This document shows, one piece after another, positions 1 through 64,000 of a stretch of DNA of 64,000 bases. The translations under genes and the position numbers were made by a program. Below the pieces are notes generated by a model. That model had not been told where the DNA came from and ran no database searches. It was given only the letters and a program-made list of their open reading frames with translations. The stretch is from a virus, in the IMG/VR virus record IMGVR_UViG_3300042291_000666, positions 1 through 64,000 of that record, one strand, 5' to 3'. The number at the start of each line of letters is the position of its first letter. Within the stretch, counting starts at the first letter, position 1.

Positions 1-860
1 AATAATGTGTAAGTTTCAATAGCGTCTGTGTTTTTCATCTCTTCCCAGTGCAGCAGGTTGATAGATCCTAAGCAACAAACAAATGAATTAAATGAATCTG
101 TTGGCAACTGAATCTCAGAACATAAATTGCTAGCAGTAATTTCAAGACCCAATTCTTTATAAGGAGTATTGTTATTTGAATTGTCCTTGAACATGATGTA
201 TGGAAAACCAAACTCATTACGTCTTTGGATTACTTTGGCCCATATTTTACGTTTGTCTCCATCACCAGCTTTCATTTCTTCAAGCCACTTGTCAGTTACT
301 GTAACACCATATTGTAGATTTTGTATTGGGTTTCCCTCAGTGCCAATATCTAAGAACTCTAAAGCATCTGCATGCTCTAATGGTAACCATACCGCGCATG
401 CTCCTCTTCTTGCTTCTGATTGTTTACATACATCTACTGTGGTATCATATAGTTTAGCATAATGTATTGGTCCATCTGCATGGCCCCCGGTTGAAATAAC
501 AGCACCTCTTGGTCTGATGTTACCCAAATAGACACTTGTCCCTCCGCCATACTTTGACATTAAACCAATCTCACGACCACCATTCAGGATACTATCTAAT
601 GAATCATCTACATTAGAACCATAACAACTAATAGGCAAACCTTTTTGTTTACCAAAGTTAATCCATACAGGAGTAGACAAACTATAAAATCCTCTGGCCA
701 TATAGTCTTCAAACTTCTGAGCAAACCCATCAATCTTTAAATACTTTTCAGCAATTGTTGCAATGTCTTTAATTCTTTGCTCCGGGGTTTCTGTTATATA
801 ACCTCTTGATAAAAAGGTGCGGCTATCTTCATTAAGCCAATAATATTTTTTATACTCCAT
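1..860 (-). CDS. nrdA: ribonucleotide reductase alpha subunit, class I (5' part, runs off the window edge)
   Basis: Not in the ORF track. Manual translation from the ATG at 860 gives MEYKKYYWLNEDSRTFLSRGY...TPVWINFG..GLPISC...KYGGGT...RRGA...ASNLCSEI (catalytic NLCxE motif). No N-terminal ATP cone; adjacent to nrdB. Confidence 0.95.
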   Translation of the reverse strand, partial: MEYKKYYWLNEDSRTFLSRGYITETPEQRIKDIATIAEKYLKIDGFAQKFEDYMARGFYSLSTPVWINFGKQKGLPISCYGSNVDDSLDSILNGGREIGLMSKYGGGTSVYLGNIRPRGAVISTGGHADGPIHYAKLYDTTVDVCKQSEARRGACAVWLPLEHADALEFLDIGTEGNPIQNLQYGVTVTDKWLEEMKAGDGDKRKIWAKVIQRRNEFGFPYIMFKDNSNNNTPYKELGLEITASNLCSEIQLPTDSFNSFVCCLGSINLLHWEEMKNTDAIETYTL

Positions 861-870
861 GTTTTTGTTA

Positions 871-1851
871 TTAAAATAAATCATCTTCTGTTATACTTTT
901 TCCTTTTTTGTTGTAATCAATTGATTTTTTATAGAAGAAATCACCCTCTTTGGTTGAAAGAATTTCAATATTAAACCATTGAGTTTTTTCAAGTAGTTCA
1001 TTATCAACCTCAAATAAGGCTTTCATACCTATGTTTTGTAGTGAGTTATTGAATCTGTCTTTAATAAAATGCTGTATTGTTTCTTTAGATAAGAAAGATA
1101 ACTCACCTTTTTCAAAGATCCAGTCTAGTATTTTGCACTCAGCTTCATAGGCTTTCTGACATGCAGAATCTATAAGTTGCTCAAACTCAGCATCAAACCA
1201 TTCAGGATTTTCTTTCTTAATGATATTAATTAGTTCAGCTCCAAAATTACCGTGGATCTCTTCTTCTTTACTTGTTGCCTCAACCACATTTGAGATACCT
1301 TTAAACAGGTTCTTTTCTTTGTTGAAAGACATCATAATTAAGAATTGACTAAACAAACTAACATGCTCAATGAATAAAGAAAATAAAAGTACTGATTTAG
1401 TGTACATCTTATTGTCTTTACTTCTGGTACCATCTAGGTATTTAGTAAGATATGCTATTCTATCTTTGATAGCGGGGATTTCTACTACGTGTTGGAACTC
1501 TTTTTCAAGACCCAAGATTCTAAGTAGTTGTGCATAGGCATCTTTGTGTCTTACTTCAGATTCAGCGAAGGTCATACCTACATCACCAATTTCAGTAATT
1601 GGCATTCTTTTATAAAGATCTGCCCAGAATGTTTTAACATTAACTTCAATTTGAGCAATTGCTAGCATGGACCTTTTGATCACTTCTCTTTCTTTAGAAT
1701 CAATTGTAATCTTAAAATCTTGGATATCTTCAGTAAAATTAAACTCAGTATGTATCCAATATGAGTGTCTGATAGCATCTTTATATGCTAATAATTGCGG
1801 GTATTCATACGGCAATATGTTTACCCGTGGTAAGAAAATGTTTTTGTTCAT
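871..1851 (-). CDS. nrdB: ribonucleotide reductase beta subunit, Flavobacterium-type (class Id-like)
   Basis: Ferritin-fold metal ligands AQIEVNVK, ESEVRH, IEHVSLFSQF, EEEIH; C-terminal KSITEDDLF. Confidence 0.95.
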   Translation of the reverse strand: MNKNIFLPRVNILPYEYPQLLAYKDAIRHSYWIHTEFNFTEDIQDFKITIDSKEREVIKRSMLAIAQIEVNVKTFWADLYKRMPITEIGDVGMTFAESEVRHKDAYAQLLRILGLEKEFQHVVEIPAIKDRIAYLTKYLDGTRSKDNKMYTKSVLLFSLFIEHVSLFSQFLIMMSFNKEKNLFKGISNVVEATSKEEEIHGNFGAELINIIKKENPEWFDAEFEQLIDSACQKAYEAECKILDWIFEKGELSFLSKETIQHFIKDRFNNSLQNIGMKALFEVDNELLEKTQWFNIEILSTKEGDFFYKKSIDYNKKGKSITEDDLF

Positions 1852-1928
1852 AAAATTGTATTTTTGAATTTTAAAGTTCTATGGAAGAACTTGATGGTAT
1901 ATATAATTTACTAAAAATAAAGGAAATT

Positions 1929-2123
1929 TTACTTACTATTATGCATATTTGCATAGCTAATGGTAAAAAATATAAAGCCTATTTCTAATCCAGTGACAAG
2001 ACGGTATCTGTCATCTTCACATAAAACTTCACAGTTTATAAGTTTAAGGCCAAGTATAGGTTCTGTTGGTAGAAATTCTACATTAAACCTATTTCTAAAA
2101 ATTAAAGGGTTGATTTTATTCAT
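1929..2123 (-). CDS. hypothetical small protein
   Basis: ATG-started ORF co-oriented with nrdB, upstream TATATTTG on the minus strand near 2204-2211. Confidence 0.55.
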   Translation of the reverse strand: MNKINPLIFRNRFNVEFLPTEPILGLKLINCEVLCEDDRYRLVTGLEIGFIFFTISYANMHNSK

Positions 2124-2227
2124 AATGAATTTTTGGTTTAAAAGATTAATTTATAAAATTATTTTTGTATATTATAAGTGTATAGCCAAGGGAATAACCT
2201 GGCAAATATAAGATATATATATTTATA

Positions 2228-2614
2228 ATGAAGAGTAGAATACTTAATATTTTCAGTTATTATGATACTGAACCAATGGAAATTCTCATTGGTATAATCT
2301 GGCTTATCATACTACCAGTTATATGGTGCTTTGAGTTCTCTTGTAACTTATTTATCATAATCCCAAGTATCTTATTGGGTCTAGCTATGATTAAAGCAAC
2401 TTGTTCTCATCCAATTAAAGTAAGAAAAACTTTATCTTACGGATCATTTATCTTTTCCATTTTTGTAATTTTAGCATTTGTATTTAGAGGTTCTATGCTT
2501 AATCCTACACATTGGTTATGGTTTTTACCTGGAATTATATCTTTTTTAAATCTAGTAGCAATGACATCAAAATATTATAGAAAACAAAAACAAGGTAGCA
2601 ATGACATCATATGA
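2228..2614 (+). CDS. multi-pass membrane protein (possible holin/antiholin)
   Basis: About four hydrophobic segments and a basic C-terminus. Confidence 0.6.
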   Translation: MKSRILNIFSYYDTEPMEILIGIIWLIILPVIWCFEFSCNLFIIIPSILLGLAMIKATCSHPIKVRKTLSYGSFIFSIFVILAFVFRGSMLNPTHWLWFLPGIISFLNLVAMTSKYYRKQKQGSNDII

Positions 2615-2915
2615 TAATGTAACAACCGTATTAGTCACAATGATGACTGTTCTGTTCTCCGCAGGAGCATGGAAATTTTATGAAAAAAGAATAAAGTTAA
2701 AAACTGAGTTAGAACGGGAAGATAGAACTGATCAGAATATGTATAGAGATGATTTAAGAGATAGAGTCAGAAGACTTGAGCAATTATTAACAGATAGTGC
2801 GGTTGAAAAAGATTTGATGAGAGATCAGATTCTTTCACTTACTAAAGAAGTAAGTACGCTGCATGTTAAAGTTGAGTATTTAGAGAAAGAAAATCAAAGA
2901 CTTAAGAACATTTAG
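2601..2915 (+). CDS. membrane-anchored coiled-coil protein (holin-associated)
   Basis: N-terminal TM helix followed by a heptad-rich coiled coil; overlaps the preceding gene. Confidence 0.6.
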   Translation: MTSYDNVTTVLVTMMTVLFSAGAWKFYEKRIKLKTELEREDRTDQNMYRDDLRDRVRRLEQLLTDSAVEKDLMRDQILSLTKEVSTLHVKVEYLEKENQRLKNI

Positions 2916-2992
2916 TCTAAAATCATAGATTTGCTTATGTAGATAAGAATTTGTATATTATATATAAGTAACGTTAACTAAAATTAAAAATC

Positions 2993-3229
2993 ATGTTTAA
3001 AAAATTATTATATGCAATATGGACTTTTTCATTAGAAAAAGGATATAATTGGGTTTTATCCAAGACAACAATTGATGAAAAAGCAATTGAAGTAATTGAA
3101 GAAATTGAAGTAAGAAGTGTACTAGTTAAAAAAGAACTTAAGGATGTTGTTGATGCAGTTAAAGGTGTGCCAGCTAAACCTAAAAAAAAATATTACAAAC
3201 CAAAAGCCAAAGCAGAATCAAAGAAATAA
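2993..3229 (+). CDS. hypothetical protein with basic tail
   Basis: ORF preceded by the TTGTATATTA motif at 2951. Confidence 0.65.
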   Translation: MFKKLLYAIWTFSLEKGYNWVLSKTTIDEKAIEVIEEIEVRSVLVKKELKDVVDAVKGVPAKPKKKYYKPKAKAESKK

Positions 3230-3231
3230 TT

Positions 3232-3561
3232 ATGGTTGATTTATATAAACTATATAAGTTTTTTAAAGAACAATGGCTAGGCAGTATATTAATTATAGTT
3301 TGGTTAATATCTGTATTTATATACCAGCATAAGAAAGCTGAACTACTTAATAAAGCTTACATTTTAGAAGCTAGAATTAAAGAGTTAGAAAAGAAAGCAA
3401 ATGTTGAATTAAAAAGTGTGGATAGTTTAAAAACCATTGACACAATTATAGTAACTAGAATTAAAATAATCAAACAAAAAGAATATGAAAAAATACGCAT
3501 TATTGATTCCCTTCCTGTTAGTGGGCTTCAAAGCTATTTCACAGAACGTTACCCAAAGTAA
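3232..3561 (+). CDS. putative inner-membrane spanin-like protein
   Basis: N-terminal TM plus coiled coil; overlaps the next gene. Confidence 0.5.
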   Translation: MVDLYKLYKFFKEQWLGSILIIVWLISVFIYQHKKAELLNKAYILEARIKELEKKANVELKSVDSLKTIDTIIVTRIKIIKQKEYEKIRIIDSLPVSGLQSYFTERYPK

Positions 3562-3961
3562 AGATTCTGTAGTTATTCTTTCTGAAAGACAGGCTAGAGC
3601 AGTTGCTACTGACCTAGTTAGATATGATTTTTTAAAAAATATTTCAAAAGAACAAGAGAAAAGAATTGTAAATTTTGAAAGAACTATTATAAAATTAGAA
3701 AATACAATAAGCATAAAAGATAGCATTATATTTTACCAAAAGGATTATATTGATGCACAAAATGCCGTTTTAAATATAAAACCTAAACCACAATTCCATG
3801 CTTATCTTGGAGTTCAAAGTTCAGGATTTACTGTTAATACGCCTTTATTTTCTGGAAGAGTACTTTTAGAATGTAGAAAAATGAATTTTGGTGTTCAATA
3901 TATAGGAATACCAACACTCAACAATCAATATGGATTACTTGTAGAATATAAATTATTTTAA
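3485..3961 (+). CDS. secreted coiled-coil protein with C-terminal beta strands (putative outer spanin-like)
   Basis: Signal peptide MKKYALLIPFLLVGFKAISQ, coiled coil, ends YGLLVEYKLF. Confidence 0.5.
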   Translation: MKKYALLIPFLLVGFKAISQNVTQSKDSVVILSERQARAVATDLVRYDFLKNISKEQEKRIVNFERTIIKLENTISIKDSIIFYQKDYIDAQNAVLNIKPKPQFHAYLGVQSSGFTVNTPLFSGRVLLECRKMNFGVQYIGIPTLNNQYGLLVEYKLF

Positions 3962-3965
3962 ACTA

Positions 3966-4109
3966 ATGGCAGCTAAAGCAAAAACACAAACAACAACATT
4001 TAAACCTACTACAAAAGTAAGTAGACCCGGTGTACATGCTAAGACTAAAACGTCTAAGATCAAAACATCAAAATTGTATAAGAAAAAATATAAAGGACAA
4101 GGTAAATAA
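3966..4109 (+). CDS. small basic protein (47 aa)
   Basis: Manual translation MAAKAKTQTTTFKPTTKVSRPGVHAKTKTSKIKTSKLYKKKYKGQGK; fills the gap between genes. Confidence 0.7.
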   Translation: MAAKAKTQTTTFKPTTKVSRPGVHAKTKTSKIKTSKLYKKKYKGQGK

Positions 4110-4111
4110 TT

Positions 4112-4258
4112 ATGGAAGACTGGGCATTAAAAATAGAGTTTCATTGGCCTCATCATAGGTTTGCATTAGGTTGGGATTATATTTCTCCTGACGAAGAATA
4201 TGATTATAGTACATCAAAACTATATCTTTTTTTCATTACATTTACATTAGATTATTAA
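4112..4258 (+). CDS. small hypothetical protein (48 aa)
   Basis: Manual translation MEDWALKIEFHWPHHRFALGWDY...; tightly packed in the operon. Confidence 0.6.
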   Translation: MEDWALKIEFHWPHHRFALGWDYISPDEEYDYSTSKLYLFFITFTLDY

Positions 4259-4272
4259 AAAAATTAAAAATT

Positions 4273-4557
4273 ATGAAAGCTCAAGGTTTACAACAAGGTA
4301 AAATATCTAAACAAAAAGTAAAACTTTTGTGTAGAGAAGGTGGGGAATTAGATGATGCTATGCAAGGATCTATGGTTGAAAAAATGAGAAAAGGTGGTGA
4401 TGCAATGAGATATGTATCTACTGCTGATGGTTCAACAAAAAAACAAGCTTATAAAATGGGTGGTTATGTTCAATCAGAATCAAAATCATCTATGAAAAAA
4501 TATAGAGGTGGTGGTGTACCAACAGCGTTTATTTACTCTGGACCATCTAAAAAATAA
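4273..4557 (+). CDS. small basic protein with repeated xxGG motifs
   Basis: MRKGG, YKMGG, YRGGG repeats. Confidence 0.7.
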   Translation: MKAQGLQQGKISKQKVKLLCREGGELDDAMQGSMVEKMRKGGDAMRYVSTADGSTKKQAYKMGGYVQSESKSSMKKYRGGGVPTAFIYSGPSKK

Positions 4558-4562
4558 CAATT

Positions 4563-5162
4563 ATGAATATTTTAACTGACATATTAAGTTTAATTAGACG
4601 CGGGGTTTTCACTAAGGTGGCAAACCCTGAAGATGTTATTGTACTTGGTGTAAATGAACAACCAGAAATGACTGGTGTTGCTTCACCAATACCTTATAAA
4701 TCTGTAAAACTTATTAAAGTTAAAGATCTTAAGATTGCTCCGGCTTTTTGTAATAATGTAAATACTGATTTACCAGACCCAAGAGTGTTGGCAAATGTTT
4801 TTCAAAAACAAGAAATTGATCCTATTACTAATGTTTGTACTAATTATTTTAGAACTTTAAAGTCATTAAGTACTAATCTTTCAATTAGCGAATCACTTGA
4901 TAATGATTATGTTGAGTTTATTACAACAGGAGAACCTAATACTGCAGCCAATTTAGGTACAGGTGCGGGTTTATATGCTAATAAAACTGGTGAGACACTT
5001 AACTTTAAATCATTAAAGGGTACGGGTGTATCAATAACTCAATCAGGAACTGAAGTAACTTTGAATCATGCAACAAAACTTATATTAAATTCACCAGATG
5101 GATCTTTTTGGCAAATTACTGTTAGTAATACCGGAGGGCTTCAGACTGTATTAGTAGGATAA
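4563..5162 (+). CDS. putative virion fibre/decoration protein
   Basis: Fibre-like motifs NTAANLGTGAG..LNFKSL and LNSPDGSFWQITVSNTG. Confidence 0.6.
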   Translation: MNILTDILSLIRRGVFTKVANPEDVIVLGVNEQPEMTGVASPIPYKSVKLIKVKDLKIAPAFCNNVNTDLPDPRVLANVFQKQEIDPITNVCTNYFRTLKSLSTNLSISESLDNDYVEFITTGEPNTAANLGTGAGLYANKTGETLNFKSLKGTGVSITQSGTEVTLNHATKLILNSPDGSFWQITVSNTGGLQTVLVG

Positions 5163-5164
5163 TT

Positions 5165-5401
5165 ATGGAATCTAAAAGAACAAGATCAAAATATAGAGAT
5201 TTAATGATGCTAATTACTGGTGTAATTGGCCTTGGTTCTTTTGTGTTTACAATTTATGCTGTTGTATATATTCCTACTGTAAAAGATAATGACTTATTTG
5301 TGCAGTTAATGGGTATGATACAAGGTGTTGTTATAAGTAATATATTTGCATATTATTACGGCACAAGTGCTGATAATTCAGATAAAGATAATAACCAATA
5401 A
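5165..5401 (+). CDS. putative holin
   Basis: Two TM helices ending in IFAYYYGTS and a charged tail, typical of small phage holins. Confidence 0.6.
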   Translation: MESKRTRSKYRDLMMLITGVIGLGSFVFTIYAVVYIPTVKDNDLFVQLMGMIQGVVISNIFAYYYGTSADNSDKDNNQ

Positions 5402-5403
5402 AA

Positions 5404-5640
5404 ATGAACATTATGATTAGTAAAGAAGGCAAAGCAGAAGAACGCAAATGGCAAATTCAATCTGCATTAAGCACACTGCAAAGAGCAGAAGAAATTAAAA
5501 ATGATACATCATTAATGAGGGATGTAAAAAAAGCTGCCGGTATGGAAGCTAAAAGATTACAAACTTTAGCTAATGGTGGTAGTGTTATGTCAAGTGCTAA
5601 AAAAGCACCTGTTAAAAAAGTAGTAACTAAAAAAAGATAA
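5404..5640 (+). CDS. small basic hypothetical protein
   Basis: Lys-rich ORF within the operon. Confidence 0.65.
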   Translation: MNIMISKEGKAEERKWQIQSALSTLQRAEEIKNDTSLMRDVKKAAGMEAKRLQTLANGGSVMSSAKKAPVKKVVTKKR

Positions 5641-5646
5641 GACAAA

Positions 5647-5895
5647 ATGGGAACTCCTAAAAAAGGCATTTCTTTCCCTGAACAAGGGGTGGTATACCAA
5701 AGAGAAACAACAAATGGATATTATGATCCTACATCTATTCCTGCAGCTATTCAACAAAAAAAGAATCAAGCTAAGGTATTGAGAAGTATTAAAAAAGCAA
5801 AAGACGGAATTAATATTCCAAGGTCTTCAACTAGAGCAAAAGAACCTGTGCAATCAGCAGCTTTTAAAAGCGGTTATTGTTCACATAAAAAATAA
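5647..5895 (+). CDS. small basic hypothetical protein
   Basis: ORF within the operon. Confidence 0.6.
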   Translation: MGTPKKGISFPEQGVVYQRETTNGYYDPTSIPAAIQQKKNQAKVLRSIKKAKDGINIPRSSTRAKEPVQSAAFKSGYCSHKK

Positions 5896-5901
5896 ATCAT
5901 T

Positions 5902-8817
5902 ATGAGTATTTTTATACAAGAAGTATTAGGATTACTAAATAGAAATCAAAAGAAAGTAACTTTAGATAAAGCTAAAGATTGGTTTGAATTTGGTAAACTA
6001 TATCAGAGTAGTAGTTTAAATAATAAATCTGGCTATACTCCTAGAATGGACCCCTTTGTTATCAAATGGGGTGATTTTATTTGTCAAGCTACAGAAGATA
6101 TGACAAGAACTTTACCTGGTCAAGGTAATCTTGGATACATTCCTGTATATACTGATCCGTCAGGTAGTTGTAATTGGGATACTTTAAAAGATTCTATCAT
6201 TACACAAAATGCACTTAACACTATTATCAATATTGCTGGTTCATTACAAGTACTTGGAGATGTTCAAATTTCAGGAGGAGATTTAACTGCAACTACTTCA
6301 ACATTTAATCTTTTAAATACTGCTCCAGTATCTATTATCAACTTTGGAAGTACTACTACTAATATAGAAGTGGGTGGTGTAGCTACTGTTGTTAATATTA
6401 ATGGAACTGCGGAAAGTACAAGCTGTACTACAGGCGCATTAGTAATTGATGGCGGAGTTGGTATAGCAAAAAATTTAAATTTATGTGGAATACTAACTAT
6501 AAATAATACAACTCAAAGCACAAGTTGTACAACGGGTGCTCTAGTAGTAGCGGGTGGTGTTGGTATAGCAAAAGATCTTTTTGTATGTGGCAATGCTACT
6601 ATTACAGGAGATGTTGCAATTAATGGTGGTGACTTAACTTCAACTGCTAGTAGCTTTCAGCTTTTACAACAATCTACAACTATTGGTTTTGGATATAATT
6701 CTACATCTATATTTATAGGTGGTATAAGTGCTGTAAGTGCTGTAGTAATAAATGGTACACAAGATAGTAGTTCATGTATAACTGGTGCATTTAGAGTTAA
6801 TGGTGGTGTTGGAATTGCTAAAAATTTATTTGTTTGCGGTAATACTTATTTAAATGGATATGTTTATTTAGGTGATACACTTGCAGATGAAATTGCTTTA
6901 AATGGAACATTATTAGATAATAACGGAACTCCTGCAGCAGTTAATCAAGCATTGGTTGGAACAGGTACTGGTGCAGCTACTTGGCAAAATGTTGCTCTTG
7001 TTGGTGAAGTATGTGCTGTAAATAGCATTCCTTTATGGACTCCAAATTCAAGTACATTAGGTTGTTCTCTTATTTATCAAAATGGAAATAGTTCAACACC
7101 AGCTACTAAGATATTTCTTAAAGGTGGTTTGGCTAGTGAAGGTTCTGAAGTTAGAACAATTAGTGATGTTGCATTAGGGGTTAGTAATTATGCTGGTGGA
7201 GAAGCTTCTGCAGCATTTAACTTTAGATCTTTAGCTTTAGGTAATGATTCATTTGCTGCTGGTCATAAAGGATTTGCTGGAGGACATGCTTCAATTGCTG
7301 CTGGATATAATACTGGAGCTGGTAACTATGCTTTTGGATATTTTAATAGTACTGTTACTTCTACAACTTTGGATATATTTATTCTTAGTGGAACAATGCT
7401 TGTTGGAGATTTTATAGTAGCTAATGTTGAAAATGATCCGTCAGTTAGACATGAAATTTTAACAATTGTTGGAACTGGTACTATAGGACTAAATACAATT
7501 ACAATAGCAACTGCTATTGCAGTAAATATAGGTGAAGCTGTTGCAATAGAAGAAGCTGTTCCAAATAGAGGAGATAGTCAAGGTGCAATTGCACTTGGAG
7601 TTTCTGCTGCTTCTAAAGGAACTGGTGCATTTGCTATAGGCACAAGAGCTACAACAGATGTACCTAATCAAATAGCTATTGGTAGTCCTTTTACTACAGT
7701 AAAATTAGATGGTACTGCTCAAAATGATACTCAAAATAAACTTCTTGTTATAGATTCAAATAATATTGTTAGATGGAGAGATGCAAGTACAATTACAGCT
7801 AGCATAACTGCTAATAATGGTCTTACAATGAGTACTGCAAGTAACGTTCAGTTAGGTGGTACTTTATTACAAGGAACTATAATTCAAACTCAAGCTTTTG
7901 ATCTTAAACTAGAAGGTACAAGTTCAGCTCCAATATTAACTGTTAATCAATTAGGTACAGGATCGGGTTCTGTTGCAATCAAAGGAGTATCAACTGGCGG
8001 TTTTGCTGGATATTTCCAAGCAAGTACAAGTGCTCTTGGTGCAATATATGCTAATAATACGGGTTCTACACCAACTACAACATTTGAACAATCAAATGGT
8101 CAAGTTGTTTCTAAATTTACACGTTCAGGAAATACTAATACAGGCATTGGTACTGTACTAGATTTATATAATGTATGTAATACTGGCCCAGCTGTTGTTG
8201 GATTAGGTACTGCTATTAACTTTAATATAGAAGATAGCGCATCTACACCTTCTTATGCTGGTGGTATATCTTTTGATTGGACTTCATTTGCTAGTGGTAA
8301 TTCATCAAGATTTGTTGTAGAAACTGTAGCTTTTGGTACTCCAGCAAATCAATTAGAAGTATCTAATGAAGGTCTACTAACATTAAATTCATATGGTTTA
8401 GGTGCATTTTATGATCCATCAAATGTAGTTAACTATACATTGGCAGCTAAAGCAAGTGGTGAAATTGTTGAAGTACCATATCAAGCTCAATCTAAAACAT
8501 TTGCAGCATTAGTTATTCAATCAGGTGTTACAGCACCAACTATGCAAATATTACAAGATTTTCCTGGAAGTATAACATGGACATGGAGTTATGTTAGTCC
8601 TGGTTTATATACTTTACAATCTAGTCAACCAATATTCTTAGCTAATAATACAGCATTGTATATTATACCTGATGTAAGTGCAGGAAAACCTTATTGTGCG
8701 TCTATTGAAAGACAATCTGATACATTATTATTGATTAGTAGTTTTATACCAAATACTGGTGTAAGTGATAATAACTGTTTTGACAGAGCTACATTAAAAA
8801 TTGAAATATATCCATAA
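5902..8817 (+). CDS. long tail/head fibre protein (971 aa)
   Basis: G/T/S/N-rich; three copies of SxSCxTGAxxxxGGVGIAKxLxxCG; YadA-head-like repeats (SAAFNFRSLALGNDSFAAG, AIALGVSAASKGTGAFAIG). Confidence 0.8.
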   Translation: MSIFIQEVLGLLNRNQKKVTLDKAKDWFEFGKLYQSSSLNNKSGYTPRMDPFVIKWGDFICQATEDMTRTLPGQGNLGYIPVYTDPSGSCNWDTLKDSIITQNALNTIINIAGSLQVLGDVQISGGDLTATTSTFNLLNTAPVSIINFGSTTTNIEVGGVATVVNINGTAESTSCTTGALVIDGGVGIAKNLNLCGILTINNTTQSTSCTTGALVVAGGVGIAKDLFVCGNATITGDVAINGGDLTSTASSFQLLQQSTTIGFGYNSTSIFIGGISAVSAVVINGTQDSSSCITGAFRVNGGVGIAKNLFVCGNTYLNGYVYLGDTLADEIALNGTLLDNNGTPAAVNQALVGTGTGAATWQNVALVGEVCAVNSIPLWTPNSSTLGCSLIYQNGNSSTPATKIFLKGGLASEGSEVRTISDVALGVSNYAGGEASAAFNFRSLALGNDSFAAGHKGFAGGHASIAAGYNTGAGNYAFGYFNSTVTSTTLDIFILSGTMLVGDFIVANVENDPSVRHEILTIVGTGTIGLNTITIATAIAVNIGEAVAIEEAVPNRGDSQGAIALGVSAASKGTGAFAIGTRATTDVPNQIAIGSPFTTVKLDGTAQNDTQNKLLVIDSNNIVRWRDASTITASITANNGLTMSTASNVQLGGTLLQGTIIQTQAFDLKLEGTSSAPILTVNQLGTGSGSVAIKGVSTGGFAGYFQASTSALGAIYANNTGSTPTTTFEQSNGQVVSKFTRSGNTNTGIGTVLDLYNVCNTGPAVVGLGTAINFNIEDSASTPSYAGGISFDWTSFASGNSSRFVVETVAFGTPANQLEVSNEGLLTLNSYGLGAFYDPSNVVNYTLAAKASGEIVEVPYQAQSKTFAALVIQSGVTAPTMQILQDFPGSITWTWSYVSPGLYTLQSSQPIFLANNTALYIIPDVSAGKPYCASIERQSDTLLLISSFIPNTGVSDNNCFDRATLKIEIYP

Positions 8818-8835
8818 TTTTAAATTTAAAACAAC

Positions 8836-9000
8836 ATGAAAAAATATCAAATAGGAGGAACTATACAATCACGTACAACAAGTGATGAATTAAATCCCTA
8901 CAAAATTAAAAAACCGGTTGCACCTAATCCCGGTTTTGTACCATCTGGTTCAATGAGTCAGATGAAAAAAGGTGGTCAAATGAAAAAATCAAAATGTTAA
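8836..9000 (+). CDS. small basic peptide with xxGG motifs (54 aa)
   Basis: Manual translation MKKYQIGGTIQ...SQMKKGGQMKKSKC. Confidence 0.6.
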   Translation: MKKYQIGGTIQSRTTSDELNPYKIKKPVAPNPGFVPSGSMSQMKKGGQMKKSKC

Positions 9001-9002
9001 TT

Positions 9003-9656
9003 ATGAAAAAACTATTATTATTATTTGTTACAGTTACAATGTTAATTGGCTGTGCAAAACAACAAGATGATCTTGATGAAAGAGAAGCGGGTGTACTAAG
9101 AATCCACAAAGGTAAGTTTGCTTTTTGTGGCGCGTCTGGTGCAGTGCCCACAGGTAAGAAGATTGTTATTCAAGGTGTAACCTATGATGAAGGTTGTGCT
9201 ATTTGTCCTGTATTGGATGGTCCTTCAATTTCTAACTTAGCTATGTATGGTAGCGGTGGAACTTGGGGTGACTTTAATGTAAGAAACAATTTCAAAACTC
9301 CTGATGGAACAGATAGTACTGTTTGGTCTTTGTTTTGGTATTATGATTCAAATGATAGCATTCCTCAATTCAATCCAGAAAGTAAAGAATGGGAATTGTT
9401 ACCTCCAACTAATAGAGCATTTATAGTTAATACTGATTCACCATCTACAAGTGAGAGCAATATGTTTTGTATGCCGGCAGTAGTGTTTGATACAACCTCA
9501 ACGGGTATTGTATTAGCTAGATGCTATGGGCCCTTAAATGAAGCAGCTGTACCATTACGTAAAGCAGTTCCTGTAAAGTCAGGAATGAAATCAATTACAG
9601 CAGCTAAAGTTGGTGCTCCTTATCCTGTAGGAACTCCTATTCCAGTAAAAGAGTAA
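9003..9656 (+). CDS. Cys-containing lipoprotein
   Basis: Signal peptide II MKKLLLLFVTVTMLIG-C followed by AKQQDDLDE. Confidence 0.8.
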   Translation: MKKLLLLFVTVTMLIGCAKQQDDLDEREAGVLRIHKGKFAFCGASGAVPTGKKIVIQGVTYDEGCAICPVLDGPSISNLAMYGSGGTWGDFNVRNNFKTPDGTDSTVWSLFWYYDSNDSIPQFNPESKEWELLPPTNRAFIVNTDSPSTSESNMFCMPAVVFDTTSTGIVLARCYGPLNEAAVPLRKAVPVKSGMKSITAAKVGAPYPVGTPIPVKE

Positions 9657-9657
9657 T

Positions 9658-9853
9658 AATGTCCGTTATAATGCACAAATCATTTGATTTTGTCCGTTAT
9701 ATAACACATTATAAGTAGCCAAAACCACTAAAAAAAGTGAGTTTTGGCTAAGTATAACACATTTTGTATTATACAAATTGTATAATTATTTTGGGCAAAA
9801 AATACCATTATATTGGGTATAATGACTAATATAATGGTTATTATGCCCATTTT
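9658..9853. repeat. inverted- and direct-repeat-rich spacer at the convergent block junction (probable bidirectional terminators)
   Basis: TGTCCGTTATA x2, TATAACACATT x2, TAGCCAAAAC...GTTTTGGCTA, TGGGCA..ACCATTATATT...AATATAATGGT..TGCCCA. Confidence 0.65.
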
Positions 9854-12128
9854 TTATATGTTTTGACCAATATATTGGTCTTTTTTACTTTGATAAACCA
9901 CAAAGCAATCACTCTTTCTATAATCTCTAACAACTACTGTTACACCATCATGAAAGGTAGTCAACCAACAATATTTAGTATCATCTTTGGATATTCTTCC
10001 TTGATGAATAACATTTCCTACATACATTAGTGCTGCTGCAGGATCTATGTCATCTCTGACATCTATGATAATTCTACTCATTTTTTTTATTTTGTTTCCA
10101 GTCTAACCAAAATCCAAGGGCTACTATAAAGTTCATTCCTAAAGAAGCAATTATCTCTGTAATATCCTCATAGATTGAAGTCATTAGGTGGATATGACCA
10201 ATTGTCCAAAAAGGTATAGCCAAGTTCTGACTAATCCATATTATAGTAAATCTAAGGAATTTCATCTTTAAAAACTTTTATACAATAATCAGGTATATAG
10301 TATCCAACAACATAACCACAGTCAAACTTTTCACGGTATGTACCATATTCAATTGTCTCTTCTATATCCCCATCTCTAATAACTGTATCTCCTGGATACA
10401 AATCATTACCTTCTCTATCTTTTCCTACTGGTTTCATACTTTTAATTATTTATCCATTCCCATCCTAAGCATAGTTTCATCATTTTTCTATGGAGCCACT
10501 TTGGTTTGCTTACAAAATAAATTTTTAATCCAATATTTCCACCAATACAATAACAACCCACATAATTAGGTGTTTTAAAATTAATATGCATTTCTTCTTT
10601 GTTCATAATCCTTTTTCTTTTTTATAGAGTTGTAATAACTCTTTGGGTGTATAATCTTTTTCAAAAGTTGAAAATCTTTTATCTTGATTACCATACATAA
10701 TAGCATACTTTGATTTTTCATTTGTAAGCCATTCTAAAAAGTCAATAGTAAATAGATCAATAATCTTTAATACTTTACCAGTATGATTGTATAATTCAGG
10801 TTCATCATTATAACAATCCCAATATTGTGTATGAGGTCTGATTTGTTCTTCTAATGTCATAGCAACTTAATATTACGTTGTTTCATTTCTTCATCTAAAG
10901 ACTGATCAGGACTATAGATTTTAGCGCATTTGCCACAAATCATTGCTTCACCATCTTCAGTGTATGTATTTACATATTCACCTTCTTTTATGTATTTACT
11001 ACATGTATTACAATTACATGCGTTTGCTGTGCCACAATGTGGACAATGAAAAGCTCCCATCATAATTTTTTTTCTATAAATTCTATTACTTTCTCACACA
11101 TTTTAGATGCTGAGTAATCTCTACGTTCTGTTATTTCTGAATATAGAAAATCTAATATACGTTCTTGTTGCAATTTAGTAGCAAATATACCACCTCTTTT
11201 AAACCATTTAGCATTATATCCTGCACTAGCTTGATTAAAGTTATTTTGAGATGTTCTATACAAACCTTCTTTTGTAATTATATCCACTAGTGATTCTTGT
11301 TTATCAAAATCAATAAACTCATATGCATTAGATCTATTGGCCAATACTTCTTCTTTAGGAAGAACCTTTACTTCATGTTTCATTTCAAAAATATTTTAAG
11401 TGTTTTACCATCATCCTGGTACTGTAGTTCTACATCTTTAGCATTGTAGTTTGTATATGCTCTACCCATATGTGGTGGAGAATGTTGTATTACTTCCACT
11501 CTTGTTACTTTAGGAAGAATAAAAGTTGTTTCTAAACCTTCTGGTTTACATGTATCACAATATAAGTCTTGAGTCAACCCTGTAGATATTATTACACTAC
11601 ATTTATGACAAAGTGTGGCACCACGACCATTGTTAAGTTTATGTATTGGTTTCATAATCTTTTTTTTATTACATAACTGGCATTCCAAGTTGATCTTTTA
11701 GTTTTACTATCTCTCCATGGCCATGTCATTCTTGCTTTATGTATATTTTTATCAGCATAGTTTTTCCACCATAATATCATTTCCCAATATCTATCATCAT
11801 TACCATCTGGTGAATGCCAATGTATTGCAAACTGCAAATTAAAAAAGAATATCATAAATGACGGTGCCCATTCAAATCTAGGTGAGTTATATTTATCTTT
11901 CCATCCAAGATCATTAGAATGAAAAGCAATTGGCCAACCATATGCCACTTCATAACCAAACAGTTTAAAAGACTTACATCTTAAAAATTGAGGTTTTTTC
12001 TTTCTTATTGTTAGAATAGTAGAATTAAAATACCAAGGTGTAAAGTATGGTGTTCCATAAACTATTCTTCCAAAATAATACTTCTTTACTGGAGCTAGAA
12101 ATACTCCTTTAAAATCTTTTATTTTCAT
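9854..12128 (-). other. cluster of about nine small hypothetical phage ORFs (9854-10081, 10074-10265, 10252-10437, 10603-10860, 10857-11063, 11060-11383, 11380-11688, 11652-12128)
   Basis: Overlapping stop/start junctions on one strand; 10857-11063 and 11380-11688 carry CxxC zinc motifs. Confidence 0.7.
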
Positions 12129-12452
12129 TGCCTATAATGTTTTTAATCCACCATTTTTTGAATTTAGATGATTCAGGTAGAGTTATTACAAATCTATCCA
12201 TGATTACCATGCACATTGGAATTAATGCTCCAAGAATTAGTAAAATAATAAGTACATTCATTTTTAGTTTGTTTTTTTAGTTAATATATAAAAAGCAGTT
12301 AAAATTTCATTCCAGTGTTCAGCTAGCTTAAAATCTAAATCTACCAAGTATAAACATTGTAATATATGTTTTTCTCCGTCAGCTTCCCCCAGTTTAATAA
12401 AAATATGTTTTGCTTTTTCTTCTGTTGTTATACTCATTTTTTTAAAAGGTAA

Positions 12453-12476
12453 AGGGGATAGTTTTACCTATCCCCT
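12453..12476 (-). terminator. probable intrinsic terminator
   Basis: AGGGGATAG...CTATCCCCT stem with a T-rich tail on the minus strand. Confidence 0.55.
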
Positions 12477-12568
12477 GTTGGTTTACCTATATAATTATTT
12501 TGGATCATTTGTTAAGCACAAATAAAAGCATATAAAAGCAAATATAGCTACTAACAAAATCCACATAA

Positions 12569-13477
12569 TTAATCTTTCATTAAATAGACATCTTGTACTA
12601 ATCTAGAACGTGTTACATCTTCATCTATCTCAATGGCATTTTCATTCCATTCTTGCATAGTAATGTTTAAATCTACATCTTGTGTTGTATCAAACTCAGA
12701 TAAATCCAATGCATCATTCATTGTAATATTCATCTTTGATAAAACTCTGGCCGTCATAAAATCATGAAAGTTTTGGCTATCAGATAACCAATCTCTTGGA
12801 TGAGCTTTCTTTAATGCATGTGTAACGTGATTATAGAACGTCCAAGCATTTTCTTGATCACATTGGTAATCATATGATGGCTTTTCTAACTCAGCTTTAA
12901 CACAAGACATTTGTGCAGCATCAAGGATATCTTCATTGATATAAAGTCTACCTGCAATCTCTGCTTGTTCTTGTAATGATAATTCAGTATTTCTCATTGC
13001 ATCTCTATCAGTAAGGATACGTTTGTAATACTTCTCACCATTCTTGATCTGATTAGAAATTTGCATTCTAATATCATGATCAGCAGAACCAGTATGCTTT
13101 CTTCTAAAGTTCATCATGTCACCGGCCACCATACCATTATGGCAAACCATAACATATGCACCTATTGCGCATTGAAAACGTGTGCTCTTGTCATAAGAGT
13201 TTGTCCAGGCAAACATCATCCCTAACTCTTTCTCCTCCATAATAGTAGGATCAACGGTATTAATTGGTAAGATATGATATATGCCTTGTGCTACATTGGC
13301 ATCCATATTTGCTCTATATAATTCCTTTTGAATAACAAAACCACTATCTGCTAGCAGCTGTATTGTGTTATCTATCACCTGTTTATGTGATATAACTGTA
13401 TAACTTTTACCATGATTTGGTAAGGGTGCGTTTTCTAGGTAATTCCTAGTTGTTTCTTTTGGTTTATTATAACCCAT
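12569..13477 (-). CDS. DUF932/DUF945-like phage protein
   Basis: Y.VISH...NSYDKS..FQCAIGAYVMVCHNGM...RKHTG...WTFYNHVT pattern. Confidence 0.75.
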   Translation of the reverse strand: MGYNKPKETTRNYLENAPLPNHGKSYTVISHKQVIDNTIQLLADSGFVIQKELYRANMDANVAQGIYHILPINTVDPTIMEEKELGMMFAWTNSYDKSTRFQCAIGAYVMVCHNGMVAGDMMNFRRKHTGSADHDIRMQISNQIKNGEKYYKRILTDRDAMRNTELSLQEQAEIAGRLYINEDILDAAQMSCVKAELEKPSYDYQCDQENAWTFYNHVTHALKKAHPRDWLSDSQNFHDFMTARVLSKMNITMNDALDLSEFDTTQDVDLNITMQEWNENAIEIDEDVTRSRLVQDVYLMKD

Positions 13478-13701
13478 AGTATTAAACTTTTAAAGTGTAA
13501 ATGTACAAAAAATGTTTAGATAAACAATAAATAAATCTTAATTGTTTATATTTAATGCATTTGTAAGTGAATATGCATTAGAAGTACCACTTGTTAGAAA
13601 GGTATTTGCATTATTTGTACTACGAGTACTAAGTAATCCATTTCCAAAGTTAACTCCGGTGCTACCAGTAGTAATACTAGTATTGGAAAACACAGGAGTA
13701 C

Positions 13702-13902
13702 TTAAAAATTTCTGATTACAATTTGTACATTGTCAGGATTTGCAGCATGTTCTTCAGGAATTTCTCTTGTGATTTTAAATACAAGATCTTTTTCTGATTT
13801 AGCTAATACTGTGGTTGGTTCAATTATGATTTTTGAATCAACATAATTACCATCTTTGTCATTTTCATGCAAAATTACTGCATACTGAAATAAATTTTTC
13901 AT
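13702..13902 (-). CDS. small phage protein (66 aa) with a possible -1 frameshift extension to 13538
   Basis: ORF ends AGA AAT TTT TAA; the -1 frame stays open for 55 codons. Confidence 0.75.
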   Translation of the reverse strand: MKNLFQYAVILHENDKDGNYVDSKIIIEPTTVLAKSEKDLVFKITREIPEEHAANPDNVQIVIRNF

Positions 13903-13919
13903 TGTTACTTGGTTTTAAA

Positions 13920-14189
13920 TTATAATTCTTCTTGAAATTTTTTCTCCCATAACTGTCTTACAGTATAAGGATCTTGAATATAGTTATTCAATGCCGCCAT
14001 TCCTTCAGCTATTGTAGAAAATGGAATAGATTTACATCCTACCTCAATTAGGCATCCAACAGATAAAAATCTAATGTTTATTTGATATTCTCTAAGACAT
14101 TCCATTCTTGATGGTTTGTACTCTTTTACGCAACCAGTCATTTCTCTAAATGCTGGTTCTCTTTGTACTGCTTGATCTTCTTCTTTCAT
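13920..14189 (-). CDS. hypothetical protein
   Basis: ORF track; in operon. Confidence 0.65.
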   Translation of the reverse strand: MKEEDQAVQREPAFREMTGCVKEYKPSRMECLREYQINIRFLSVGCLIEVGCKSIPFSTIAEGMAALNNYIQDPYTVRQLWEKKFQEEL

Positions 14190-14357
14190 TTTGTTTAGTT
14201 TAATTGTTTAATACTATTACTTGCTAACTCATACTGCATTCTATTTGAATTAGTATTTTTCATTTTAGTAATTGTTGAGTGATAGATCTTAGAAATTTCT
14301 TTTTTGCTTTCAAGATTTTCTAAAATACTTTCAGTGCTTGATTTGTAAAATTGTTTT

Positions 14358-14660
14358 TTATTCATTTTTTACAAATTGACCATCAACCATTTTACCGGTT
14401 CTCTTACTAATCACATTGTATGCTGACTCAAGGCATTCTTCCAAAGATAATCCTTGCATTTTTGCTTGAATAATCAATGTAACCATAATGTCCCCAATAG
14501 CATCAATGATCTCAGGTCTATCATTTTTGTTGATTGCTGTACATAATTCTGTACATTCTTCTAATGTTTTTAGTGCTTGAGCCATTGGTGTAGCTTTCTC
14601 TAAAATACCTTTGTCTGCAGCCCATTGTTCTACAACGGCTTCTAATTCAAAATAGTCCAT
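14358..14660 (-). CDS. MazG-like nucleotide pyrophosphohydrolase
   Basis: KTLEECTEL...IIDAIGDIMVTL...AYNVISKRTGKMVDGQFVK. Confidence 0.9.
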   Translation of the reverse strand: MDYFELEAVVEQWAADKGILEKATPMAQALKTLEECTELCTAINKNDRPEIIDAIGDIMVTLIIQAKMQGLSLEECLESAYNVISKRTGKMVDGQFVKNE

Positions 14661-14661
14661 G

Positions 14662-15012
14662 TTAATTTCTTTTGTTTTGTATTAAGTAATAAATTTCTTC
14701 CCAAGTTTTGGGTAATCCCATTAAACACTTATCATCTATATAGATGTCTGCAGAAATCTTTCTACAGTCTTGTTTATACAGTTTAATAAGTTCAGGGCAA
14801 TTGCTGTTTATATAGTGGTATTTGATACCATGGTAATCTAAGAAGTCTTGTGCTAATCCTTCATACTTACCAGTTCTGCAGGTGTTAATGATTATAGTGT
14901 GTCCTTCATTATAGAGAATGTTAATGTAGGTATCCGCATCTTTTCTTAATGGTCCTACTTCAGGCCAAGATAATTCAGCTATGGTTCCGTCAAAGTCAAT
15001 TGCTAATATCAT
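14662..15012 (-). CDS. HAD-family phosphatase (BT0820-like)
   Basis: AIDFDGT, INTCR, RKISADIYIDDK. Confidence 0.85.
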   Translation of the reverse strand: MILAIDFDGTIAELSWPEVGPLRKDADTYINILYNEGHTIIINTCRTGKYEGLAQDFLDYHGIKYHYINSNCPELIKLYKQDCRKISADIYIDDKCLMGLPKTWEEIYYLIQNKRN

Positions 15013-15425
15013 TAATCAGGTACAATTATATTATTAATATCTCTGTATTCCAACTCCTGGACAATTATTTTCTCAAACCACGGTTCTATTCTACCTCCCA
15101 TATCTTTAATAATGTTTGCCAGGTGATCATTAGACATTTCTTCTACTGATTTGTATGATAAAGGTGACCTACCATCTTTACCTCTGTTACCCCAATGTGC
15201 AGCTGATCTGTTCATCATATGATCCTCTGATAGATATATTGTAGAACTTCTGTCAACTAAATCAAGGTCTTTACCTCCATAACGTTGATATGCTGTTCCA
15301 CCATCCACCATTGTTTCATTCTCACAATCACATGTTTTGTAATCATGTCTATTGTAAGATATTAGAACTTCACCACAGTTTTTACATTGTATCCTGTTCA
15401 GTACTATTTGTTCCAGTCCGTTCAT
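15012..15425 (-). CDS. zinc-binding phage hypothetical protein
   Basis: NRIQCKNC...HDYKTCDC...VDGG. Confidence 0.7.
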   Translation of the reverse strand: MNGLEQIVLNRIQCKNCGEVLISYNRHDYKTCDCENETMVDGGTAYQRYGGKDLDLVDRSSTIYLSEDHMMNRSAAHWGNRGKDGRSPLSYKSVEEMSNDHLANIIKDMGGRIEPWFEKIIVQELEYRDINNIIVPD

Positions 15426-15905
15426 AATTAATTATTTTTTTTAAATGTTTGTACATTCTGTTTCCAAAGCACCATGGGCAGGGACCATTGTTTCTACATT
15501 GATGACTTACGGCTTTGGCCCCGGTTAGTTTCTTTTTAATAGTCCTACTCATAATGAATCAGTTTAATTTAATTCTATAACCCCATTTAGATGCAGCCAT
15601 ATAAGTTTCAAAATAACAATCTTGCCAGTAATATATCATTTTACCAGCTACACGGTCATAAAAACCAACTCTTGTAGTTTTGACCATTGTAAACCTACTT
15701 ATTATATTTTTTATCATGATTTTTTCTTTTTTTTGTCTTGAAAAACAAGGGGTTTATGTGCAGCTTTTTTATAGGTTCTTTGCCAATTATAAACTTGTGA
15801 ATCTTCATCACAGGTTAAAACTTTTATAGGTTTATTTTTCATGTTATTATCTATCATGTAATTTAACCTTTTTAAATTTCTTTGTGCTTTAGGACTTAAC
15901 ATAAC

Positions 15906-16328
15906 TTATCTATCACAGTCAACAAATGATTCTGGGTACTCTTTTAATGCTTCAAGATACTCTTTTATCCAAGGAACAAAATTATGATACATTCCCCAAC
16001 CATTTGGACTATTAAATGTCTCATAATGTTTGGGTCTTGCTAGCATATCTTCTAAACCTTTTTCAATAATAGGAATTATTTCATATGCTCTTACAGGATT
16101 AGCTTCTTCAAACTTATACTCAGCATCATGATCACCTTCAGGAATGTTATATCCTTCTTTTAATTGATAAGGTCTCCACAGTGCTTCATACAATCCTGCT
16201 TCACCGGCCATTTTACCTAGATTATGTGTAATGTTTGCACTATACACATCCTCTTGCTTTTCTTCTAATGTTTTACCTCCATCATAACTTACGTGATAAT
16301 TTCTATACAATGTTACGTCTAAACTCAT
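15906..16328 (-). CDS. conserved phage hypothetical protein
   Basis: MSLDVTL..SANITHNLGKMA...NGWG pattern. Confidence 0.7.
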   Translation of the reverse strand: MSLDVTLYRNYHVSYDGGKTLEEKQEDVYSANITHNLGKMAGEAGLYEALWRPYQLKEGYNIPEGDHDAEYKFEEANPVRAYEIIPIIEKGLEDMLARPKHYETFNSPNGWGMYHNFVPWIKEYLEALKEYPESFVDCDR

Positions 16329-16494
16329 ACTTTTTCTAATTTTAATTTAAATTTGGTTCCATCAGCAGTTTCTATCACACCGTTTGAATCAATGTTTTTA
16401 ACTACTTTATAAATATCCACATGTCTAATCTTTAAAGATTCACATATAGCTGCTCTACAAGTATGGCCAGCTATTCCGTTTAATTTGTATGAGT

Positions 16495-17172
16495 TCATAT
16501 CAACTCTTCTAGTACAAGAATTTCTCTTACCTTTTTTACAAGTTCTTCCATAGTACCATCATTGATGATTTCATAATCAAACTTAGCTTTGTCAAGAGAT
16601 GTTTCTGATGGATGTAATCTTGCAGTGTTTTTACCTTTTTCAGCAGGTCTTGTTACTCTAATAGTAATACCATGTCTTTTTTCAACAGCTTCCATTTCAT
16701 TAGGAAATCTCATGTCAGTAATAATCCAATTAGGATATTCTTTTTCAAGAGATACCTCATCTTCTTCAATGGTATTCCCTGTAGGAACCCATTTAGCTTT
16801 ATAATCTGCAAACAAAGCATTTACCCATACATTTGTATGTAAACCTTCACGCATTGCTTCTGTACCAAGTCTTTGAAGAAACTCTCTTACACTCATCATA
16901 ACATTAAACTGCATGTCAGCAAATGGTGGTATTGAATTAAGTGGTACATCTTGTACTGTGCCCCATTCAACATCTAAAAGAGTTGTCTTAAATTCCTGGT
17001 CTTCAAACTTTAGTACAGGAATGCCTGTAAGTATTGAAGCAATTTGTTTTAGTTTGCCTGCAAACTTTTTAATTTCAGAAGATTGATTTTTGTTTGTCAA
17101 AAGCAATCCTTGAATGATTGTGCCAATAGTATCTTTTCCAGATCCCATACGGCCTGATATTCCTATAATCAT
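16495..17172 (-). CDS. deoxynucleoside monophosphate kinase
   Basis: GISGRMGSGKDT, REFLQRLGTE, ITDMRFPNE, HPSE. Confidence 0.92.
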   Translation of the reverse strand: MIIGISGRMGSGKDTIGTIIQGLLLTNKNQSSEIKKFAGKLKQIASILTGIPVLKFEDQEFKTTLLDVEWGTVQDVPLNSIPPFADMQFNVMMSVREFLQRLGTEAMREGLHTNVWVNALFADYKAKWVPTGNTIEEDEVSLEKEYPNWIITDMRFPNEMEAVEKRHGITIRVTRPAEKGKNTARLHPSETSLDKAKFDYEIINDGTMEELVKKVREILVLEELI

Positions 17173-17462
17173 TGTGGTGGTTTTTTAAATTTTGGACTAC
17201 AACCTAATAGTATACCTCTTGACACAGCTTCTCTACGCCATTTAGGTAACTTAGATTCTTTTAGATGTCTCTTGACAATCTCTTCATATATTTCTTGATC
17301 AATTACATAATCATTGTATGGAATAATCTTTTGACCCCGCTCATTTAATTCAGCAGATTCAAGTAAATAATTCCAACTCACAGATGGTTCTGACACAGCA
17401 TACAACTCTGTATATATGCTGGTCATAACATCTTCTATTTTTTTATCTAGTGTTTTAGTCAT
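17169..17462 (-). CDS. hypothetical protein
   Basis: ORF track; 4-nt overlap with the kinase gene. Confidence 0.65.
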   Translation of the reverse strand: MTKTLDKKIEDVMTSIYTELYAVSEPSVSWNYLLESAELNERGQKIIPYNDYVIDQEIYEEIVKRHLKESKLPKWRREAVSRGILLGCSPKFKKPPQ

Positions 17463-17466
17463 AATC

Positions 17467-19458
17467 TTAAAATAATCTGAGTTGATTTGATGATACAGTT
17501 AGAATATTATTTATTTCATTTTCAATGGCCTGGGTATAATAACCTTTATCAATGTTGTATGTTTCCCATTTGGGTTCCATCTTCATTTTGTTAAAGATTG
17601 CCTGTATCCATTTTCCTGCTTCTAATTGTATTTCTCTTTTGTCAACCCTGTTTACCTTTATAATCTTAACTCCAGTTCTAGATATGTAATATCTATTAAT
17701 TTTTTGAAGCTCATCTTCTACAAAAGTACCTTCTTTAATTGATCTGGCCACACATTTCCAATCACCATTTGATTTACTACCAATACAATAATCAAGTATG
17801 TTTTTGTTTTGTTCTAAATAATCTTCAGGAAGAACATTATGTACAAAATACTGATATATTGCTTTTGGTATAACCAACTTTGATTTGTTTTTATGTAACT
17901 GCAGATCATGAAAATCAAATCTACCTTTTAACTTCACAGGAGCATAGCTAAATTTGTCATTTTCCACTTTAAATAAATAATGCGGATCAGATTGTTTGAT
18001 TGCTCTCCATCTTGTAATGTCAACTTCTTTGTAATCATTAATGCCAATGTAATTGTTTACATCTCCAAGTACCAATTTTTGGTATTGGTCATGTTCCAAA
18101 GACAAATTGGTGGTTTCTTCCCACTCTTTACAGATAAGCATATATTCATCATAGTACTTTCTAGGTATTAATGTCTCAACACCATCTGTATTATGTAATA
18201 ATGCTACTGCACCGGGGATTCTTTCCATGATTTGCTCATAAAGCATCATCAAAGTTAACTGACCATTGATTGTAATCTTCATACATAACTCAGGATCATA
18301 AAAGAAGCTGTTTTCATCATTGCTAAGACCAAAAGTAGAGTTAAGTATAATCTTGTATACATAGTTCATTGGATTGCTCTTAGGGATCTTCTTACGCTCT
18401 TCAAAGAACCATTCATATTGATCACAGAATGCATCAACAGGAAAGTGTCCCGGAGACCATCTATTTCTAATTGCAAGATTAGGATAAAAACTGGTAACAT
18501 CTGAAGACATTATAATCATATCTTCAGTGCTTTCATAAACACCTTTCTTTCTTGCACCATGCACACCGCCTAAACCAAAGTCAGTTTTTACATCTCTGTA
18601 ATTCAGACTATATTTAAAACTACCTTTTAGATTCTTTCCATTTATTTCTAATGCATTGAATCTTTGTAGTAAAGTACTAAATTCACTAGAGCTAAACTTT
18701 ATGTATGGTAGAATGATGTCTTTAATCTTGATGATATCTCTATGTGTCCTCATATCCCTTAATTCTTTTTTAGGAATATTAAGTTTTTCAGATAAATAAT
18801 AGCCAAAAAGCTCTTTACTTATCCTTGGTTCTGAGGCACTGAATAGATTAATACCATATGTTTTAGTCAATTCTTTTCTTAATCCTATCTGTGACTTTGA
18901 TCTGTTGTAGATTTCTTTAGTTGACCTTACATCATTAATACAGTATTCTAATATTGTATCAATCTCTTCTTTTGTAGTTATTGCTGACGTATGATGAATA
19001 GGCATTTCAAGAATGTTATCCCAATCCATACTGTATTGAATCCATTTCAAACTAGAACGTTTGGCCGGGTTGTCCCAGTGATGCATTTTAAAGATATCTA
19101 TTTGACCAACTGACATTTTCCATTGAGGATAATCAGCAAACTCTTTTTTGTTGCTTTTTTCTATTGTTCTTTGCGCATATCTGTAAAGAGTATTTGCAAT
19201 TTCACAACCTGAAAGGTCCCACCAATCATCATGATTATCTAATATAAAATGTGTTATCTGAGCATCAAAAGCTAAACCATTATAAGATATGTGCCATTCT
19301 TTGTTGGCTATATTTGTATTTAAAAAACTTACAAGTTTACCTAAATCATTTTGCAGGTCATGAATAACAAAGATTTCTGTTTCCATAGTCTTATAATCTT
19401 CAAATACACCCGTAAAACAATTAGATAATGTTTCATAATCCATCACCCAGTGCTTCAT
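17467..19458 (-). CDS. polB: DNA polymerase family B (crAss-type)
   Basis: Exonuclease motifs DYET, YNGLAFD, YCINDV; polymerase motifs SDVTSFYP, KIILNSTFG, NTDG. Confidence 0.93.
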   Translation of the reverse strand: MKHWVMDYETLSNCFTGVFEDYKTMETEIFVIHDLQNDLGKLVSFLNTNIANKEWHISYNGLAFDAQITHFILDNHDDWWDLSGCEIANTLYRYAQRTIEKSNKKEFADYPQWKMSVGQIDIFKMHHWDNPAKRSSLKWIQYSMDWDNILEMPIHHTSAITTKEEIDTILEYCINDVRSTKEIYNRSKSQIGLRKELTKTYGINLFSASEPRISKELFGYYLSEKLNIPKKELRDMRTHRDIIKIKDIILPYIKFSSSEFSTLLQRFNALEINGKNLKGSFKYSLNYRDVKTDFGLGGVHGARKKGVYESTEDMIIMSSDVTSFYPNLAIRNRWSPGHFPVDAFCDQYEWFFEERKKIPKSNPMNYVYKIILNSTFGLSNDENSFFYDPELCMKITINGQLTLMMLYEQIMERIPGAVALLHNTDGVETLIPRKYYDEYMLICKEWEETTNLSLEHDQYQKLVLGDVNNYIGINDYKEVDITRWRAIKQSDPHYLFKVENDKFSYAPVKLKGRFDFHDLQLHKNKSKLVIPKAIYQYFVHNVLPEDYLEQNKNILDYCIGSKSNGDWKCVARSIKEGTFVEDELQKINRYYISRTGVKIIKVNRVDKREIQLEAGKWIQAIFNKMKMEPKWETYNIDKGYYTQAIENEINNILTVSSNQLRLF

Positions 19459-19529
19459 ATTTTATTTTTTAAGCAAAAAAAAAGACATACGTTAATACAT
19501 CTTCTTTCTTGAATTAATAATTAATTAGA

Positions 19530-19946
19530 TTATGCTTGCAATATGATGTTAGATTTTTTAGTTTCCTTAATTTCTACAAAATATGCTTTGTAATCAAAAG
19601 AAGCTGCATTAATACCAAACAAATTAATGAATGTTTCAATATCTTCTTTTTCAGTTAGATAAAATTCAGAAAAAGTATCAACTAATCTTCTTTCTTCTTT
19701 AACTGTTTTACCAGTCTGTGGATTTGGAGTTTTTAGTTTAATTGGTTGACCATCATCATCTAGTTTTGCAACCATATGGTATGATTGTTTTAATACTTTA
19801 CTGATTACAGCTAAAATGCCTGACGCGGGGTCATACATAGCTTCAACATATGGTGAGTCAATGCTCACAGGAATCATGGTAAAAGATTTGGCATTTCTGA
19901 AACTAGATGTTACCAGCATCATGTTTTGCCCAATTGGTTGTGACAT
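19530..19946 (-). CDS. hypothetical protein in the replication module
   Basis: ORF track; preceded by TATCTTTG on the minus strand. Confidence 0.7.
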   Translation of the reverse strand: MSQPIGQNMMLVTSSFRNAKSFTMIPVSIDSPYVEAMYDPASGILAVISKVLKQSYHMVAKLDDDGQPIKLKTPNPQTGKTVKEERRLVDTFSEFYLTEKEDIETFINLFGINAASFDYKAYFVEIKETKKSNIILQA

Positions 19947-19956
19947 ATTGTTAATT

Positions 19957-20538
19957 TTAATTTTTCAAAGATATAGAACTATTTTTAATTTTTTCACAAA
20001 ATAGTTCACTTTTTTTAAAGTAAAGAGTTTCTTTCTCTAAATCTGGAATACTGCAAACTTCAAAAACCTCTTCAATTTGTTTTAAAGGAACATCTAAGGC
20101 TTCCGCATAAAGTTTATGTGCTGAATTAGGTGACAAAAATAAACTGACATATTCTGAAATATTACCTTTATTACCAAAAAAATCTAAGATTATGATTTTT
20201 GTATCTAAACTAAATTTAGAATACTGCCCATCAATAAATCTTTTAAAATCTGATTTGTATTGGGTGAAATCAAAGATAAATAAGTGTCTATTTTCATCAA
20301 GTTGTACATATTCATAAAACAACGGGTGCTTTTTAAGATATGAATTGCAAAACAATTCAAACTTTTCTGATGTACCTACATTGTACTCACACAAAAACTT
20401 ATTTTCATCAGTAGTAATCAAGTGCTCCCAGCAGACATAAGTCTGCACGGGAACAAATGATAAACCAGATCTAAACCTTAATAAAGGATAAAGAAATACT
20501 TTACTTTTTTGAAAATATTCAGTGTATACACCCTTCAT
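19957..20538 (-). CDS. hypothetical protein
   Basis: ORF track; coupled to the upstream nuclease gene. Confidence 0.7.
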   Translation of the reverse strand: MKGVYTEYFQKSKVFLYPLLRFRSGLSFVPVQTYVCWEHLITTDENKFLCEYNVGTSEKFELFCNSYLKKHPLFYEYVQLDENRHLFIFDFTQYKSDFKRFIDGQYSKFSLDTKIIILDFFGNKGNISEYVSLFLSPNSAHKLYAEALDVPLKQIEEVFEVCSIPDLEKETLYFKKSELFCEKIKNSSISLKN

Positions 20539-20540
20539 AT

Positions 20541-21545
20541 TTATAATTTAATATTCCCTAAAAGGAAATCATAAGGTAATGAATAATTTTTTTCTGTGTA
20601 ATGATAAGCAGCTCTTTCAATTACATCTTCTAATGCACTGGCCCAGCCGTTTAATGTTTCATCAGTAACATCAAAAACATATACTTGATTGTACTTGTCT
20701 ACAACAACAAATTTAAACAAAATATTGTATTCTTGTTCAGTTTCAGCCAAATTTGCAAAAACTAATTTGCAATATATAGCTGCTTGCAACCAATAATTAT
20801 AAAAATCAATGGTTTCTTTGAAGTCTGAAATAGTTTTACCTGTTGTTTTAAGGTCACAGATAGTGACTGTTTTTGTAGAGTGATTAATTTTGTAATAATC
20901 CAGGTAACCATGGAGGCCAAAAGGTCTATCTAATAAATCAGATGTCAAGTATCTTTCTGCATGTGTTTCAATAGGGTCTAACTCAAAATCAGTTTGTACA
21001 TCTTCAAACAAAGACATTACATCTTTATTACTTTTAATGTTTTCAGCCTGATCTTTACATTTTGCTAGCGTATCTCCATCAACTGCATCTTTACTACTGT
21101 TTTTTAAATAGTCCCAATAAGATTCATTGTCTGCATTTTGAATCTTTTCTAACCGGGCATCATCTAACTTAAGTGACTGGTACAAGTTCTGATCAATCAA
21201 TACCTGTAATATTTCTTGTTGAAATGTAGGGTCTTGACTTAATAAACTTGATTCACGGTTACTTGTAGTGTTATACAAAGCATTCAATACTTTGATATTA
21301 CTTTCTGCAGGAAGCTTGCCAGGCAGGATGTTAAACTTATCATTAACTTTATCTGCCTCAAATAAGAGACAGTGAATTAACTTACCTTCAACTAAGTGCT
21401 TATCAGTCCGGATTTCACGGTCTTCTAATATATAATCCTTATAAAACAAGGATGGTGAAAACAATAACTTATTCAGTGATGAATAACTAAATTTAAAGTT
21501 TTTATTTGAATAAAACTTTTCTTCTTTTGTTAAATCTGTATACAT
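20541..21545 (-). CDS. PD-(D/E)XK exonuclease (RecE/DUF3799-like)
   Basis: FSYSSL, GKLIH, GYLD..ICDLKTT, YWLQAAIY. Confidence 0.85.
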   Translation of the reverse strand: MYTDLTKEEKFYSNKNFKFSYSSLNKLLFSPSLFYKDYILEDREIRTDKHLVEGKLIHCLLFEADKVNDKFNILPGKLPAESNIKVLNALYNTTSNRESSLLSQDPTFQQEILQVLIDQNLYQSLKLDDARLEKIQNADNESYWDYLKNSSKDAVDGDTLAKCKDQAENIKSNKDVMSLFEDVQTDFELDPIETHAERYLTSDLLDRPFGLHGYLDYYKINHSTKTVTICDLKTTGKTISDFKETIDFYNYWLQAAIYCKLVFANLAETEQEYNILFKFVVVDKYNQVYVFDVTDETLNGWASALEDVIERAAYHYTEKNYSLPYDFLLGNIKL

Positions 21546-22696
21546 TCTTTTTTTTCTATTATTGTGTTTTTATATTTGTCTACTAAGTAAATAGATTCTA
21601 GATCTATTGAGAACACATTGTTTTTACAACCAAAAGTGTTTTTAATTACAGAATCATACATCTTTTTAATTGTTTTTTTAACAATAAAGTCTGTTAACTT
21701 ATTTTCTGCTTCTAATAACTGTACATACTGATCATATGCCCACTGACGGTTGTTGTCTTTACTACCTGAAAACTTCTCAAGTCTTTTACGTAATGTTTTT
21801 ACATTGATGTTATTCCAGTTGTTAGTGTCTTTGAACCAATCATAGTACCAAAAGAATAAGTAGCTAACAATATCAAATGACTCTTCAACATTACAATTGG
21901 CTAGCATTTCTACAGCCAAAGTTCTGTTGTCTTTGTCTTGACTTTGAATCATCTTAGATACCTGATCAAATTGATCTTCACTTATTACAGCTAAATCTTC
22001 TGATATAATCTTGTTGATTTCAACATCTTTTACAATCAATGCTGTTGTATTACGCAATTGATCATATAAAGCTACATTACCATCTCTGACAACCATATCT
22101 CTATTACCATCATGATCAAAATCTGATACTTTACTAGCAATATCATCTGCTACAGGTGATGTATATCTGTAATCTTTAACAACATTGATGCGTATGTAAG
22201 CTTCTTTTTCTACTATAGATAAAAACTCTTTGCATTTATCTAATCCTGATTCAGTTAACTGATCATTTTGTTTTAGCATATTAAATACTTCAAACATTTG
22301 AGGATATGTTAATGATTTACCCCAATCAAGTGTTAGCAAATTTAAAACTAATTTATCTGATACAATATGTATATCTGCTAATTCAGAATCTCTAATGATT
22401 TTCACATTAAATTTTGTTTTAAGCAAATCTACTTTTTGTCTAGGTAATTCTAAATTTGGATATCTATATATTTTTTTATCTTGCAAATCAATTGCTTTAT
22501 CTGAAGTAATTATATTTAGTAGATTGAGTTCATCCTGATCAGGATACCAACTTTTTGCTCTACCAAAATAATAACCATCTTCTTTTAAACTAAAAGATCC
22601 AATACCTAATCTTTCCTTTCCGTTTGACCAGATTGAATTTTCAGCTGAAACAGTTATGTCTAATTTATAATGTTTTTTTTCCATGTTATTTTGCAT
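21530..22696 (-). CDS. hypothetical protein with a BRCT-like segment (paralogue of 22686-23708)
   Basis: KKIYRYPNLELPRQKVDLLKTKFNVKIIRDSELADIHIVSD. Confidence 0.6.
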   Translation of the reverse strand: MQNNMEKKHYKLDITVSAENSIWSNGKERLGIGSFSLKEDGYYFGRAKSWYPDQDELNLLNIITSDKAIDLQDKKIYRYPNLELPRQKVDLLKTKFNVKIIRDSELADIHIVSDKLVLNLLTLDWGKSLTYPQMFEVFNMLKQNDQLTESGLDKCKEFLSIVEKEAYIRINVVKDYRYTSPVADDIASKVSDFDHDGNRDMVVRDGNVALYDQLRNTTALIVKDVEINKIISEDLAVISEDQFDQVSKMIQSQDKDNRTLAVEMLANCNVEESFDIVSYLFFWYYDWFKDTNNWNNINVKTLRKRLEKFSGSKDNNRQWAYDQYVQLLEAENKLTDFIVKKTIKKMYDSVIKNTFGCKNNVFSIDLESIYLVDKYKNTIIEKKECIQI

Positions 22697-23708
22697 ATTT
22701 TAAATATTCTGGTTTTACTTGTACTTTAAATACATACAAGTCTCTATTACTAATGTGAATTTCTTTTCTTACAGTTGGTTCTAAATATTTAAAACTAACT
22801 GAATCAAGCTTGCCTTCTTTTTCTAACCAAATAATCATATCATGCGCGCTTTTTCTAGAGAATTTATTGAAGTCAGATTGTTCTAACCAATACTGAACAT
22901 CTTTGTCTCTATTAAAATGATACATGTAACGTTCTGATTTCTGTGCAAACTCCCATAGTAAATGATAGTTTTGTAAGTAATCAATTGTAGGAATAACTTT
23001 TGCAGCTATAGCTCTATCTTCTTCATTATAAGATTGTAAATACTTTTGTATGTCTTCTAATAATGTTTCATCTAAAACTTGTTTATTAGCTGATTCATAA
23101 ATTACTGTATCTACATTAATTGTTCCTATTAAACCTGAATCAACTTTATGTGCAAGATTTATAGCCATACCTTGGATCATCCATTCATCATATAATGAAT
23201 CTCCTGTAATACAATTATAATATCTTACTTTGCTAGCTAAATTACCATCATAAATTACATCTCCTGCATAAGCATCTACAGCTAAAACTGAACCAGCTGT
23301 ACTTTCAAGTGTTTGATAATTCCATAACTTGGCCATTAATACAGTTGACTTAATATTTTCTCCACTTTCAAATCTTTCATAGATATCATCATGGGTAATA
23401 ATTAAATCAGCTAATTCATAGTCATTGGTTACAGATATACCATGTTCTTTTAGAGCAGATTTGATTCTATCTAATGAAACATTACATTTTGGCAATACAA
23501 ATGCTTTCTTTTTGGTTTTAAAAGTTGTACTATCTTCAGTACTATTTGTTAATATATCACGTATTTTTAAAAATGTTGTTTCATCTTGAGTGACTAATAC
23601 TTGTTCTATCACATTGGATGATAGCACCCCATAATAAGGGGCACTATCTAATCCAAAATGATTTAAAGCAGTAGTATCATATGATTGATAAACTGATTTA
23701 CTTGCCAT
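22686..23708 (-). CDS. hypothetical protein with a BRCT-like segment
   Basis: KKAFVLPKCNVSLDRIKSALKEHGISVTNDYELADLIITHD. Confidence 0.6.
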   Translation of the reverse strand: MASKSVYQSYDTTALNHFGLDSAPYYGVLSSNVIEQVLVTQDETTFLKIRDILTNSTEDSTTFKTKKKAFVLPKCNVSLDRIKSALKEHGISVTNDYELADLIITHDDIYERFESGENIKSTVLMAKLWNYQTLESTAGSVLAVDAYAGDVIYDGNLASKVRYYNCITGDSLYDEWMIQGMAINLAHKVDSGLIGTINVDTVIYESANKQVLDETLLEDIQKYLQSYNEEDRAIAAKVIPTIDYLQNYHLLWEFAQKSERYMYHFNRDKDVQYWLEQSDFNKFSRKSAHDMIIWLEKEGKLDSVSFKYLEPTVRKEIHISNRDLYVFKVQVKPEYLKYAK

Positions 23709-23709
23709 T

Positions 23710-24981
23710 TTATTTCATTGTCATTTTGATGATATCTGGATTCATCATCATTTTGTTAAACTTCTGTTTGTTACCATTGAAGATTGTACGTACAATTAGA
23801 TACTTAAGATCATTAGTGAAATAGTCTTTAGTACAAAGAGAAATCAATCTGTCTGATACTTTTTGGTTTACAGTATTGTCTTTACTGTAAACAACTGAAT
23901 AGTTAGCCAACCTTGTTGCTAATGTAGCAGCAATGTCTGCGCGGTATGTATCATCTTTTCCAATACAACCTCTTAACTCACCAAGGATATATGATTCATT
24001 ATCATGAGTCAACAAATCTTTAGGTGTTACCAGTTTGTCCAGCTTATTGTTAATAAATGTAGTAAACATAGAAGCAAAAGCATCTCCAACAGAACCTTCA
24101 CCAATCATTTGAATTAATGATAAGTTTGATTCAAAGTTCTCAAAGCTAGATATAGCATTAAAGAATGTTGTAATAGATCTTGCATTTGTTTCTAGTGTAA
24201 CTAACTCTGGGTGTAACAACAAAAAGTTGATACATCTTGAGTCAATACCTGCTTCTTCTGCCCATTGTGCCCATACATTAACATCAAACTTAAGGTTTGC
24301 TGTAACGTATCTGGTTTTTTGTGCAGCATCCACTGAGTTTACCATATACTCACCATTGTCTGGGTTTGCTGTTAATATGATATGCCAATCTTTTGGTAAT
24401 ACCCAAGAGATATAAGTTTGTCTATCTATTAACTCCATAACTGCTTGAATAAATCTTGTGTCAGCTCTATTCCAGTCATCTAGTAATAAGATACCGCCAT
24501 CTTTTTTATCAGCAATCCACTCCGGTGGGCAATAAGACATCCTGTTCTTACCTGTCATTTTATATCCTGTTTTAAGATATTCTTGAACTGCAAGTTCATC
24601 AACCCATAAACCAACTTTTTTGGTTACTGCTGTTTGAATATTAGCAAGGTCTGATGACGCAGCTGATCTTTGTGCTGCGGTATAGGATAAATCATCTATT
24701 TTTGGTTCTGAAACTCTTGTTTCTTTATACATTTGAAATTGACGTACTGGGAATCCTACTAAGTCACCCAACTCTTCTATCTGTGCAAGGTTAACCTTAA
24801 CAAAGTTTAAGTTGTTTTCTTTAGCTAGCTCAACAATGGTAGATGTTTTACCAATTCCTGATTCTCCTAATACTTCTACTGATACAGATTGTTTACCTTG
24901 TGCTTGTAAAAATCTATTGTTTGTAATAATGTGATTTACAAACCCTTTTAATTCTGTTACATTTAAATTTACTTGTGCCAT
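23710..24981 (-). CDS. MoxR-like AAA+ ATPase
   Basis: Walker A GESGIGKT, Walker B LLLDDWNRA, TANP sensor, DAAQKTR. Confidence 0.88.
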   Translation of the reverse strand: MAQVNLNVTELKGFVNHIITNNRFLQAQGKQSVSVEVLGESGIGKTSTIVELAKENNLNFVKVNLAQIEELGDLVGFPVRQFQMYKETRVSEPKIDDLSYTAAQRSAASSDLANIQTAVTKKVGLWVDELAVQEYLKTGYKMTGKNRMSYCPPEWIADKKDGGILLLDDWNRADTRFIQAVMELIDRQTYISWVLPKDWHIILTANPDNGEYMVNSVDAAQKTRYVTANLKFDVNVWAQWAEEAGIDSRCINFLLLHPELVTLETNARSITTFFNAISSFENFESNLSLIQMIGEGSVGDAFASMFTTFINNKLDKLVTPKDLLTHDNESYILGELRGCIGKDDTYRADIAATLATRLANYSVVYSKDNTVNQKVSDRLISLCTKDYFTNDLKYLIVRTIFNGNKQKFNKMMMNPDIIKMTMK

Positions 24982-24992
24982 CTTTGTTTTTA

Positions 24993-26153
24993 TTAATTTA
25001 ATTTTATTACTTTTCCTGGTAATTCTTCATTCATAGTAGATATACTACTCAATACCCATAAGGCATTGTTTGGACATCCTGATGGAGCATATGCTTCACC
25101 ATCTGTTAAATATATTAGTGCTGTATAACACTTCTTTTCATTATAATGGTCAATTACAGGTTGGAAACTTGTTCCACCTCTACCATGTATAGCCCAATCT
25201 TTTTTTGGATTAAACTCTTCTACAGAATTAAGTCTTGTATCACATTGAGCTACTGTAATCTTATGACCAGTTTTACTCATATGATGTAACTCATTGTAAA
25301 ACTCTTTAAGCTCTTCTGTATTTACAGATCCAGATGTGTCAATACCAACAAGAATGTGATTTTTAAATTTAATCTTCAATCCTGGGTTTTCTGCATATCT
25401 TTTATTGTATTTACGTCTCAACTTTTTAGTGTATACTACAGATGAGTTTCCAACAAATCTTCTTAAGTAAGCTTTCCAATCAAATTTAGCTGGCTCAACA
25501 TGAAATAACTTTGCAATTAATTCACTTAACTCACCAGGTACATTTCCTTGTTTCTTTACAGTTTGTTCTGCAGCTTCTTTTAACTGATGGTCTATTTGTT
25601 TTTGAACAAGTTTTTTATCAGCTTCAGGTAACTCATCAAATTCTTTCCACGTACTGTGGCAATACTCTGATTCACCATCCATTTGATCCATTAATGAATC
25701 TAATGAAGGAGATGTTCCATCTTGTTTAGCTTGTTCCAACAAATTGTAATAGACTTTAGTCCCTGCTTTTGTAGGAAGATTTAATTCAGGAAAACTACTT
25801 AGTAATAATCCACCGTCTGGTAGCATGTTTGAACTAATATATTGATTGATCTCTAGATCTGCAGCTATATTAAATAACTTGTGATCAGAATAAAGATCTC
25901 TCATCAATAGATGTCCAAATGCTATATGTAATAATTCATGCTTAATCAATCCAACTCTATGTAATTCACTTAGTTCAGTGAAGAAATTAGGGTTAATTGT
26001 TAACTGCATACCAATTCCGTGTTTACTTACACCTGCTGTAGGTATACGTTCACTGAATTGTTTATTTATACCAATTAAAAAAAGCCCGTAAAAGGGCTCA
26101 TCTAAAATTAAAGTCTTGGTGGTTCTTGCAACACCATCTTGTATATTTATCAT
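24993..26153 (-). CDS. DUF2201-like metallopeptidase plus VWA domain protein
   Basis: HELLH zinc motif, NIAADLEIN; MIDAS DTSGS, GGT.F, LTDG. Confidence 0.9.
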   Translation of the reverse strand: MINIQDGVARTTKTLILDEPFYGLFLIGINKQFSERIPTAGVSKHGIGMQLTINPNFFTELSELHRVGLIKHELLHIAFGHLLMRDLYSDHKLFNIAADLEINQYISSNMLPDGGLLLSSFPELNLPTKAGTKVYYNLLEQAKQDGTSPSLDSLMDQMDGESEYCHSTWKEFDELPEADKKLVQKQIDHQLKEAAEQTVKKQGNVPGELSELIAKLFHVEPAKFDWKAYLRRFVGNSSVVYTKKLRRKYNKRYAENPGLKIKFKNHILVGIDTSGSVNTEELKEFYNELHHMSKTGHKITVAQCDTRLNSVEEFNPKKDWAIHGRGGTSFQPVIDHYNEKKCYTALIYLTDGEAYAPSGCPNNALWVLSSISTMNEELPGKVIKLN

Positions 26154-26452
26154 TTTTGTGGGTATAATATTTTTAATAATATTTTTTTGTAAACAACATA
26201 ATCTCCAAATTCTTTTATTGTAGAGTTAATGTTTTTACTAACTAATTCTTCTGGTAAATAACCTTTATCAATAGCTCTTAAAAAACGTGTTCTTTTATCA
26301 AACAACAATGATTTAGTAAATAATAAATCTAATATATCTCTGTCATCAAAATCTAAGTTTTTGTAGTTTTCAAAAGCTAATTCAAAGTCTTCACCAAGAC
26401 CCATAAACATTTCACGTAATGAAAAAAATTCTTTAATTGTTATCCTTGCCAT
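26150..26452 (-). CDS. hypothetical protein
   Basis: Overlaps both neighbours. Confidence 0.65.
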   Translation of the reverse strand: MARITIKEFFSLREMFMGLGEDFELAFENYKNLDFDDRDILDLLFTKSLLFDKRTRFLRAIDKGYLPEELVSKNINSTIKEFGDYVVYKKILLKILYPQK

Positions 26453-26816
26453 CTGGTAAAATTTCTATAATTACTCCAGGATTAACTTTGTCATATTTGT
26501 ACTCTACAAATACAGGCAATATACAATCTGCATTATCATCTTCAATCCAACCAAATGTAACCATATCATCTTGCACTGTTTGTGCGGGATTAATATAATC
26601 AAACTTGTGTTTGCTGCCTCTGATAAATGTAAACTGGATACTTACGGGTTGTTGATGTTTGGCCAACTCAGCTTTAAACTCTTCTGCATACAATGCATAA
26701 TAATCTTTAGCTACTTTTCTATAATTTACAACAGTTTTACTTGCTATAAAATACTTGCCGGTCCATCTTCTACCATTTTTACTACTTGGGACTGAGCCCG
26801 GTATGAACCATTTCAT
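26433..26816 (-). CDS. RusA-like Holliday junction resolvase
   Basis: PSSKN...FDYIN....VQDDM....IEDDN motif pattern. Confidence 0.75.
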   Translation of the reverse strand: MKWFIPGSVPSSKNGRRWTGKYFIASKTVVNYRKVAKDYYALYAEEFKAELAKHQQPVSIQFTFIRGSKHKFDYINPAQTVQDDMVTFGWIEDDNADCILPVFVEYKYDKVNPGVIIEILPDGKDNN

Positions 26817-26819
26817 TTT

Positions 26820-27794
26820 TTATCTGTTTAAAATTTCTTTAAGTAAAGGTTTTAATGTTTGATGTACTATATCAAAACCATGTTCACGCATAGAGTCACT
26901 AATATCTTTAGATAAAGGTAAAGCAAAGCCATCTAGATTGTATAAGGTTTTATACTTATCAATTGCTAGATTACCTGCAGTATCATTATCAAAGAATGTG
27001 ACTATCTTCTTATATTTCTTTTTTAGGTGCTCAATAACATGGGGTTTTATGATTGTATTCTCACTGTCTGGTGCTAATACTTCAATGTTATAACCAATAC
27101 TTTTAAGGCATAAGGCATCTTTTAATGATGAACAAATTACTAAATAAGGTTGATTGTAAGTTAATTGATCAAATCCCTGAAGGTATGGTTTTACTTTATG
27201 AAATTTGTGTTTACTTGATGGTTGATATATTTTATACAACTCATCATTTTTATCAAAATATCCATATATAGAATGACCTTCAATCTTTAACTTCTTAACT
27301 TCACCATCTTCTTCTTTAATTAAATTGTAATACTCAATAGGTTTTACATTATATTCTTTCAATAAATTTGAACCAATTCTAAAGCTTAACCAATATCTAC
27401 CATCATTTTCAGTCCATTGTCTTGTATTGACAAAATCAATTTCCCATTTTGCTTGAGGTTTAAAAGATACTTGCTCAAAGTCAGTTGTTTTAACATAACT
27501 ATTGTAATCCTCTACTATTTTTCTAACAGCATCTCTGTATTCTAAGTCAAACATAAGTTTAACCAAGTCTATTTTGTTACCATTTTTACCAGTTGAAAAG
27601 TCCTTAAATTTATACATACCTATAGATTTATCTACATATATACAAAAGCTAGGAGTTTTGTCATTTGGATTAAAGATTGATTTAATCTTTACATCCTGAC
27701 CTGTTAAGGGTTCTGATAAGTTTAAATAATATTGAAACACCCAATAGCTTGGAACATCTGTTTCTTCTAGTACTAAATTTTTTGTGTTAAACAT
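26820..27794 (-). CDS. dnaG: DNA primase (TOPRIM, crAss-type)
   Basis: N-terminal DKTPSF..FKDFSTG; TOPRIM ICSSLKDAL, FFDNDTAG, KDISD. Confidence 0.85.
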   Translation of the reverse strand: MFNTKNLVLEETDVPSYWVFQYYLNLSEPLTGQDVKIKSIFNPNDKTPSFCIYVDKSIGMYKFKDFSTGKNGNKIDLVKLMFDLEYRDAVRKIVEDYNSYVKTTDFEQVSFKPQAKWEIDFVNTRQWTENDGRYWLSFRIGSNLLKEYNVKPIEYYNLIKEEDGEVKKLKIEGHSIYGYFDKNDELYKIYQPSSKHKFHKVKPYLQGFDQLTYNQPYLVICSSLKDALCLKSIGYNIEVLAPDSENTIIKPHVIEHLKKKYKKIVTFFDNDTAGNLAIDKYKTLYNLDGFALPLSKDISDSMREHGFDIVHQTLKPLLKEILNR

Positions 27795-27814
27795 ATTAAG
27801 AATATAAATAAAAA

Positions 27815-27842
27815 TGGGACTGACATATCTCAGTCAGCCCCA
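27815..27842 (-). terminator. probable intrinsic terminator
   Basis: TGGG.CTGA...TCAG.CCCA stem with a T-run on the minus strand. Confidence 0.5.
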
Positions 27843-27857
27843 TAATTAAGTTAGTTA

Positions 27858-28535
27858 TTATAAATCAAAATCATCACCAGAAGCAGCAGAACTAGGTTCA
27901 AACTGACTTGTTGTAGGTGAATTTTTCTTCTCTATTTTTCTTAAATGATTAGGATTGTTGCTATCAAAAATCAATAATTTAGATTTTTCAACACCTAATG
28001 CTTCAATTGGCACTCCTTCTTTACTGATTTTAGGTAAATATAAATCATTGTTTACATAACCTTCAGTATTTTCCCACTCACGTGCACCAAGACACATATT
28101 TACATATGTTGGACCTGATAATAACTTATCACATTTCAACATCCAATCTTCAATTGTGCTAGCTTGAATAGCATCTAATCCAGCTCTTTTATCTAAAGCT
28201 TCAGCTAAAAATATCATTGCTTTCATAACTTCAGTATCTCTACTGATTTCTTTTCCACTTGGTAATGTAGTGTCTTTATATGGATACGGTGAATATCTAA
28301 CTCTTCCAACTTGGCCTTCATAACGAGCACCATCTGGTTTGTTCATATCCTTTAAAAATCCTTGAAAATCTCCTGTTACAGGTTCTGTTTCTACATGCAA
28401 CATAATGTTGTATGCATTTGCATCATAAGGGGTTTTATCAAAACTAATTGAATTGATTTTTACTTTGTGATTTCCTGTTCCAACTACTGGTTTCTCTTTG
28501 CCTGAAGCGGCTGACATGTCTTTAGTACTTAACAT
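27858..28535 (-). CDS. putative single-stranded DNA-binding protein
   Basis: Follows the Sak4-like ATPase; acidic C-terminal tail SGDDFDL. Confidence 0.6.
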   Translation of the reverse strand: MLSTKDMSAASGKEKPVVGTGNHKVKINSISFDKTPYDANAYNIMLHVETEPVTGDFQGFLKDMNKPDGARYEGQVGRVRYSPYPYKDTTLPSGKEISRDTEVMKAMIFLAEALDKRAGLDAIQASTIEDWMLKCDKLLSGPTYVNMCLGAREWENTEGYVNNDLYLPKISKEGVPIEALGVEKSKLLIFDSNNPNHLRKIEKKNSPTTSQFEPSSAASGDDFDL

Positions 28536-28568
28536 AATTGCTTTTTTTAATTAATTGATTTTTGTTTA

Positions 28569-29252
28569 TTATTCTTCATATTTCTTGATGCAATCTTTTA
28601 CAAATTGCAGGTTGTTTGGGATGAAGTTTTCCTCAAACATTCCTTGGGGTGATTTACATGTGTTCTCTCCGCTGTTTTGTGTTTCAAAACCATAGATAAG
28701 TTCACCATCATCATTTTTGCTAACTTTGCCAAATAAAACAATTGAAAATAGGCCTTCCAAAGTTAATGCATTATCAATCATTTTACCAATTGTTTTTGCC
28801 TTAATTTTTCTGTTCCCATTAATATCAGTTGCATCTTCTGAGTGAGTCAAAAAGAATACAGTTAGATCATCTCTCAAATCTTTAGGTAGTTTAGCTACCT
28901 GAGCTAAGTTTGCTGCAATTTGAGTAAATTTCTCATAACCTTTTTCATTTGCTCTATCAAAATATTCAAAAGAACTCATATACTGCCAGTCATCTACAAC
29001 CAAAGTCTTGATGTGTGGCATTTTTTCATTAACATGTAAAATAGCTTTAATTACTCCTGCTGCAGAAGATGATGATGCTAAATTACCTTTTGGGTTGTCT
29101 TTTGAAATTGCTGCATACATTCCTTTCCAACCTTTAAAAGGTAGTGGTTTATTTGCAATGTTGATTACAAAAGTTTCATCAGGATTTAGATGTCTAATTG
29201 ATGTTGATTTGCCTGTCCCTGAGTCAGCAATGATTAATACACTTTGTGCCAT
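28569..29252 (-). CDS. AAA_24 / Sak4-like P-loop ATPase
   Basis: ADSGTGKST, LVVDD, FLTH, KTIGKM, KSPQGMF. Confidence 0.85.
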   Translation of the reverse strand: MAQSVLIIADSGTGKSTSIRHLNPDETFVINIANKPLPFKGWKGMYAAISKDNPKGNLASSSSAAGVIKAILHVNEKMPHIKTLVVDDWQYMSSFEYFDRANEKGYEKFTQIAANLAQVAKLPKDLRDDLTVFFLTHSEDATDINGNRKIKAKTIGKMIDNALTLEGLFSIVLFGKVSKNDDGELIYGFETQNSGENTCKSPQGMFEENFIPNNLQFVKDCIKKYEE

Positions 29253-29258
29253 ATTTAT

Positions 29259-29801
29259 TTATTTATTAAGGATACTATTTAATGTTAATTGAATTGACTT
29301 AAGTGTCTTGTTGATTTCAACTAAAGCTTCAACTAAACCTGGTGCTTCTTTCTTATCTGGATCTGGTAGATCTGGATTAGCAAAGTCATGGATTAATTTA
29401 CCTCTACTTGTTACATCATTTATGATCTTTAATTCATTAACCGGGATTATGTGTCTGATAAATCCAGTGCTTGATTCAATTAATTCATATTCTTCTTTCC
29501 AATGAGGATTGTGTTTATGAAGATACAATGTTCTTTTTGGGTCTTCTGTATCATAATTTATACTTACAAATTCAGTATAAATATCTTCATTCTTTTCAAA
29601 TTCACTTGGAAAGAAACTAACATATAATTCATCTTTTCCAGTTGGCCTGTAAGCCATCTTAGGGATATATAATGCATTGATTATTCCATTAGTTTGGAAG
29701 TAATCTTCATGCTCTTCTCTTAAAGCATTTACCTTGGTTTTACGTTCATCCGGTGTTATTGCCATTTCTTTTGTTTTATTTAAATTTTTAGTACTTATCA
29801 T
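29259..29801 (-). CDS. hypothetical protein
   Basis: ORF track. Confidence 0.7.
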   Translation of the reverse strand: MISTKNLNKTKEMAITPDERKTKVNALREEHEDYFQTNGIINALYIPKMAYRPTGKDELYVSFFPSEFEKNEDIYTEFVSINYDTEDPKRTLYLHKHNPHWKEEYELIESSTGFIRHIIPVNELKIINDVTSRGKLIHDFANPDLPDPDKKEAPGLVEALVEINKTLKSIQLTLNSILNK

Positions 29802-30154
29802 TGTTTTCTTAATGGTTTAATGGGTAATTCTATGTTTTCTAAAATCCAATTGTTATTCTCTAAATACTTATCAATTATAAAATCAAGCATTGTTAAATCA
29901 TCAATTTGGCAACTAGAAATTTTTTTAACCAGAGCTTCAAGTCTAGATATTATGTTATGAATTAGTGCTGTATCAGCATTGTATATATTCATAAACTGTT
30001 TATCTATTTGTTTTATTAAAGTTTTTTCAAGTCTTTTTGTATCAACTTTAAGTCTTGTGTCATAAAAAGGTGTTCCTTCTAATTCATCATTGGCCTCAAG
30101 TAATAACTGAGATAAAATAAGACTCCTTACATATATTCTTGCATGATCTTTCAT
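29798..30154 (-). CDS. hypothetical protein
   Basis: Start re-placed at MKDHAR, just after the dnaB stop. Confidence 0.6.
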   Translation of the reverse strand: MKDHARIYVRSLILSQLLLEANDELEGTPFYDTRLKVDTKRLEKTLIKQIDKQFMNIYNADTALIHNIISRLEALVKKISSCQIDDLTMLDFIIDKYLENNNWILENIELPIKPLRKQ

Positions 30155-30155
30155 A

Positions 30156-31112
30156 TTATCTTCTTTCTTGAACTCCTGGTGTAGCCATTTCTTCAATTTG
30201 CATTGATTCAAACTTAGCTTTAAAGAAACTCATTCTAGTATCCCCATTTCTTGCTTTAAGAAAATGTAGTACTATAGTTTTGTCATCTTCAATGATATAT
30301 CTATCCGGGCCATAAAATCTAATCTTTTGTTTTGCTGGTCTGTTGATACCAATTAAAGTATCAGCATGCTGCAGCATTGCATCTGAACCAAATATATCTG
30401 ACTCAAGAATATAGTTTCCATACTTACCGTCTATTGCTCTTTCAGGATTATCAATATTTCTGTTAAGTTGTGATAAAGCAATAAATAAACAAGGATAGTC
30501 ACGTTTACATTGAGTAAAAAACTCACCCAATTCAAATAACATATCTAATGTATTGTTTTGGTATGGTGCTCTTTTGACCAACATGGTGTGATCCAAAGTA
30601 ATTATTGTTTTTATTCCTTTATGTTGATTCATGTACATATCAATTTGCTCACGCATTTGATTTACAGTCATAGGAGTACTAACAATATCTACAGGGTGTT
30701 TCACTCTTTCTTTAGCATATTGATGACAAGTATTAAGTGTATCAGCAGTAATTAAACTTCCTGCACTACATAACTCTTTATAAGTTTTGCCAGTGACTGA
30801 TGAAAATTCTCTAATTGCTGAGGTTCTTCCAACCATTTCATACTGAAACTCTAATACTCTAAATGAATCATTAGGATTCAATGCAAAAGATTCTCTTATG
30901 ATCTGATCTTTAATTAATGTTTTACCTGAACCAGGTCTTCCACCAATAACCGTCAATGTATTCCATTCTAAACCATCAGTTGTAGCATCATTGAATTTTG
31001 GCCATGGTGTATATATAGACTTCTCCTCACCGGTTTGTCTTTTGTACATGTATTTTAATGCTTCATTAAAGGCAGCATATTGACCTATCCATGATTCTGT
31101 TGGTTTACTCAT
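30156..31112 (-). CDS. dnaB: DnaB-like replicative helicase (motor domain only)
   Basis: GGRPGSGKT, EM, LDH, LSQLNR, SDAMLQHAD, KARNG. Confidence 0.92.
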   Translation of the reverse strand: MSKPTESWIGQYAAFNEALKYMYKRQTGEEKSIYTPWPKFNDATTDGLEWNTLTVIGGRPGSGKTLIKDQIIRESFALNPNDSFRVLEFQYEMVGRTSAIREFSSVTGKTYKELCSAGSLITADTLNTCHQYAKERVKHPVDIVSTPMTVNQMREQIDMYMNQHKGIKTIITLDHTMLVKRAPYQNNTLDMLFELGEFFTQCKRDYPCLFIALSQLNRNIDNPERAIDGKYGNYILESDIFGSDAMLQHADTLIGINRPAKQKIRFYGPDRYIIEDDKTIVLHFLKARNGDTRMSFFKAKFESMQIEEMATPGVQERR

Positions 31113-31259
31113 TTTCTATGATATTTATTACATCTTGAACATTTTGTATACTTGCATTACATGATTTTTCATCAGGTTCCCAAGCACCATCTCTTAACAT
31201 TATAAAATCTTCCATAATAAGATTCAATTTATCAAGAGCTTCATTTACTTTATCTACTG

Positions 31260-31850
31260 TCATATTACGTTTTCTTTAAAGTGTTTAGATTCTGTTTCTA
31301 TACCATCTCTAATCATGTCACAATAATCTGCTAATGTAGATGATTTTACTTTGTGCTTATCTTGTTTGCATATAAAGTATTGACTGGTTTGCATATACAT
31401 GTATTGTGCATCCCGGTATTCATTTACATACATTCTAGTAGCTTTTATAATCTGTTCCCAAGTATAATCATATGTTTCAAATAACCATCTGAATGATTCA
31501 GATAACATTTTCACATTAACCCTGGCTGGTTTGCCACTGGGAAGTTTTATATTAGGAAAGACTTCTCTATAAATATTTATCTTATCAACAAAGTCTTGAC
31601 CCATTAACTGAGCATCTGTTTTTTTCTTTGCTTTTGTAAAATAATTATCTAAATGTACTATCAAGCTTTTAGCTTCAGCACTCATTGTATATTTACCATT
31701 TTCCAAGACTAAAAAGCCTAATTTTTCTAAGGCTAATTTATCATCATTTGTAACTTGAGGCAAAGATACTCCTTGCTTTATTCCAAATAATAATAGTACT
31801 TGATTTGGTGTTAAATTGTTTTTCAGCATTATCTGAAATAGTTCCCACAT
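31260..31850 (-). CDS. putative replication initiator/helicase-loader-like protein
   Basis: Winged-helix-like N-terminus plus a helical domain, upstream of dnaB. Confidence 0.5.
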   Translation of the reverse strand: MWELFQIMLKNNLTPNQVLLLFGIKQGVSLPQVTNDDKLALEKLGFLVLENGKYTMSAEAKSLIVHLDNYFTKAKKKTDAQLMGQDFVDKINIYREVFPNIKLPSGKPARVNVKMLSESFRWLFETYDYTWEQIIKATRMYVNEYRDAQYMYMQTSQYFICKQDKHKVKSSTLADYCDMIRDGIETESKHFKENVI

Positions 31851-31926
31851 ATTCTTTGGTTTTTATTATAAGTGATTGATAATCAGATACGTGATTTAAA
31901 AGTTGGACAACAAAAATAAACAAAAT

Positions 31927-32601
31927 TTACCAATTAATCAAAGATTTATCTTGTTTTTTTAGTTCTAAATTTGCTTTATTAAACACATCATTGTGGTCCC
32001 ATTCTCCACCTTTATATGCAGCTGATGCTGGGTGTGAACATTTAAGTATTTTACAATCAGGTAGTAAGGTTTCCCACTCTTCAGCTTTTTTACCCATCAA
32101 TATAAATACTGTATCTTTTTTGTGTTTGTTGATATTACCAAATATGTAATTTGTAAATGGTTTCCACAAATTATAGTGTGAACCAATCTTATTAACTTCA
32201 ACAGTAAATGCTGTATTAATAAGTAATACTCCTTGATTAGCCCAAAATCTTAGATCTGTATGATCTGTACCTATAGCTTTATTAATATACTGCAAAGACT
32301 TTTCAGCTTTACCTTTTTTTGAGCAACTAAATGCTAAACCATCTGCTGATCCTAATTGAGGATAAGGATCTTGTCCCACTATGACAACTTTAAGGTTATC
32401 ATATGTGCACTCTTTGAATGCATTAAATACATCTTTGAATGGCGGAGTAAATCTTAGACCATTAGTTACAGCTGTTTCTAAAAAGCTGAATACATCATCA
32501 AATGACTTGCTATCTACAAAAGGATTAAGTATTGCATCCCATCCAGATATCTCTGAATCAGATTTTATTTGGTTTTTAAATTTATTTATATTTGGTTCCA
32601 T
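31927..32601 (-). CDS. ung: uracil-DNA glycosylase family 1
   Basis: GQDPY, GLAFS, GVLLIN, SHPAS; start placed at MEPNINK. Confidence 0.95.
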   Translation of the reverse strand: MEPNINKFKNQIKSDSEISGWDAILNPFVDSKSFDDVFSFLETAVTNGLRFTPPFKDVFNAFKECTYDNLKVVIVGQDPYPQLGSADGLAFSCSKKGKAEKSLQYINKAIGTDHTDLRFWANQGVLLINTAFTVEVNKIGSHYNLWKPFTNYIFGNINKHKKDTVFILMGKKAEEWETLLPDCKILKCSHPASAAYKGGEWDHNDVFNKANLELKKQDKSLINW

Positions 32602-32646
32602 TTTTATTATTTTATATTGTATATTTGTCAATAAATACATTTTAAT

Positions 32647-33069
32647 ATGAGTGAAGAACAAAAATTACAAACAGTTGATACATACAACCCTAATGATATT
32701 ATTAAAGGTATTGAAGTATCAACAGCCTATATTCAAGGGCTTCAAAGAATGTTAACAGCAATGTTTTTGAATTATTCAGAAGGTACTGAAAAATTACCTG
32801 ATTTGTTTAAAACATTTGAACAAAATCTTGGTAAAAAACAAGAAGATAAAACCAGCTTAAATCTTAATGCAGAACAAGCTGATATCTACACTTTGTTTTC
32901 ACTTCTTCAGTTATTTAAATACCATGCAAATGCGCAAGGTTTAGCTAAAAAAACTCAAACTTCAGCTACTATTGAAGAATTAAAAGAAATTGCAACAATG
33001 ATGTCTAAACAAGAAGATGTAAGTGAAAAGTTAAAAGAACTTCAATCTAAAATGAAAATTATAGATTAA
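32647..33069 (+). CDS. hypothetical protein, lone plus-strand gene in the minus block
   Basis: 140-aa ORF with no overlapping minus-strand gene; TATATTTG promoter-like motif at about 32620. Confidence 0.75.
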   Translation: MSEEQKLQTVDTYNPNDIIKGIEVSTAYIQGLQRMLTAMFLNYSEGTEKLPDLFKTFEQNLGKKQEDKTSLNLNAEQADIYTLFSLLQLFKYHANAQGLAKKTQTSATIEELKEIATMMSKQEDVSEKLKELQSKMKIID

Positions 33070-33453
33070 TTATCTTAATTGCATTCCACTAAAATCTCCA
33101 ATTTCTATACAGGCTTGAATAGCTAAGTTTAGCTCATCTTTGTCACACTGACCAAAAGACTTGCAGTACTCTTCTTTATTTTTTGTAAAGCAGAGTCCTG
33201 CTTTTCTTTTTACTGCTAGTTTAGCTTCTTCAAATGTGTATCCTATTTCTTGAGCTATTTCTCTAATCATTGCATGTAGTCTGGCCAACTGAGGATTACT
33301 TCCTTTATCACCACTCACGCCAATAAATATTTCTAATTTAGCTCCATCAGGTAAATCATTCAAAAACTTTTGAAACTTATTACCTACAGCTTTGATTGGA
33401 AAATCCAATGCACCATCTTTAATAGTGCACTGGACAAATAAACTATCTTTCAT
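33070..33453 (-). CDS. NinB-like protein
   Basis: SNPQLARLHAMIREIAQEIGY.FEEAK...KSF...KDEL. Confidence 0.6.
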   Translation of the reverse strand: MKDSLFVQCTIKDGALDFPIKAVGNKFQKFLNDLPDGAKLEIFIGVSGDKGSNPQLARLHAMIREIAQEIGYTFEEAKLAVKRKAGLCFTKNKEEYCKSFGQCDKDELNLAIQACIEIGDFSGMQLR

Positions 33454-33523
33454 CTTAATATCATTGTTAATGAATAACCCTCTTGTTCATCTCCAGGGTC
33501 TGATACTATAATTACTGTTTCCA

Positions 33524-34211
33524 TTACTTAAACCTTAAAGCTGATCCAACATAAATAAACTCTTGTGCGCATGCTTCACAAACAGCTTCTGTTTCATTTC
33601 TGTGAAGTGTTTTGTTAAGACAATTAGGACAAGGTGTATCTTCTAAATAACTAAACTCCTCACATGATTGTTTAGCTAATTCTTGTATATGAGCATCATG
33701 ATCTCCATTGAAATCTTGCTCTATTGTTTCCATATAAACTTCTTTCATTCTTCCCATAATATTATTTTTTTAAACGTACATTTCATGTTCATCATGAACC
33801 TCTATAACTTTTTCATCTAATGGTACAAACCTTTCAGCTCTATAACCAATCCAATGTAAACCAAACTGAGTACGGCCTTCATTAACAACACCTTTAATGA
33901 TATAGACTTTTTGTTCCATACCATTAACGTATTGTTGAATTACTTCATACTCTGTACCTTCTTTAACTGATGCTCCTTGAGGAAGCTTTGTATCATCTAT
34001 GCAAACTACTTTCATAATAAATTATTTAAAAGCTATTTTCTGTATGTACATCCCAATCCTCATCTTCATCATCTTCTGAATAAACATTGCCGGTGCCCTG
34101 GCAATCATCACACATTATTTCCTTGTAACAACCACCACAACATTCATTGCTATGATCATGACAATTCATTACTGTAATTGTACCGTCTCCATCACAATTT
34201 GAGCATTTCAT
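33524..34211 (-). other. three small ORFs (33524-33757, 33770-34015, 34026-34211), two with CxxC zinc fingers
   Basis: CPNC/CEAC; CxxCxGxG DnaJ-like motifs in 34026-34211. Confidence 0.65.
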
Positions 34212-35305
34212 TTACTTAAAGGATTATAGTATTTAATTTTTTTAGGATCAAAATCTCTTAAAGCTGTTTGTACCCATAATTCATCTTGAGTATCTTTATA
34301 ACATAAGATATGGCATGTTGCTTTTTCAGTTGGATTAAGACGTAATAGTCTTCCAATTCTTTGAGCACTTTTTCTTTCATTACCATATGCATGCATAATA
34401 ATACCTTGTTTTAAATTAGGTATAGTAACACCTTCACTTAATTGTAATACACATGATAATCTATCAATTCTACCATCTGAGAATAGTTCTAGGTTTTCTT
34501 CATTTTTAGAGTTCCCAGAATGGTAGCTGTGTTTTGATAGTTTATCTGCTTGCTTTTGAGTATTAGCAAAAATAATACATTTAGTTCCCAAATTGGGAAG
34601 TAATGATTTTACATAATCTTCTTTAGTTGTGTATTCCATTAAAGCTCTCATTCTCATGATTGCTGCAAGTTGTTTAGCTTTCATTGATTGAGCTTCTCCA
34701 CATCTTCCAGTAACATAATCATAATCTTTTCTTTCTGAAGTCCACCAAAAACCTCCTTGTTTTTTGGTTTTTTTTAATGTCAATAACTTTGACAGTTCTA
34801 ATTCATGTACTACTATCTGATAATCATTTAGTATTTTTGAGTCAGTTGCTTCATCAATGGTAAAAGTATATTTAATTGGACAGTACTTGCTTACCATTTT
34901 TCCTTTTTCAGAATCATTGTATTTGGGTGGTGTACCAGTTAAACCTAAGATTTTACCTTTAAAGTTTGAAAGAAATTCAGAATGTGTTTCTAATAAATTG
35001 TGACACTCATCTAAGTATACAATATCATAGTCATTAGGATTTTGTTTTCCTATTGAAAGATATGTGGTAAATGATAAATGATCTGCAAGTTTTTCTATAT
35101 CAAGCTTCTTAAGTTCTGCTAACCAAGAATCTTTAATAGATAACTTTGGTATAACTACCAATGCTTTTATAAAAGGGTTGTAATTTTTTTGGAAATGCTG
35201 AATTGCAATTCTGGTTTTACCTACACCCATACTAATGGCCAAGCCACATCTTTTGTGATTTAATGCAATTTTTAATGCATCTTCCTGTACTGACTGTCTA
35301 CTCAT
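34208..35305 (-). CDS. superfamily 2 helicase (UvsW/XPB-like)
   Basis: MGVGKT, DECH, LTGT, EGVTIP, QRIGRLLR. Confidence 0.92.
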   Translation of the reverse strand: MSRQSVQEDALKIALNHKRCGLAISMGVGKTRIAIQHFQKNYNPFIKALVVIPKLSIKDSWLAELKKLDIEKLADHLSFTTYLSIGKQNPNDYDIVYLDECHNLLETHSEFLSNFKGKILGLTGTPPKYNDSEKGKMVSKYCPIKYTFTIDEATDSKILNDYQIVVHELELSKLLTLKKTKKQGGFWWTSERKDYDYVTGRCGEAQSMKAKQLAAIMRMRALMEYTTKEDYVKSLLPNLGTKCIIFANTQKQADKLSKHSYHSGNSKNEENLELFSDGRIDRLSCVLQLSEGVTIPNLKQGIIMHAYGNERKSAQRIGRLLRLNPTEKATCHILCYKDTQDELWVQTALRDFDPKKIKYYNPLSK

Positions 35306-36529
35306 TGGATTGTTTTATATCTGATAATATTGTATCCAGTGAATGCTTTACATTACTTAAGATTTCATCTTCAATACTTTTGAATTTCTTGTATAATTTG
35401 GTATCAAAGTTTTTCTTTAAGTTATAAAACTTTTTACCTGATACATTTACATCATAAGCATATACATGATTAACAAGTTGGATTCTATCTTCTGTAATAA
35501 CTATAAAATAGTCATTGTACTTAATATATCTTTTGTCTGTTATTGGACATAAAGATAATTCTGAATTTGAATTTTTAAGTACATATGTTGCTATAGATAA
35601 TGCTTTCAATTGATTTACTGATAGCTCTATATCTTTCATGTCTGTACTAACAAAATTCTTTTTATACCATAAGTATTTCTTTAACAATAAACGTTTAAGT
35701 TTGTGCTTTGCGGATTTAAATAATTTCATAAGTTTAAATTTTTGTTATTTGTTTAAAGTTTTTGAATAAGCTCAATTAACTTATTAATAATTATACCTCT
35801 ATCAATTTCATCTTCTATGATAGGTACACATTTTTGTTCTTCACTGAACATGCCTGCATCTTTATCATATACATAAGCTTCTAAAACAAGCTTAAGAATT
35901 TCAATCTTTGATATAATTATTTCATTGTCAAGTCTCTTATTTTCTTTTTCTAAGGCTTCTTTTTCAATAGTAGCTTTAGTTTTTTCAGAATGTTTTTCCA
36001 TAATTAAAGTTTTATTGTTGAGGTAAATATACGTGAATCAAACCATTTTTCACAAAAAAGTGTGATTTGCACCCATTTTTCACCAAAAAAACCTATTTTT
36101 CCTGAGAATCCTCAATTACTAAGTATTTTGTACCATCTTCTGTTTTTCTAACCTTGCCTACTAGCATAAGTTCTTTTACAGTTTCAGGATCCAATATATC
36201 AAAGGTTTGTTTCATATATATGATTATCATAAATCAAATAGAATTACCAGGCCAGCAGCACCAATACCTGCCAAAAAGTAAACAAAATTGTTTACCCATT
36301 GAGGATACCATACTGTTGTTGGCTCTGTATCAATATGAATAAGAAAGCTAATCTTTTGTTTTACTGTAGGATAAGTTTCAATTAACCATAAAGTTAAAGG
36401 ATCTTGTTCTGAGCTATCAATATGAAACTCAGCATAAGTGTGTAATTTATGACCAACAAATACATCATTCTTTTGTAAGTGTTCAGGTATTTCTGACAAC
36501 TTAATTACTGATCTTGTTATTTTTTTCAT
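35298..36529 (-). other. hypothetical ORFs 35298-35729, 35753-36001, 36227-36529
   Basis: ORF track; co-oriented. Confidence 0.65.
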
Positions 36530-36532
36530 ATC

Positions 36533-37072
36533 TTATTTGTTTTTAAATTGTTCTAAATCTTCTATACTCAATGGTCTGTAACCAATAAGGTGAGCATCTA
36601 CATTAAAATACTTATGTACTGTACGTGCTAGTTTACTGTCTTTATCAAGATAGCTGTCATGTACAATAACTTCTTCAAGTTTATTTTCATGATGTATATG
36701 CGCGTGTATGTTTCCTCTATAGAAATGTACTTCATTAGGATGAATAGGTACGTGGGTTAAAATATAACCTTTGTAATCTACTGCACCAGCTACACCATCT
36801 ACATACAATAACAATTCTTTTATGTCTTGATGTCTGTCATGGTTTCCTAATACAACAATCTTTCTACCATTTAACTGGTCAAACTTAAAGTAATGTAAGG
36901 ATTTCTCCATAGTAACATCACCAATAATATAGGTTGTATCTCTTTTGCTTACAACTTTGTTCCATTCTTGAATAAGAAAAGCATCATGCTCTTCTTCATC
37001 AGTCCATCCTCTATGAATAGCCATATTTTTATGTCCCATATGGAGACAACCAATAAATCTTACTTTGCTCAT
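36533..37072 (-). CDS. calcineurin-like metallophosphoesterase
   Basis: xLHMGH, GD, GNHD, H.P, HAHIH. Confidence 0.9.
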   Translation of the reverse strand: MSKVRFIGCLHMGHKNMAIHRGWTDEEEHDAFLIQEWNKVVSKRDTTYIIGDVTMEKSLHYFKFDQLNGRKIVVLGNHDRHQDIKELLLYVDGVAGAVDYKGYILTHVPIHPNEVHFYRGNIHAHIHHENKLEEVIVHDSYLDKDSKLARTVHKYFNVDAHLIGYRPLSIEDLEQFKNK

Positions 37073-37144
37073 GTTTTTGTTTTTAAAAGTGTCACATATG
37101 ATAGTTTATTGCATGAATTTTTAGTAAAGTTTCATGCACTTTTG

Positions 37145-37230
37145 TAGCCGGAGAGGGATTTGAACCCACACGGATATTGCTATCCAAAGGATTTTAAGTC
37201 CTTCATGTCTACCAGTTTCATCATCCGGCC
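37145..37230 (-). tRNA. tRNA-Leu(TAA)
   Basis: GGCCGGA/TCCGGCT acceptor stem, AAGGA-CTTAAAA-TCCTT anticodon arm, long variable arm, GTTCAAATC T-loop. Confidence 0.9.
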
Positions 37231-37354
37231 AAGTTGGTGTGGATTTGCTGTTGGCACCACACCATTGCAAGTATTACCTTAGCTTGCGCCACCATTCATG
37301 AACTTCAGACATCCCAATGGTTGTTATTGTACTATCTGAGTCAAATAACAGCTG

Positions 37355-37428
37355 TGATTCAATCAGGATTTGAACCTGAAACCTACGTCTTAGAAGGGCG
37401 TTGCTCTATCCAGTTGAGCTATTGAACC
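37355..37428 (-). tRNA. tRNA-Arg(TCT)
   Basis: GGTTCAA/TTGAATC acceptor stem, TAGCTCAACTGGATAGAGC D-arm, CT-TCT-AA loop (one anticodon-stem mismatch), GTTCAAATC T-loop. Confidence 0.85.
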
Positions 37429-37454
37429 ATCATGCAAATATAATACTTAAAACT

Positions 37455-38171
37455 TTAAGAGAATATGTTTTTTCTAATATAGTCTTGAGCATACTTTGGG
37501 TCTCCCATTGCTTTTATAGTAGCTAAATGTTTATCTAACTTTAATAAAGCTTTGGCATGGTCATATTTGCCATACTCACTAGTAAATACAGTTAAGAAGT
37601 TAAATTTAACCCATCTATCTGCAGTACCTATCTTAATAAAAAAGTCAGAAAATGCTTTACACATCTCTGATGTTTTAGAATTTGTAATTACAAACTCACC
37701 TTTTTTAATAAGTGTGGAAGTTCCTGATCTGTTTGGTTGATCCATAGCAATCATTGCAATCATTGAAGGCTCTAAATTATATAAGTTTATATACTTTAAA
37801 AGTGTCATATAATCTGTATTTACATATTTCCATGCATTTACATAATTAATTAAGTTCCAAGATTTACTTGTATTGTTTAAAGCAGCCATTTTTTCAACTA
37901 ATTCATCATCAGTGTCAATTTTCACAACTCTGTATACAATAGGTAATCCTTCTCTTTGACAAGCAGTAAACAAATGTTGTCCATCTATGATATAATTGCG
38001 TGTGATACCATCAATTAAATTTGTTTCAGCAACTATTACATCTCTGATACATCCCATATTTCTAATACTAGTAACCATTTTTTCTACATGCAATGACTGA
38101 ATTTCTCTATTCATTGGTAGAAAGTAAAATTTACTGTAATCCGTTGTTGTTTTTTGTTTTATGTGTTTCAT
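37455..38171 (-). CDS. ParB/Srx-like N-terminal domain protein
   Basis: NREI...HVEKM..SI...YIIDGQH motif. Confidence 0.75.
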   Translation of the reverse strand: MKHIKQKTTTDYSKFYFLPMNREIQSLHVEKMVTSIRNMGCIRDVIVAETNLIDGITRNYIIDGQHLFTACQREGLPIVYRVVKIDTDDELVEKMAALNNTSKSWNLINYVNAWKYVNTDYMTLLKYINLYNLEPSMIAMIAMDQPNRSGTSTLIKKGEFVITNSKTSEMCKAFSDFFIKIGTADRWVKFNFLTVFTSEYGKYDHAKALLKLDKHLATIKAMGDPKYAQDYIRKNIFS

Positions 38172-38361
38172 CTTTAAACTCTTTTAATTTATTAATAATG
38201 TGTTTCTCTGAGCAACCCAATGCTTCAGCAGCTTCTCTTTGTGTTTTATACTTAAGTAAGGCTTTTTTGATGAGTATGTTTTTGTTCTCCTCTAAATTTA
38301 ATGTTTCACTCATTACTTGTGATTTAATGTCTGCTATCTGAAAATCCAAGTTCAATGGCAT
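38131..38361 (-). CDS. Fis-type HTH protein (true start may be downstream)
   Basis: LIKKALLKYKTQREAAEALGCSE. Confidence 0.65.
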   Translation of the reverse strand: MPLNLDFQIADIKSQVMSETLNLEENKNILIKKALLKYKTQREAAEALGCSEKHIINKLKEFKDETHKTKNNNGLQ

Positions 38362-38593
38362 CAGCAGGATTTGTTTCTATCCAAGTATGACAATTTCTAC
38401 ATACTGGTAACCAGGTAGTTATATCTAAATGATATTTTCCTCTACCTTTTTTGTGATGAACATCTGTTGCATGCAAAGAACACTGATGGATCTTTGCATG
38501 ACAAACTGGATGTTCTGTTAGATAAACTTTGCGTATTTTAGAATACTCAGAGTTAGCCTTTGATAGTTTGGCTGATACTTTTCTGATTGTCAT
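38324..38593 (-). CDS. HNH-type nuclease
   Basis: C...C..ATDVHHKKGRG...WLPVCRNCH. Confidence 0.8.
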   Translation of the reverse strand: MTIRKVSAKLSKANSEYSKIRKVYLTEHPVCHAKIHQCSLHATDVHHKKGRGKYHLDITTWLPVCRNCHTWIETNPADAIELGFSDSRH

Positions 38594-40171
38594 TTTCTTT
38601 TAATGTAAAGAAATTCTTTGGCAATAGGCCTTTAGACATAAATCTTAAGATTACGTCTTCATAAGTAATACCCAAATCTTTTAAGGATAGAGTGTTGTTG
38701 TAGTCTTCCAATATTTCATCTTCTGGTACTGAGATAATATACTCTGCAGTTGGTCCATGAAATGTTCTACGGAAAAAGTCATTAATTCTTTTGTTACAAA
38801 TAGTTTGTTTCCAAGCATTTATCTCTCTTTGAGATCTTCTCCATACTTTGGATATTCTTCTTTTCTTATCCCAGTGTAGAGTTTCAATTTCTTCTTTGGT
38901 ATACACATTAAGGCCGTGTAATACTCTCTTAAACAAGAAGTGTTGATAGGAATTTAACTTGTTGTAACTTAAATTGTTAATGATTGACGGTGGATGCAAT
39001 TGGTATTCTTCCAATAATCCATAATACTGATACCGTGATTCACGGAGACTGATGAGTCTTATAGATTCATCTGTCTGGAGCTGGTTTAATTGTTCTTGAG
39101 ATAGCATACATGTTTTGTTATGAGGTTTTAAGTGTGTAACGTGATTTATATAAATAGAAAAGGCTAAGGCACATGTAGCCATTATTTAATTTCCTCTGAT
39201 GGAAAACCTTTTATATTATATTGGGAGTTTAATTAAAGTTCAAAAGTATCTTCTTCTACAAGATCTAACTCTTCAACTTCATTAGTAGTTTCAATGTCAT
39301 CAAATGATGGAGCAACTACTTCTTCTTCTTTAACATTGATACCAAATGCTTCTGCAGATGTTGCTTTATCAACTTTAACTGAAGACTTTGCTAAATTGAA
39401 AGATGATCCTCCATTAGCTTCTTTGATATCTTGACCATTAGTATGAGCAACTAACACATCTTCTGCAGTGATATCACTTACATAGAATGTTTTCCTATAG
39501 ATAGGTTGACCATCTTGACAACATACAATACCAGTTTCACCGGCATATTTGTAATCTCTTTCTGGATCTGTGTTGTTAAAAGGCTCTAATGATTCTTTGA
39601 TTACAATTTTACCAGGTAATGATTTAACATTTTCAAGACCTAAGCTTTGTAAATCTTCTAACTTACCATGTAACAATGTACTTAATACGGATTTCTTAAC
39701 CCAACCTGTGTTACCAAAGGTTACTCTTTCTTGTTGTAATCTTACGTGACCAAATTCTGAGTTTGTGCTTGATTGACGGATAACATTACCCATGTCATCA
39801 GCAATGATGTTTACTTTACTTTGCATTTCTTTTTGATTTTAAATTGTGAATAATAAATGATTTAATGTATCTAAGGATTAGATATCATCTGAGTGGAAAT
39901 CTGAGTCTTCCAATTTTTCATTATCTTCTATCTCATACAATTCCGGTTCATGCTCTATGATTAAATCATCAATTAGTTCTTCTAATGAATCATCATCAAT
40001 GTGTAAGGGAATTGCAACTGGTTTAGAAAATGAATTGTAAAAAGGATCACCCACTTCTTTTGTATAACCTGCACTAAGACCGTTTAAGTCTCTAACCTCA
40101 TCATCTGACAAGGATAGATACTGCTCTACTGAGCATTCAATTATACGACCATTTGGCAACTGTATTATCAT
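38553..40171 (-). other. three hypothetical early genes (38553-39182, 39233-39826, 39878-40171)
   Basis: ORF track; the last two have acidic C-terminal tails. Confidence 0.7.
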
Positions 40172-40291
40172 TTATTGTTCATTTACTTAAAGTAGACCAA
40201 CAAATGTATAATAATATAATTGTTATTAATAGCATAATTTTTCTTATTTTTTCTGAGTGCAAAATATAAAGAGCATATATATAGCTAACGT

Positions 40292-40543
40292 TTATTTTAT
40301 TGTTAGCTTTCTACCTACCCGTTTTATGTAATTACATGTTTTAAGTTCCTTAATCAATCTGTTAGTAGATGATTGACTTATATTTAAGTCATCTGATAGT
40401 GTGGAGATTGATGGCCAACATGTTCTTTCTTTGTTTGCATAACAAGCAAGCATTGAATACAGTGCTTTTGCTTGTATAGATAGATTTGGATCTGAAATTA
40501 CTTCATATGCAACTATACCAAATCTAGTTGATTTCTTGGACAT
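40292..40543 (-). CDS. winged-HTH (HTH_36-like) protein
   Basis: LSIQAKALY..L..YAN...CWPSISTL..DLNIS...RLIKEL. Confidence 0.85.
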   Translation of the reverse strand: MSKKSTRFGIVAYEVISDPNLSIQAKALYSMLACYANKERTCWPSISTLSDDLNISQSSTNRLIKELKTCNYIKRVGRKLTIK

Positions 40544-43438
40544 GATCTCTCATGATTAATAAGAGTGCTGTGTTATGATCTCCTTCATTAGAAAGAGCTT
40601 CATTTTTAAAAGCATACTTCTCATTCATATATTTACCAAAGTTTTGTATTTTGCCATCTGGTACGGCATCTAATGATTTTTTTAAACCTAACCAAGAATC
40701 TAATTCTATTTTAAGTAAAGGCATTGTGATTTTTGACATAATTAAGAGAGTTCTAAAGTTAATTGATTTACGCTTGGTTGTTCTACAACTGATTTATTAA
40801 AATAAGGGATGTCCATTTTGTTTATTTTGGTTAATTCCAATGGACTAATATCCTGATCATATTCTGTAAGCTCCATACTTGTATTGTGATAATACAATTT
40901 AACTTTAAGATATTTATAAAAAGGATTGTATTCTCTAGAGGATGACCATGATCCATCACTAACTACATAACCAAATATGTTACCTTCTCCATCACATAAA
41001 CCCATATCACATAATATGTCTGTCTCATAATGCTTTGATGCATGGTAACTTATAGGTTTCACTTTAAAGTGATCTCCAATAGCTAATGTTTCATATTGTT
41101 GTTCAGTCAAAATCATATGAATGATAGTTTCTACTGAATGTTCTGGTAAATCTTTTAATAGTATATGGCTAATGCAGTCTTTGTTTGCAGAATTTCTAAT
41201 ACTGTCTGAGTTAATAAGGCCAATAAATATTTTATTGAGCAGGTTTTTTGATATGCTATATGTATCCATGATTAATTTTTAAGATGAATAAAGCAACCCA
41301 ACATACAAAACAAGGTATGAACAGAAAAATATGCTGAGTCACTATTATTCAATGGTTTTACAAGGCCTAACTACTAGTATAATAATATATAATATTACTG
41401 GTACTGTTAGTGTGTCACCTGTGATAGTTTTTAAAATTTGTTTTCTGGTTTAAAGTGATTACCTTTTGGTTTTTCTTTAGAGAATAACCCTTTGTAATTG
41501 AACTCAATACCAATGCAACCAATTAATATTTGGATGTTACTTGTGTTTTCATACGCCACAAAGAAACCAAATGCGGTTACTATACTAACATGGAACCTAC
41601 TTAAAATTGTAGTCTTACTCATATGATAGGAGTAAAACAAAGCATTGTACAATACAAATAGCAAAGCAATATGCCATAGTATTAAATAGCTTATGTCTAA
41701 ACTGAATAGTTCTTGTATGTTATATACATAAAAGAATACGGCTGTTACTGGTGCAGCAACAACAACTAAGAATTTGATTATTTTTTTGAATGTTTTCATG
41801 ATTAAATTTTTTAAAGGATTTTTGATTAAAACCTACCGTAATGTAGATTACGATAGGATTAGATTAGTTAAAGTCAGAGTAATACTCCATGTAGTCTTCA
41901 GCTTCTGTATCATGATGGATTTCTACCAGATTATTATCTTCTGCTAGTTCTCTTAGATGATCATCAGCAAGGATAGCATCTTCAATTTGTTCAATTGACG
42001 GTGTTTCTACTTGATTACGATCTAGTTTGAGATGCTTGTGACCAGTAAAGAAATTCACTTGAGGTGAGTTCTCTTCTGTGTAAAGCATGATTCCAATTTG
42101 TGATTTGTACTGTGTGAATACTTCAGGTTTTAAAATGATTGCGTTCATATTATTTTTTATTAAGGATTTGTTGATCTGAATCTTGATAAGGGTCTGGTAA
42201 ATATAACTTGTCTTGATACCATATACAAAAAGGTTTTCCTAATGTATCAGTAACAACTCTGCAAGTATCTATTCTTACGATGTGATTGTATTCAGGTTGA
42301 CTGACTACAGTTCTGTGATATTGTCCTTTGACCATATCTACAATGATATAGACAAAGAACAATACTACAGCTATTCCGGCTAAGTTAATCCTCATATTCA
42401 TATTTTTCAGCTAGATCACAACCTACTATAGCAGCAGGTATCCATCCAAAGATCAACATAAACATAAGTGTACCACCATTGGTAGCACAAGTTTTGAAAT
42501 CTGTTACACTAGATAACAGGTAAGCAATTGAGGCTATTAAAAGCCATGTGATTAGGAATGTTGCAATAACTGCAAGCATAATTTTTGTTGTTTTCATACT
42601 GTTTTGATTAAATGATTAATAATGTCTATAATATCTGTTAGCTTTTTTCATTTGTTTTTGATTAAACTTCTGAGCTTTTTGGTAATTACACCCTTTGGAT
42701 GTACCACAAGATGTAAATGATGCTCCAAGAGCAAGAGTAATAATTAAAGCAATTGTTTTCATAACTAATTTTGTTTGGTAAATAAAAAAATGCAGGCTTT
42801 GCACCTGCTTGGGAGCATCTAACCCTCCAGTCTTTGTTTTTACATCTTTCAATGTACCTGTATGTTTGTAGTTAACATATCCCTGCATTGTTTCATCACC
42901 ACTTATGCTATGGTATTATAAGAAGAGATACTAACGTATTCTTCTTAATGAGTCTGGCTTAGATCTGTATGAACTACATGATCTGGTAGCACAACTTTCT
43001 AAGACAACAGTAACTAATAGCAATGCTATGATTGCAATAACTTTTTTGTTCATGGTTTTAGTATTTAAGATTAATTAAAAAGGGCCCAATTAAGAGCCCA
43101 TTATTTTAACAAGTGGTTATTTCTTCTGGATCATTGGTCCAGGCATATCTTTCATTCAGTTTGTTAAGTTGGATATCTTTTAAAGATTTACCCACTGTTC
43201 TAAAGACTACAAAATCTATTTCCCAATTCATACCAGTGTAACTGATTTCTATTAAGGATTGAACTTTGTTGTTTCTGTAACTATGAACGGGTTGTACTCT
43301 AATATCTTTACTTATCATATGTAAAGGAGCTAATACACTTTCATTATAATCTGAGTGACTTACTCTGATCTTAAAAGTGTTGACAGGTGTACCGTTTACT
43401 AATACGGTTTGCATTCCAAATAAATTGATTGATTTCAT
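40524..43438 (-). other. cluster of small early ORFs, several membrane or lipoprotein-like
   Basis: ORF track; TM segments in 41431-41799, 42150-42401, 42385-42597; lipobox-like FTSC in 42616-42888. Confidence 0.6.
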
Positions 43439-43728
43439 ACTTTCTGTTTAATTAATGATTATTGATTTTTACAAGATTCCGGATGATAATGCTCTTATCC
43501 TATAGAGAGAGATAACAATTCTATAAGGGAAGAAGACTACCATGTGTAACTACTACTAATACTTTTGTTAGCTATATATATAATAGAAGGTGTAAGTATA
43601 ATTATGAGTGTGATTAAGGTATGTATTTGGCAATATAAGATCACCCATATACATTGTAACACACAAATGAATACAAAATTCTTTTAAATAAATAGCAAAA
43701 GGGAAGATTAGTAACCTTCCCTCTCCAA

Positions 43729-44058
43729 TTAGATTGCTTCCACCCAATAGAGTGTAGTTTCTTCCCCTGTTACAAGGTCAACTACTCTATTATCAGATAA
43801 TTTAAAGCCTGGCATCTCATCTCCTGCGTTCAACTTTTTCTGAAGTTGTGCAATTGTAGGATGATTGGCTTTCATTACTGAGTTAGTCTCAGGATCAATA
43901 AGGCTCAATACACCAAATGTAATATTACTTTGGGTTCTTGTTCCAACACTGATGCCGGCTAACGTACCTATCTTAGATTGGATAGGTGCAGATGTAACAA
44001 TAATGGTAGCAGTTCCCGTGCTATCATTCACTCTCAATTTTCTAAAAAATACTGACAT
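43729..44058 (-). CDS. early protein, paralogue copy 2 (109 aa)
   Basis: Start re-placed at MSVFFRKLRVND by alignment with 44289-44618; same length. Confidence 0.85.
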   Translation of the reverse strand: MSVFFRKLRVNDSTGTATIIVTSAPIQSKIGTLAGISVGTRTQSNITFGVLSLIDPETNSVMKANHPTIAQLQKKLNAGDEMPGFKLSDNRVVDLVTGEETTLYWVEAI

Positions 44059-44253
44059 AACTAATTTAATTAATTGTTTTATTGCAATAGTGCAACAATT
44101 AGCTGGGGAGCAGAGAGAGGCTGCGCGGAGCGCAGCAGCAGGAGAGCAGAAAGGTATGCGTAATGGCTGTTGGGCAGAAAGATTAATAACAGTAAGAAAG
44201 TATGCGTTGTGGCTCTTAAGTAAAAAAAGGGTCAATAGTAACCCTTTAAAAGA

Positions 44254-44279
44254 AGAGGAGTGCTTTTACACACTCCTCT
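44254..44279 (-). terminator. intrinsic terminator after paralogue copy 1
   Basis: AGAGGAGTG...CACTCCTCT stem followed by TCTTTT on the minus strand. Confidence 0.65.
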
Positions 44280-44288
44280 GTTCTGATG

Positions 44289-44618
44289 TTACACAGCCTC
44301 AATCCACATTAGTGTTGTTAGCTCACCAGTTTGAATATCAACCACAGGGTTGCTACTCATTTGGAATCCTGGCATTTCATCTCCAGCATTTAGTTTCTTT
44401 TGCAAAGCTGCAATTGTTGGGTGATTAGCCTTCATCACCTGATTGGTTTCAGGGTCAATAAGACTTAGCACTCCAAATACTACACTACCTTGTGTACGTG
44501 TTCCCACGTTCAGTCCTGCAAGTGTAGTTTGCTTGCTTGTGATTGGTTTGTCTGTAGCAATGATAGTTGCTGTTCCAGTAGACTCATTTACTCTTAATTT
44601 TCTGAAGAAAACACTCAT
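44289..44618 (-). CDS. early protein, paralogue copy 1 (109 aa)
   Basis: First gene of the leftward block; highly similar to 43729-44058. Confidence 0.85.
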   Translation of the reverse strand: MSVFFRKLRVNESTGTATIIATDKPITSKQTTLAGLNVGTRTQGSVVFGVLSLIDPETNQVMKANHPTIAALQKKLNAGDEMPGFQMSSNPVVDIQTGELTTLMWIEAV

Positions 44619-44805
44619 AATATTATATTTTATTTATTTAGGTACCACAGACGCGGGGGTACCCTCACCGCAAAAATTAGCTGGGGATCAGTTTGGTAGT
44701 AGGTACTCACATTGCAATACACACTATTTTTTTTGGGGACAAAAAATTTTTTTGAGTTACCGTGATTAGGTTGTGTCAAAATTATTTTACCTTTACAAAA
44801 GGATT

Positions 44806-44815
44806 TTGTATATTA
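44806..44815 (+). promoter_or_regulatory. candidate late-promoter motif TTGTATATTA
   Basis: Same or similar motif upstream of plus-strand genes at 2165, 2951, 56366, 62169, 63788. Confidence 0.55.
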
Positions 44816-44847
44816 ATGATATAAACATAACTCAAATAAAAAAACTA

Positions 44848-45519
44848 ATGAATAGTACATTGCAAGATATAATGGGAATGATTGCCAAGCGTAAAGTCAA
44901 AGTCCCAACAGATAAAGACTACATAGTGTCAGCAGCATATAGTGATACTCAAGAGGTACTGAAGCCTCAGCCAAAAATGGAAGCCAGCTTAATTAATATT
45001 GGTGCATTAAAGAAATACCTTATATCAAGTATAGCTAAAACTTCATTAGGTGGTTGGGCAAGATATGATGATACTGAATATACTCAGGCAGCTCCTTTTA
45101 ATATAGTGCACAATGCTGCAGCTGTAGTAATACCAAATAATGCAGGGTTTAAGATTGAAACGCAATTGAACTCAACCAGTAGTTTTTATGATGGAGCTAC
45201 ACAAAGAATTACTCCAAATAAATTAAATGACGCGTATAGTATGGTTGTAACGTTTAAAGCTAAAACAACTAATGCTTCACAAAATCACATGGATATAATC
45301 ATGAGTTCGGCAGGTCCTACTCCATATGATAGGTTAGCTAAAACTATGATCTTTACTAAAACGGCTACTTGGGAAAACTTTAATGAGACGTTTTTATTTT
45401 ATGCTGATAGTGATTTTGTTGCTAATGGTAATCAATGGAAGATATCTGCAACAGGTAACACTGATGTTCAAATTGCAGATGTAATTTATTATATTCAAAA
45501 AACTTATACAGGCAGTTAA
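44848..45519 (+). CDS. putative virion fibre/decoration protein
   Basis: ATG start MNSTLQDIMGM; beta-sandwich-like C-terminal domain beginning GWARYDDTEY. Confidence 0.65.
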   Translation: MNSTLQDIMGMIAKRKVKVPTDKDYIVSAAYSDTQEVLKPQPKMEASLINIGALKKYLISSIAKTSLGGWARYDDTEYTQAAPFNIVHNAAAVVIPNNAGFKIETQLNSTSSFYDGATQRITPNKLNDAYSMVVTFKAKTTNASQNHMDIIMSSAGPTPYDRLAKTMIFTKTATWENFNETFLFYADSDFVANGNQWKISATGNTDVQIADVIYYIQKTYTGS

Positions 45520-45520
45520 T

Positions 45521-45805
45521 ATGGCAACTAAAAAAGATTCTAGATTAGCAAGTGCTGGAGTTGCTGGTTACAATAAACCAAAACGTACTCCGTCACATCC
45601 AACTAAGTCACACGTAGTTGTGGCCAAAGAAGGAGATACAGTAAAGACCATTAGATTTGGTCAACAAGGCGTAAGTGGTGCCGGGGCAAATCCTAGTACA
45701 CCAAAAGAAAAGGCTAGACAAAAATCATTTAAGGCTAGACACGCATCAAATATTAGTAAAGGTAAAATGAGCGCGGCATACTGGGCTGATAAAGTTAAGT
45801 GGTAA
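45521..45805 (+). CDS. small basic phage protein (DUF6321-like)
   Basis: KTIRFGQQG...SFKARH...SAAYWADKVKW. Confidence 0.75.
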   Translation: MATKKDSRLASAGVAGYNKPKRTPSHPTKSHVVVAKEGDTVKTIRFGQQGVSGAGANPSTPKEKARQKSFKARHASNISKGKMSAAYWADKVKW

Positions 45806-45984
45806 TGGCAAAAGCAAAATCTAAAGTTAACGCTGCTGGTAACTACACCAAACCGGGAATGCGTAAAACTCTCTTTAATAAGATTAAAGCGGGTACAAAG
45901 GGTGGTGATCCTGGAGAGTGGTCTGCACGTAAAGCACAACTACTTGCTGTTCAATATAAAAAAGCAGGAGGAGGCTATAAGTAA
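45805..45984 (+). CDS. small basic protein (DUF5872 N-terminal-like)
   Basis: NYTKPGMRK...KGGDPGEWSARKAQLLA.QYKKAGGGY. Confidence 0.7.
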   Translation: MAKAKSKVNAAGNYTKPGMRKTLFNKIKAGTKGGDPGEWSARKAQLLAVQYKKAGGGYK

Positions 45985-46220
45985 TGGCACTAGCAAAATC
46001 ACAAGAGTCTTTAAAGAAATGGACCAAAGAGAAATGGAAGACCTCAGACGGAAAACCGTCTAAAGGTAAGAAAAGGTATTTGCCCTCTGCAGCATGGGAT
46101 GCTTTAAGTCCTTCTGAGAAAGCAGCTACTAATAAAGCTAAAGCTGAAGGCAATGCCAAAGGAAAGCAATTTGTTAAACAACCTAAATCCGTAGCTAAGA
46201 AAGCTGCAAAATATAGATAA
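45984..46220 (+). CDS. small basic protein (DUF5872 C-terminal-like)
   Basis: SQESLKKWTKEKW.T.DG...RYLP.AAW..LS..EKAATNKAK...GKQFV. Confidence 0.7.
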   Translation: MALAKSQESLKKWTKEKWKTSDGKPSKGKKRYLPSAAWDALSPSEKAATNKAKAEGNAKGKQFVKQPKSVAKKAAKYR

Positions 46221-46237
46221 CTTTAAAAATTAAAATT

Positions 46238-46411
46238 ATGAAAACTGTAAAAAAAATGTCAAAAGGTGGTGCAATGAAAGACGTACCTGCTAGTAAAAAA
46301 GGATTAGCTAAACTTCCTACAGAAGTAAGAAACAAAATGGGATATAAGAAAAATGGTGGTGCTGTTCCTAAAATGAAAATGGGTGGGGCTATGAAAGGTA
46401 AAAAGTGCTAA
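46238..46411 (+). CDS. small basic peptide with xxGG repeats (57 aa)
   Basis: Manual translation MKTVKKMSKGGAMKDVPASKKGLAKLPTEVRNKMGYKKNGGAVPKMKMGGAMKGKKC. Confidence 0.7.
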   Translation: MKTVKKMSKGGAMKDVPASKKGLAKLPTEVRNKMGYKKNGGAVPKMKMGGAMKGKKC

Positions 46412-46413
46412 TC

Positions 46414-46521
46414 ATGAAGAAGACAGACAAAAAAAAGGTAGTTATTCCCAAAGGATATCATAAGATGCCAGATGGTAAGATTATGAAAGATAGTGCCCAC
46501 AAGAAGACTAAAAAGAAGTAA
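46414..46521 (+). CDS. small basic peptide (35 aa)
   Basis: Manual translation MKKTDKKKVVIPKGYHKMPDGKIMKDSAHKKTKKK. Confidence 0.6.
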   Translation: MKKTDKKKVVIPKGYHKMPDGKIMKDSAHKKTKKK

Positions 46522-46552
46522 TATCAATTTTCCTATTGAAGGATTATGATTA

Positions 46553-46810
46553 ATGTGTATGAGAGAAATTGATTTAATTAAACTAGGGTTTCAACGTTTT
46601 GATGAAAGCCCTGAATCCAGCGGAAGCCCACAACCTTGGTACTATTATGCTAAGGATGTTGGAAAGGTTGGCTTCTTATCCTGCGATAGTGATTCAGATG
46701 AAGCTAAAGCTGGTAAGTGGAGTGTTGATGTTTTAGACGGAGATATTGTTTTTACAAAAGCGTCAGAACTGAAAACCGTAATTGCTTTATTAGAAAAAAA
46801 TAAAATCTAA
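46553..46810 (+). CDS. hypothetical protein
   Basis: ORF track. Confidence 0.6.
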   Translation: MCMREIDLIKLGFQRFDESPESSGSPQPWYYYAKDVGKVGFLSCDSDSDEAKAGKWSVDVLDGDIVFTKASELKTVIALLEKNKI

Positions 46811-46891
46811 AAAATAAGTCCATTAAACTTTTTTTATTTAAACTATTATTATATATTTGTAATATATTGTTTAACTTAAAAAATAACAAAA

Positions 46892-47200
46892 ATGGCAAAT
46901 GCAAAAACCAACAATCCTTTAGATGAAAAGGAACCAATCCTTACTAAAGAAGAATTGAATGCACGTAGAGAAGAAATCAGTGCATTCTACAAAGACAATA
47001 TTCCACATTTAGAAGTACAAGCAGAGTATGAGATGCTTTTGGCTACTATTGAGAAATCAAGAGCTGAAAGATTGCAGGCTCAAATGTATATGGCACAAGC
47101 CTATGCTTCTCAAAAAGAAGGTGGACAAGTACCTGTTGATTCAGAAGAAGCAAAAGCTTTTAAAGAAGCAATGGAAAATGCTGCATCTCAAATTGACTAA
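46892..47200 (+). CDS. hypothetical helical protein
   Basis: ORF preceded by TATATTTG at about 46852. Confidence 0.7.
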   Translation: MANAKTNNPLDEKEPILTKEELNARREEISAFYKDNIPHLEVQAEYEMLLATIEKSRAERLQAQMYMAQAYASQKEGGQVPVDSEEAKAFKEAMENAASQID

Positions 47201-47203
47201 ACA

Positions 47204-48127
47204 ATGAAGATGCTAAAAAGGGGGGATTCTGGACCAGATGTCCAGACCCTCCAATCCAAACTCTTATTAAAGCAGGATGCACAGTTTGGACCCGCAACAG
47301 AAAAAGCTGTAATCAGATTCCAACTATCTAATAATCTGCCAGTTACAGGAATAGTAGACTCAGATATGTGGACATTGTTATTTAACAAAGTACCTACATT
47401 ACAAGAAGCTATTGATGAAGACTCGGATGTATCTCAACAGTTATTTAAAACTAATTTTGATCAGACAATTCATAAGTATTATTTATCTCCAAAAGAATAT
47501 ATCAAAGGACCAATTAAAAATGAATATATATTCTTACATCACACTGCAGGAAATAACAATCCTTTTGCTTGTGTTGATATGTGGAATAAAGATGACAGAG
47601 GAGCCATTGGAACTGAATTTGTTTTAGGTGGTAAAAACTGCCACAATGGAGATGCTAAATATGATGGTAGAATGGTTCAAGCTTTTCCAACAGGAAATCA
47701 AGGTTGGCATTTAGGTTTAACTAAATCAGGTTGGATGAATAGACACTCTGTAGGTTTAGAAATCTGCTGTATGGGTCAACTTACTAAAGATTATAAAACC
47801 TATGTAGGAACCAAGGCTCATCCAGATGAAGTAACAACTTTAAAGGAAGTATTCAGAGGATTTTTAAATTGGCATTCTTATTCAGAGAAGCAAATTAAAG
47901 AAACTGAAAAGTGGATTAAGTATGTTGCTGAAAGAGACAGTATTGATGTAAGATTAGGATTGAAACAATTAATACAAAAGTACGGTGCAACTAAAGCATT
48001 TGAATATAATGAAGATGCAGCTACTGGAAAAATTAAAGGATTACTAACCCATACCAATGTAAGAAAGGATAAGTTTGATTGTTATCCACATCCTGACTTA
48101 GTTGATATGATAATGAGTTTAAAATAA
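47204..48127 (+). CDS. endolysin: peptidoglycan-binding domain plus N-acetylmuramoyl-L-alanine amidase
   Basis: LKRGDSGPDVQTLQ..FGPATEKAVIRFQ..L.VTGIVD; LHHTAG, GWHLG, SVGLEIC, TH..RKDK.DC.P. Confidence 0.92.
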   Translation: MKMLKRGDSGPDVQTLQSKLLLKQDAQFGPATEKAVIRFQLSNNLPVTGIVDSDMWTLLFNKVPTLQEAIDEDSDVSQQLFKTNFDQTIHKYYLSPKEYIKGPIKNEYIFLHHTAGNNNPFACVDMWNKDDRGAIGTEFVLGGKNCHNGDAKYDGRMVQAFPTGNQGWHLGLTKSGWMNRHSVGLEICCMGQLTKDYKTYVGTKAHPDEVTTLKEVFRGFLNWHSYSEKQIKETEKWIKYVAERDSIDVRLGLKQLIQKYGATKAFEYNEDAATGKIKGLLTHTNVRKDKFDCYPHPDLVDMIMSLK

Positions 48128-48498
48128 TGGCTATAGTAAACAAAGTAGATTTAAAATTACAAGTAGATATTAATGAAACCATTAAGTATCAGATACTTAC
48201 ATATTGTTTTTTTGAAAATATTTTAATTAGTAATTCAGATCTTAAATGTTTAATGGAATTATCCAAGCAACCAAAGGTTGAATTAACTAAGTTTTGTATA
48301 TTCTTAACTGAACAAGAAATATTTAAAAGTCCACAATCAGCTAGAAATGCTTTAGCAAAAGCAGAAAAGAAAAAGTTAATAGTTAAAAATGGTGTAAATA
48401 AAAAAACTATTTCAATCAATAAAACTATTAATGTTCAAATAGATGGTTTGGTATTGTTAGACTATAAGATACTAGGCCGTGAATCCAAAGAAGCATAA
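48127..48498 (+). CDS. hypothetical, winged-helix-like protein
   Basis: ORF coupled to the endolysin; SPQSARNALAKAEKKKLIVK. Confidence 0.6.
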   Translation: MAIVNKVDLKLQVDINETIKYQILTYCFFENILISNSDLKCLMELSKQPKVELTKFCIFLTEQEIFKSPQSARNALAKAEKKKLIVKNGVNKKTISINKTINVQIDGLVLLDYKILGRESKEA

Positions 48499-48832
48499 GG
48501 ACTTTAAAGAGGGTATAGCTGAAGAAGTTGGCGTACACCCACAAGTAGTGGATGATTTTATATCTTTTTATTATGGTAAGCTAAGGAAAAAATTATCTGC
48601 ATTAGAATATCCTAGGATAAACGTGGATGGATTGGGTACTTTTTATTTAAGAAAGACTAAATTAGAAAACTCAATTAAAAAGAATAAAAGCATGTTGGGT
48701 AATTTGACTAAAAGAACGTACAATGGTTATGCTCAAAGTGAAAATATTCAAAGTAATATTGAACAAATGTCTAAGGCGTTAGATCAAATGGAAGCTGACA
48801 TACTTAGAAAGAAAGACTTTAAAGCAAAATAA
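48479..48832 (+). CDS. HU/IHF-like DNA-binding protein
   Basis: IAEEVGV...VDDFI...INVDGLGTFYLR. Confidence 0.7.
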   Translation: MNPKKHKDFKEGIAEEVGVHPQVVDDFISFYYGKLRKKLSALEYPRINVDGLGTFYLRKTKLENSIKKNKSMLGNLTKRTYNGYAQSENIQSNIEQMSKALDQMEADILRKKDFKAK

Positions 48833-48842
48833 ATTTTACAAT

Positions 48843-49163
48843 ATGGAAGGAAAATGGAAAAAGTATTTAGCAGTATTTAAAAATGCTGACCAAATAGTAG
48901 AGGGCATTAAAAATAACATATTTAAAAAAGAACATATTGAGGCTGTTGCTACAGATAGATTTCAAATATGTGTTAATTGTTCTTTATTTGATGCTACTGG
49001 AGAACATTGTTTAGCTCCAGGTACACAACCTTGTTGTTCAGATTGCGGATGCAGTCTTGCATTTAAGGTAAGATCATTATCAACATCCTGCCCTAAAGGC
49101 TTTTGGGATTCATTAATGACTGAGGAATTAGAAGAGAAAGTAAATCAACAAATTAAAAATTAA
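48843..49163 (+). CDS. Cys-rich hypothetical protein
   Basis: R..IC..C...C..CGC.L..K.R...SCP..W. Confidence 0.75.
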   Translation: MEGKWKKYLAVFKNADQIVEGIKNNIFKKEHIEAVATDRFQICVNCSLFDATGEHCLAPGTQPCCSDCGCSLAFKVRSLSTSCPKGFWDSLMTEELEEKVNQQIKN

Positions 49164-49167
49164 CATT

Positions 49168-49431
49168 ATGACAGTATCACAAATAGTAAGAGATCTTTTA
49201 GAACATAATATGATTACTATGGAAGCAGCAACAGTTCTATTAAATGCAGAAATTAAAGCTGATATGTTGGATAAGAGAAATACTAATCAAGTATTTCAAC
49301 CTTACCATGGAGTACCAAATGGAAGTACAACAAATCCTTATTATGTTTCTACAACCACTAATGATCCTATACTTGGAACTAGTACTTCAGGATTAAGTGC
49401 TGGAGCAAATGAACTTTTAAAAGTAAAGTAA
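49168..49431 (+). CDS. hypothetical protein
   Basis: ORF track. Confidence 0.6.
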   Translation: MTVSQIVRDLLEHNMITMEAATVLLNAEIKADMLDKRNTNQVFQPYHGVPNGSTTNPYYVSTTTNDPILGTSTSGLSAGANELLKVK

Positions 49432-50243
49432 TGGCTATTATATTTAAAGAAGATGGACATACTTATGAAAGTATAGAAGAAGATAACATTGAATGGATAA
49501 GTGTTACTTCACTGGTTGGTAAGTTCAAACCTAAGTTTGATAAAGAAGGGCAAGCTAAAAAATCTGCAAAGAATAAAAATTCTAAGTGGTATGGCATGAC
49601 TGTAGAACAAATACTACAGGCTTGGGATAATGAAACAGAAAGAGCTATTAATCTTGGTAACTTCTATCACAATCAAAGAGAATCTGACATGCTTGATTTT
49701 AAAACCATTGAGCGTAATGGAACTGAAGTACCTATTATCAAACCACTTGTGAATGATGAGGGTATAAAATTAGCACCTGAACAAAAGTTATCTGATGGTG
49801 TTTATCCTGAGCATTTAGTTTATTTAAAGTCTGTTGGTCTTTGTGGCCAAGCTGACGTAGTAGAAATTGTAGATGGTTATATTAACATCAATGATTACAA
49901 GACTAATAAGGAGATTAAAGAAAAAGGATATACCAATTGGGAAGGTATTACAAGTAAAATGTTTAAGCCAGTCAATCATTTAGATGATTGCAATTTAAAC
50001 CATTATTCATTACAGCTCAGTATTTATGCGTATATTATTAAGAAGCACAACCCTTCTTTGAAGATTGGTAAACTTACAATTCAACATGTTAAGTTTAAAC
50101 AGATTGGTGAAGATGAAAATGGTTATCCAATAAATGAACATTATAACGGTGAGCCTATCTTAGATGAAATAAAAATGTATGAAGTCCCATATTTAAAGGA
50201 TGAAGTTAATTCATTAATAATGTGGTTAAAAGATAACAAATAA
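49431..50243 (+). CDS. PD-(D/E)XK nuclease
   Basis: SVTSL, G...H, E..V....GQAD....I.DYKT, Y.LQL..Y. Confidence 0.88.
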   Translation: MAIIFKEDGHTYESIEEDNIEWISVTSLVGKFKPKFDKEGQAKKSAKNKNSKWYGMTVEQILQAWDNETERAINLGNFYHNQRESDMLDFKTIERNGTEVPIIKPLVNDEGIKLAPEQKLSDGVYPEHLVYLKSVGLCGQADVVEIVDGYININDYKTNKEIKEKGYTNWEGITSKMFKPVNHLDDCNLNHYSLQLSIYAYIIKKHNPSLKIGKLTIQHVKFKQIGEDENGYPINEHYNGEPILDEIKMYEVPYLKDEVNSLIMWLKDNK

Positions 50244-50247
50244 AATT

Positions 50248-50514
50248 ATGGCAAGTATAACAATTACGCAAGTACAATTACAAACGGGATATACATCAGG
50301 AGTTCCAACATCTCAATATTGGAGACCAACTACTGAAATAGAAATGAGTATTAATCCAGATAATATTATTGGAGTTGGTCATGTCTATGATATTTTTAAT
50401 AATTCCTATATAGCAGGTATAATACAGGTATATATATTTGGTGTTTTAACACCCATTTATAGTTCAGATTCCTATGAATCAATAGTTGCATATATGAATC
50501 CAACTTTAACTTAA
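50248..50514 (+). CDS. hypothetical protein
   Basis: ORF track. Confidence 0.6.
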   Translation: MASITITQVQLQTGYTSGVPTSQYWRPTTEIEMSINPDNIIGVGHVYDIFNNSYIAGIIQVYIFGVLTPIYSSDSYESIVAYMNPTLT

Positions 50515-50516
50515 TT

Positions 50517-51035
50517 ATGTTAGTAAGACTATTTGACATTCAGAACAGCAAAGTAATACCATCAGAACATTGCTATGCTTTACCTTTTTTAAGTTCTATT
50601 ATGGAGAATTATCCTGATAGTTATTTAAAAATCTATCAGTATATATTTTATATGAGTTGTCCTAATCCTGATATGAACCCATTCTTCAATTTACCAGAAC
50701 ATGATAAAGAAGATATCATTATTGAAGAAGTTCAGTTAGAAGATTCTCCTGAAGATCCTAAAATAAGATATGCTTTAGATATGTGTTATAAGTTATATGA
50801 AACACCTACCTTTAGAGCATACAAAGGAATCAAATCAATGCTTGATAGATTAGCTAAGTACATGGAAGTAACTGCTATTGAACATGGTAGAGATGGAAAC
50901 ATAAACTCTATGGTAAATGCAGCATCTAAATTTGAACAAATTAGACAATCATACAAAGGAGCCTTTGTTGATATGAAACAAGAACAAGAAAGTTCTGTAC
51001 GTGGTGGTGCAGGATTAGCATATGACCAAATATAA
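50517..51035 (+). CDS. conserved crAss-like protein upstream of terminase (possible small terminase)
   Basis: Position; ends VRGGAGLAYDQ. Confidence 0.55.
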   Translation: MLVRLFDIQNSKVIPSEHCYALPFLSSIMENYPDSYLKIYQYIFYMSCPNPDMNPFFNLPEHDKEDIIIEEVQLEDSPEDPKIRYALDMCYKLYETPTFRAYKGIKSMLDRLAKYMEVTAIEHGRDGNINSMVNAASKFEQIRQSYKGAFVDMKQEQESSVRGGAGLAYDQI

Positions 51036-51056
51036 TAAACCATTAAAATTAAAAAG

Positions 51057-51335
51057 ATGATACAACAAGTAATACCAGTAGGAAAAAAGTTATTGATTAA
51101 ACAAAAGAAAGCTGAAGCATTTTTTAAAAACACAAATATTATTATACCTGAAGCTGCCCAAAAAGTGGAAAACAAAGGTACTGTAGTAGCTGTAGGTGAA
51201 GGTGTTACAGAAATTAAAATAGGAGATGTAGTTCAATATAGTGAGCATTGCTTACCAACATCCATGATGCATGATGAAGAAGAACATTTACTGATTCATG
51301 AGGGTGATGTATTTGCAAAATTTAAGTATGTATAG
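51057..51335 (+). CDS. groES: co-chaperonin GroES
   Basis: PVGKKLLIK...IIIPE...GTVVAVGEG...IKIGDVV...LIHEGDVFA. Confidence 0.9.
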   Translation: MIQQVIPVGKKLLIKQKKAEAFFKNTNIIIPEAAQKVENKGTVVAVGEGVTEIKIGDVVQYSEHCLPTSMMHDEEEHLLIHEGDVFAKFKYV

Positions 51336-53514
51336 ATCCATACCTACATATAAAAATGGGTCTTGGACAACCACAGAATTTGAAACTAGACAGGATTTTA
51401 TAGATTATGTTTTAAGTATATTTAATGTCCCTGGTCATTATGAGTTTAATGAACTTTCTTTTAAGTTTAATGAACAAGCTCAGATATTTAATGAACAGGG
51501 ATTTTATTGTAATAAACCATTTAGATCTAAAGATTTTACTGATTACTGGGAAGATCAAAAAAACAAATGTAGAGAAGGAGTTATTTACAGTGATGGAGAC
51601 AAAAGCTGGTACTTAACTAGAGATTATTACATGTGGTTAAACTTTCTTCCAATCTTTGACAAAGAAGAGAAGAAATATGGTTTTGCTAAAGTACGTGATG
51701 CTCAGTATCATATGGCTTTATATGAGCAACTTGCAGAACTACATTACAAGCATTCTGCTATATTAAAGAAACGTCAGATAGCATCTTCATACTTTCACAT
51801 GGGTAAAATTATTAATACCTATTGGTTTGAAGAAGGTAGTATCTGTAAGATTGGTGCATCACTTAAAGATTTTATAAATGATAAAGGATCATGGAAGTTT
51901 TTAGATGAATACAAAACATTCTTAAATGAGCATACTGCTTGGTATAGACCTAGTAATCCAGAAAAGGTTTTATTATGGCAACAACAGATTGAAGTTAAAG
52001 TTGGTAATAGAAAAACAGCAAGAGGTTTAAAATCAAAAATACAAGGGGGTTCATTTGAAAAGAATGCAACTACTGGAGTAGGGGGACCATGTACTATTTT
52101 CTTTCATGAAGAAGCTGGTATTGCTCCAAAGATGTCTGAGACATATGAGTACTTACGTCCTGCAATGTCTTCAGGTATGATTACTACAGGTATGTTTATT
52201 GCTGCCGGATCAGTGGGAGATTTAGAACAATGTAATCCTTTGAAAGAAATGATTACTAATCCAGCAGCAAATGATATCTATGCTGTAGAAACTGATCTTA
52301 TTGATGCAGATGGTACAATAGGTATGGCAGGTTTGTTTATTCCAGAACAATGGTCAATGCCTCCATACATTGATGATTATGGAAACTCATTAGTAAAAGA
52401 AGCTGAAGCAGCAATACATGAGGAAAGAGAAAGATGGAAGAATGAATTAAATGGTGAACAGTTTCAATTAAGGATATCTCAGAAACCTTTAAATATTGCA
52501 GAAGCATTTGCATATAGAAAAGCATCTGTATTTCCACAAGGTATTCTTAGCAGACAACAAAAAAGAATTGAAGAAAAAGAATATCCTTATGAACTCATTG
52601 AACTAGATAGAGATGAGAAAGGTATCTTTGCTAAAAGAACAAACAAACTTCCAATAAGTAGATTCCCTGTAGACAAGAAACAAGTGGATAAGACGGGAAG
52701 TATTGTTGTTTGGGAACGTCCAGTCAAGAGTCCTGAGTTTGGGGCTTATTACGCTTCTATTGACCCCGTATCAGAAGGTAAGACAACTACTTCTGATTCC
52801 TTATGTAGTATCTTTGTTTATAAGAATGCAACAGAGGTTACAAGGACTATGATATCTGGAGATGTAGAACAGTTTTTAGAAAAAGATAAAATTGTTGCAT
52901 CATGGTGTGGTAGATTTGATGATATTAATAAGACGCATGAAAGATTAGAATTAATTATAGAATGGTATAATGCCTGGACTATAGTTGAAAATAACATATC
53001 TTTGTTTATACAACATATGATTTCTAGAAAGAAACAAAGATACTTAGTACCTAAACAACAAATATTATTTCTAAAAGATCTTGGTTCAAACAATACTGTT
53101 TATCAAGAATATGGATGGAAAAATACTGGTACATTATTTAAAAGTCATTTGATATCATATGCAATTGAATTTTTAAGAGAGGTTATAGATGAAGAAACTG
53201 ATGTTGGTGGAATTGTTACAAATCAAACATTAGGTGTTGAAAGAATACCTGATGGAATGCTTATTAAAGAAATGCTTGCATATTATCCGGGACTTAACGT
53301 GGATAGATTGGTAGCATTTGGAGCTTTAGTTGCTTTTGTAAAGATACAGCAATCTAACAGGGGTTTTTCAAAAAGACGTGAATCAGAAGAAAAATCTTTG
53401 GTAAATTCAGAAAATTTGTATAAATTAAAGTATAGTCCGTTTAAAAATATTGGACGTAGTGGAAACAATACTGGAAATACAATTAAAAGATCAGGCTTCA
53501 AAAATTATAAATAA
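51328..53514 (+). CDS. terL: terminase large subunit
   Basis: KKRQIASSY Walker A variant, HEEAG Walker B, ASIDP nuclease motif, ENN, NVDRL; start placed at MYRSIP. Confidence 0.92.
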   Translation: MYRSIPTYKNGSWTTTEFETRQDFIDYVLSIFNVPGHYEFNELSFKFNEQAQIFNEQGFYCNKPFRSKDFTDYWEDQKNKCREGVIYSDGDKSWYLTRDYYMWLNFLPIFDKEEKKYGFAKVRDAQYHMALYEQLAELHYKHSAILKKRQIASSYFHMGKIINTYWFEEGSICKIGASLKDFINDKGSWKFLDEYKTFLNEHTAWYRPSNPEKVLLWQQQIEVKVGNRKTARGLKSKIQGGSFEKNATTGVGGPCTIFFHEEAGIAPKMSETYEYLRPAMSSGMITTGMFIAAGSVGDLEQCNPLKEMITNPAANDIYAVETDLIDADGTIGMAGLFIPEQWSMPPYIDDYGNSLVKEAEAAIHEERERWKNELNGEQFQLRISQKPLNIAEAFAYRKASVFPQGILSRQQKRIEEKEYPYELIELDRDEKGIFAKRTNKLPISRFPVDKKQVDKTGSIVVWERPVKSPEFGAYYASIDPVSEGKTTTSDSLCSIFVYKNATEVTRTMISGDVEQFLEKDKIVASWCGRFDDINKTHERLELIIEWYNAWTIVENNISLFIQHMISRKKQRYLVPKQQILFLKDLGSNNTVYQEYGWKNTGTLFKSHLISYAIEFLREVIDEETDVGGIVTNQTLGVERIPDGMLIKEMLAYYPGLNVDRLVAFGALVAFVKIQQSNRGFSKRRESEEKSLVNSENLYKLKYSPFKNIGRSGNNTGNTIKRSGFKNYK

Positions 53515-53535
53515 ATTAACTAAATTAAATTTAGA

Positions 53536-56283
53536 ATGAAAGTACTTAATGCAATGCAGTTGAAGGCCGGTGCAAAAAAAACAGAAGGGCCTACCTTTTC
53601 TAGTCTAACGCAACCTATTCAGTTTTTACCTTATTCTGAAAAAACAGATGATTGGGCAGCTTGGAATTTAGATTGGTTAGAACTCCAAGGTATTCAATTT
53701 TTAAAACTTAATGCCAGAAGACTTTTAAAAAATTATAAATTAGCTAAAGGAATCATAGATAAAACAGACTATATAGTTGAACCTGATAATGACTATAAAG
53801 ATTTAATGGATGTTTTAACTAAAGAAAATGATTCAGCTTTAGAACTTAAATTTTATCCTATCATTCCAAATGTAATTAATGTATTGAGTGGAGAGTTTTC
53901 CAAAAGATACAATAAAGTACAGTTCAGAGCAGTTGATGATAGATCTTACAATGAAATGCTTGAGCAAAAGAGAATGCAAGTTGAAGAAGCTTTACTTGCA
54001 GATGCTGAAAGAAAGTTAGTAGAAAAGATGATTCAAATGGGAATGGACCCAGCATCTGATGAAGCTAAACAACAACTTGCTCCAGAAAATATTAAGACAT
54101 TACCTGAAATTGAAGACTATTTCAGTAAATCATATAGAAGTTCTGTTGAAGAGTGGGCAACTCATCAATTAAATGTTGATGAAGAAAGATTCAAAATGCA
54201 AGAACTTGAAGAAAGAGGTTTTAGAGATATGCTTATTGCTGATAGAGAGTTCTGGCATTTCCGTATGTTAGAAGATGATTATGACATTGAATTATGGAAT
54301 CCTGTTTTAACATTCTACCAGAAGTCTCCAGATCAAAGATATATTTCTGATTCAGCATATGTTGGTAAAGTAGATTTGATGACAGTATCTGATGTTGTAG
54401 ATAAATACGGATATTTGATGAGCCAAGAACAATTGGAATCATTACAAAGAATTTATCCGGCAAGATCTGCTCAATATCAAGTTAATGGATATCAAAATGA
54501 TGGTTCTTATTATGATGCAACAAGATCACACGCTTGGAATACTAATGCCCCAGGTTTAGCATATAGACAATATACAAGTAACTACATGGCAGATCCTGCT
54601 AGAGGTGGTGATATATTAAATCAAATTTTAGGAGAGAGTGAAGACTTAGCTTACTTTGGTGATGGTAATTTAATGAGAGTATCTACAATTTATTGGAAGA
54701 CTCAAAGAAAAATTGGACATCTTACTAAAATAGAATTTGATGGTGAAGTAACTCAAGAAATAGTTGATGAAACATTTAAAGTAACAGAAAAACCTGTTTA
54801 TGATACATCAATCTTTAAAAATAAAACAAAAGATACTCTACTACAAGGAGAACATCTTGATTGGATTTGGATTAATGAGATTTGGGGTGGTGTAAAAGTT
54901 GGACCAAATGTACCTGCTATGTGGAAGAGTTCTACAAGTAGTGAAATAAATCCAATATACTTGGGTATTAATAGAACTAAACCAGGTAGATTACCATTCC
55001 AATTTAAAGGAAACAATTCTTTATATGGTTGTAAGTTACCTGTAGAAGGTAGAGTGTTCTCTGATAGAAATACAAGATCTACTTCTTTAGTAGATTTAAT
55101 GAAAGCATATCAGGTTGGATATAACATGGTTAATAACCAGATTGCTGATATCTTAATTGATGAATTAGGTACAGTAATTATGTTTGACCAGAATGCATTA
55201 CCACGTCACTCTATGGGAGAAGATTGGGGTAAAAACAATTATGCTAAAGCATACGTAGCAATGAAGGATTTCCAAATGCTTCCTCTTGATACTTCAATTA
55301 CTAATACAGAAAATGCTGTAAACTTCCAACACTACCAGACTCTAAACATGGAGCAAACTAGCAGGTTAATGAGTAGAATACAATTAGCAAATTACTTTAA
55401 ACAACAATGTTTTGATGCAATTGGAATTAATCCTCAGAGATTAGGTGGTCCGGTAGCAGCAGAAACAGCTACAGGAGTAATGAACGCAATGCAACAATCA
55501 TATGCTCAAACAGAAATTTATTTTGTACAGCACTCTGATCAGTTAATGCCAAGAGTACACCAAATGAGAACAGACTTAGCTCAGTTCTATTATAGTACTA
55601 ATCCAAGTGTAAGATTGAGTTATATATCTACTGAAGCAGAAAAGGTAAACTTTACAATCAATGGTACAGATCTTTTACTAAGAGACTTCAACGTATTTGC
55701 TACAACTAAGACAAATCATAGAGCTATTCTTGAACAGTTAAAGCAAATGGCATTAACTAATAATACAACAGGTGCTAGTATATATGAACTTGGAAACATT
55801 GTTAAAGCAGATTCTATTGGTGAAGTAACAGATATCTTAAAAGATTCTGAAGCAAGAGTAAATGCTCAAAGACAAGAGGAAATGCAACAACAACGTCAAA
55901 TGCAAGAACAACAGTTACAAGCACAGGCGCAAGAGGCTCAAATGAAAGTTCAGATGGAGCAAGAAGAAGCAGAGAAAAACAGACAGAAAGATATTACAGT
56001 GGCTGAAATTAGAGCTGCTGGATATGGAGCTGGTGTAGATGTAAATGAAAATAAAATAAATGATTACCAGGATGCACTAAAAGATATTCAACAAACAACT
56101 CAATATAGAGAGCAAATGAATATGAAACGTGAAGAGATGGTAAGTAAGTCATCTACAGAATCTCAGAAACTTCAAGTTGAAAGAGAAAGAATTGCAGCAC
56201 AAACACAGATAGCAAAGACGCAGTTAGATATAGCAATACAGAATAAAAACAAGTATGATAGCAAAAAACCAAAAGATAAATAA
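53536..56283 (+). CDS. portal protein (crAss-type)
   Basis: 915 aa immediately after terL; YPIIPNVINVLSGEF, SLVDLMKAYQ..YN, IGINPQRLG; Gln-rich C-terminal coil. Confidence 0.9.
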   Translation: MKVLNAMQLKAGAKKTEGPTFSSLTQPIQFLPYSEKTDDWAAWNLDWLELQGIQFLKLNARRLLKNYKLAKGIIDKTDYIVEPDNDYKDLMDVLTKENDSALELKFYPIIPNVINVLSGEFSKRYNKVQFRAVDDRSYNEMLEQKRMQVEEALLADAERKLVEKMIQMGMDPASDEAKQQLAPENIKTLPEIEDYFSKSYRSSVEEWATHQLNVDEERFKMQELEERGFRDMLIADREFWHFRMLEDDYDIELWNPVLTFYQKSPDQRYISDSAYVGKVDLMTVSDVVDKYGYLMSQEQLESLQRIYPARSAQYQVNGYQNDGSYYDATRSHAWNTNAPGLAYRQYTSNYMADPARGGDILNQILGESEDLAYFGDGNLMRVSTIYWKTQRKIGHLTKIEFDGEVTQEIVDETFKVTEKPVYDTSIFKNKTKDTLLQGEHLDWIWINEIWGGVKVGPNVPAMWKSSTSSEINPIYLGINRTKPGRLPFQFKGNNSLYGCKLPVEGRVFSDRNTRSTSLVDLMKAYQVGYNMVNNQIADILIDELGTVIMFDQNALPRHSMGEDWGKNNYAKAYVAMKDFQMLPLDTSITNTENAVNFQHYQTLNMEQTSRLMSRIQLANYFKQQCFDAIGINPQRLGGPVAAETATGVMNAMQQSYAQTEIYFVQHSDQLMPRVHQMRTDLAQFYYSTNPSVRLSYISTEAEKVNFTINGTDLLLRDFNVFATTKTNHRAILEQLKQMALTNNTTGASIYELGNIVKADSIGEVTDILKDSEARVNAQRQEEMQQQRQMQEQQLQAQAQEAQMKVQMEQEEAEKNRQKDITVAEIRAAGYGAGVDVNENKINDYQDALKDIQQTTQYREQMNMKREEMVSKSSTESQKLQVERERIAAQTQIAKTQLDIAIQNKNKYDSKKPKDK

Positions 56284-56412
56284 TTAGCGTTAGCTATATA
56301 CTGCAAAAAACTTTGCAATATTATCAAATATAATAAGTTTAGGATAGTGTAAACTAAATAAAGAATTGTTATATTATATATATAAAGTATTAATTATTAA
56401 ACCAACAATAAG

Positions 56413-57714
56413 ATGAGTACCAAAAACAACACAATGAGTAGTAACGTAGAGACTTTAGATATTGACTTAGATACAATATTCAATGCAGCACCAAGCGGTG
56501 ATGACATGACTTTGCCATCTGGAAAGGATACTAAATCTACAAACAACATTTTTTCAGGAATAAATAAGAAAGCAGATTTTTCATTTGCTGATCCAGATGC
56601 AGATGATGCAGATGATTTAACTGATAAAGGTAAAACTCCAACATCAAGTGCAGATCTTCTTGCAGATGATGATAATGAGATTACACCTAAAGCAACTAAA
56701 GAAGATGGTAAAAGCATCCTTGATAGTTTAGGTGATGATGAAGATGAAGAAGAAAGAAAAGAAACTAGAGGTAGAAAACCTATTTCTGGAATTTCTGATG
56801 TCTTCTCTAAAATGATTAAAGAAGATAAATTAGTACCTTTTGATGATGAAAAGTCTTTTGATGAATATACAGCAAAAGATTGGGAAGAATTAATTGAAGC
56901 TAATTTGGAAGAAAAAGCTAATCAAGTAAGACGTGAAACACCTAAACAGTTTTTTGCTAGCTTACCTGAAGAGTTACAAATTGCAGCAAGATATGTGGCA
57001 GATGGTGGTACTGACTTAAAAGGTTTGTTTTCCACTTTAGGTCAAGTAGAAGAAACTAAGGATTTAGATATTAAATCTGAAAGAGATCAGGAGATTATTA
57101 TTAAAGAATATTTAAATGCTACTGGTTACGGTACTTCTGATGAGATTGCTGAGGAAATTGAAATTTGGAAAGATTTAGGAAAGCTTGAACAACAAGCTGC
57201 TAAGTTCAAACCAAAGTTGGATAAGATGGCAGAACAAATTGTTATCAAAAAAGTGCAAGAGCAACAACTAAAACAAAAACAACAAGAGCAAGCTTCTAAA
57301 GCTTATATGCAAAATGTATATGATACTTTAAAAGATGGTAACTTGGGAGATATTAAAGTTGATAGAAAAACTCAAGCAATGTTGTATAATGGTTTAGTTC
57401 AACCTAGTTATCCTTCAGTAAGTGGAAGAAATACTAATTTATTAGGACACCTATTAGAAAAGTATCAGTTTGTAGAACCAAATTATAAATTAATATCAGA
57501 AGCATTATGGTTATTGCAAGATCCGGAAGGATATAAAGCAAAGATCATGGATAAGGGAGCTCAACAAAGTATTGAGCAAACAGTAAGAAAACTAAAAACA
57601 GAACAGGGTAACCATAGTTCAAGTTCTCTTGGGATTCAAGATAAAGATGAAGAAACAAGAAGACAACCAACTAAAAAATTACCTAGAACCAACAACATTT
57701 TCAAACGGATTTAA
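56413..57714 (+). CDS. putative scaffolding/capsid assembly protein
   Basis: Acidic and helical; lies between portal and major capsid genes as in crAss-like phages. Confidence 0.7.
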   Translation: MSTKNNTMSSNVETLDIDLDTIFNAAPSGDDMTLPSGKDTKSTNNIFSGINKKADFSFADPDADDADDLTDKGKTPTSSADLLADDDNEITPKATKEDGKSILDSLGDDEDEEERKETRGRKPISGISDVFSKMIKEDKLVPFDDEKSFDEYTAKDWEELIEANLEEKANQVRRETPKQFFASLPEELQIAARYVADGGTDLKGLFSTLGQVEETKDLDIKSERDQEIIIKEYLNATGYGTSDEIAEEIEIWKDLGKLEQQAAKFKPKLDKMAEQIVIKKVQEQQLKQKQQEQASKAYMQNVYDTLKDGNLGDIKVDRKTQAMLYNGLVQPSYPSVSGRNTNLLGHLLEKYQFVEPNYKLISEALWLLQDPEGYKAKIMDKGAQQSIEQTVRKLKTEQGNHSSSSLGIQDKDEETRRQPTKKLPRTNNIFKRI

Positions 57715-57759
57715 CAATCAAATATATAAACAATTAATAACTAAAAACAAGTAAAAATT

Positions 57760-59376
57760 ATGGCAACTCCAGTATTAAATAATGGGATTTTCCTAAGAGA
57801 CACTAGCTACAAAGCAAGTTCTCATGTTGATTCTTATCACTTGACTCAGATGCTAGGTTCAGCAGAACCTATGGATATGGGACCAATTGATTTATGGGCA
57901 ATGACTCAAAAAGTTGAAATGCCTCTTTATCAAATGGCATCATTTGGTGGAAAGAATACTATCATGGTAGACAATGCTCGTGGTGAGTACAAATGGCAAA
58001 CTCCTATTGCACAAGATCTTCCATACATTGTGGCAGACATTGAACCAGCTAATGCCGCTAAAGGTGTAGATGGAACAACATTCAAAATTAAAATTTCTAA
58101 AAGAACATTTGGACATGGTGATATCATCACTTATGACAAATACAATGGATTAGAACTTTACATCACAGCTGATGATATCATCCCTGCTGGTGACGGTTTT
58201 ATCTATACTGTTCAATTAGTAAACAACAACAACGTAGCTAGCTTAGACAATAAGTATTTAGCTAAAGGTACTAAGTTCTTCAGAAAAGGTTCTGCAAGAG
58301 GTGAGTACGGAGAAAGATTCTCTGACATTGAAACAGGTTCTGGTTTCCGTGAGTTCTACAACTTTGTAGGAGGAGCTGAAGCACACGTACACTATTCTAT
58401 TTCTAGCCGTGCTGATCTTATGATTAAAGGTGGTTTGAATGCAGATGGTACTGTACCTGTAACTGAAATCTGGAGAAACTTTGGTGCAAACAATGATCCT
58501 GCTGTACCTAGTATTGAAGGATTAATTGCTAACATGGGTAAAGCTGGTGCAAGAGAAGCATTTGAAAATGGTTCATTGACTAGAACATTTATCACTAACA
58601 TGGAAGCTGCGCATTTATCAAAAATTGCTTCTGACATTGAAACTTACTTAATGTGGGGTAAAGGTGGTAGAATCAAACAAGATGGTCCAGATGATATTAG
58701 ATTATCTGTGGGATTATGGGCACAGTTGGATAACTCATTCAAAAGAGTTTACAACAAGTCTTCTTTCACACTTGATATGTTTAAATCTGAATTGTATAAC
58801 TTCTACCAAGGTAAAGTTGAGTTCAAAGGTCCAGATCCACAAAGATCACTTGTTGTTCAAACAGGTATTGGTGGTATGCAATTGATCAACAAAGCTATTG
58901 CTGATGAAGTATATGGTTCTGGTTTAGTACAAAATGCTAGTGATATTGGAGCTGTTAAAGGTTCTGGAATGGATCTAGATTATGGATTTGCTTACACTTC
59001 ATTTACTATTCCTTTCTTAGCTAACGTTAAGTTTGTATTGAACCCTGCGTTTGATAACTTGAATACTAATGATATTGAGAATCCATTAATTGATGGCCGT
59101 CCATTAAGTTCTTATAGCTTCATTATCTTTGACGTAACAGATGAAGGAAATGATAACATCCATTTATTGAAATTATCTTGGGATAATCAATTGAAATGGT
59201 TCTACCAAAATGGAACTATGGATTATATGGGAAGAACTCAAGGTTTTGCATCTACTGGTAACTTCAACGGATACCGTGTAATGATGTCACAAACTATGCC
59301 TGCTATTTGGGTTAAGGATCCAACTAAAGTTTTAAAAATTGTTATGAGAAACCCTATTACTGGTGGTTCATTCTAA
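57760..59376 (+). CDS. major capsid protein (crAss-type HK97 fold)
   Basis: 538 aa, highly biased codons, synteny; LMWGKGG, GLWAQL, TGIGG, IWVKDPT. Confidence 0.9.
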   Translation: MATPVLNNGIFLRDTSYKASSHVDSYHLTQMLGSAEPMDMGPIDLWAMTQKVEMPLYQMASFGGKNTIMVDNARGEYKWQTPIAQDLPYIVADIEPANAAKGVDGTTFKIKISKRTFGHGDIITYDKYNGLELYITADDIIPAGDGFIYTVQLVNNNNVASLDNKYLAKGTKFFRKGSARGEYGERFSDIETGSGFREFYNFVGGAEAHVHYSISSRADLMIKGGLNADGTVPVTEIWRNFGANNDPAVPSIEGLIANMGKAGAREAFENGSLTRTFITNMEAAHLSKIASDIETYLMWGKGGRIKQDGPDDIRLSVGLWAQLDNSFKRVYNKSSFTLDMFKSELYNFYQGKVEFKGPDPQRSLVVQTGIGGMQLINKAIADEVYGSGLVQNASDIGAVKGSGMDLDYGFAYTSFTIPFLANVKFVLNPAFDNLNTNDIENPLIDGRPLSSYSFIIFDVTDEGNDNIHLLKLSWDNQLKWFYQNGTMDYMGRTQGFASTGNFNGYRVMMSQTMPAIWVKDPTKVLKIVMRNPITGGSF

Positions 59377-59384
59377 CAAAAGAA

Positions 59385-59537
59385 ATTGTTAAGCTCCGCA
59401 CCTCAGCTCTGGCCCTTCGGGGTCATCTGGGGGGCGTCTTAGCAATACTGTGATAGGTTGGCCCATATCTCTATTCTGTGTGCATTGACAAGGGATGTCT
59501 AGCATGCTGGGGCCAGCTGATTCACTTTATTTTTTTT
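59385..59537 (+). ncRNA. candidate structured RNA or attenuator downstream of the capsid gene
   Basis: GC-rich island with two long hairpins, one capped by cUUCGg, followed by a T-tract. Confidence 0.55.
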
Positions 59538-59560
59538 AACAAACTTAATTATAAAATATT

Positions 59561-59761
59561 ATGGCACTAGATATAAAAAAAGCAAACAAAACATATGAGT
59601 TTTCAAACTCAAATGTTTCTCAAATTATTGCTTCAAAAGCTGTAGGTAAAGATATATTAGATAGAAATTATGCTGATAATGTTGCAGCAAAAGCAGCAGG
59701 ATTAGGTAATGGAGATTTATATCATACGGCAGGAGTATTAAAAATTGTTTACGCGGCTTAA
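59561..59761 (+). CDS. small putative capsid decoration/fibre protein
   Basis: YADNVAAKAAGLGNGDLYHTAGVLKIV motif of phage structural proteins. Confidence 0.65.
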   Translation: MALDIKKANKTYEFSNSNVSQIIASKAVGKDILDRNYADNVAAKAAGLGNGDLYHTAGVLKIVYAA

Positions 59762-59886
59762 GTCAAATAAACTGGAGTAAGAATAAAAACCTTACTTTAG
59801 AAATATTAATAATAATAAATTGTACATAATTATGTACTTTTGACAATGAGAAAACAATTATTAAATTTTAACACAAAAACCAAATT

Positions 59887-60903
59887 ATGAATGATTACAC
59901 AATTGTAGAAAAGTATCAGCAAACAAAGAATCAAACTATTGCTATACGCCCTTATTTTAACTCTTCAAAAGAGAACATGGGTTTAGAGCATTACGGATTA
60001 GCTTTGCATGATGGAGTATTTCATGAAGAAACATTAGCTTGTTTAGAAATGAATGGGGTTAAACGTTATGTTACAGGATTAAATGAATTTGCTCCTGATG
60101 TAAAAATGTTAGCTCCAAAAGAAAAAGAAGCAAAGATCAAAGAAATTAGAAAAGTTGTTTCTCAATTAGAAGCTGAATTAGCTGCTAATGTTGTTGCTGT
60201 TGATGATAAAGATTTTTGGAACAAGCTTACAGTAATGAAGCCTGATAATTCAAAATTTTGGGATAAGATTAGTTTAAGATGTGGTAATGATCCTGTGTTT
60301 TTAGATCCAGATAAAGATCCTTATGACTTAATTAAATTACATGCTATTCATGCAGGAGGTTTTTCTATTGTAGCAAAATCATTAAGAGAAGCAAGAGAAT
60401 CAGGTAATCCACCTAAATTCTATCTTGATACAATGGAAGAAACATTAAGTACTAGAACAGAACTTAGTAAATTAAAAAATAAAGCATTGGTTGAACTACA
60501 AAAAATGTATGATTCAAATGCTTCAAAATTAATGTATGTTGCTAAAATCTGTGATGCTGATAGTGTACAGTATGTTAAAAATACACCTAATGATATTCTT
60601 TATGAAAACATGGATGAATATATTCATGGTAATGGTGCTGAGTCTTCTAAGAAAAGAGCAGCTTCACAATTTATAGAAGTGTCAGGGTTATCAATGGAAG
60701 AATTAAAAATTAGAGCTTTAATTAAAGACTCTTTATATTATAGATTTATTACTACTAAAGCTGGAGGTTGGATTGAACCAATTGACAGTGGAATTAGATT
60801 GGGTAAGTCACCATCTGAATGTCTGGAATTTTTAAAGAATCCAGAGAATGAAGAAACATTGATGTCATTACTTAATAAAGTAGAGCCATACTGGAACTCC
60901 TAA
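59887..60903 (+). CDS. conserved crAss-like protein of the capsid module
   Basis: 338-aa ORF in typical post-capsid position. Confidence 0.7.
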   Translation: MNDYTIVEKYQQTKNQTIAIRPYFNSSKENMGLEHYGLALHDGVFHEETLACLEMNGVKRYVTGLNEFAPDVKMLAPKEKEAKIKEIRKVVSQLEAELAANVVAVDDKDFWNKLTVMKPDNSKFWDKISLRCGNDPVFLDPDKDPYDLIKLHAIHAGGFSIVAKSLREARESGNPPKFYLDTMEETLSTRTELSKLKNKALVELQKMYDSNASKLMYVAKICDADSVQYVKNTPNDILYENMDEYIHGNGAESSKKRAASQFIEVSGLSMEELKIRALIKDSLYYRFITTKAGGWIEPIDSGIRLGKSPSECLEFLKNPENEETLMSLLNKVEPYWNS

Positions 60904-60913
60904 AATTTAAAAA

Positions 60914-61621
60914 ATGGATAATAACACACTTTTAATTAAATTAAAACAAAGACTAAACAAACTAGATAGCCAAGACTATGATAACATAGAGTGTTGGCAG
61001 TTTGTTGAAGCTTTTAATAAAGTACAGGTAGACTGGTGTAGAAGAAATTTGCACGGGGGTAATATGTACAAAGAAGGTGATGAATTATCTAAAAGAAGAA
61101 TTGATGATTTACAACCCCTGTTAAGAGAGTTATCTTTAACAGGAGTTGTAACTGATCAGTACTTTGAAACAAATAACTTTCCTATAAATACTTATTTAGA
61201 ATACAAAAGAGTAAGTACGGATGCTACAAGTGAATGTTGTCCAGATCCTAGATCAATGACAGTATATTTAGCTGAAGAGGCTAATGTATCTTTATTACTA
61301 AGAGATCCATTAAAGGATCCAAACTTTGAATGGGGTGAAACATTTTGTACAATGTTGGGTAACAAAATTAGAATATATAGAAAACCAGATTTTAATATTG
61401 TAAACCCTGTATTGACTTACTATCAAAAGCCTGTTTATATACAAATACAAGGTTGTGTTGATCCATATACAGGTGTTGTTAGTACAACTAATATACCTTG
61501 TCAATTTAAAGATGATGTTGTTGAAGTATTATTAGATGATACGGCTTCACTTATTGCAGGAGATATAGAGAACATTTATCAACAACAAAGGGGCCAAGGT
61601 TCTGCTGAAAGAAATAATTAA
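60914..61621 (+). CDS. putative head-tail ring/adaptor protein
   Basis: LNKLDSQDY...FNKVQ...RRIDDLQPL...YYQKP pattern and synteny. Confidence 0.65.
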   Translation: MDNNTLLIKLKQRLNKLDSQDYDNIECWQFVEAFNKVQVDWCRRNLHGGNMYKEGDELSKRRIDDLQPLLRELSLTGVVTDQYFETNNFPINTYLEYKRVSTDATSECCPDPRSMTVYLAEEANVSLLLRDPLKDPNFEWGETFCTMLGNKIRIYRKPDFNIVNPVLTYYQKPVYIQIQGCVDPYTGVVSTTNIPCQFKDDVVEVLLDDTASLIAGDIENIYQQQRGQGSAERNN

Positions 61622-61623
61622 TC

Positions 61624-62151
61624 ATGGAAAATAAAATGAGATCTTTAAAGATAAATACTCAAGTAACTAAAACAATTAGCAGACCATCTGCAAAAGTTGA
61701 AGAAAAAGAAGAAAAAGAAGAAGAATCTGTTATAGCTAAACCTGTACCAGATACTGGTGTTGGTGGAAGTTCTTTAGATACTATGACTGCTAATTTAGCA
61801 ACTGAAATGATGAATGCTGCAATCAGTTTTCATAGACTTCATTTAAAAGTTAATGGAGAAGGTTCTTATTCAGCACATATAGCTTTAGGTGGTTTTTATG
61901 AAGGTCTACATGATCACGCTGATACTTTAGTAGAAGGATATCAAGGTGTGTCTGAAAAACTTTTATCATACAAAGATTCACCAATTAGAACATTAGATAC
62001 TGTAGCGGATGCTGTTGGATATTTAAGAGATTTATACAATACTGTTAACAAATTACAGGGTATGATGCCTTATTCAGAAATTGTAAATAATCTTGATCTT
62101 GTAAAAGATTCAATTAATTCAACAAAATATAAATTAATTTTTCTATCATAA
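61624..62151 (+). CDS. ferritin/Dps-like protein (DUF5856-like)
   Basis: HRLHL...SYSAHIALGGFYE.L....DTLVEGYQG...YKL.FL. Confidence 0.8.
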   Translation: MENKMRSLKINTQVTKTISRPSAKVEEKEEKEEESVIAKPVPDTGVGGSSLDTMTANLATEMMNAAISFHRLHLKVNGEGSYSAHIALGGFYEGLHDHADTLVEGYQGVSEKLLSYKDSPIRTLDTVADAVGYLRDLYNTVNKLQGMMPYSEIVNNLDLVKDSINSTKYKLIFLS

Positions 62152-62235
62152 TTGGAAATTAAAAACTTTTGCTTATATTATATGTGTACACGTAGTACAA
62201 ATTTATATATTTATTAATAACAAAAAACAAAAATT

Positions 62236-63699
62236 ATGGCTTATTTTAATCATGCGTTTTACAAAACGTTTGTTGCTACATCAACCCAAGCGTCAGCTGG
62301 AGTAGCAACCTCAGCATTAACTGCTGGTCAGCTTGGTTTAGTTACTGATGCATCATGGCAAACAATTGCTATTGCTGGTGGTACTTTACCTGCTAACTCA
62401 TTAGCTTATCTTGTACAAGGTAGCTACTACACTAAAGATACTATTGGAAACAATCCAGGTAACGGTGGTTACAAGGAATCTGTTAAATCAAAAGGTATCA
62501 ATCCTAAATTCATCTCAAGAGCATGGGTTACTAACTGTTTATTGGCTCAACAATCTACTGCGTCTTTATCATTAGGACCTGATTGTGCTCCATGTGGAAA
62601 AACTCAGTTCATGAGAATTGATGTTAAAGGTTCTCCAACATTACGTTTCTTAAATCACAATGCTTATTCTATTGGTGATAGTGCAAACATTTGTTGTGTA
62701 GGTGATCAAGAATTTTTAGATCCAGCATTAGTTTCGGCTACTATGGCTCAAATGGTTCTTGCTAATCCTTTAATTACTCCATTTGTTGCTGAAGGTGACG
62801 TTGATGGTGTTGCTACTGCTACATTAGCTGGTGGTTCTGGATATTCTGTTGCTTCTGGTGTTGCTACTACTGGTGGTTCTGGATCAGGTTTTAAAGTTAA
62901 TATTTTAACTGTATCTTCTGGTGCTATTGCTACTTATAGTGTTGCTGCACGTGGTGCTGGATATGTTGTAGGTGATGTATTAACAGTTGCTGGTGGTACT
63001 GGTGGAACTTTCACAGTTACTGCTCTTACTGCAGGTGGTGTTGTAATTACTGCAACTACTGGTGCTGTAAGTGTACAGTCTGTTTACACTATTGCTCAAA
63101 CTTTAGGTACAGCTGCTTCTGGAAACTATGTTCCTTCACTTGATCCTAATGGTACAACTAAAGTTAGTGCTACAGTTAATTTTGTAGGAGCTTATGTTGA
63201 TACTAAATTTGGTAACTGTTCATTTGATACTAGAGATCATTTTAACGCTGAACCTGTAGTTATCATTGCTTCTATCCTTGATGAAACTGGAAATCCATGT
63301 AATGATTGTGGTGTTGCTACAAGCACTCCTGGTCAAATGCAACAAACTCAAGGTGAAAATGTAGTTAGAGATTTAATCTTATCTGAAAGATACAGACAAT
63401 CTCCTTTCAATCAAGGAAATGCAGATAGTGCAAGAATTAGAGAGATTGAGATGTCAGATGAAATCTTAGCTGCTGTTGATAGATCTGCTACTTATAAAGC
63501 ATATTATATCCAACATACTGTTCCAAGATTCAACAACCCAAGTGGTGTGTTTGACAATGATCAATATGTTTACCAAGTATATGTTAAATGTTCTGACACT
63601 GCTGCTAACACTGCTGTATTAGCATTGGTTAACAAAGTGGTTGCTTTAGCAAATGCTGCTGGTAATAACATTGCATTAGAAACTAACTCTTACTGGTAA
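62236..63699 (+). CDS. virion structural protein (auxiliary capsid-like)
   Basis: MAYFNHAF start, A/G/T-rich, PRFNNPSGVFDNDQY; own promoter-like motif and terminator. Confidence 0.7.
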   Translation: MAYFNHAFYKTFVATSTQASAGVATSALTAGQLGLVTDASWQTIAIAGGTLPANSLAYLVQGSYYTKDTIGNNPGNGGYKESVKSKGINPKFISRAWVTNCLLAQQSTASLSLGPDCAPCGKTQFMRIDVKGSPTLRFLNHNAYSIGDSANICCVGDQEFLDPALVSATMAQMVLANPLITPFVAEGDVDGVATATLAGGSGYSVASGVATTGGSGSGFKVNILTVSSGAIATYSVAARGAGYVVGDVLTVAGGTGGTFTVTALTAGGVVITATTGAVSVQSVYTIAQTLGTAASGNYVPSLDPNGTTKVSATVNFVGAYVDTKFGNCSFDTRDHFNAEPVVIIASILDETGNPCNDCGVATSTPGQMQQTQGENVVRDLILSERYRQSPFNQGNADSARIREIEMSDEILAAVDRSATYKAYYIQHTVPRFNNPSGVFDNDQYVYQVYVKCSDTAANTAVLALVNKVVALANAAGNNIALETNSYW

Positions 63700-63734
63700 T
63701 CAATATACCTTAAGAGGTTGATTTTTTAAAAATT

Positions 63735-63771
63735 AAGAGTAGGAGTCAAAAACTCCTGCTCTTTTTTTTTT
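63735..63771 (+). terminator. intrinsic terminator
   Basis: AAGAGTAGGAGT-CAAAA-ACTCCTGCTCTT followed by a T-run. Confidence 0.85.
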
Positions 63772-63827
63772 CTTTATTCTAATTTTTTTGTATATTGTAT
63801 ATATAGTGTATCAAAATAAATATCAAA

Positions 63828-64000
63828 ATGGCTGACAAACATATATTAAGCTTAGAAATACCAACAGTATCTAACTGTAATCTTTTATGTATTAAAGATA
63901 CTAGTCAGTATTCTTCAGAACTTGCTGTTGATTGTGAAGAATTATTAATCACACTTCCTGGCTTTACCGTACCTGTGTTACTTAAAGTAACAAAAGGTTT
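63828..64000 (+). CDS. virion protein, 5' part (runs off the window edge)
   Basis: Manual translation MADKHILSLEIPTVSNCNLLCIKDTSQY...ITLPGF; open to the window end. Confidence 0.7.
   Translation, partial: MADKHILSLEIPTVSNCNLLCIKDTSQYSSELAVDCEELLITLPGFTVPVLLKVTKG

What the first reader, a model, noticed from the sequence alone, without database searches (positions are those of the whole stretch)
1..64000. Strong window-wide avoidance of CGA/TCG; both tRNA T-loops also lack it
Seen: scanning by eye, CG dinucleotides are almost always in ACG/GCG/CCG and CGT/CGC/CGG contexts. In the first 5 kb I found no TCG and three CGA among roughly 35 CGs, although A/T flanks should dominate in such AT-rich DNA. 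I noticed no TCGA anywhere. Both tRNAs carry T-loop TTCAAAT rather than the more common TTCGAAT, which fits avoidance outside coding sequence, although TTCAAAT does occur naturally. Inference: selection against a very short target of a host restriction or toxin system, or a self/non-self scheme in which a phage nuclease cuts host DNA at a motif purged from its own genome (the window encodes two PD-(D/E)XK nucleases and an HNH protein).
Basis: partly seen in the sequence, partly recalled or inferred. Interest (0 to 1): 0.7.

Follow-up and report, generated by a model that had tools for sequence, protein, structure and literature searches.

The report
Phage genome purged of TCG
A 118-kb crAss-like phage from lake water, and most of its uncultured relatives, have removed about 99% of the three-letter DNA word TCG (CGA on the other strand) by silent changes, which points to a still unidentified enzyme that attacks DNA at a three-base target.

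Summary
The window is the first 64 kb of a complete 118,325-bp crAss-like phage genome. TCG plus CGA occur 23 times, against about 2,000 expected from base composition, about 405 from a first-order Markov model, and 12 versus 627 off-frame after synonymous-codon shuffling. TCGA is absent.

The loss affects all three codon phases and intergenic DNA. Other CpG contexts stand at about half of expectation, as in cultured distant relatives.

All 80 relatives fetched by terminase show the depletion to some degree (ratio 0 to 0.63), and the relaxed state arose several times. Candidate hosts (Bacteroidia) and five cultured distant relatives show no TCG-specific loss.

The substitution spectrum and codon-phase pattern argue for selection on the word, not C-to-T hypermutation. 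TCGA is depleted beyond the product of its two half-words.

Best reading: escape from a DNA-attacking, perhaps nicking, activity with a three-base target, more likely the host's than the phage's own. The phage nucleases are conserved in strict and relaxed lineages alike, and no methylase was found.

The scan reported the same purge before on related DNA (e1-5956616, e1-5956620). This genome shows no whole-genome strand asymmetry.

The parts
1..64000 (.). Window-wide (and genome-wide) purge of 5'-TCG-3' on both strands: 6 TCG, 12 CGA and 0 TCGA among 384 CG
38553..47500 (.). Poorly conserved block of small genes around the strand-divergence point. It holds 7 of the genome's 23 residual TCG/CGA in 7.6% of its length. 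In intermediate relatives the residual words cluster in the DNA upstream of the lysis and terminase genes (the position that corresponds here was not mapped).
9854..43438 (-). Minus-strand replication-gene block. All 7 residual TCG lie on the coding (-) strand and none on the template strand (Markov expectation 46 vs 68, binomial p = 0.0017).
49431..50243 (+). 270-aa PD-(D/E)XK (RecB/Cas4-like) exonuclease-family protein, two genes upstream of the terminase. It is a candidate phage nuclease, but it is conserved with intact motifs in strict and relaxed lineages.
20541..21545 (-). 334-aa PD-(D/E)XK protein (PDDEXK_1/DUF3799; PHROG exonuclease VIII) in the replication and recombination module
37144..37230 (-). 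tRNA-Leu(TAA) with T-arm GGTTCAAATCC (no TCGA)
37354..37428 (-). tRNA-Arg(TCT) with T-arm GGTTCAAATCC (no TCGA)
59412..59425 (+). One retained TCG inside GCCCTTCGGGGTC, just after the major capsid gene. The context suggests a C(UUCG)G tetraloop hairpin, probably kept for function.
   Evidence: not folded here (lead from note e1-6147748)
31927..32661 (-). Uracil-DNA glycosylase superfamily protein (context only). The phage carries a uracil repair function but no recognisable DNA methylase or cytosine deaminase.

Best explanation
The word 5'-TCG-3', read on either strand, is a liability for this phage's DNA and has been removed by natural selection, almost entirely through synonymous and flank changes.

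The most likely agent is an enzyme that attacks DNA at a three-base asymmetric target, for example a frequent-cutting nickase or another lethal DNA-modifying activity. I judge it more likely to be made by the host as a defence, with the host protecting its own sites by modification, than by the phage.

Each site would add a small, roughly multiplicative risk. That fits three observations: genomes drift towards zero sites without having to reach it, newly acquired genes still carry the word, and lineages that leave that host slowly refill.

Shown: the depletion, its independence from codon usage, its restriction to the phage clade, its lability, and the extra loss of TCGA.

Inferred: that an enzyme is the agent, that it nicks, and that it is the host's.
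For: 1. Size and independence from coding. TCG+CGA occur 23 times against 2,000 (zero order) or 405 (Markov-1). Off-frame they occur 12 times against 627 after synonymous shuffling, and the loss appears in every codon phase and in intergenic DNA.

2. Both words are lost about equally on the coding strand across 82 related loci: TCG 266 of 2,153 expected and CGA 376 of 3,262 expected. The target is therefore DNA, not mRNA.

3. Selection on the word rather than CpG decay.
- CCGG is at 1.1 of zero-order expectation.
- Codon classes in which both CpG transitions change the protein are purged as well: T|CGN 4 vs 60.8, and the CGA codon 1 of 146 CGN.
- T-ending codons before CGN were replaced mainly by C-ending ones (xxC|CGx 33 vs 10.5).
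- Words aligned to relatives' TCG are no richer in transitions than those aligned to ACG (TCA+TTG 222 vs TCT+TAG 137; ATG+ACA 1,201 vs AAG+ACT 501).

4. TCG sites are transient. Of the TCG in relatives, 10 of 571 are also TCG in this genome. For ACG the figure is 1,897 of at least 4,764.

5. The trait belongs to the clade and not to the hosts.
- All 80 terminase relatives have ratios of 0 to 0.63.
- 78 cellular loci have 0.74 to 1.33.
- A Flavobacteriales bin that holds a related phage contig has 0.87 to 1.01.
- 29 Bacteroidia rpoB loci have 0.59 to 1.12.
- Five cultured distant relatives have 0.80 to 1.12.

6. The trait is labile. Relaxed rows are scattered over the terminase tree, with at least five sister pairs of strict versus relaxed. 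This is what a host-dependent pressure would give.

7. The same genome shows classic restriction-site avoidance: GAATTC 0 vs 55 expected, GGTACC 10 vs 49, GGATCC 8 vs 30 (both-strand counts). It has no match to three DNA methylase families, a cytosine deaminase family or thymidylate synthase/dCMP hydroxymethylase. This fits unmodified DNA that relies on having no sites.

8. TCGA is rarer than TCG x CGA predicts: 2 vs 9.5 in intermediate and 17 vs 36.7 in relaxed lineages (P = 0.004 and 0.0002). In cellular loci it is near expectation, 3,499 vs 3,846. This fits nicks on both strands at one place making a double-strand break.

9. Enzymes with three-base asymmetric targets exist: Nt.CviPII ^CCD and Nt.CviQII R^AG (PMC3017599, passages).
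Against: - No enzyme with TCG specificity is known to me or was found in print in my searches.
- The host is unknown, so neither host modification nor a host nuclease could be examined.
- The extra loss of TCGA could equally come from a separate TaqI-like system.
- A test for a deficit of closely spaced opposite-strand sites found nothing: outside TCGA, pairs within 20 bp numbered 9, 11, 10 and 15 for the four orientations. Numbers are too small to decide.
- A three-base target would occur about every 50 bp in an unadapted phage. It is hard to see how the lineage first survived such an enzyme unless the hit probability per site is low.
- A host that methylates cytosine at every TCG might be expected to lose TCG itself. 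The cellular genomes sampled show little loss, with a median ratio of 0.87.
Confidence: 0.5

Rival explanations
1. The agent is the phage's own. A phage nuclease shreds host DNA at TCG, which occurs about every 50 bp in candidate hosts, and the phage is immune because its genome has almost no sites and needs no methylase. The nuclease could be the PD-(D/E)XK domain inside the 1,930-aa protein encoded next to the 4,502-aa protein, or the 270-aa paralogue beside the terminase.
For: - There are three PD-(D/E)XK domains with intact D...D/E-x-K...Q-x-x-x-Y motifs.
- The domain in the giant protein is kept in 19 of 19 relatives.
- No DNA methylase was found in a genome rated complete.
- The phage has ribonucleotide reductase and a dNMP kinase, as expected if it recycles host nucleotides.
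- The sampled candidate hosts are rich in TCG.
- A phage nuclease with a three-base preference is known: T4 endonuclease IV prefers 5'-TCA-3' in single-stranded DNA (PMC1635256, abstract).
Against: - Both nucleases are present with unchanged catalytic motifs in relaxed lineages (ratios 0.3 to 0.63) as well as strict ones. Presence or absence does not track the trait.
- They match exonuclease families of the RecB/Cas4/RecE kind, not restriction enzymes.
- That the giant protein is packaged and injected is assumed from gene order only.
- 23 sites remain in the genome.
- Acquiring such a nuclease before the purge would be suicidal.
Confidence: 0.2
2. The loss is mutational. The C of TCG is hypermutable to T, through 5-methylcytosine, an enzymatic deaminase, or sunlight-induced T=C dimers that deaminate fastest before G (the last point is recalled, not checked). 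The word decays, with at most second-order selection against a hazardous site.
For: - TG/CA are in excess (O/E 1.23) and CG is low.
- TCG sites turn over fast.
- Differences of the TTG/TCG kind among close relatives are 15 to 30 times rarer per site than ATG/ACG, CTG/CCG or GTG/GCG. A very short lifetime of TCG would also give this.
- Free virions cannot repair damage.
Against: - Codon classes where both transitions are non-synonymous are purged as strongly (T|CGN 4 vs 60.8; C|GAN 3 vs 304.8).
- There is no transition excess among replacements of TCG.
- CCG is the best-kept context (O/E 1.9), although C=C dimers and methyl-CpG should also decay.
- Escape is often by changing the flank and keeping the CpG.
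- Cellulophaga phages isolated from 1-m seawater show no TCG loss (ratios 1.12 and 0.88).
- Hosts show none.
- No methylase or deaminase was found in the phage.
Confidence: 0.08
3. TCG is the protospacer-adjacent motif of a host CRISPR-Cas system, and the phage has removed potential protospacers.
For: A three-base motif counted on both strands, a graded cost per site, and strong dependence on the host lineage all fit.
Against: - A 50- to 90-fold loss is far beyond any PAM depletion I know of (recalled).
- The extra loss of TCGA is not expected from additive PAM counts.
- A search of 401 Bacteroidia genomes with 19 kb of conserved phage DNA gave only short weak matches. The two best short ones that I inspected (L230, L237) do not lie in repeat arrays. 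I did not inspect the others.
Confidence: 0.07
4. The loss is the sum of avoidance of several ordinary palindromic restriction sites that contain TCG or CGA (TCGA, TTCGAA, ATCGAT, CTCGAG, GTCGAC, TCGCGA, CGATCG).
For: TCGA is absent and is depleted beyond its half-words in relatives. The genome clearly avoids some 6-bp palindromes.
Against: TCGT/ACGA (13), TCGG/CCGA (7) and TCGC/GCGA (3) are all about 20- to 50-fold rarer than ACGT (276), ACGG (158) and ACGC (125), counting both strands. Residual sites show no further flank rule except the absence of A after TCG. Palindromes cannot account for this.
Confidence: 0.03
5. Codon usage, translation or an mRNA-level nuclease explains the pattern.
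For: CGA and TCG are rare codons here, 1 and 4 uses.
Against: Off-frame and intergenic depletion is as strong. Both the word and its reverse complement are lost on the sense strand.
Confidence: 0.02

Closest known systems
Restriction-site avoidance in virulent dsDNA phages (survey: Rusinov et al. 2018, PMC6286503; abstract read)
   Same: A phage with apparently unmodified DNA loses a short word on both strands far beyond compositional expectation. The loss is graded and specific to the lineage. The same genome also avoids GAATTC, GGTACC and GGATCC.
   Different: According to that abstract, the known cases concern mostly orthodox Type II sites, which are 4-8 bp palindromes. Here the word is three bases long and asymmetric, no enzyme with this specificity is known, and the host is unknown. 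I could not see that paper's supplementary tables.
Frequent-cutting nicking endonucleases of chlorella viruses, Nt.CviPII (^CCD) and Nt.CviQII (R^AG) (PMC3017599; passages read)
   Same: These are natural enzymes with three-base, non-palindromic targets. A TCG nickase would explain strand-symmetric loss, a graded cost per site and the extra loss of TCGA.
   Different: Those viruses carry cognate methylases (M.CviQII is named in that paper's reference list; the rest is recalled). This phage has no recognisable methylase, and no such nuclease gene was identified here.
T4 endonuclease IV (denB), a dC-specific single-strand endonuclease that prefers 5'-TCA-3' (PMC1635256; abstract read)
   Same: It is a phage-encoded nuclease with a three-base preference that discriminates self from non-self DNA.
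   Different: T4 protects itself by replacing cytosine with glucosylated hydroxymethylcytosine, not by losing the word. Here no thymidylate synthase/dCMP hydroxymethylase family match exists. A denB homologue was not searched for.
SspABCD-SspE phosphorothioate defence (PMC9646914 and PMC8092258; abstracts in the search listing)
   Same: It is a host defence whose self-mark sits in a three-base motif (5'-CpsCA-3') on one strand, and whose effector nicks phage DNA.
   Different: The motif is CCA, not TCG. As far as I know (recalled), phages have not been reported to purge it.
CpG-poor genomes of other Bacteroidota phages, e.g. Flavobacterium phage FPSV-S29 (MK764449.1)
   Same: These are low-GC crAss-like phages with few CpG. 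CG O/E is 0.08 in 27 kb of FPSV-S29 and 0.39-0.64 in four others. This matches the 0.49 found here for CpG outside TCG/CGA.
   Different: In those phages the shortage has no flank rule, with TCG ratios of 0.80-1.12. Here the T-flanked context is lost 30- to 50-fold more than the rest.

Membership tests
Restriction-site avoidance (orthodox Type II) | The word is significantly under-represented against a compositional null | tested here: met
   23 vs 405 (Markov-1); 12 vs 627 off-frame after codon shuffle
Restriction-site avoidance (orthodox Type II) | The avoided word is a 4-8 bp, usually palindromic, recognition site | tested here: not met
   All of TCGN and NCGA are lost, not only palindromes (NCGN table; flanks)
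Restriction-site avoidance (orthodox Type II) | The host carries an enzyme with that specificity | not testable with these tools
   The host is unknown. No spacer-like link was found in the two short matches inspected, from a search of 401 Bacteroidia genomes.
Methyl-CpG / deamination-type CpG depletion | All NCG contexts are depleted and losses run through transitions | tested here: not met
   CCGG is at 1.1 of expectation. The transition share for TCG is no higher than for ACG. Non-synonymous-only classes are equally purged.
Host genomic signature copied by the phage | The host genome shows the same bias | tested here: not met
   Ratios are 0.74-1.33 in 78 cellular loci, 0.87-1.01 in a Flavobacteriales bin and 0.59-1.12 in 29 Bacteroidia loci. 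The true host is unknown, so this holds for the groups sampled.
Virus-encoded nicking or restriction system with cognate methylase (chlorovirus type) | The virus genome encodes the methylase | tested here: not met
   PF00145, PF01555 and PF02086 have no match in six frames of the complete genome
Virus-encoded nicking or restriction system with cognate methylase (chlorovirus type) | The virus genome encodes a sequence-specific endonuclease | tested here: inconclusive
   There are three PD-(D/E)XK domains, all matching exonuclease-type families. Specificity cannot be read from sequence.
T4-type self-protection by cytosine replacement | A dCMP hydroxymethylase or thymidylate-synthase-family enzyme is present | tested here: not met
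   PF00303 has no match. A dNMP kinase is present, but that is not specific.
crAss-like phages (Crassvirales in the wide sense) | crAss-type terminase, portal, capsid and tail ring proteins | tested here: met
   PHROG terminase, portal and head families. Best cultured terminase hits are crAss-like phages at 24-26% identity. Pfam CrAss_Ring_1 matches above cut-off. Formal family placement was not tested.

The most novel reading that the evidence does not exclude
The phage tells self from host by the absence of a word, with no chemical mark. In this reading it brings or makes a PD-(D/E)XK nuclease that nicks DNA at TCG. The candidate is the domain inside the 1,930-aa protein next to the 4,502-aa protein, assumed to be injected. 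The nuclease shreds the TCG-rich host chromosome for nucleotides, and the phage survives because its own 118 kb carries only 23 sites and no TCGA.
Probability: 0.17. Interest if true: 0.85.

Novelty: new variant of a known kind. Interest (0 to 1): 0.62.

Why it matters
A 99% loss of a three-base asymmetric word, achieved by silent changes across a widespread clade of uncultured aquatic phages, implies a DNA-targeting activity with a specificity shorter than any restriction enzyme in common knowledge. That activity has not been identified.

Whether it is a host defence or a phage weapon, it would be a new kind of enzyme, and possibly a useful frequent nickase. It would also show that phages can escape even very short targets by recoding.

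The signature is also practical. Modification of TCG in long-read methylomes of lake Bacteroidota could identify the unknown hosts. The graded loss gives a clock for host switches within the clade.

Tried and rejected
Host-copied signature: rejected for the groups sampled.

Codon usage, translation or an mRNA nuclease: rejected.

Sum of palindromic sites: rejected.

Simple CpG deamination: disfavoured.

Sunlight hot spot: disfavoured. CCG is kept, and two seawater Cellulophaga phages show no loss.

The count is 7 vs 16 against 195 vs 209 expected, p about 0.10. Only the minus-gene block is asymmetric, 0 vs 7, p = 0.0017, with the template strand cleaner. Across 82 loci, minus-strand genes have 79 coding-strand TCG vs 55 CGA, and plus-strand genes have 300 vs 385.

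Nuclease presence or motif loss tracking relaxation: not found.
- The 270-aa nuclease is seen in all 56 loci that reach far enough upstream. The 19 loci without any hit have at most 1,481 bp before the terminase, and five more show truncated hits.
- Motifs are identical in 57 of 57 rows.
- The giant-protein domain is intact in 19 of 19.

Deficit of close opposite-strand site pairs: no signal, with numbers too small.

Host link by DNA search of 401 Bacteroidia genomes: 131 genomes gave short weak matches. I inspected two (L230, L237) and neither is in a repeat array. One genome (G171) holds a distant terminase relative with normal TCG, ratio 0.99 in 3 kb.

TAnnTTTG, the Bacteroidota -7 motif (recalled, and named in a scan note): 134 vs 112.6 expected, with 1 of 100 shuffles reaching it. 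This is too weak to assign a host.

PDB sequence search with the two nuclease sequences: nothing meaningful.

Megablast of 5 kb against cultured phages: no match.

RNR-beta tblastn against phages returned mostly Staphylococcus phages and gave no help with the host.

Terminase tree: only 40 of the 81 available terminase sequences were used. Forty loci were dropped because my crude cutting of the best tblastn segment gave in-frame stops, and L075 was dropped for coverage below 0.9.

Literature searches found no report of TCG/CGA avoidance in phages in the open library searched. A search for marine crAss-like Flavobacteriia papers found nothing.

I did not use read laying, structure prediction, the protein-representative search or the complex predictor.

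Full report
WHAT THE DNA IS

The window is bases 1-64000 of a single-contig virus record of 118,325 bp. The record is rated complete and has a 127-bp terminal overlap. GC content is 31.5%.

PHROG families identify a large terminase, a portal, a major head protein and a family-A DNA polymerase. Pfam adds these:
- ribonucleotide reductase beta
- a dNMP kinase
- a DnaG-type primase
- a DnaB-type helicase
- a UDG-superfamily protein
- an SNF2-type helicase
- a ParB-N protein
- two PD-(D/E)XK proteins in the window
- outside the window, a crAss tail ring protein

The nearest cultured phages by terminase are crAss-like phages of Bacteroides and Flavobacterium, at 24-26% identity. By portal they are a Leptolyngbya phage (32.6%) and Cellulophaga phages (26.5%). 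There is no close cultured relative.

Near-identical DNA (69-99% of sampled words) is held by 20 runs from 9 studies, labelled lake water, freshwater, drinking water and estuary. Three of these runs may be the source sample. This genome is therefore a freshwater phage. Earlier scan notes on related genomes call theirs marine.

THE OBSERVATION

In the window there are 384 CG (O/E 0.24), 6 TCG, 12 CGA and no TCGA.

In the whole genome there are 639 CG and 23 TCG+CGA. The expectation is 2,000 from base composition and 405 from a first-order Markov model.

The both-strand NCGN table is decisive:
- ACGT 276, ACGG 158, ACGC 125, CCGG 162, CCGC 87, GCGC 54
- ACGA 13, CCGA 7, GCGA 3, TCGA 0

A T before CG, or equivalently an A after it, lowers the count 30- to 50-fold. 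CCGG stands at 1.1 of zero-order expectation.

CpG outside TCG/CGA stands at 0.49 of expectation. That is the ordinary level for low-GC phages of this wider group, which have CG O/E of 0.39-0.64 in four cultured distant relatives. The 'strong CpG depletion' is therefore a normal background multiplied by a specific purge of one flank context.

NOT CODON USAGE

I called 120 ORFs covering 92% of the genome. I then shuffled synonymous codons 200 times, keeping proteins and codon usage. Off-frame counts are:
- TCG 3 vs 192 and 4 vs 60.8
- CGA 2 vs 69.6 and 3 vs 304.8

Direct codon-context controls say the same:
- a C-ending codon precedes Asp/Glu codons 3 times in 4,461, against 594 in 5,243 before Asn/Lys codons
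- a T-ending codon precedes CGN arginine 4 times in 146, against 419 in 1,032 before AGR arginine
- G follows NTC 3 times in 622, against 1,549 in 4,120 after NTT
- A follows NCG 2 times in 201, against 1,296 in 3,736 after NCA

Intergenic DNA has 6 TCG among 104 NCG.

Both tRNA T-arms read GGTTCAAATCC.

A TRAIT OF THE CLADE, NOT OF THE HOSTS

All 80 IMG/VR loci fetched by terminase similarity (75-98% identity) have CG O/E of 0.07-0.48 and a TCG Markov ratio of 0-0.63. Another 19 loci fetched with the giant-protein nuclease domain have ratios of 0-0.44.

Over 82 related loci (80 terminase loci plus two RNR-linked contigs), off-frame TCG is 266 of 2,153 expected and CGA is 376 of 3,262 expected on the coding strand. 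Word and reverse complement are lost alike, which places the target in DNA.

Cellular DNA is different.
- 78 loci around RNR-beta homologues have ratios of 0.74-1.33. They include low-GC Flavobacteriaceae bins.
- Three 20-kb pieces of a Flavobacteriales bin that also holds a related phage contig have 0.87-1.01.
- 29 rpoB loci drawn from 121 Bacteroidia genomes have 0.59-1.12 (one flagged genome left out).

Five cultured distant relatives have 0.80-1.12. The true host is unknown, so 'not in the host' holds only for the groups sampled.

SELECTION OR MUTATION

Four results favour selection on the word itself.

1. Some codon classes cannot lose the CpG by a transition without changing the protein: a CGN arginine after a T-ending codon, and the CGA codon. 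They are purged as strongly as classes with a silent route.

2. Escape often keeps the CpG and changes the flank. C-ending codons before CGN are 3.1 times the shuffle expectation, while A- and G-ending ones are 1.4-1.5 times. CCG is the best-kept context.

3. Where a relative has TCG, this genome has TCA 141, TCT 86, TTG 81, TAG 51, CCG 25, ACG 15, TCC 11 and TCG only 10, out of 571. The transition share is no higher than for ACG.

4. TCG sites are not conserved, whereas ACG is kept in 1,897 of at least 4,764 cases.

Among the closest relatives (about 8-12% nucleotide divergence), TTG/TCG differences per TTG site are 0.0025, against 0.038-0.074 for the other three contexts. A very high decay rate and selection both predict that last result, so it does not separate them.

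A damage-prone word removed by second-order selection cannot be excluded. It would still need an agent that hits phage DNA and not host DNA.

LABILITY

On a terminase tree of 40 rows, relaxed and strict rows are sisters at least five times:
- L078 0.42 / L076 0.00
- L052 0.49 / L066 0.00
- L079 0.46 / L063 0.14
- L071 0.34 / L074 0.08
- the L011-L018 group at 0.29-0.63, next to this genome's group at 0-0.19

Forty-one loci were dropped from that tree, as told under Tried and rejected.

In the most relaxed loci TCG has returned inside core genes such as terminase and portal. In intermediate loci it clusters in the variable small-gene region upstream of the lysis and terminase genes.

In this genome, 7 of the 23 sites lie in 38553-47500, which is 7.6% of the length and holds genes shared with few relatives. 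None lies in 79450-111000.

TCGA

Given the TCG and CGA counts of each locus, TCGA is expected 9.5 times in intermediate loci and 36.7 times in relaxed loci. It occurs 2 and 17 times (P = 0.004 and 0.0002). In 78 cellular loci it occurs 3,499 times against 3,846 expected, and in cultured relatives it is near expectation.

Two readings fit. One is a separate TCGA-specific restriction system. The other is a strand-specific attack at TCG that becomes a double-strand break where the word sits on both strands at once.

A test for a shortage of other closely spaced opposite-strand pairs found nothing, but only about 45 pairs were available.

STRANDS

Here the whole genome gives 7 vs 16 against 195 vs 209 expected (p about 0.10).

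In the minus-gene block all 7 sites are on the coding strand (p = 0.0017). In the large plus-gene block the split is 6 vs 5.

Across the clade, minus-strand genes also keep more coding-strand TCG than CGA (79 vs 55), and plus-strand genes barely differ from expectation (300 vs 385). If anything, the template strand is cleaner. Damage that blocks transcription would give that, but the effect is modest.

THE PHAGE'S OWN ENZYMES

The two window nucleases are the 334-aa protein at 20541-21545 and the 270-aa protein at 49431-50243. They match exonuclease families: PHROG exonuclease VIII and exonuclease, and weakly Cas4.

A third copy of the same domain lies at residues about 440-560 of a 1,930-aa protein (genome 111448-117240), next to a 4,502-aa protein with no family match.

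The 270-aa gene is present wherever the locus reaches far enough upstream. It keeps its H..D..D-Y-K..Q-x-x-x-Y motifs in 57 of 57 rows, with ratios from 0 to 0.63. The giant-protein domain is intact in 19 of 19 relatives, including three relaxed ones. Neither therefore tracks the trait.

The supposed HNH protein is a DUF2201 metallopeptidase-VWA protein, and Pfam HNH has no match.

No C5, N4/N6 or D12 methylase, cytidine/dCMP deaminase, or thymidylate-synthase-family enzyme is found in six frames. Of the 120 ORFs, 43 proteins were scanned with Pfam and 34 with PHROGs, and the two sets overlap.

The genome also avoids GAATTC (0 vs 55), GGTACC (10 vs 49) and GGATCC (8 vs 30), as both-strand counts. 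The GAATTC loss is confined to this genome and its nearest relatives. This is ordinary evidence that the DNA is exposed to restriction enzymes.

CONCLUSION

The evidence supports selection against 5'-TCG-3' in DNA by an activity with a three-base asymmetric target. Natural nickases with such short targets exist (Nt.CviPII ^CCD, Nt.CviQII R^AG; PMC3017599). A host defence with a three-base single-strand mark and a nicking effector is known (Ssp; listing abstracts). A phage nuclease with a three-base preference is known (T4 endonuclease IV; abstract). None of these has TCG specificity.

I favour a host enzyme (0.5) over a phage enzyme (0.2) for four reasons:
- the trait is labile
- it varies independently of the phage nucleases
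- the same genome shows ordinary restriction avoidance
- unchecked scan notes report TCG/CGA purges in other phages, one limited to an early-entering block (e1-5360372)

Searches of the open literature found no report of this avoidance. The scan itself reported it twice before on related genomes (e1-5956616, e1-5956620).

Noticed in passing
whole genome (window 1-64000 included): The EcoRI site GAATTC is absent, 0 vs 55 expected as both-strand counts. GGTACC is 10 vs 49 and GGATCC is 8 vs 30. The GAATTC loss is shared only with the nearest relatives (L003 and L008 have none), so it looks like recent, lineage-specific restriction avoidance.
   Followed up: partly
L193 (Flavobacterium phage FPSV-S29, MK764449.1, 1-27459): This cultured crAss-like phage of F. 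psychrophilum has CG O/E of 0.08 in 27 kb with no flank rule (TCG ratio 1.10). It is a near CpG-free genome of a different kind from the TCG purge. I found no paper on it in one search.
   Followed up: partly
genome 111448-117240 (outside the window; L163:13948-19740): A 1,930-aa protein carries an internal PD-(D/E)XK domain (residues about 440-560). It matches the same PHROG exonuclease family (phrog_298) as the 270-aa nuclease at window 49431-50243, and it is conserved in 19 of 19 relatives. It lies next to a 4,502-aa protein with no family match.
   Followed up: partly
clade loci, strict vs relaxed groups: In strict lineages GCGC (0.45) and CGCG (0.51) are also below their Markov expectation. 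In relaxed lineages they are at 1.23 and 1.25. CCGG and ACGT are near 1 in both groups. A second, weaker avoided context may travel with the TCG purge.
   Followed up: no
window 46208-46262 and 46825-46914: Many Bacteroidia genomes gave 40-70 bp matches of 75-90% identity to these two short stretches, near the start of the gene at 46892. The search covered 401 genomes. The cause is unknown; it could be a shared regulatory or leader element, or compositional chance.
   Followed up: no
window 24993-26153 (-): PHROGs labels this ORF 'HNH endonuclease' (phrog_1314). Pfam reads it as a DUF2201 metallopeptidase plus VWA-like domain, next to an AAA+ ATPase at 23710-24981. The PHROG name looks misleading.
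   Followed up: yes
L082 (contig WLWP01000004.1, 114,697 bp): This is a near-full-length relative of the phage (RNR-beta 84% identical, TCG ratio 0.21, GC 32%). It is filed in a bin labelled Pseudomonadales whose chromosome has GC 51% and normal TCG. It is probably mis-binned.
   Followed up: partly
window 57760-59376 and relatives: The major head protein is far more conserved across the clade than terminase or portal: mean 94.6% identity in 37 loci, against 82-83%.
   Followed up: no

Follow-up and report, generated by a model that had tools for sequence, protein, structure and literature searches.

From the mRNA of a gene for a small protein of 66 residues in a tailed phage, two proteins are probably made, the longer one by programmed -1 ribosomal frameshifting. 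Judged from the sequences compared here, the probability of this reading is about 85%. The window, i.e. the whole stretch of 64,000 nucleotides that was analysed, is the first 64 kb of one contig of 118,325 bp with a GC content of about 31%, and its DNA was found in metagenomes from lakes and other aquatic sites. The genome has a replication arm on the minus strand (DNA polymerase, exonuclease, ATPase) and a structural arm on the plus strand (terminase, portal, major head protein); the 66-aa gene sits within the former. A frameshift at this gene had been proposed in a preliminary description made from the letters of the window, and this interpretation is now strongly supported by the comparison with relatives. 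The features concerned are collected in Table 1.

Table 1. Features of the window that bear on the putative frameshift (coordinates are those of the window).
Feature	Coordinates	Strand	Remarks
Zero-frame ORF, 66 aa and stop	13702..13902	minus	small conserved phage protein; ends ...IVIRNF
Heptamer A_AAU_UUU	13705..13711	minus	X_XXY_YYZ phase; P-site AAU (Asn), A-site UUU (Phe)
Zero-frame stop TAA	13702..13704	minus	abuts the 3' end of the heptamer; the -1 Leu codon UUA ends with bases 1 and 2 of this stop
-1 extension	13538..13705	minus	L S T P ... N I N N; 55 sense codons and TAA (13540-13538)
Predicted stem-loop	13653..13699	minus	5-nt spacer after the heptamer; weak extra pairs to 13703-13647
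C-terminal peptide SNAYSLTNA	13556..13582	minus	conserved, near the end of the extension
DUF932 gene	12569..13477		downstream neighbour of the 66-aa ORF
Two small unnamed ORFs	13920..14189, 14195..14365		between the 66-aa ORF and the MazG gene
MazG gene	14358..14660		upstream, beyond the two small unnamed ORFs
Major head protein	57760..59376	plus	structural arm

Reading frames at the end of the 66-residue ORF

On the minus strand the ORF ends with the codons ATC (13716-14), AGA (13713-11), AAT (13710-08), TTT (13707-05) and TAA (13704-02). The heptamer described earlier, A_AAT_TTT, is seen in this read in the correct phase and directly before the stop. Read in the -1 frame, the sequence continues as AAA TTT TTA AGT ... 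and encodes the extension peptide LSTPVFSNTSITTGSTGVNFGNGLLSTRSTNNANTFLTSGTSNAYSLTNALNINN. Translation confirmed the length of this frame up to its own TAA and the lack of an ATG; the single possible start is a GTG at codon 5 (13693), which is missing in many relatives. The +1 frame of the window runs into a stop after 8 codons. The tail had been called nearly uncharged and of low complexity, and this holds: Ser, Thr, Asn and Gly make up 65% of it, and one of the 55 residues is charged. The extension had also been said to fill an otherwise empty gap of 165 nt. The extension is indeed 165 nt long, but the gap, from the stop to the ATG of the next gene (13477), is 224 nt, and about 60 nt are left over.

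The whole genome (118,325 bp) was scanned for ORFs of at least 50 codons followed by a heptamer and then a stop, with at least 30 open codons in the -1 frame, and the target at 13711-13705 was the sole credible case. Other hits were rejected. At the site in 47204..48127, the next ORF starts with its own ATG at the junction. A minus-strand site near 3180 is antisense, inside a plus-strand ORF. The hit at 13712 on the plus strand is the target heptamer seen from the other strand, AAATTT being palindromic.

A stem-loop is predicted just downstream of the heptamer. In its core, the 5' arm ACUCC (13699-13695) is paired with GGAGU (13657-13653), and the inner helices are GUGU/GCAC and UACUAGUA/UACUGGUA. 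The predicted fold has an energy of -19.0 kcal/mol over 60 nt, with a z value of -5.8 against mononucleotide shuffles; over 121 nt, the z value is -2.6 against dinucleotide shuffles. The predicted helix begins about 5 nt past the heptamer, within the spacing of 5-9 nt expected of a stimulator.

The protein family and its slippery sites

The close homologues of the protein (n = 108) are mostly 66 aa long, and all of these near-length homologues end at the Phe residue or have an N-terminal extension only. A search for longer proteins gave three matches, all of them with an N-terminal extension only. A profile search of 1.84 billion representatives gave 669 cluster representatives (clusters at 50% identity) at E <= 1e-3, 160 of them at E <= 1e-10. 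Among the best 150 of the 669, 134 end in Phe, 109 with the sequence RPF and 6 with RNF, and 7 extend 1-3 residues beyond the Phe. Therefore the window belongs to a minority RNF branch, and the family is mainly of the RPF type. It had been suggested earlier that similar small phage proteins end in RPF and that such an end could also be slippery. Both points proved right, the second in that the RPF end is written CGC CCT TTY, i.e. C_CCU_UUY, in 30 of 34 RPF-type loci.

The AlphaFold model of the 66-aa domain has a beta-beta-alpha-beta fold (pLDDT 88.6). When the 66-aa protein and the extension were both queried against Pfam and PHROGs, no family was matched, and Foldseek of the model against PDB and BFVD gave nothing at E <= 0.001. 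The best Z value of VIA-align was 6.2 (PurS, ribosomal eL20), and phi29 p6, considered as a structural relative, gave 3.8; both values are in the chance range for so small a fold, and these candidates were dropped. No convincing relative of the domain emerged among experimental structures or predicted viral ones. The matches of the 66-aa protein in the ESM Atlas were unnamed viral clusters only. In 50,697 GenBank phage records, blastn with the region and tblastn with five family members gave a sole match, LR756501.1, an unannotated uncultured phage of 735 kb. No prophage copy was found in a scan of genome contigs.

At the DNA level, 77 distinct loci with GC contents of 0.30 to 0.67 were read. 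Searches of viral and metagenome contigs seeded with the window protein or a small alignment supplied 47 of them, including the window; a viral scan seeded with RPF-type members supplied 29, and the 735-kb uncultured phage in GenBank the remaining one. Exact duplicates were excluded, as were L055, the contig of which ends before the end of the ORF, and L015, L037 and L072, which are one contig with an extension identical to that of L042. The loci are mutually related, and the counts given below are not counts of independent events. It should be mentioned that the RPF-seeded scan used a peptide pattern: the amino acids were selected, whereas the codons, the position of the stop and the -1 frame were not. 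The RPF ending in this second viral set is thus by selection, because the seed pattern ended in RPF.

A canonical X_XXY_YYZ heptamer lies against the stop in 67 of the 77 loci (A_AAT_TTT in 37, C_CCT_TTT in 21, C_CCT_TTC in 9), and a near-canonical one in 7 (T_CCT_TTT in four, and G_CCT_TTC, G_GTT_TTT of L060 and A_GCT_TTT in one each). A heptamer-type sequence is therefore directly abutted by a stop in 74 of the 77. The exceptions are L108, which has one sense codon between the heptamer and the stop, L103, which has T_CCC_TTT and a -1 frame of only 26 codons, and L089, which is an in-frame fusion. Of the 73 complete -1 frames, all but that of L103 have 45-188 open codons (72 of 73); three others run into the end of their contig. 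In the first set, the -1 frame is open for 45-108 codons in all 44 complete relatives, in DNA of about 31% GC, which exceeds what chance would give. Among the tabulated loci, the extension varies from 45 to 108 codons, and the differences are always whole codons. Going upstream from the site, a stop is met in the -1 frame after 2-23 codons (43 tabulated loci). Homologues without the slippery site or without an open -1 frame had been named in the preliminary description as grounds for giving up the idea; the homologues keep both. As for the rarer forms, G_GU (T7 gene 10) and U_CC are used in nature according to the passages of PMC5009743 on such sites, and C_CCU_UUU is given as the West Nile virus site in the corresponding part of PMC11797035.

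The codons around the site are restricted as well. In each of the 37 A_AAT_TTT loci, Asn is preceded by AGA, CGA or AAA, all with A as the last base. Among 34 RPF-type loci, Arg is encoded by CGC in 30 (about 5.8 of 32 expected from the flanking ORFs) and Pro by CCT in 33 (about 8.9 of 31 expected). This bias is present both at 30% GC, where CGC is rare, and at 65% GC, where CCT is rare. The Arg/Lys codon next to the heptamer thus covaries with the heptamer type. The change of residue 65 from Asn to Pro is accompanied by a switch of a silent base in the preceding codon, and it is a tandem slip of two tRNAs, not the protein, that would demand this.

The same isoforms might instead arise by the slip of a single tRNA. 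The P-site tRNA-Phe would move from UUU to U_UU, with the stop as the main stimulator, and the Leu-tRNA would then read UUA or CUA; the first half of the heptamer would matter little. The frequency with which a Phe codon is abutted by the stop (74 of 77 loci) and with which Phe is the last residue (134 of the best 150 representatives) is in keeping with such a slip, and T_TT[TC] followed by a stop is kept where the first half is non-canonical (T_CCT_TTT in four loci, G_CCT_TTC, A_GCT_TTT). However, the preceding codon is held to one third base far more strictly than codon usage would explain (CGC in 30 of 34; A in 37 of 37), and only the need for re-pairing of the P-site tRNA in a tandem slip would lead one to expect this. 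In addition, L108 retains the heptamer despite the sense codon before its stop. We regard the single slip as a possible main route, though not the probable one; beside a tandem slip, it may offer the ribosome another opportunity to shift at the adjacent stop.

A separate observation concerns the C_CCU_UUC loci: the movement of a lone tRNA-Phe from UUC to UUU is compatible there with a tandem or a single slip.

The helix downstream of the site was compared in the relatives. A helix is found at the same place with other sequences, for example GCUCCAUUAU/AUAAUGGAGC, GUCCCAAG/CUUUGGGAC and UCCUCCAAGAUC/GAUCUUGGAGGA. Its 5' arm includes the Pro codon of the conserved L-x-x-P start of the extension, and its 3' arm is 25-130 nt away; the sequences of the arms vary by clade. 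In a duplex test, the 16 nt beginning 2 nt past the heptamer were paired with the next 125 nt. The median energy was -14.0 kcal/mol; dinucleotide shuffles gave -9.4 and a control arm -8.1. A p value of 0.05 or less was obtained at 23 of 43 loci (about 2 expected by chance), and at 13 of 28 in the RPF set (about 1.4 by chance). About half of the loci miss this level, and L082, L083, L093 and L103 show no signal. A consensus structure was not found by RNAalifold for 20 aligned loci, because the 3' arms lie at varying distances and are unalignable.

Transcriptional slippage on the A3T5 run, by which some transcripts would gain one base and bring the tail in frame, is very unlikely. The site does consist of an A run followed by a T run, and rare transcript variants would escape assembled contigs. 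The run is short, however: T5 here and T3 at the C_CCT_TTC loci, whereas productive transcriptional slippage is known on longer homopolymers. Slippage of this kind needs neither the strict phase of the heptamer nor the covariation of the upstream codon. Furthermore, the site is bridged by contigs from four other runs (two of DNA and two of RNA libraries), and none of these has an indel at 13700-13711; the bridging RNA-library contigs are X15 record 1 and X16 record 4. The same contigs dispose of a single-base assembly error fusing the frames, which had been raised at the outset as a way in which the proposal might fail, with the limit that rare variants are dropped on assembly. In a related RNA-library contig, the only length change is an insertion of 15 letters within 13590-13620, a multiple of three. 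The RNA-library contigs over this region prove neither transcription nor its level, nor the ends of a transcript.

Even less probable is a separate small gene in the -1 frame, starting at the GTG at 13693 or reached by reinitiation after termination. The GTG at codon 5 would yield an ORF of 51 aa. In 11 of 43 loci, however, the -1 ORF has no ATG, GTG or TTG at all. The start Leu-x-x-Pro is kept against the heptamer in 33 of 35 A_AAT_TTT loci, and in-frame fusions occur among the relatives; both argue against an independent start.

The extension and its end motif

Selection on the extension was estimated from pairs of relatives. For 18 close pairs of equal length, the pooled pN/pS is lower in the -1 frame (0.53) than in either of the others (0.94 and 1.08), a sign of weak purifying selection there. 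Over 508 pairs, the median dN/dS is about 0.99 for the whole, poorly alignable extension; therefore the linker sequence is barely constrained. From these values, the open frame, the composition and both ends look constrained, and selection on the linker is weak.

Near its end the extension carries a motif for which S-N-x-Y-[ST]-L-T-x-A-L is the consensus in the family; RPF-type members keep to it less strictly. The C-terminal peptide of the window extension is SNAYSLTNALNINN. An aromatic/small/aliphatic motif lies within the last 16 residues in 62 of 71 extensions. The ssrA tag ends in ...NYALAA, and a likeness to this tag was considered and dropped, as the motif is followed by further residues at the C terminus. 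Neither the end motif nor the GNVGIGT unit described below has another occurrence in the 118-kb genome. A complex prediction for the domain and the 55-aa tail gave a score of 0.15, with the mark at 0.32, and was counted neither for nor against an interaction.

In some relatives the extension is in frame. Among the best 150 cluster representatives, 9 have 14-76 extra residues in frame after the domain, and the end motif is also present in P0122 (...TYTLTSAITN), P0125 (...KKF-LSNT...SNSYTLTSN...) and P0169 (...KNFNNLISYDYTLTKTL); YDYTLTKTL is one of the endings of the in-frame relatives. At the DNA level, the in-frame locus L089 reads CGT CCT TTC TTG GAG, i.e. RPF-LEQ.

The longest extension is that of LR756501.1. 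Its ORF ends with CGC CCT TTT TAA, and its -1 frame of 188 codons (L073) matches Pfam Collagen with 35.6 bits (cut-off 27.2) and has an IGLGTTNP unit in addition. A GNVGIGT-like unit occurs in one copy in 7 of 71 other extensions. The GNVGIGT unit occurs about 15 times in P0260, a protein of 1459 aa with a C-terminal Peptidase_S74, which is a mark of trimeric phage fibres. The extension of the window itself has no Gly-X-Y repeats and no GNVGIGTxxP fibre unit. Given the collagen and fibre units in some relatives, the tail may be elongated and perhaps trimeric.

The least credible explanation is that there is no recoding and that the -1 frame is a decaying remnant of a fused gene, the product of an assembly indel, or non-coding DNA with a conserved RNA structure such as a terminator: the almost neutral evolution of the linker and the hairpin in the gap would fit, but a dead frame would not account for 45-188 open codons at 72 of 73 diverged loci (30% to 67% GC) beside a +1 frame of only 1-16 codons at 42 of 43 (tabulated for the first 43), nor for the retention of the C-terminal motif and, in one relative, of a collagen domain; the independent assemblies also agree at the site.

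Proposed mechanism and relation to known systems

In the proposed -1 frameshift, most ribosomes would terminate at the TAA and release the 66-aa beta-beta-alpha-beta protein ending in ...RNF. A fraction of the ribosomes would slip back by one base with AAU (Asn) in the P site and UUU (Phe) in the A site. This slip might be aided by the stem-loop starting 5 nt downstream, and the adjacent stop, being slow to decode, possibly adds to it. The shifted ribosomes would read UUA (Leu) and 54 more codons to give a protein of about 121 aa. Its tail would be a nearly uncharged, flexible linker rich in Ser, Thr, Asn and Gly, with the conserved peptide SNAYSLTNAL at its end. This peptide might be a docking motif onto a partner, so that the long form would link a second partner, in a low and fixed proportion, to the N-terminal domain. 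Such a logic would resemble that of lambda gpG/gpGT or of the extended capsid proteins of T7, T3 and A2. We infer the ribosomal shift, its efficiency, the binding by the end motif and every biological role from the features described above.

The neighbourhood of the gene was compared with that in relatives. The neighbours are RecA and MazG in L036, and PhoH, HNH and GIY-YIG genes in L033. Together with the neighbours in the window, this indicates that the gene travels with genes of DNA and nucleotide metabolism, not with head or tail genes, and its position argues against a classical virion gene. The earlier view that this is not the frameshift of the tail assembly chaperones (G/GT) stands: the gene lies between the MazG and DUF932 genes, near DNA polymerase and exonuclease genes, and neither part of the product matches Pfam or PHROGs, chaperone families included. 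A frameshift-extended major capsid protein was likewise rejected: the 66-aa ORF has no capsid match, and the head protein is encoded elsewhere (Table 1).

The mechanism of -1 frameshifting itself is textbook knowledge, and several known systems resemble the present one in part. In gene 10 of T7 and T3 (10A/10B), a -1 shift near the zero-frame stop also adds an extension of tens of residues to a minority of the molecules. The N-terminal part there is the major capsid protein, whereas in the present phage a 66-aa protein from the replication arm, belonging to no known family, takes that place. In the present case, the heptamer is directly against the stop, and a nearby stem-loop is predicted as the stimulator; the passages of PMC5009743 on T7 gene 10 give a distant element more than 200 nt downstream. 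The X_XX part of the T7 site, G_GU according to the same passages (PMC5009743), is found again in the family at L060 (G_GTT_TTT).

Lactobacillus phage A2 and the Listeria phages A118, A500 and PSA also gain a C-terminal extension through a frameshift at the end of an ORF or close to it, and related phages carry the extension in or out of frame, as here (part of PMC5009743 on these phages). In the same account, their extensions are Ig-like or structural domains on virion proteins, whereas here a low-complexity linker with a short end motif is encoded. With lambda gpG/gpGT the family would share an abundant short and a rare long form, a common N-terminal domain and a second binding function, and a heptamer late in the first ORF at which the -1 slip takes place, as far as lambda is treated in the part of PMC5009743 concerned. 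It differs from lambda in that the gene does not have its place between those for the tail tube and the tape measure, and in that the -1 part is 55 aa of low complexity and not a folded T domain. The NS1' site of West Nile virus has the heptamer of the RPF-type majority, C_CCU_UUU, and a downstream RNA structure, as described in a section of PMC11797035; unlike the present site, it belongs to a eukaryotic virus, lies inside a polyprotein, uses a pseudoknot as the stimulator and has no adjacent stop.

The long isoform might be a fibre or tether dosed by frameshifting, its tail being a degenerate fibre segment and its end peptide plugging the domain into an assembly of the phage or the host. We hold this reading to be doubtful. 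If it applied, the position of the heptamer against the stop would make the ratio of the two forms dependent on the speed of the release factor, and the site would thereby be a sensor of the translation state of the host. It would then represent a widespread recoding switch of phages outside the capsid and tail-chaperone genes.

The conserved frameshifts known in tailed phages lie, in the wider literature, predominantly in the genes of tail chaperones and of capsid or tail structural proteins. For conserved frameshifts of tailed phages, the relevant part of PMC5009743 likewise names mostly tail-chaperone, capsid or tail structural genes. No description of the present family and its recoding was found in the full-text literature searched, subscription journals and supplements being outside its scope; as far as could be found, both are apparently undescribed. 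The family would add a large and old member to the known cases, with 669 clusters, GC contents from 30% to 67% and hosts of the gene up to a 735-kb phage. On the evidence of the sequences, a tiny protein would be made in two forms, with a recoding signal preserved at single-codon resolution, and the long form would be missed by gene callers everywhere. The series of heptamers A_AAU_UUU, C_CCU_UUY, G_GUU_UUU and U_CCU_UUU, each with a stop and its own hairpin, would be a natural comparative set for the study of bacterial -1 frameshifting beside a terminator codon. The end peptide may help to identify the partner, and thereby the role, of a protein that is abundant among the uncultured phages of fresh water.

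Fibre-type units in the extensions

A 1459-aa metagenomic protein (P0260) is of the fibre type, with a Peptidase_S74 domain at its C-terminal end, and the unit GNVGIGT[ST]xP is present in it approximately 15 times. This same unit is found in seven of the 71 frameshift extensions, as one copy in each. The family member L073, in an uncultured phage of 735 kb, has an ORF that ends in CGC CCT TTT TAA. Its -1 frame runs for 188 codons and contains the Pfam collagen triple-helix repeat, as well as an IGLGTTNP unit. The LR756501.1 record, in which this locus lies, is wholly without annotation.

Coordinates of the features discussed
Feature	Location	Strand	Remark
307-aa ORF and open -1 frame	window 47204-48498	plus	heptamer T_TTA_AAA, then TAA
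L073, family member and -1 frame	1444-2258 of LR756501.1 259365-262556	reverse complement
DUF932 protein, 302 aa	window 12569-13477	minus	Pfam 1e-16

Other heptamer-plus-stop sites in the genome

Past the heptamer and stop of the 307-aa ORF, the -1 frame continues without interruption for 124 codons. Because the ORF that follows begins with a separate ATG at the junction (...FKIMAIVNK), the arrangement resembles a normal overlap of two genes, and recoding at this site was rejected. Two further matches from the genome-wide scan were also rejected: that at 13712 on the plus strand merely mirrors the target site, because AAATTT is palindromic, and that at about 3180 on the minus strand is antisense within the plus-strand ORF 3184..3561.

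Flanks of the family domain

As called, the homologues P0011, P0017, and P0034 (85 aa), P0091-P0099, and P0109-P0111 (125-134 aa) carry 19-70 additional N-terminal residues; a sample of the sequence preceding the family domain is ...FSLSWMKNAIEDYLKTKEPMEKKK. Such stretches may be genuine N-terminal extensions, may reflect fusion to the gene upstream, or may stem from miscalled start codons.

On the other side, the downstream neighbour in the window is the DUF932 gene, which starts approximately 60 nt beyond the end of the extension. In the high-GC loci L039/L040 (GC 0.67), the +1 frame downstream of the family member is likewise open, running for 178 codons across the -1 extension of 74 codons. 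This +1 frame probably represents the gene that follows, which would then overlap the coding region of the tail.

Follow-up and report, generated by a model that had tools for sequence, protein, structure and literature searches.

We propose that a complete, 118-kb, marine crAss-like phage carries in its replication arm a five-gene cassette in which a zincin-vWA protein and an AAA+ ATPase would form a machine that, together with three lineage-specific adaptors or substrates, acts on a replication or recombination complex. This is the reading we favor, although we hold it tentatively, at somewhat less than even confidence. The ATPase/vWA pair itself is already known, whereas the three proteins encoded beside it, here called A, B and the small hairpin protein, make up an undescribed family.

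The window analyzed is a stretch of 64,000 nucleotides from this phage, and a first-pass annotation of it had described a module of four tightly coupled ORFs on the minus strand. All four are present at the positions given: the vWA gene (24993-26153; 386 aa), the AAA gene (23710-24981; 423 aa), and the genes of A (22686-23708; 340 aa) and B (21530-22696; 388 aa). The module nevertheless consists of five genes, not four, because the minus-strand gene just upstream of the vWA gene (26150-26452; 100 aa), which overlaps it by 4 nt, also carries the helical hairpin found in A and B and so adds a third member to the partner family. The vWA and AAA genes are separated by 11 nt and the AAA and A genes by 1 nt, and the genes of A and B overlap by 11 nt; the start codon of B may be its fifth codon, as in most homologs. 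Such tight packing is found throughout the surrounding block, and the module genes are no exception.

Pfam and PHROG matches identify the flanking minus-strand genes as replication and recombination genes. Upstream (26433..27794) lie a RusA-like resolvase (26433-26816) and a DnaG-type primase (26820-27794); downstream (17467..21545) lie a PD-(D/E)XK exonuclease (20541-21545), two unknown genes and a family B DNA polymerase (PolB; 17467-19458), the motifs of which are visible in the sequence. A terminator-like hairpin on the same strand, upstream of the primase gene (27814-27843; an 11-bp stem and a T run), may mark the start of the module's transcription unit. It comes from a consensus scan that found seven such sites against 4.3 expected in shuffled sequences, a weak excess, and a promoter scan was uninformative in that sigma-70-like sites were fewer (72) than in shuffles (94.5).

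The ATPase and zincin-vWA pair

The first-pass annotation had called the vWA protein a DUF2201-like peptidase with a HELLH motif and a vWA MIDAS, and this assignment is secure. Both Pfam domains score well above their cut-offs (DUF2201_N, 67.5 bits against 23.2; the vWA-like DUF2201, 57.1 bits against 26.4) and the protein matches PHROG 1314 at 2.8e-62. Its zinc site, H72-E73-x-x-H76, and its complete MIDAS (DxSxS, T, D: D272, S274, S276, T328 and D351) show no variation in any of the 27 homologs aligned. In the collection that was searched, homologs of the protein turned up in 481 phage records, N4-like and jumbo phages included. NCBIfam also returned sub-threshold matches to SprT (0.021 for the protein of the window and 7.6e-4 for its homolog at the more distant locus L081), on which we did not build.

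The AAA+ assignment of the ATPase, which looks MoxR/midasin-like, likewise stands: its Walker A motif reads GESGIGKT and its Walker B motif LLLDD, both kept in all 20 of 20 sequences, it matches PHROG 1297 (2.2e-35), and a vWA gene adjoins it. Its Pfam matches fall below threshold, to AAA_5 with 19.1 bits where 22 are required and also to AAA, and the homolog at L081 scores 22.6 bits against AAA_5 (cut-off 22) and 24.2 bits against AAA_3 (cut-off 27). The nearest solved relative by profile is the AAA module of midasin (E 1.5e-9), with the match confined to residues 14-76. A sub-threshold NCBIfam match to the RFC large subunit covered the P-loop region only and was set aside. The AAA gene is the best conserved in the block. 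Homing-endonuclease introns typically target conserved functional sites, and some relatives carry them precisely within the HExxH codons and immediately after Walker B.

These are the same two families as in the pair typified by N4 gp24 and gp25 (PHROG 1297 and 1314), here with the HExxH and MIDAS motifs intact, and the JWAlpha record ties that phage's own pair genes to N4 gp24 and gp25. The arrangement differs from the N4-type pair in that the vWA gene precedes the AAA gene and three proteins of the undescribed family flank them. A MoxR ATPase paired with a peptidase-vWA protein has been noted in jumbo phages (Iyer et al., 2021, PMC7824862, cited throughout from part of its text), and a bridging role between ATPase and target has been described for the vWA protein of MoxR-vWA systems (Kaur et al., 2020, PMC7159879, likewise cited from part of its text). 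Cellular MoxR-vWA pairs and midasin/Rea1 similarly couple an AAA+ ATPase to a MIDAS-bearing vWA adaptor that grips the substrate (Kaur et al., 2020); relative to midasin/Rea1, however, the likeness of our ATPase is limited to the short region given above, and in this phage the vWA protein bears a zincin peptidase. VMAP-type ternary conflict systems add to the MoxR-vWA pair a third component, VMAP, and effector domains (Kaur et al., 2020). The partner proteins described below have no counterpart in the cellular MoxR-vWA and midasin systems as covered by those parts of PMC7159879 and PMC7824862, in which "BRCT" occurs 0 times. Our literature searches found no functional study of DUF2201, no tested function for the ATPase/vWA pair, and no paper joining BRCT, bacteriophage and MoxR, crAss-like, AAA and von Willebrand, or crAss-like and BRCT.

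Three partner proteins with a common hairpin

AlphaFold models of A and B, both confident, have the same architecture: an N-terminal beta/alpha unit, a BRCT-like region (residues ~61-207 in A and ~70-234 in B) with an inserted beta-rich subdomain, and a HEAT/ARM-like helical region (~208-340 and ~240-376). The first-pass annotation had proposed that the two proteins resemble each other in two regions, which deep profiles confirm. BLASTP gave no significant match between them (E 0.2) and shallow profiles a weak one (hhalign 11.8%, E 0.0025), but a profile of 65 A sequences aligned with the B profile over 235 columns (hhalign 90.7%, E 1.3e-6), pairing residues 64-304 of A with 71-341 of B and so covering both proposed motif regions. 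An intermediate group matched the B profile more strongly still (98.3%, E 2.3e-14, 311 columns). Judged by their sequence profiles, A and B are ancient tandem paralogs. The hairpin of the small protein, from a family alignment of 27 sequences, matched the profile of the A-type group C (hhalign 95.0%, E 3.7e-8, 70 columns) and, at a lower level, that of B (54.7%, E 1.2e-4). A HEAT-type helical hairpin is therefore common to all three proteins, and genes encoding it lie on both sides of the ATPase/vWA pair.

What of the BRCT domain that had been predicted for A and B? A BRCT-like domain is tentatively supported at the level of the modeled fold; it is split by an insert and does not reach the Pfam threshold for BRCT. 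The structure-match lists for both models consist mostly of BRCT entries, with middling Z scores (up to 7.2 for A, and up to 6.0 for B in rows named BRCT), and the 61-84 aligned residues are spread across 140-165 residues of the model, which implies an insert of ~90 residues. That insert sets the domain apart from the BRCT modules of XRCC1, TopBP1, BRCA1, RFC p140 and the N-terminal module of SMARCC1. Pfam BRCT gave no match above cut-off for A or B; sub-threshold matches were found for four of 65 members of the A family (best E 0.02) and for one of 33 group C members (E 0.0043). Foldseek of the full A and B models against the PDB returned nothing at E <= 0.001, and PDB sequence and profile searches with both proteins returned nothing at E <= 10.

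Against BFVD, the A model found whole-protein matches (E 3.2e-7 to 1.4e-5, probability 1.00, TM 0.30-0.40) to uncharacterized proteins of 360-396 aa from CrAss-like virus sp. ctYsL76, Podoviridae sp. ctz6O13 and an uncultured Caudovirales phage. These look-alikes are only 8-14% identical to A, and two of them are encoded by one virus, Podoviridae sp. ctz6O13, as A and B are here. An ESM Atlas search with A gave no usable match. Neither tblastn searches of 50,697 phage records with A, B, the ATPase and a pair of group C proteins nor blastn of the locus found any match, and among the searches for related loci with single proteins, P0362, P0329 and P0291 found none in viral contigs and P0361 none in genome contigs.

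With pI values of 5.2 and 5.3, both proteins are acidic, a property more in keeping with scaffolds that bind proteins, or with ligands of a MIDAS, than with DNA-binding proteins. A complex prediction that combined vWA residues 236-386, A, B and Mg, with B scored, reached 0.02 against a mark of 0.32, a value that has no bearing on binding either way.

Gene order, divergence and competing explanations

The order vWA-AAA-A-B is found in every related locus that extends far enough. In 75 of 80 loci A is followed by B, the other five contigs ending in A or at most 195 nt past it, and in 75 of 80 the vWA gene precedes the AAA gene, the other five beginning in or just before AAA; the order is also kept in the more distant loci L081, L089, L090, L093, L095 and L099. 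In most loci, however, the module sits inside a collinear 12-gene replication block (Sak4-like, unknown, primase, RusA, small, vWA, AAA, A, B, exonuclease, two unknowns and PolB) that is conserved down to PolB identities of 51-56%, and because the whole block is collinear, conservation of the module is not singled out. An alternative is that the three partner proteins belong to the phage replisome or recombination apparatus as scaffold or accessory factors in their own right, and stand beside the pair only through the collinearity of the block. The BRCT domain is a typical feature of scaffolds in replication and repair, and both the preserved 12-gene order and the tight packing of all block genes suit this explanation.

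Three other phage lineages give it further support. Among 253 ORFs within 7 kb of the pair in Moorella phage MTATph1, Achromobacter phage JWAlpha and Vibrio phage phiTY18, we detected no A, B or hairpin protein (best E 0.06), so A and B, undetected in three of three other lineages, are not universal partners. In the nearest TerL relatives, crAssphage cr1_1 and Flavobacterium phage FPSV-S29, no group C-like protein and no DUF2201 vWA domain was found, and a divergent MAG contig of 8.9 kb (L096) has the vWA gene with no match to AAA, A or B. The earlier expectation that A and B accompany the pair elsewhere thus held for all related loci reaching far enough and, in weaker form, for the very distant phage contig L097, but not for these other lineages or for L096. 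Against independent scaffolds are the position of hairpin genes on both sides of the pair, the arrangement in L097, where the neighbors are different but two proteins that match the hairpin more weakly still come after vWA-AAA, and the reduction of the A-type protein to its helical half, in an unchanged position, in L095 and L099. L097 is a single contig, however, and its matches cover short stretches with modest scores, the best being 23.7 bits. In L099 the AAA and A genes seem fused into one ORF, but this results from a masked run of N and was discarded as evidence. On balance we consider independent scaffolds unlikely, though of all the alternatives this one deserves the most weight.

Could the module instead be directed at the host? 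B evolves far faster than its neighbors: in the same loci identities are 83-88% for AAA, 72-84% for vWA, 69-82% for PolB, 53-59% for A and 29-42% for B, and in more distant loci B is 24-29% identical where AAA is 57-64%. One could argue from this, and from the part that MoxR-vWA systems take in biological conflict systems (Kaur et al., 2020, PMC7159879), that the cassette serves counter-defense or host takeover, with a host protein recognized by the fast-evolving B, and by A, and removed or cleaved by the ATPase and protease. Scaffolds under weak constraint usually evolve fast too, however, the surroundings are replication genes and not early host-takeover genes, and PADLOC found no match for vWA, A or B and only a weak BrxF P-loop match for AAA (E 0.0025); we regard this explanation as improbable. 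Least convincing, and in our estimation quite improbable, is a role in virion assembly with the pair as chaperone and protease and A and B as assembly scaffolds, since, although assembly and proteolytic processing have been proposed for the pair found in jumbo phages of group 2.2 and a MoxR-vWA tail-assembly system of an archaeal virus is cited in the same paper (Iyer et al., 2021, PMC7824862), the cassette belongs to the replication arm and runs on the other strand from the terminase, portal and capsid genes ~25 kb away, and in JWAlpha and L097 the pair is found among nucleotide-metabolism genes.

A proposed replication-associated remodeling machine

We favor the reading of the five-gene cassette as such a machine because the catalytic motifs are invariant, introns are lodged at them and AAA is the best-conserved gene; because genes with the hairpin stand on either side of the pair and gene order is kept; and because A and B are acidic while the vWA protein of MoxR-vWA systems provides the bridge to the target (Kaur et al., 2020). 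The same reading is weakened by the collinearity of most loci, the dependence on one contig in L097, the three lineages in which no A or B was detected, and the vWA gene without its partners in L096. From two lines, gene neighborhood and the shared hairpin, A, B and the small protein are probably adaptors or targets of the pair.

By analogy with other MoxR-vWA pairs, the vWA MIDAS of the cassette would grip a protein and the ATPase would supply force, with the protease seated on the adaptor. The small protein, A and B would serve as lineage-specific adaptor or substrate subunits, the common HEAT-type hairpin as an element for docking to the machine, and the modeled BRCT-like domains of A and B might bind the target. 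That target may be a protein complex of phage DNA replication or recombination, whose assembly, remodeling or clearance would fall to the machine; this is the least certain step, and we suggest it from position, as the cassette lies between the primase and resolvase genes and those of the exonuclease and polymerase.

A bolder version, which we think has only a slim chance of being right, is that the cassette encodes a phage segregase-protease, in which a midasin-like motor and a MIDAS zincin, aimed by BRCT/HEAT adaptors docked by way of the common hairpin, strip and cleave proteins on replicating phage DNA. Possible targets are proteins that have stalled or become cross-linked, nucleoid proteins of the host, or defense proteins, and the machine would correspond, on the viral side, to Cdc48 with Wss1/SPRTN, the zincin being faintly SprT-like, or to Rea1 with its assembly factors. 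If true, this would give a first function to the N4 gp24/gp25-type pair of hundreds of phages. The partner proteins, with their recognizable interaction domains and short hairpin, offer a concrete route to the target of that pair, and they belong to a family of phage proteins, BRCT-like in modeled fold, that is absent from current family libraries.

Gene layout and the ATPase/zincin-vWA pair

The record is that of a phage and is complete at 118,325 bp with direct terminal repeats, the window being its first 64 kb. It encodes a ribonucleotide reductase small subunit, MazG, a dNMP kinase, a family B DNA polymerase (PolB), a primase, a DnaB-like helicase, a Sak4-like ATPase, a terminase, a portal and a major head protein. 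Among 50,697 phage records, its large terminase is closest to those of crAss-like phages (cr1_1, 26% identity) and of Flavobacterium FPSV phages (24%), and on that basis we regard the phage as a distant marine member of the crAss-like group. Immediately upstream of the large terminase gene, and overlapping it, is a GroES-like co-chaperonin gene (51057-51335; PHROG 3188, 4.5e-15).

The four ORFs of the first-pass annotation were confirmed at their coordinates, all on the minus strand: the zincin-vWA gene (24993-26153, 386 aa), the AAA+ gene (23710-24981, 423 aa) and the genes for the partner proteins A (22686-23708, 340 aa) and B (21530-22696, 388 aa). The spacing is 11 nt between the vWA and AAA+ genes and 1 nt between AAA+ and A, and A and B overlap by 11 nt. 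Their neighbors are equally close-packed: there is a 4-nt overlap between the 26150-26452 and vWA genes, and one of 16 nt between the B and exonuclease genes. Between an unknown 225-aa gene and the primase gene is a strong terminator-like hairpin (27814-27843, minus strand; 11-bp stem with 6 GC pairs and a T run), which may bound the transcription unit on its upstream side.

The vWA protein was rightly called a VWA-metallopeptidase: it scored above the cut-offs for both Pfam DUF2201_N (67.5 bits, cut-off 23.2) and DUF2201 (57.1 bits, cut-off 26.4), matched PHROG 1314 (2.8e-62), and its HELLH motif and five MIDAS residues (D272, S274, S276, T328 and D351) are invariant in an alignment of 27 homologs reaching down to 48% identity. 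PHROG 1314 and many matching phage records carry the label “HNH endonuclease,” which looks like a propagated misnomer because Pfam assigns the 24993-26153 product a zincin peptidase domain and a vWA-like one. The MoxR call for the ATPase stands in part: the protein matched PHROG 1297 (2.2e-35), but Pfam AAA_5 only below threshold (19.1 vs 22 bits), and the best solved relatives of its profile were midasin AAA modules (E 1.5e-9, residues 14-76 only). We call it MoxR/midasin-like, a label that stops short of strict MoxR membership.

This ATPase/zincin-vWA pair is already known. Homologs of the vWA protein were detected by tblastn in 481 phage records, including N4-like and jumbo phages, and the two pair genes of Achromobacter phage JWAlpha are tied in its record to N4 gp24 and gp25.

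One or other gene of the pair is interrupted in some of the best 80 of 206 confirmed loci on viral contigs. An insert of ~1.07 kb, not a multiple of 3 in length, divides the AAA gene just past Walker B, after residue 173-180, in 4 of the 80 (L009:4500-5572, L008, L012 and L043). It contains a group I intron (RF00028, 78.8 bits, exceeding the gathering score) and an ORF for a GIY-YIG/NUMOD1 homing endonuclease (Pfam 4.1e-8, 2.9e-10). The vWA gene is broken within the HELLH codons by ~1.1 kb in 3 of the 80 (L004:3268-4368, L005 and L006); here the insert has an ORF for a LAGLIDADG endonuclease (Pfam 6.5e-8), and its group I intron match falls below threshold (40.3 vs 50 bits). A short break occurs at the same HELLH site in the related locus L099 (8246-8507).

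Kinship and fold of the flanking proteins

Pairwise BLASTP found no significant similarity between A and B (E 0.2), and profiles of close homologs gave an hhalign probability of 11.8% (E 0.0025). The A profile was then run against 1.84 billion cluster representatives and drew 235 proteins at E <= 0.001; one set of them, 347-399 residues long (group C), has many members that match the B profile too. A 65-sequence A alignment then matched the B alignment at 90.7% (E 1.3e-6; 235 columns, A 64-304 and B 71-341), a span that takes in both stretches aligned by eye in the first-pass annotation, and group C matched B at 98.3% (E 2.3e-14, 311 columns). Of the proteins encoded by this phage, the group C profile found A (1.5e-42) and B (2.8e-13) and no other; the two are thus true paralogs. 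Both types are present where PolB is only 51-56% identical to that of the window, which makes the duplication an old one.

The second of the two motifs noted earlier corresponds to a HEAT-type hairpin, roughly Y..h..ML.S.D..N..LA.E.L.N, and it is found in the 100-aa product of 26150-26452 as well as in A and B. An alignment of 27 proteins from the position upstream of the vWA gene, including this one, matched group C at 95.0% (E 3.7e-8, 70 columns) and B at 54.7% (E 1.2e-4). In the more distant locus L081, a 139-aa protein immediately upstream of the vWA gene matches the group C profile across the hairpin region. The presence of the hairpin in the small protein makes the module one of five genes rather than the four originally proposed, with hairpin-bearing genes on either side of the pair.

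The first motif had been read as a BRCT domain, and this reading needs qualification. The models of A (pLDDT 95.6, pTM 0.85) and B (pLDDT 86.4, pTM 0.65) gave no Foldseek match in the PDB at E <= 0.001. Their BRCT-aligned residues are scattered across 140-165 residues, which points to a BRCT-like domain interrupted by an insert of ~90 residues, placed after the initial beta-alpha-beta-beta half and before the final strand and helix. Matches to Pfam BRCT stayed below threshold and came from 4 of the 65 A-family members and 1 of the 33 in group C. Against a viral structure library, model A matched four uncharacterized proteins, two of them from one virus (E 3.2e-7 to 1.4e-5, probability 1.00).

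Gene order in related and distant loci

None of the best 80 of the 206 viral-contig loci lacked A or AAA, and B and vWA were each present in 75. The five contigs without B end within A or <=195 nt past it; of the five without vWA, one starts 383 nt before AAA and the others start within it. The entire block (Sak4-like, unknown, primase, RusA, small protein, vWA, AAA, A, B, exonuclease, two unknowns, PolB) is collinear in these 80 and also in L081 and L089, which are more distant, and because the whole replication block is collinear, order conservation in these loci does not single out the cassette. In L019-L080, the more distant of the 80, identity to the window is 82-88% for AAA, 72-84% for vWA, 69-82% for PolB, 53-59% for A and 29-42% for B. 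In some close relatives the vWA and AAA genes, 11 nt apart in the window, are separated by an additional ORF of 128 aa that belongs to no known family (L009:3578-3964; gaps of ~430 nt in L003, L004, L010, L015 and others).

A scan of species genomes yielded 10 loci, all on MAG contigs, of which seven were analyzed and three close relatives (L091, L092 and L094, 72-82% identity) left out. Gene order is preserved in L090 and L093. In L095 and L099, which represent a divergent lineage, the A-type protein consists of the helical C-terminal half only (167 aa in L095) and B is intact; by eye, endonuclease-like ORFs lie between genes in both (L095:10499-11545, HNH-like; L099:9568-10335, GIY-YIG-like). 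An apparent AAA-A fusion ORF in L099 was an artifact of a masked run of N. The 8.9 kb contig L096 has the vWA gene and no AAA or A/B match, and contig L098 stops within the vWA gene.

The seventh, L097, is a 172-kb contig whose vWA and AAA proteins are 35 and 37% identical to those of the window. Its pair is followed by a 318-aa protein matching the partner-family profiles A2 (1.1e-9), A3 (1e-7) and A4 (1.4e-5), with a BRCT-like stretch by eye, and by a 122-aa protein matching only at 0.0023, 0.0017 and 1e-5, respectively. The neighbors are an anaerobic RNR, a dUTPase, homing endonucleases, an ATP-dependent ligase and a thymidylate synthase, and not primase, RusA, exonuclease or PolB. We consider L097 the most telling locus, as no other context outside the replication block was found, albeit on a single contig and with modest scores.

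Co-occurrence of A and B with the pair thus held in related loci reaching far enough, but not in Moorella phage MTATph1, JWAlpha and Vibrio phage phiTY18, where the best partner-profile E was 0.06 (253 ORFs within 7 kb each side of vWA, HMMER filters off); these three loci speak against a universal link. In MTATph1, a 353-aa hypothetical protein encoded directly downstream of the pair and upstream of a DNA helicase gene (L082:8152-9213) has no A/B profile match.

Proposed role of the module

What might such a module do? Its parts are typical of a MoxR-vWA machine, which likewise combines an ATPase with a vWA protein, except that here the vWA adaptor carries a protease. Neither the partner family nor its association with the pair was found in the libraries and literature searched (the latter without most subscription journals), in which no work joined BRCT-like proteins to the pair; “BRCT” occurs 0 times in PMC7159879 and PMC7824862.

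The three flanking proteins have protein-interaction folds, have one short hairpin in common and travel with the pair. Because of these features, and because they are acidic (A pI 5.2, B pI 5.3), we tentatively predict, with slightly less than even confidence, that they are adaptors or substrates of the pair and that the hairpin is a docking element. The flanking proteins could instead be independent replisome scaffolds, a rival for which their place in the replication block has to be set against L097, where two proteins with modest profile matches follow the pair outside that block. Counter-defence, also raised by the first-pass annotation, is a second rival, and virion assembly a third, the latter being the role proposed by Iyer et al. 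(2021, PMC7824862) for a MoxR AAA+ and metallopeptidase-vWA pair in group 2.2 jumbo phages; the cassette of the window lies among replication genes. In MoxR-vWA systems the established role of the vWA protein is that of a bridge between the ATPase and a protein target (Kaur et al. 2020, PMC7159879). If the flanking proteins are adaptors or substrates, they would dock through the hairpin. From gene position alone, we propose that the target would be a replication or recombination complex of the phage.
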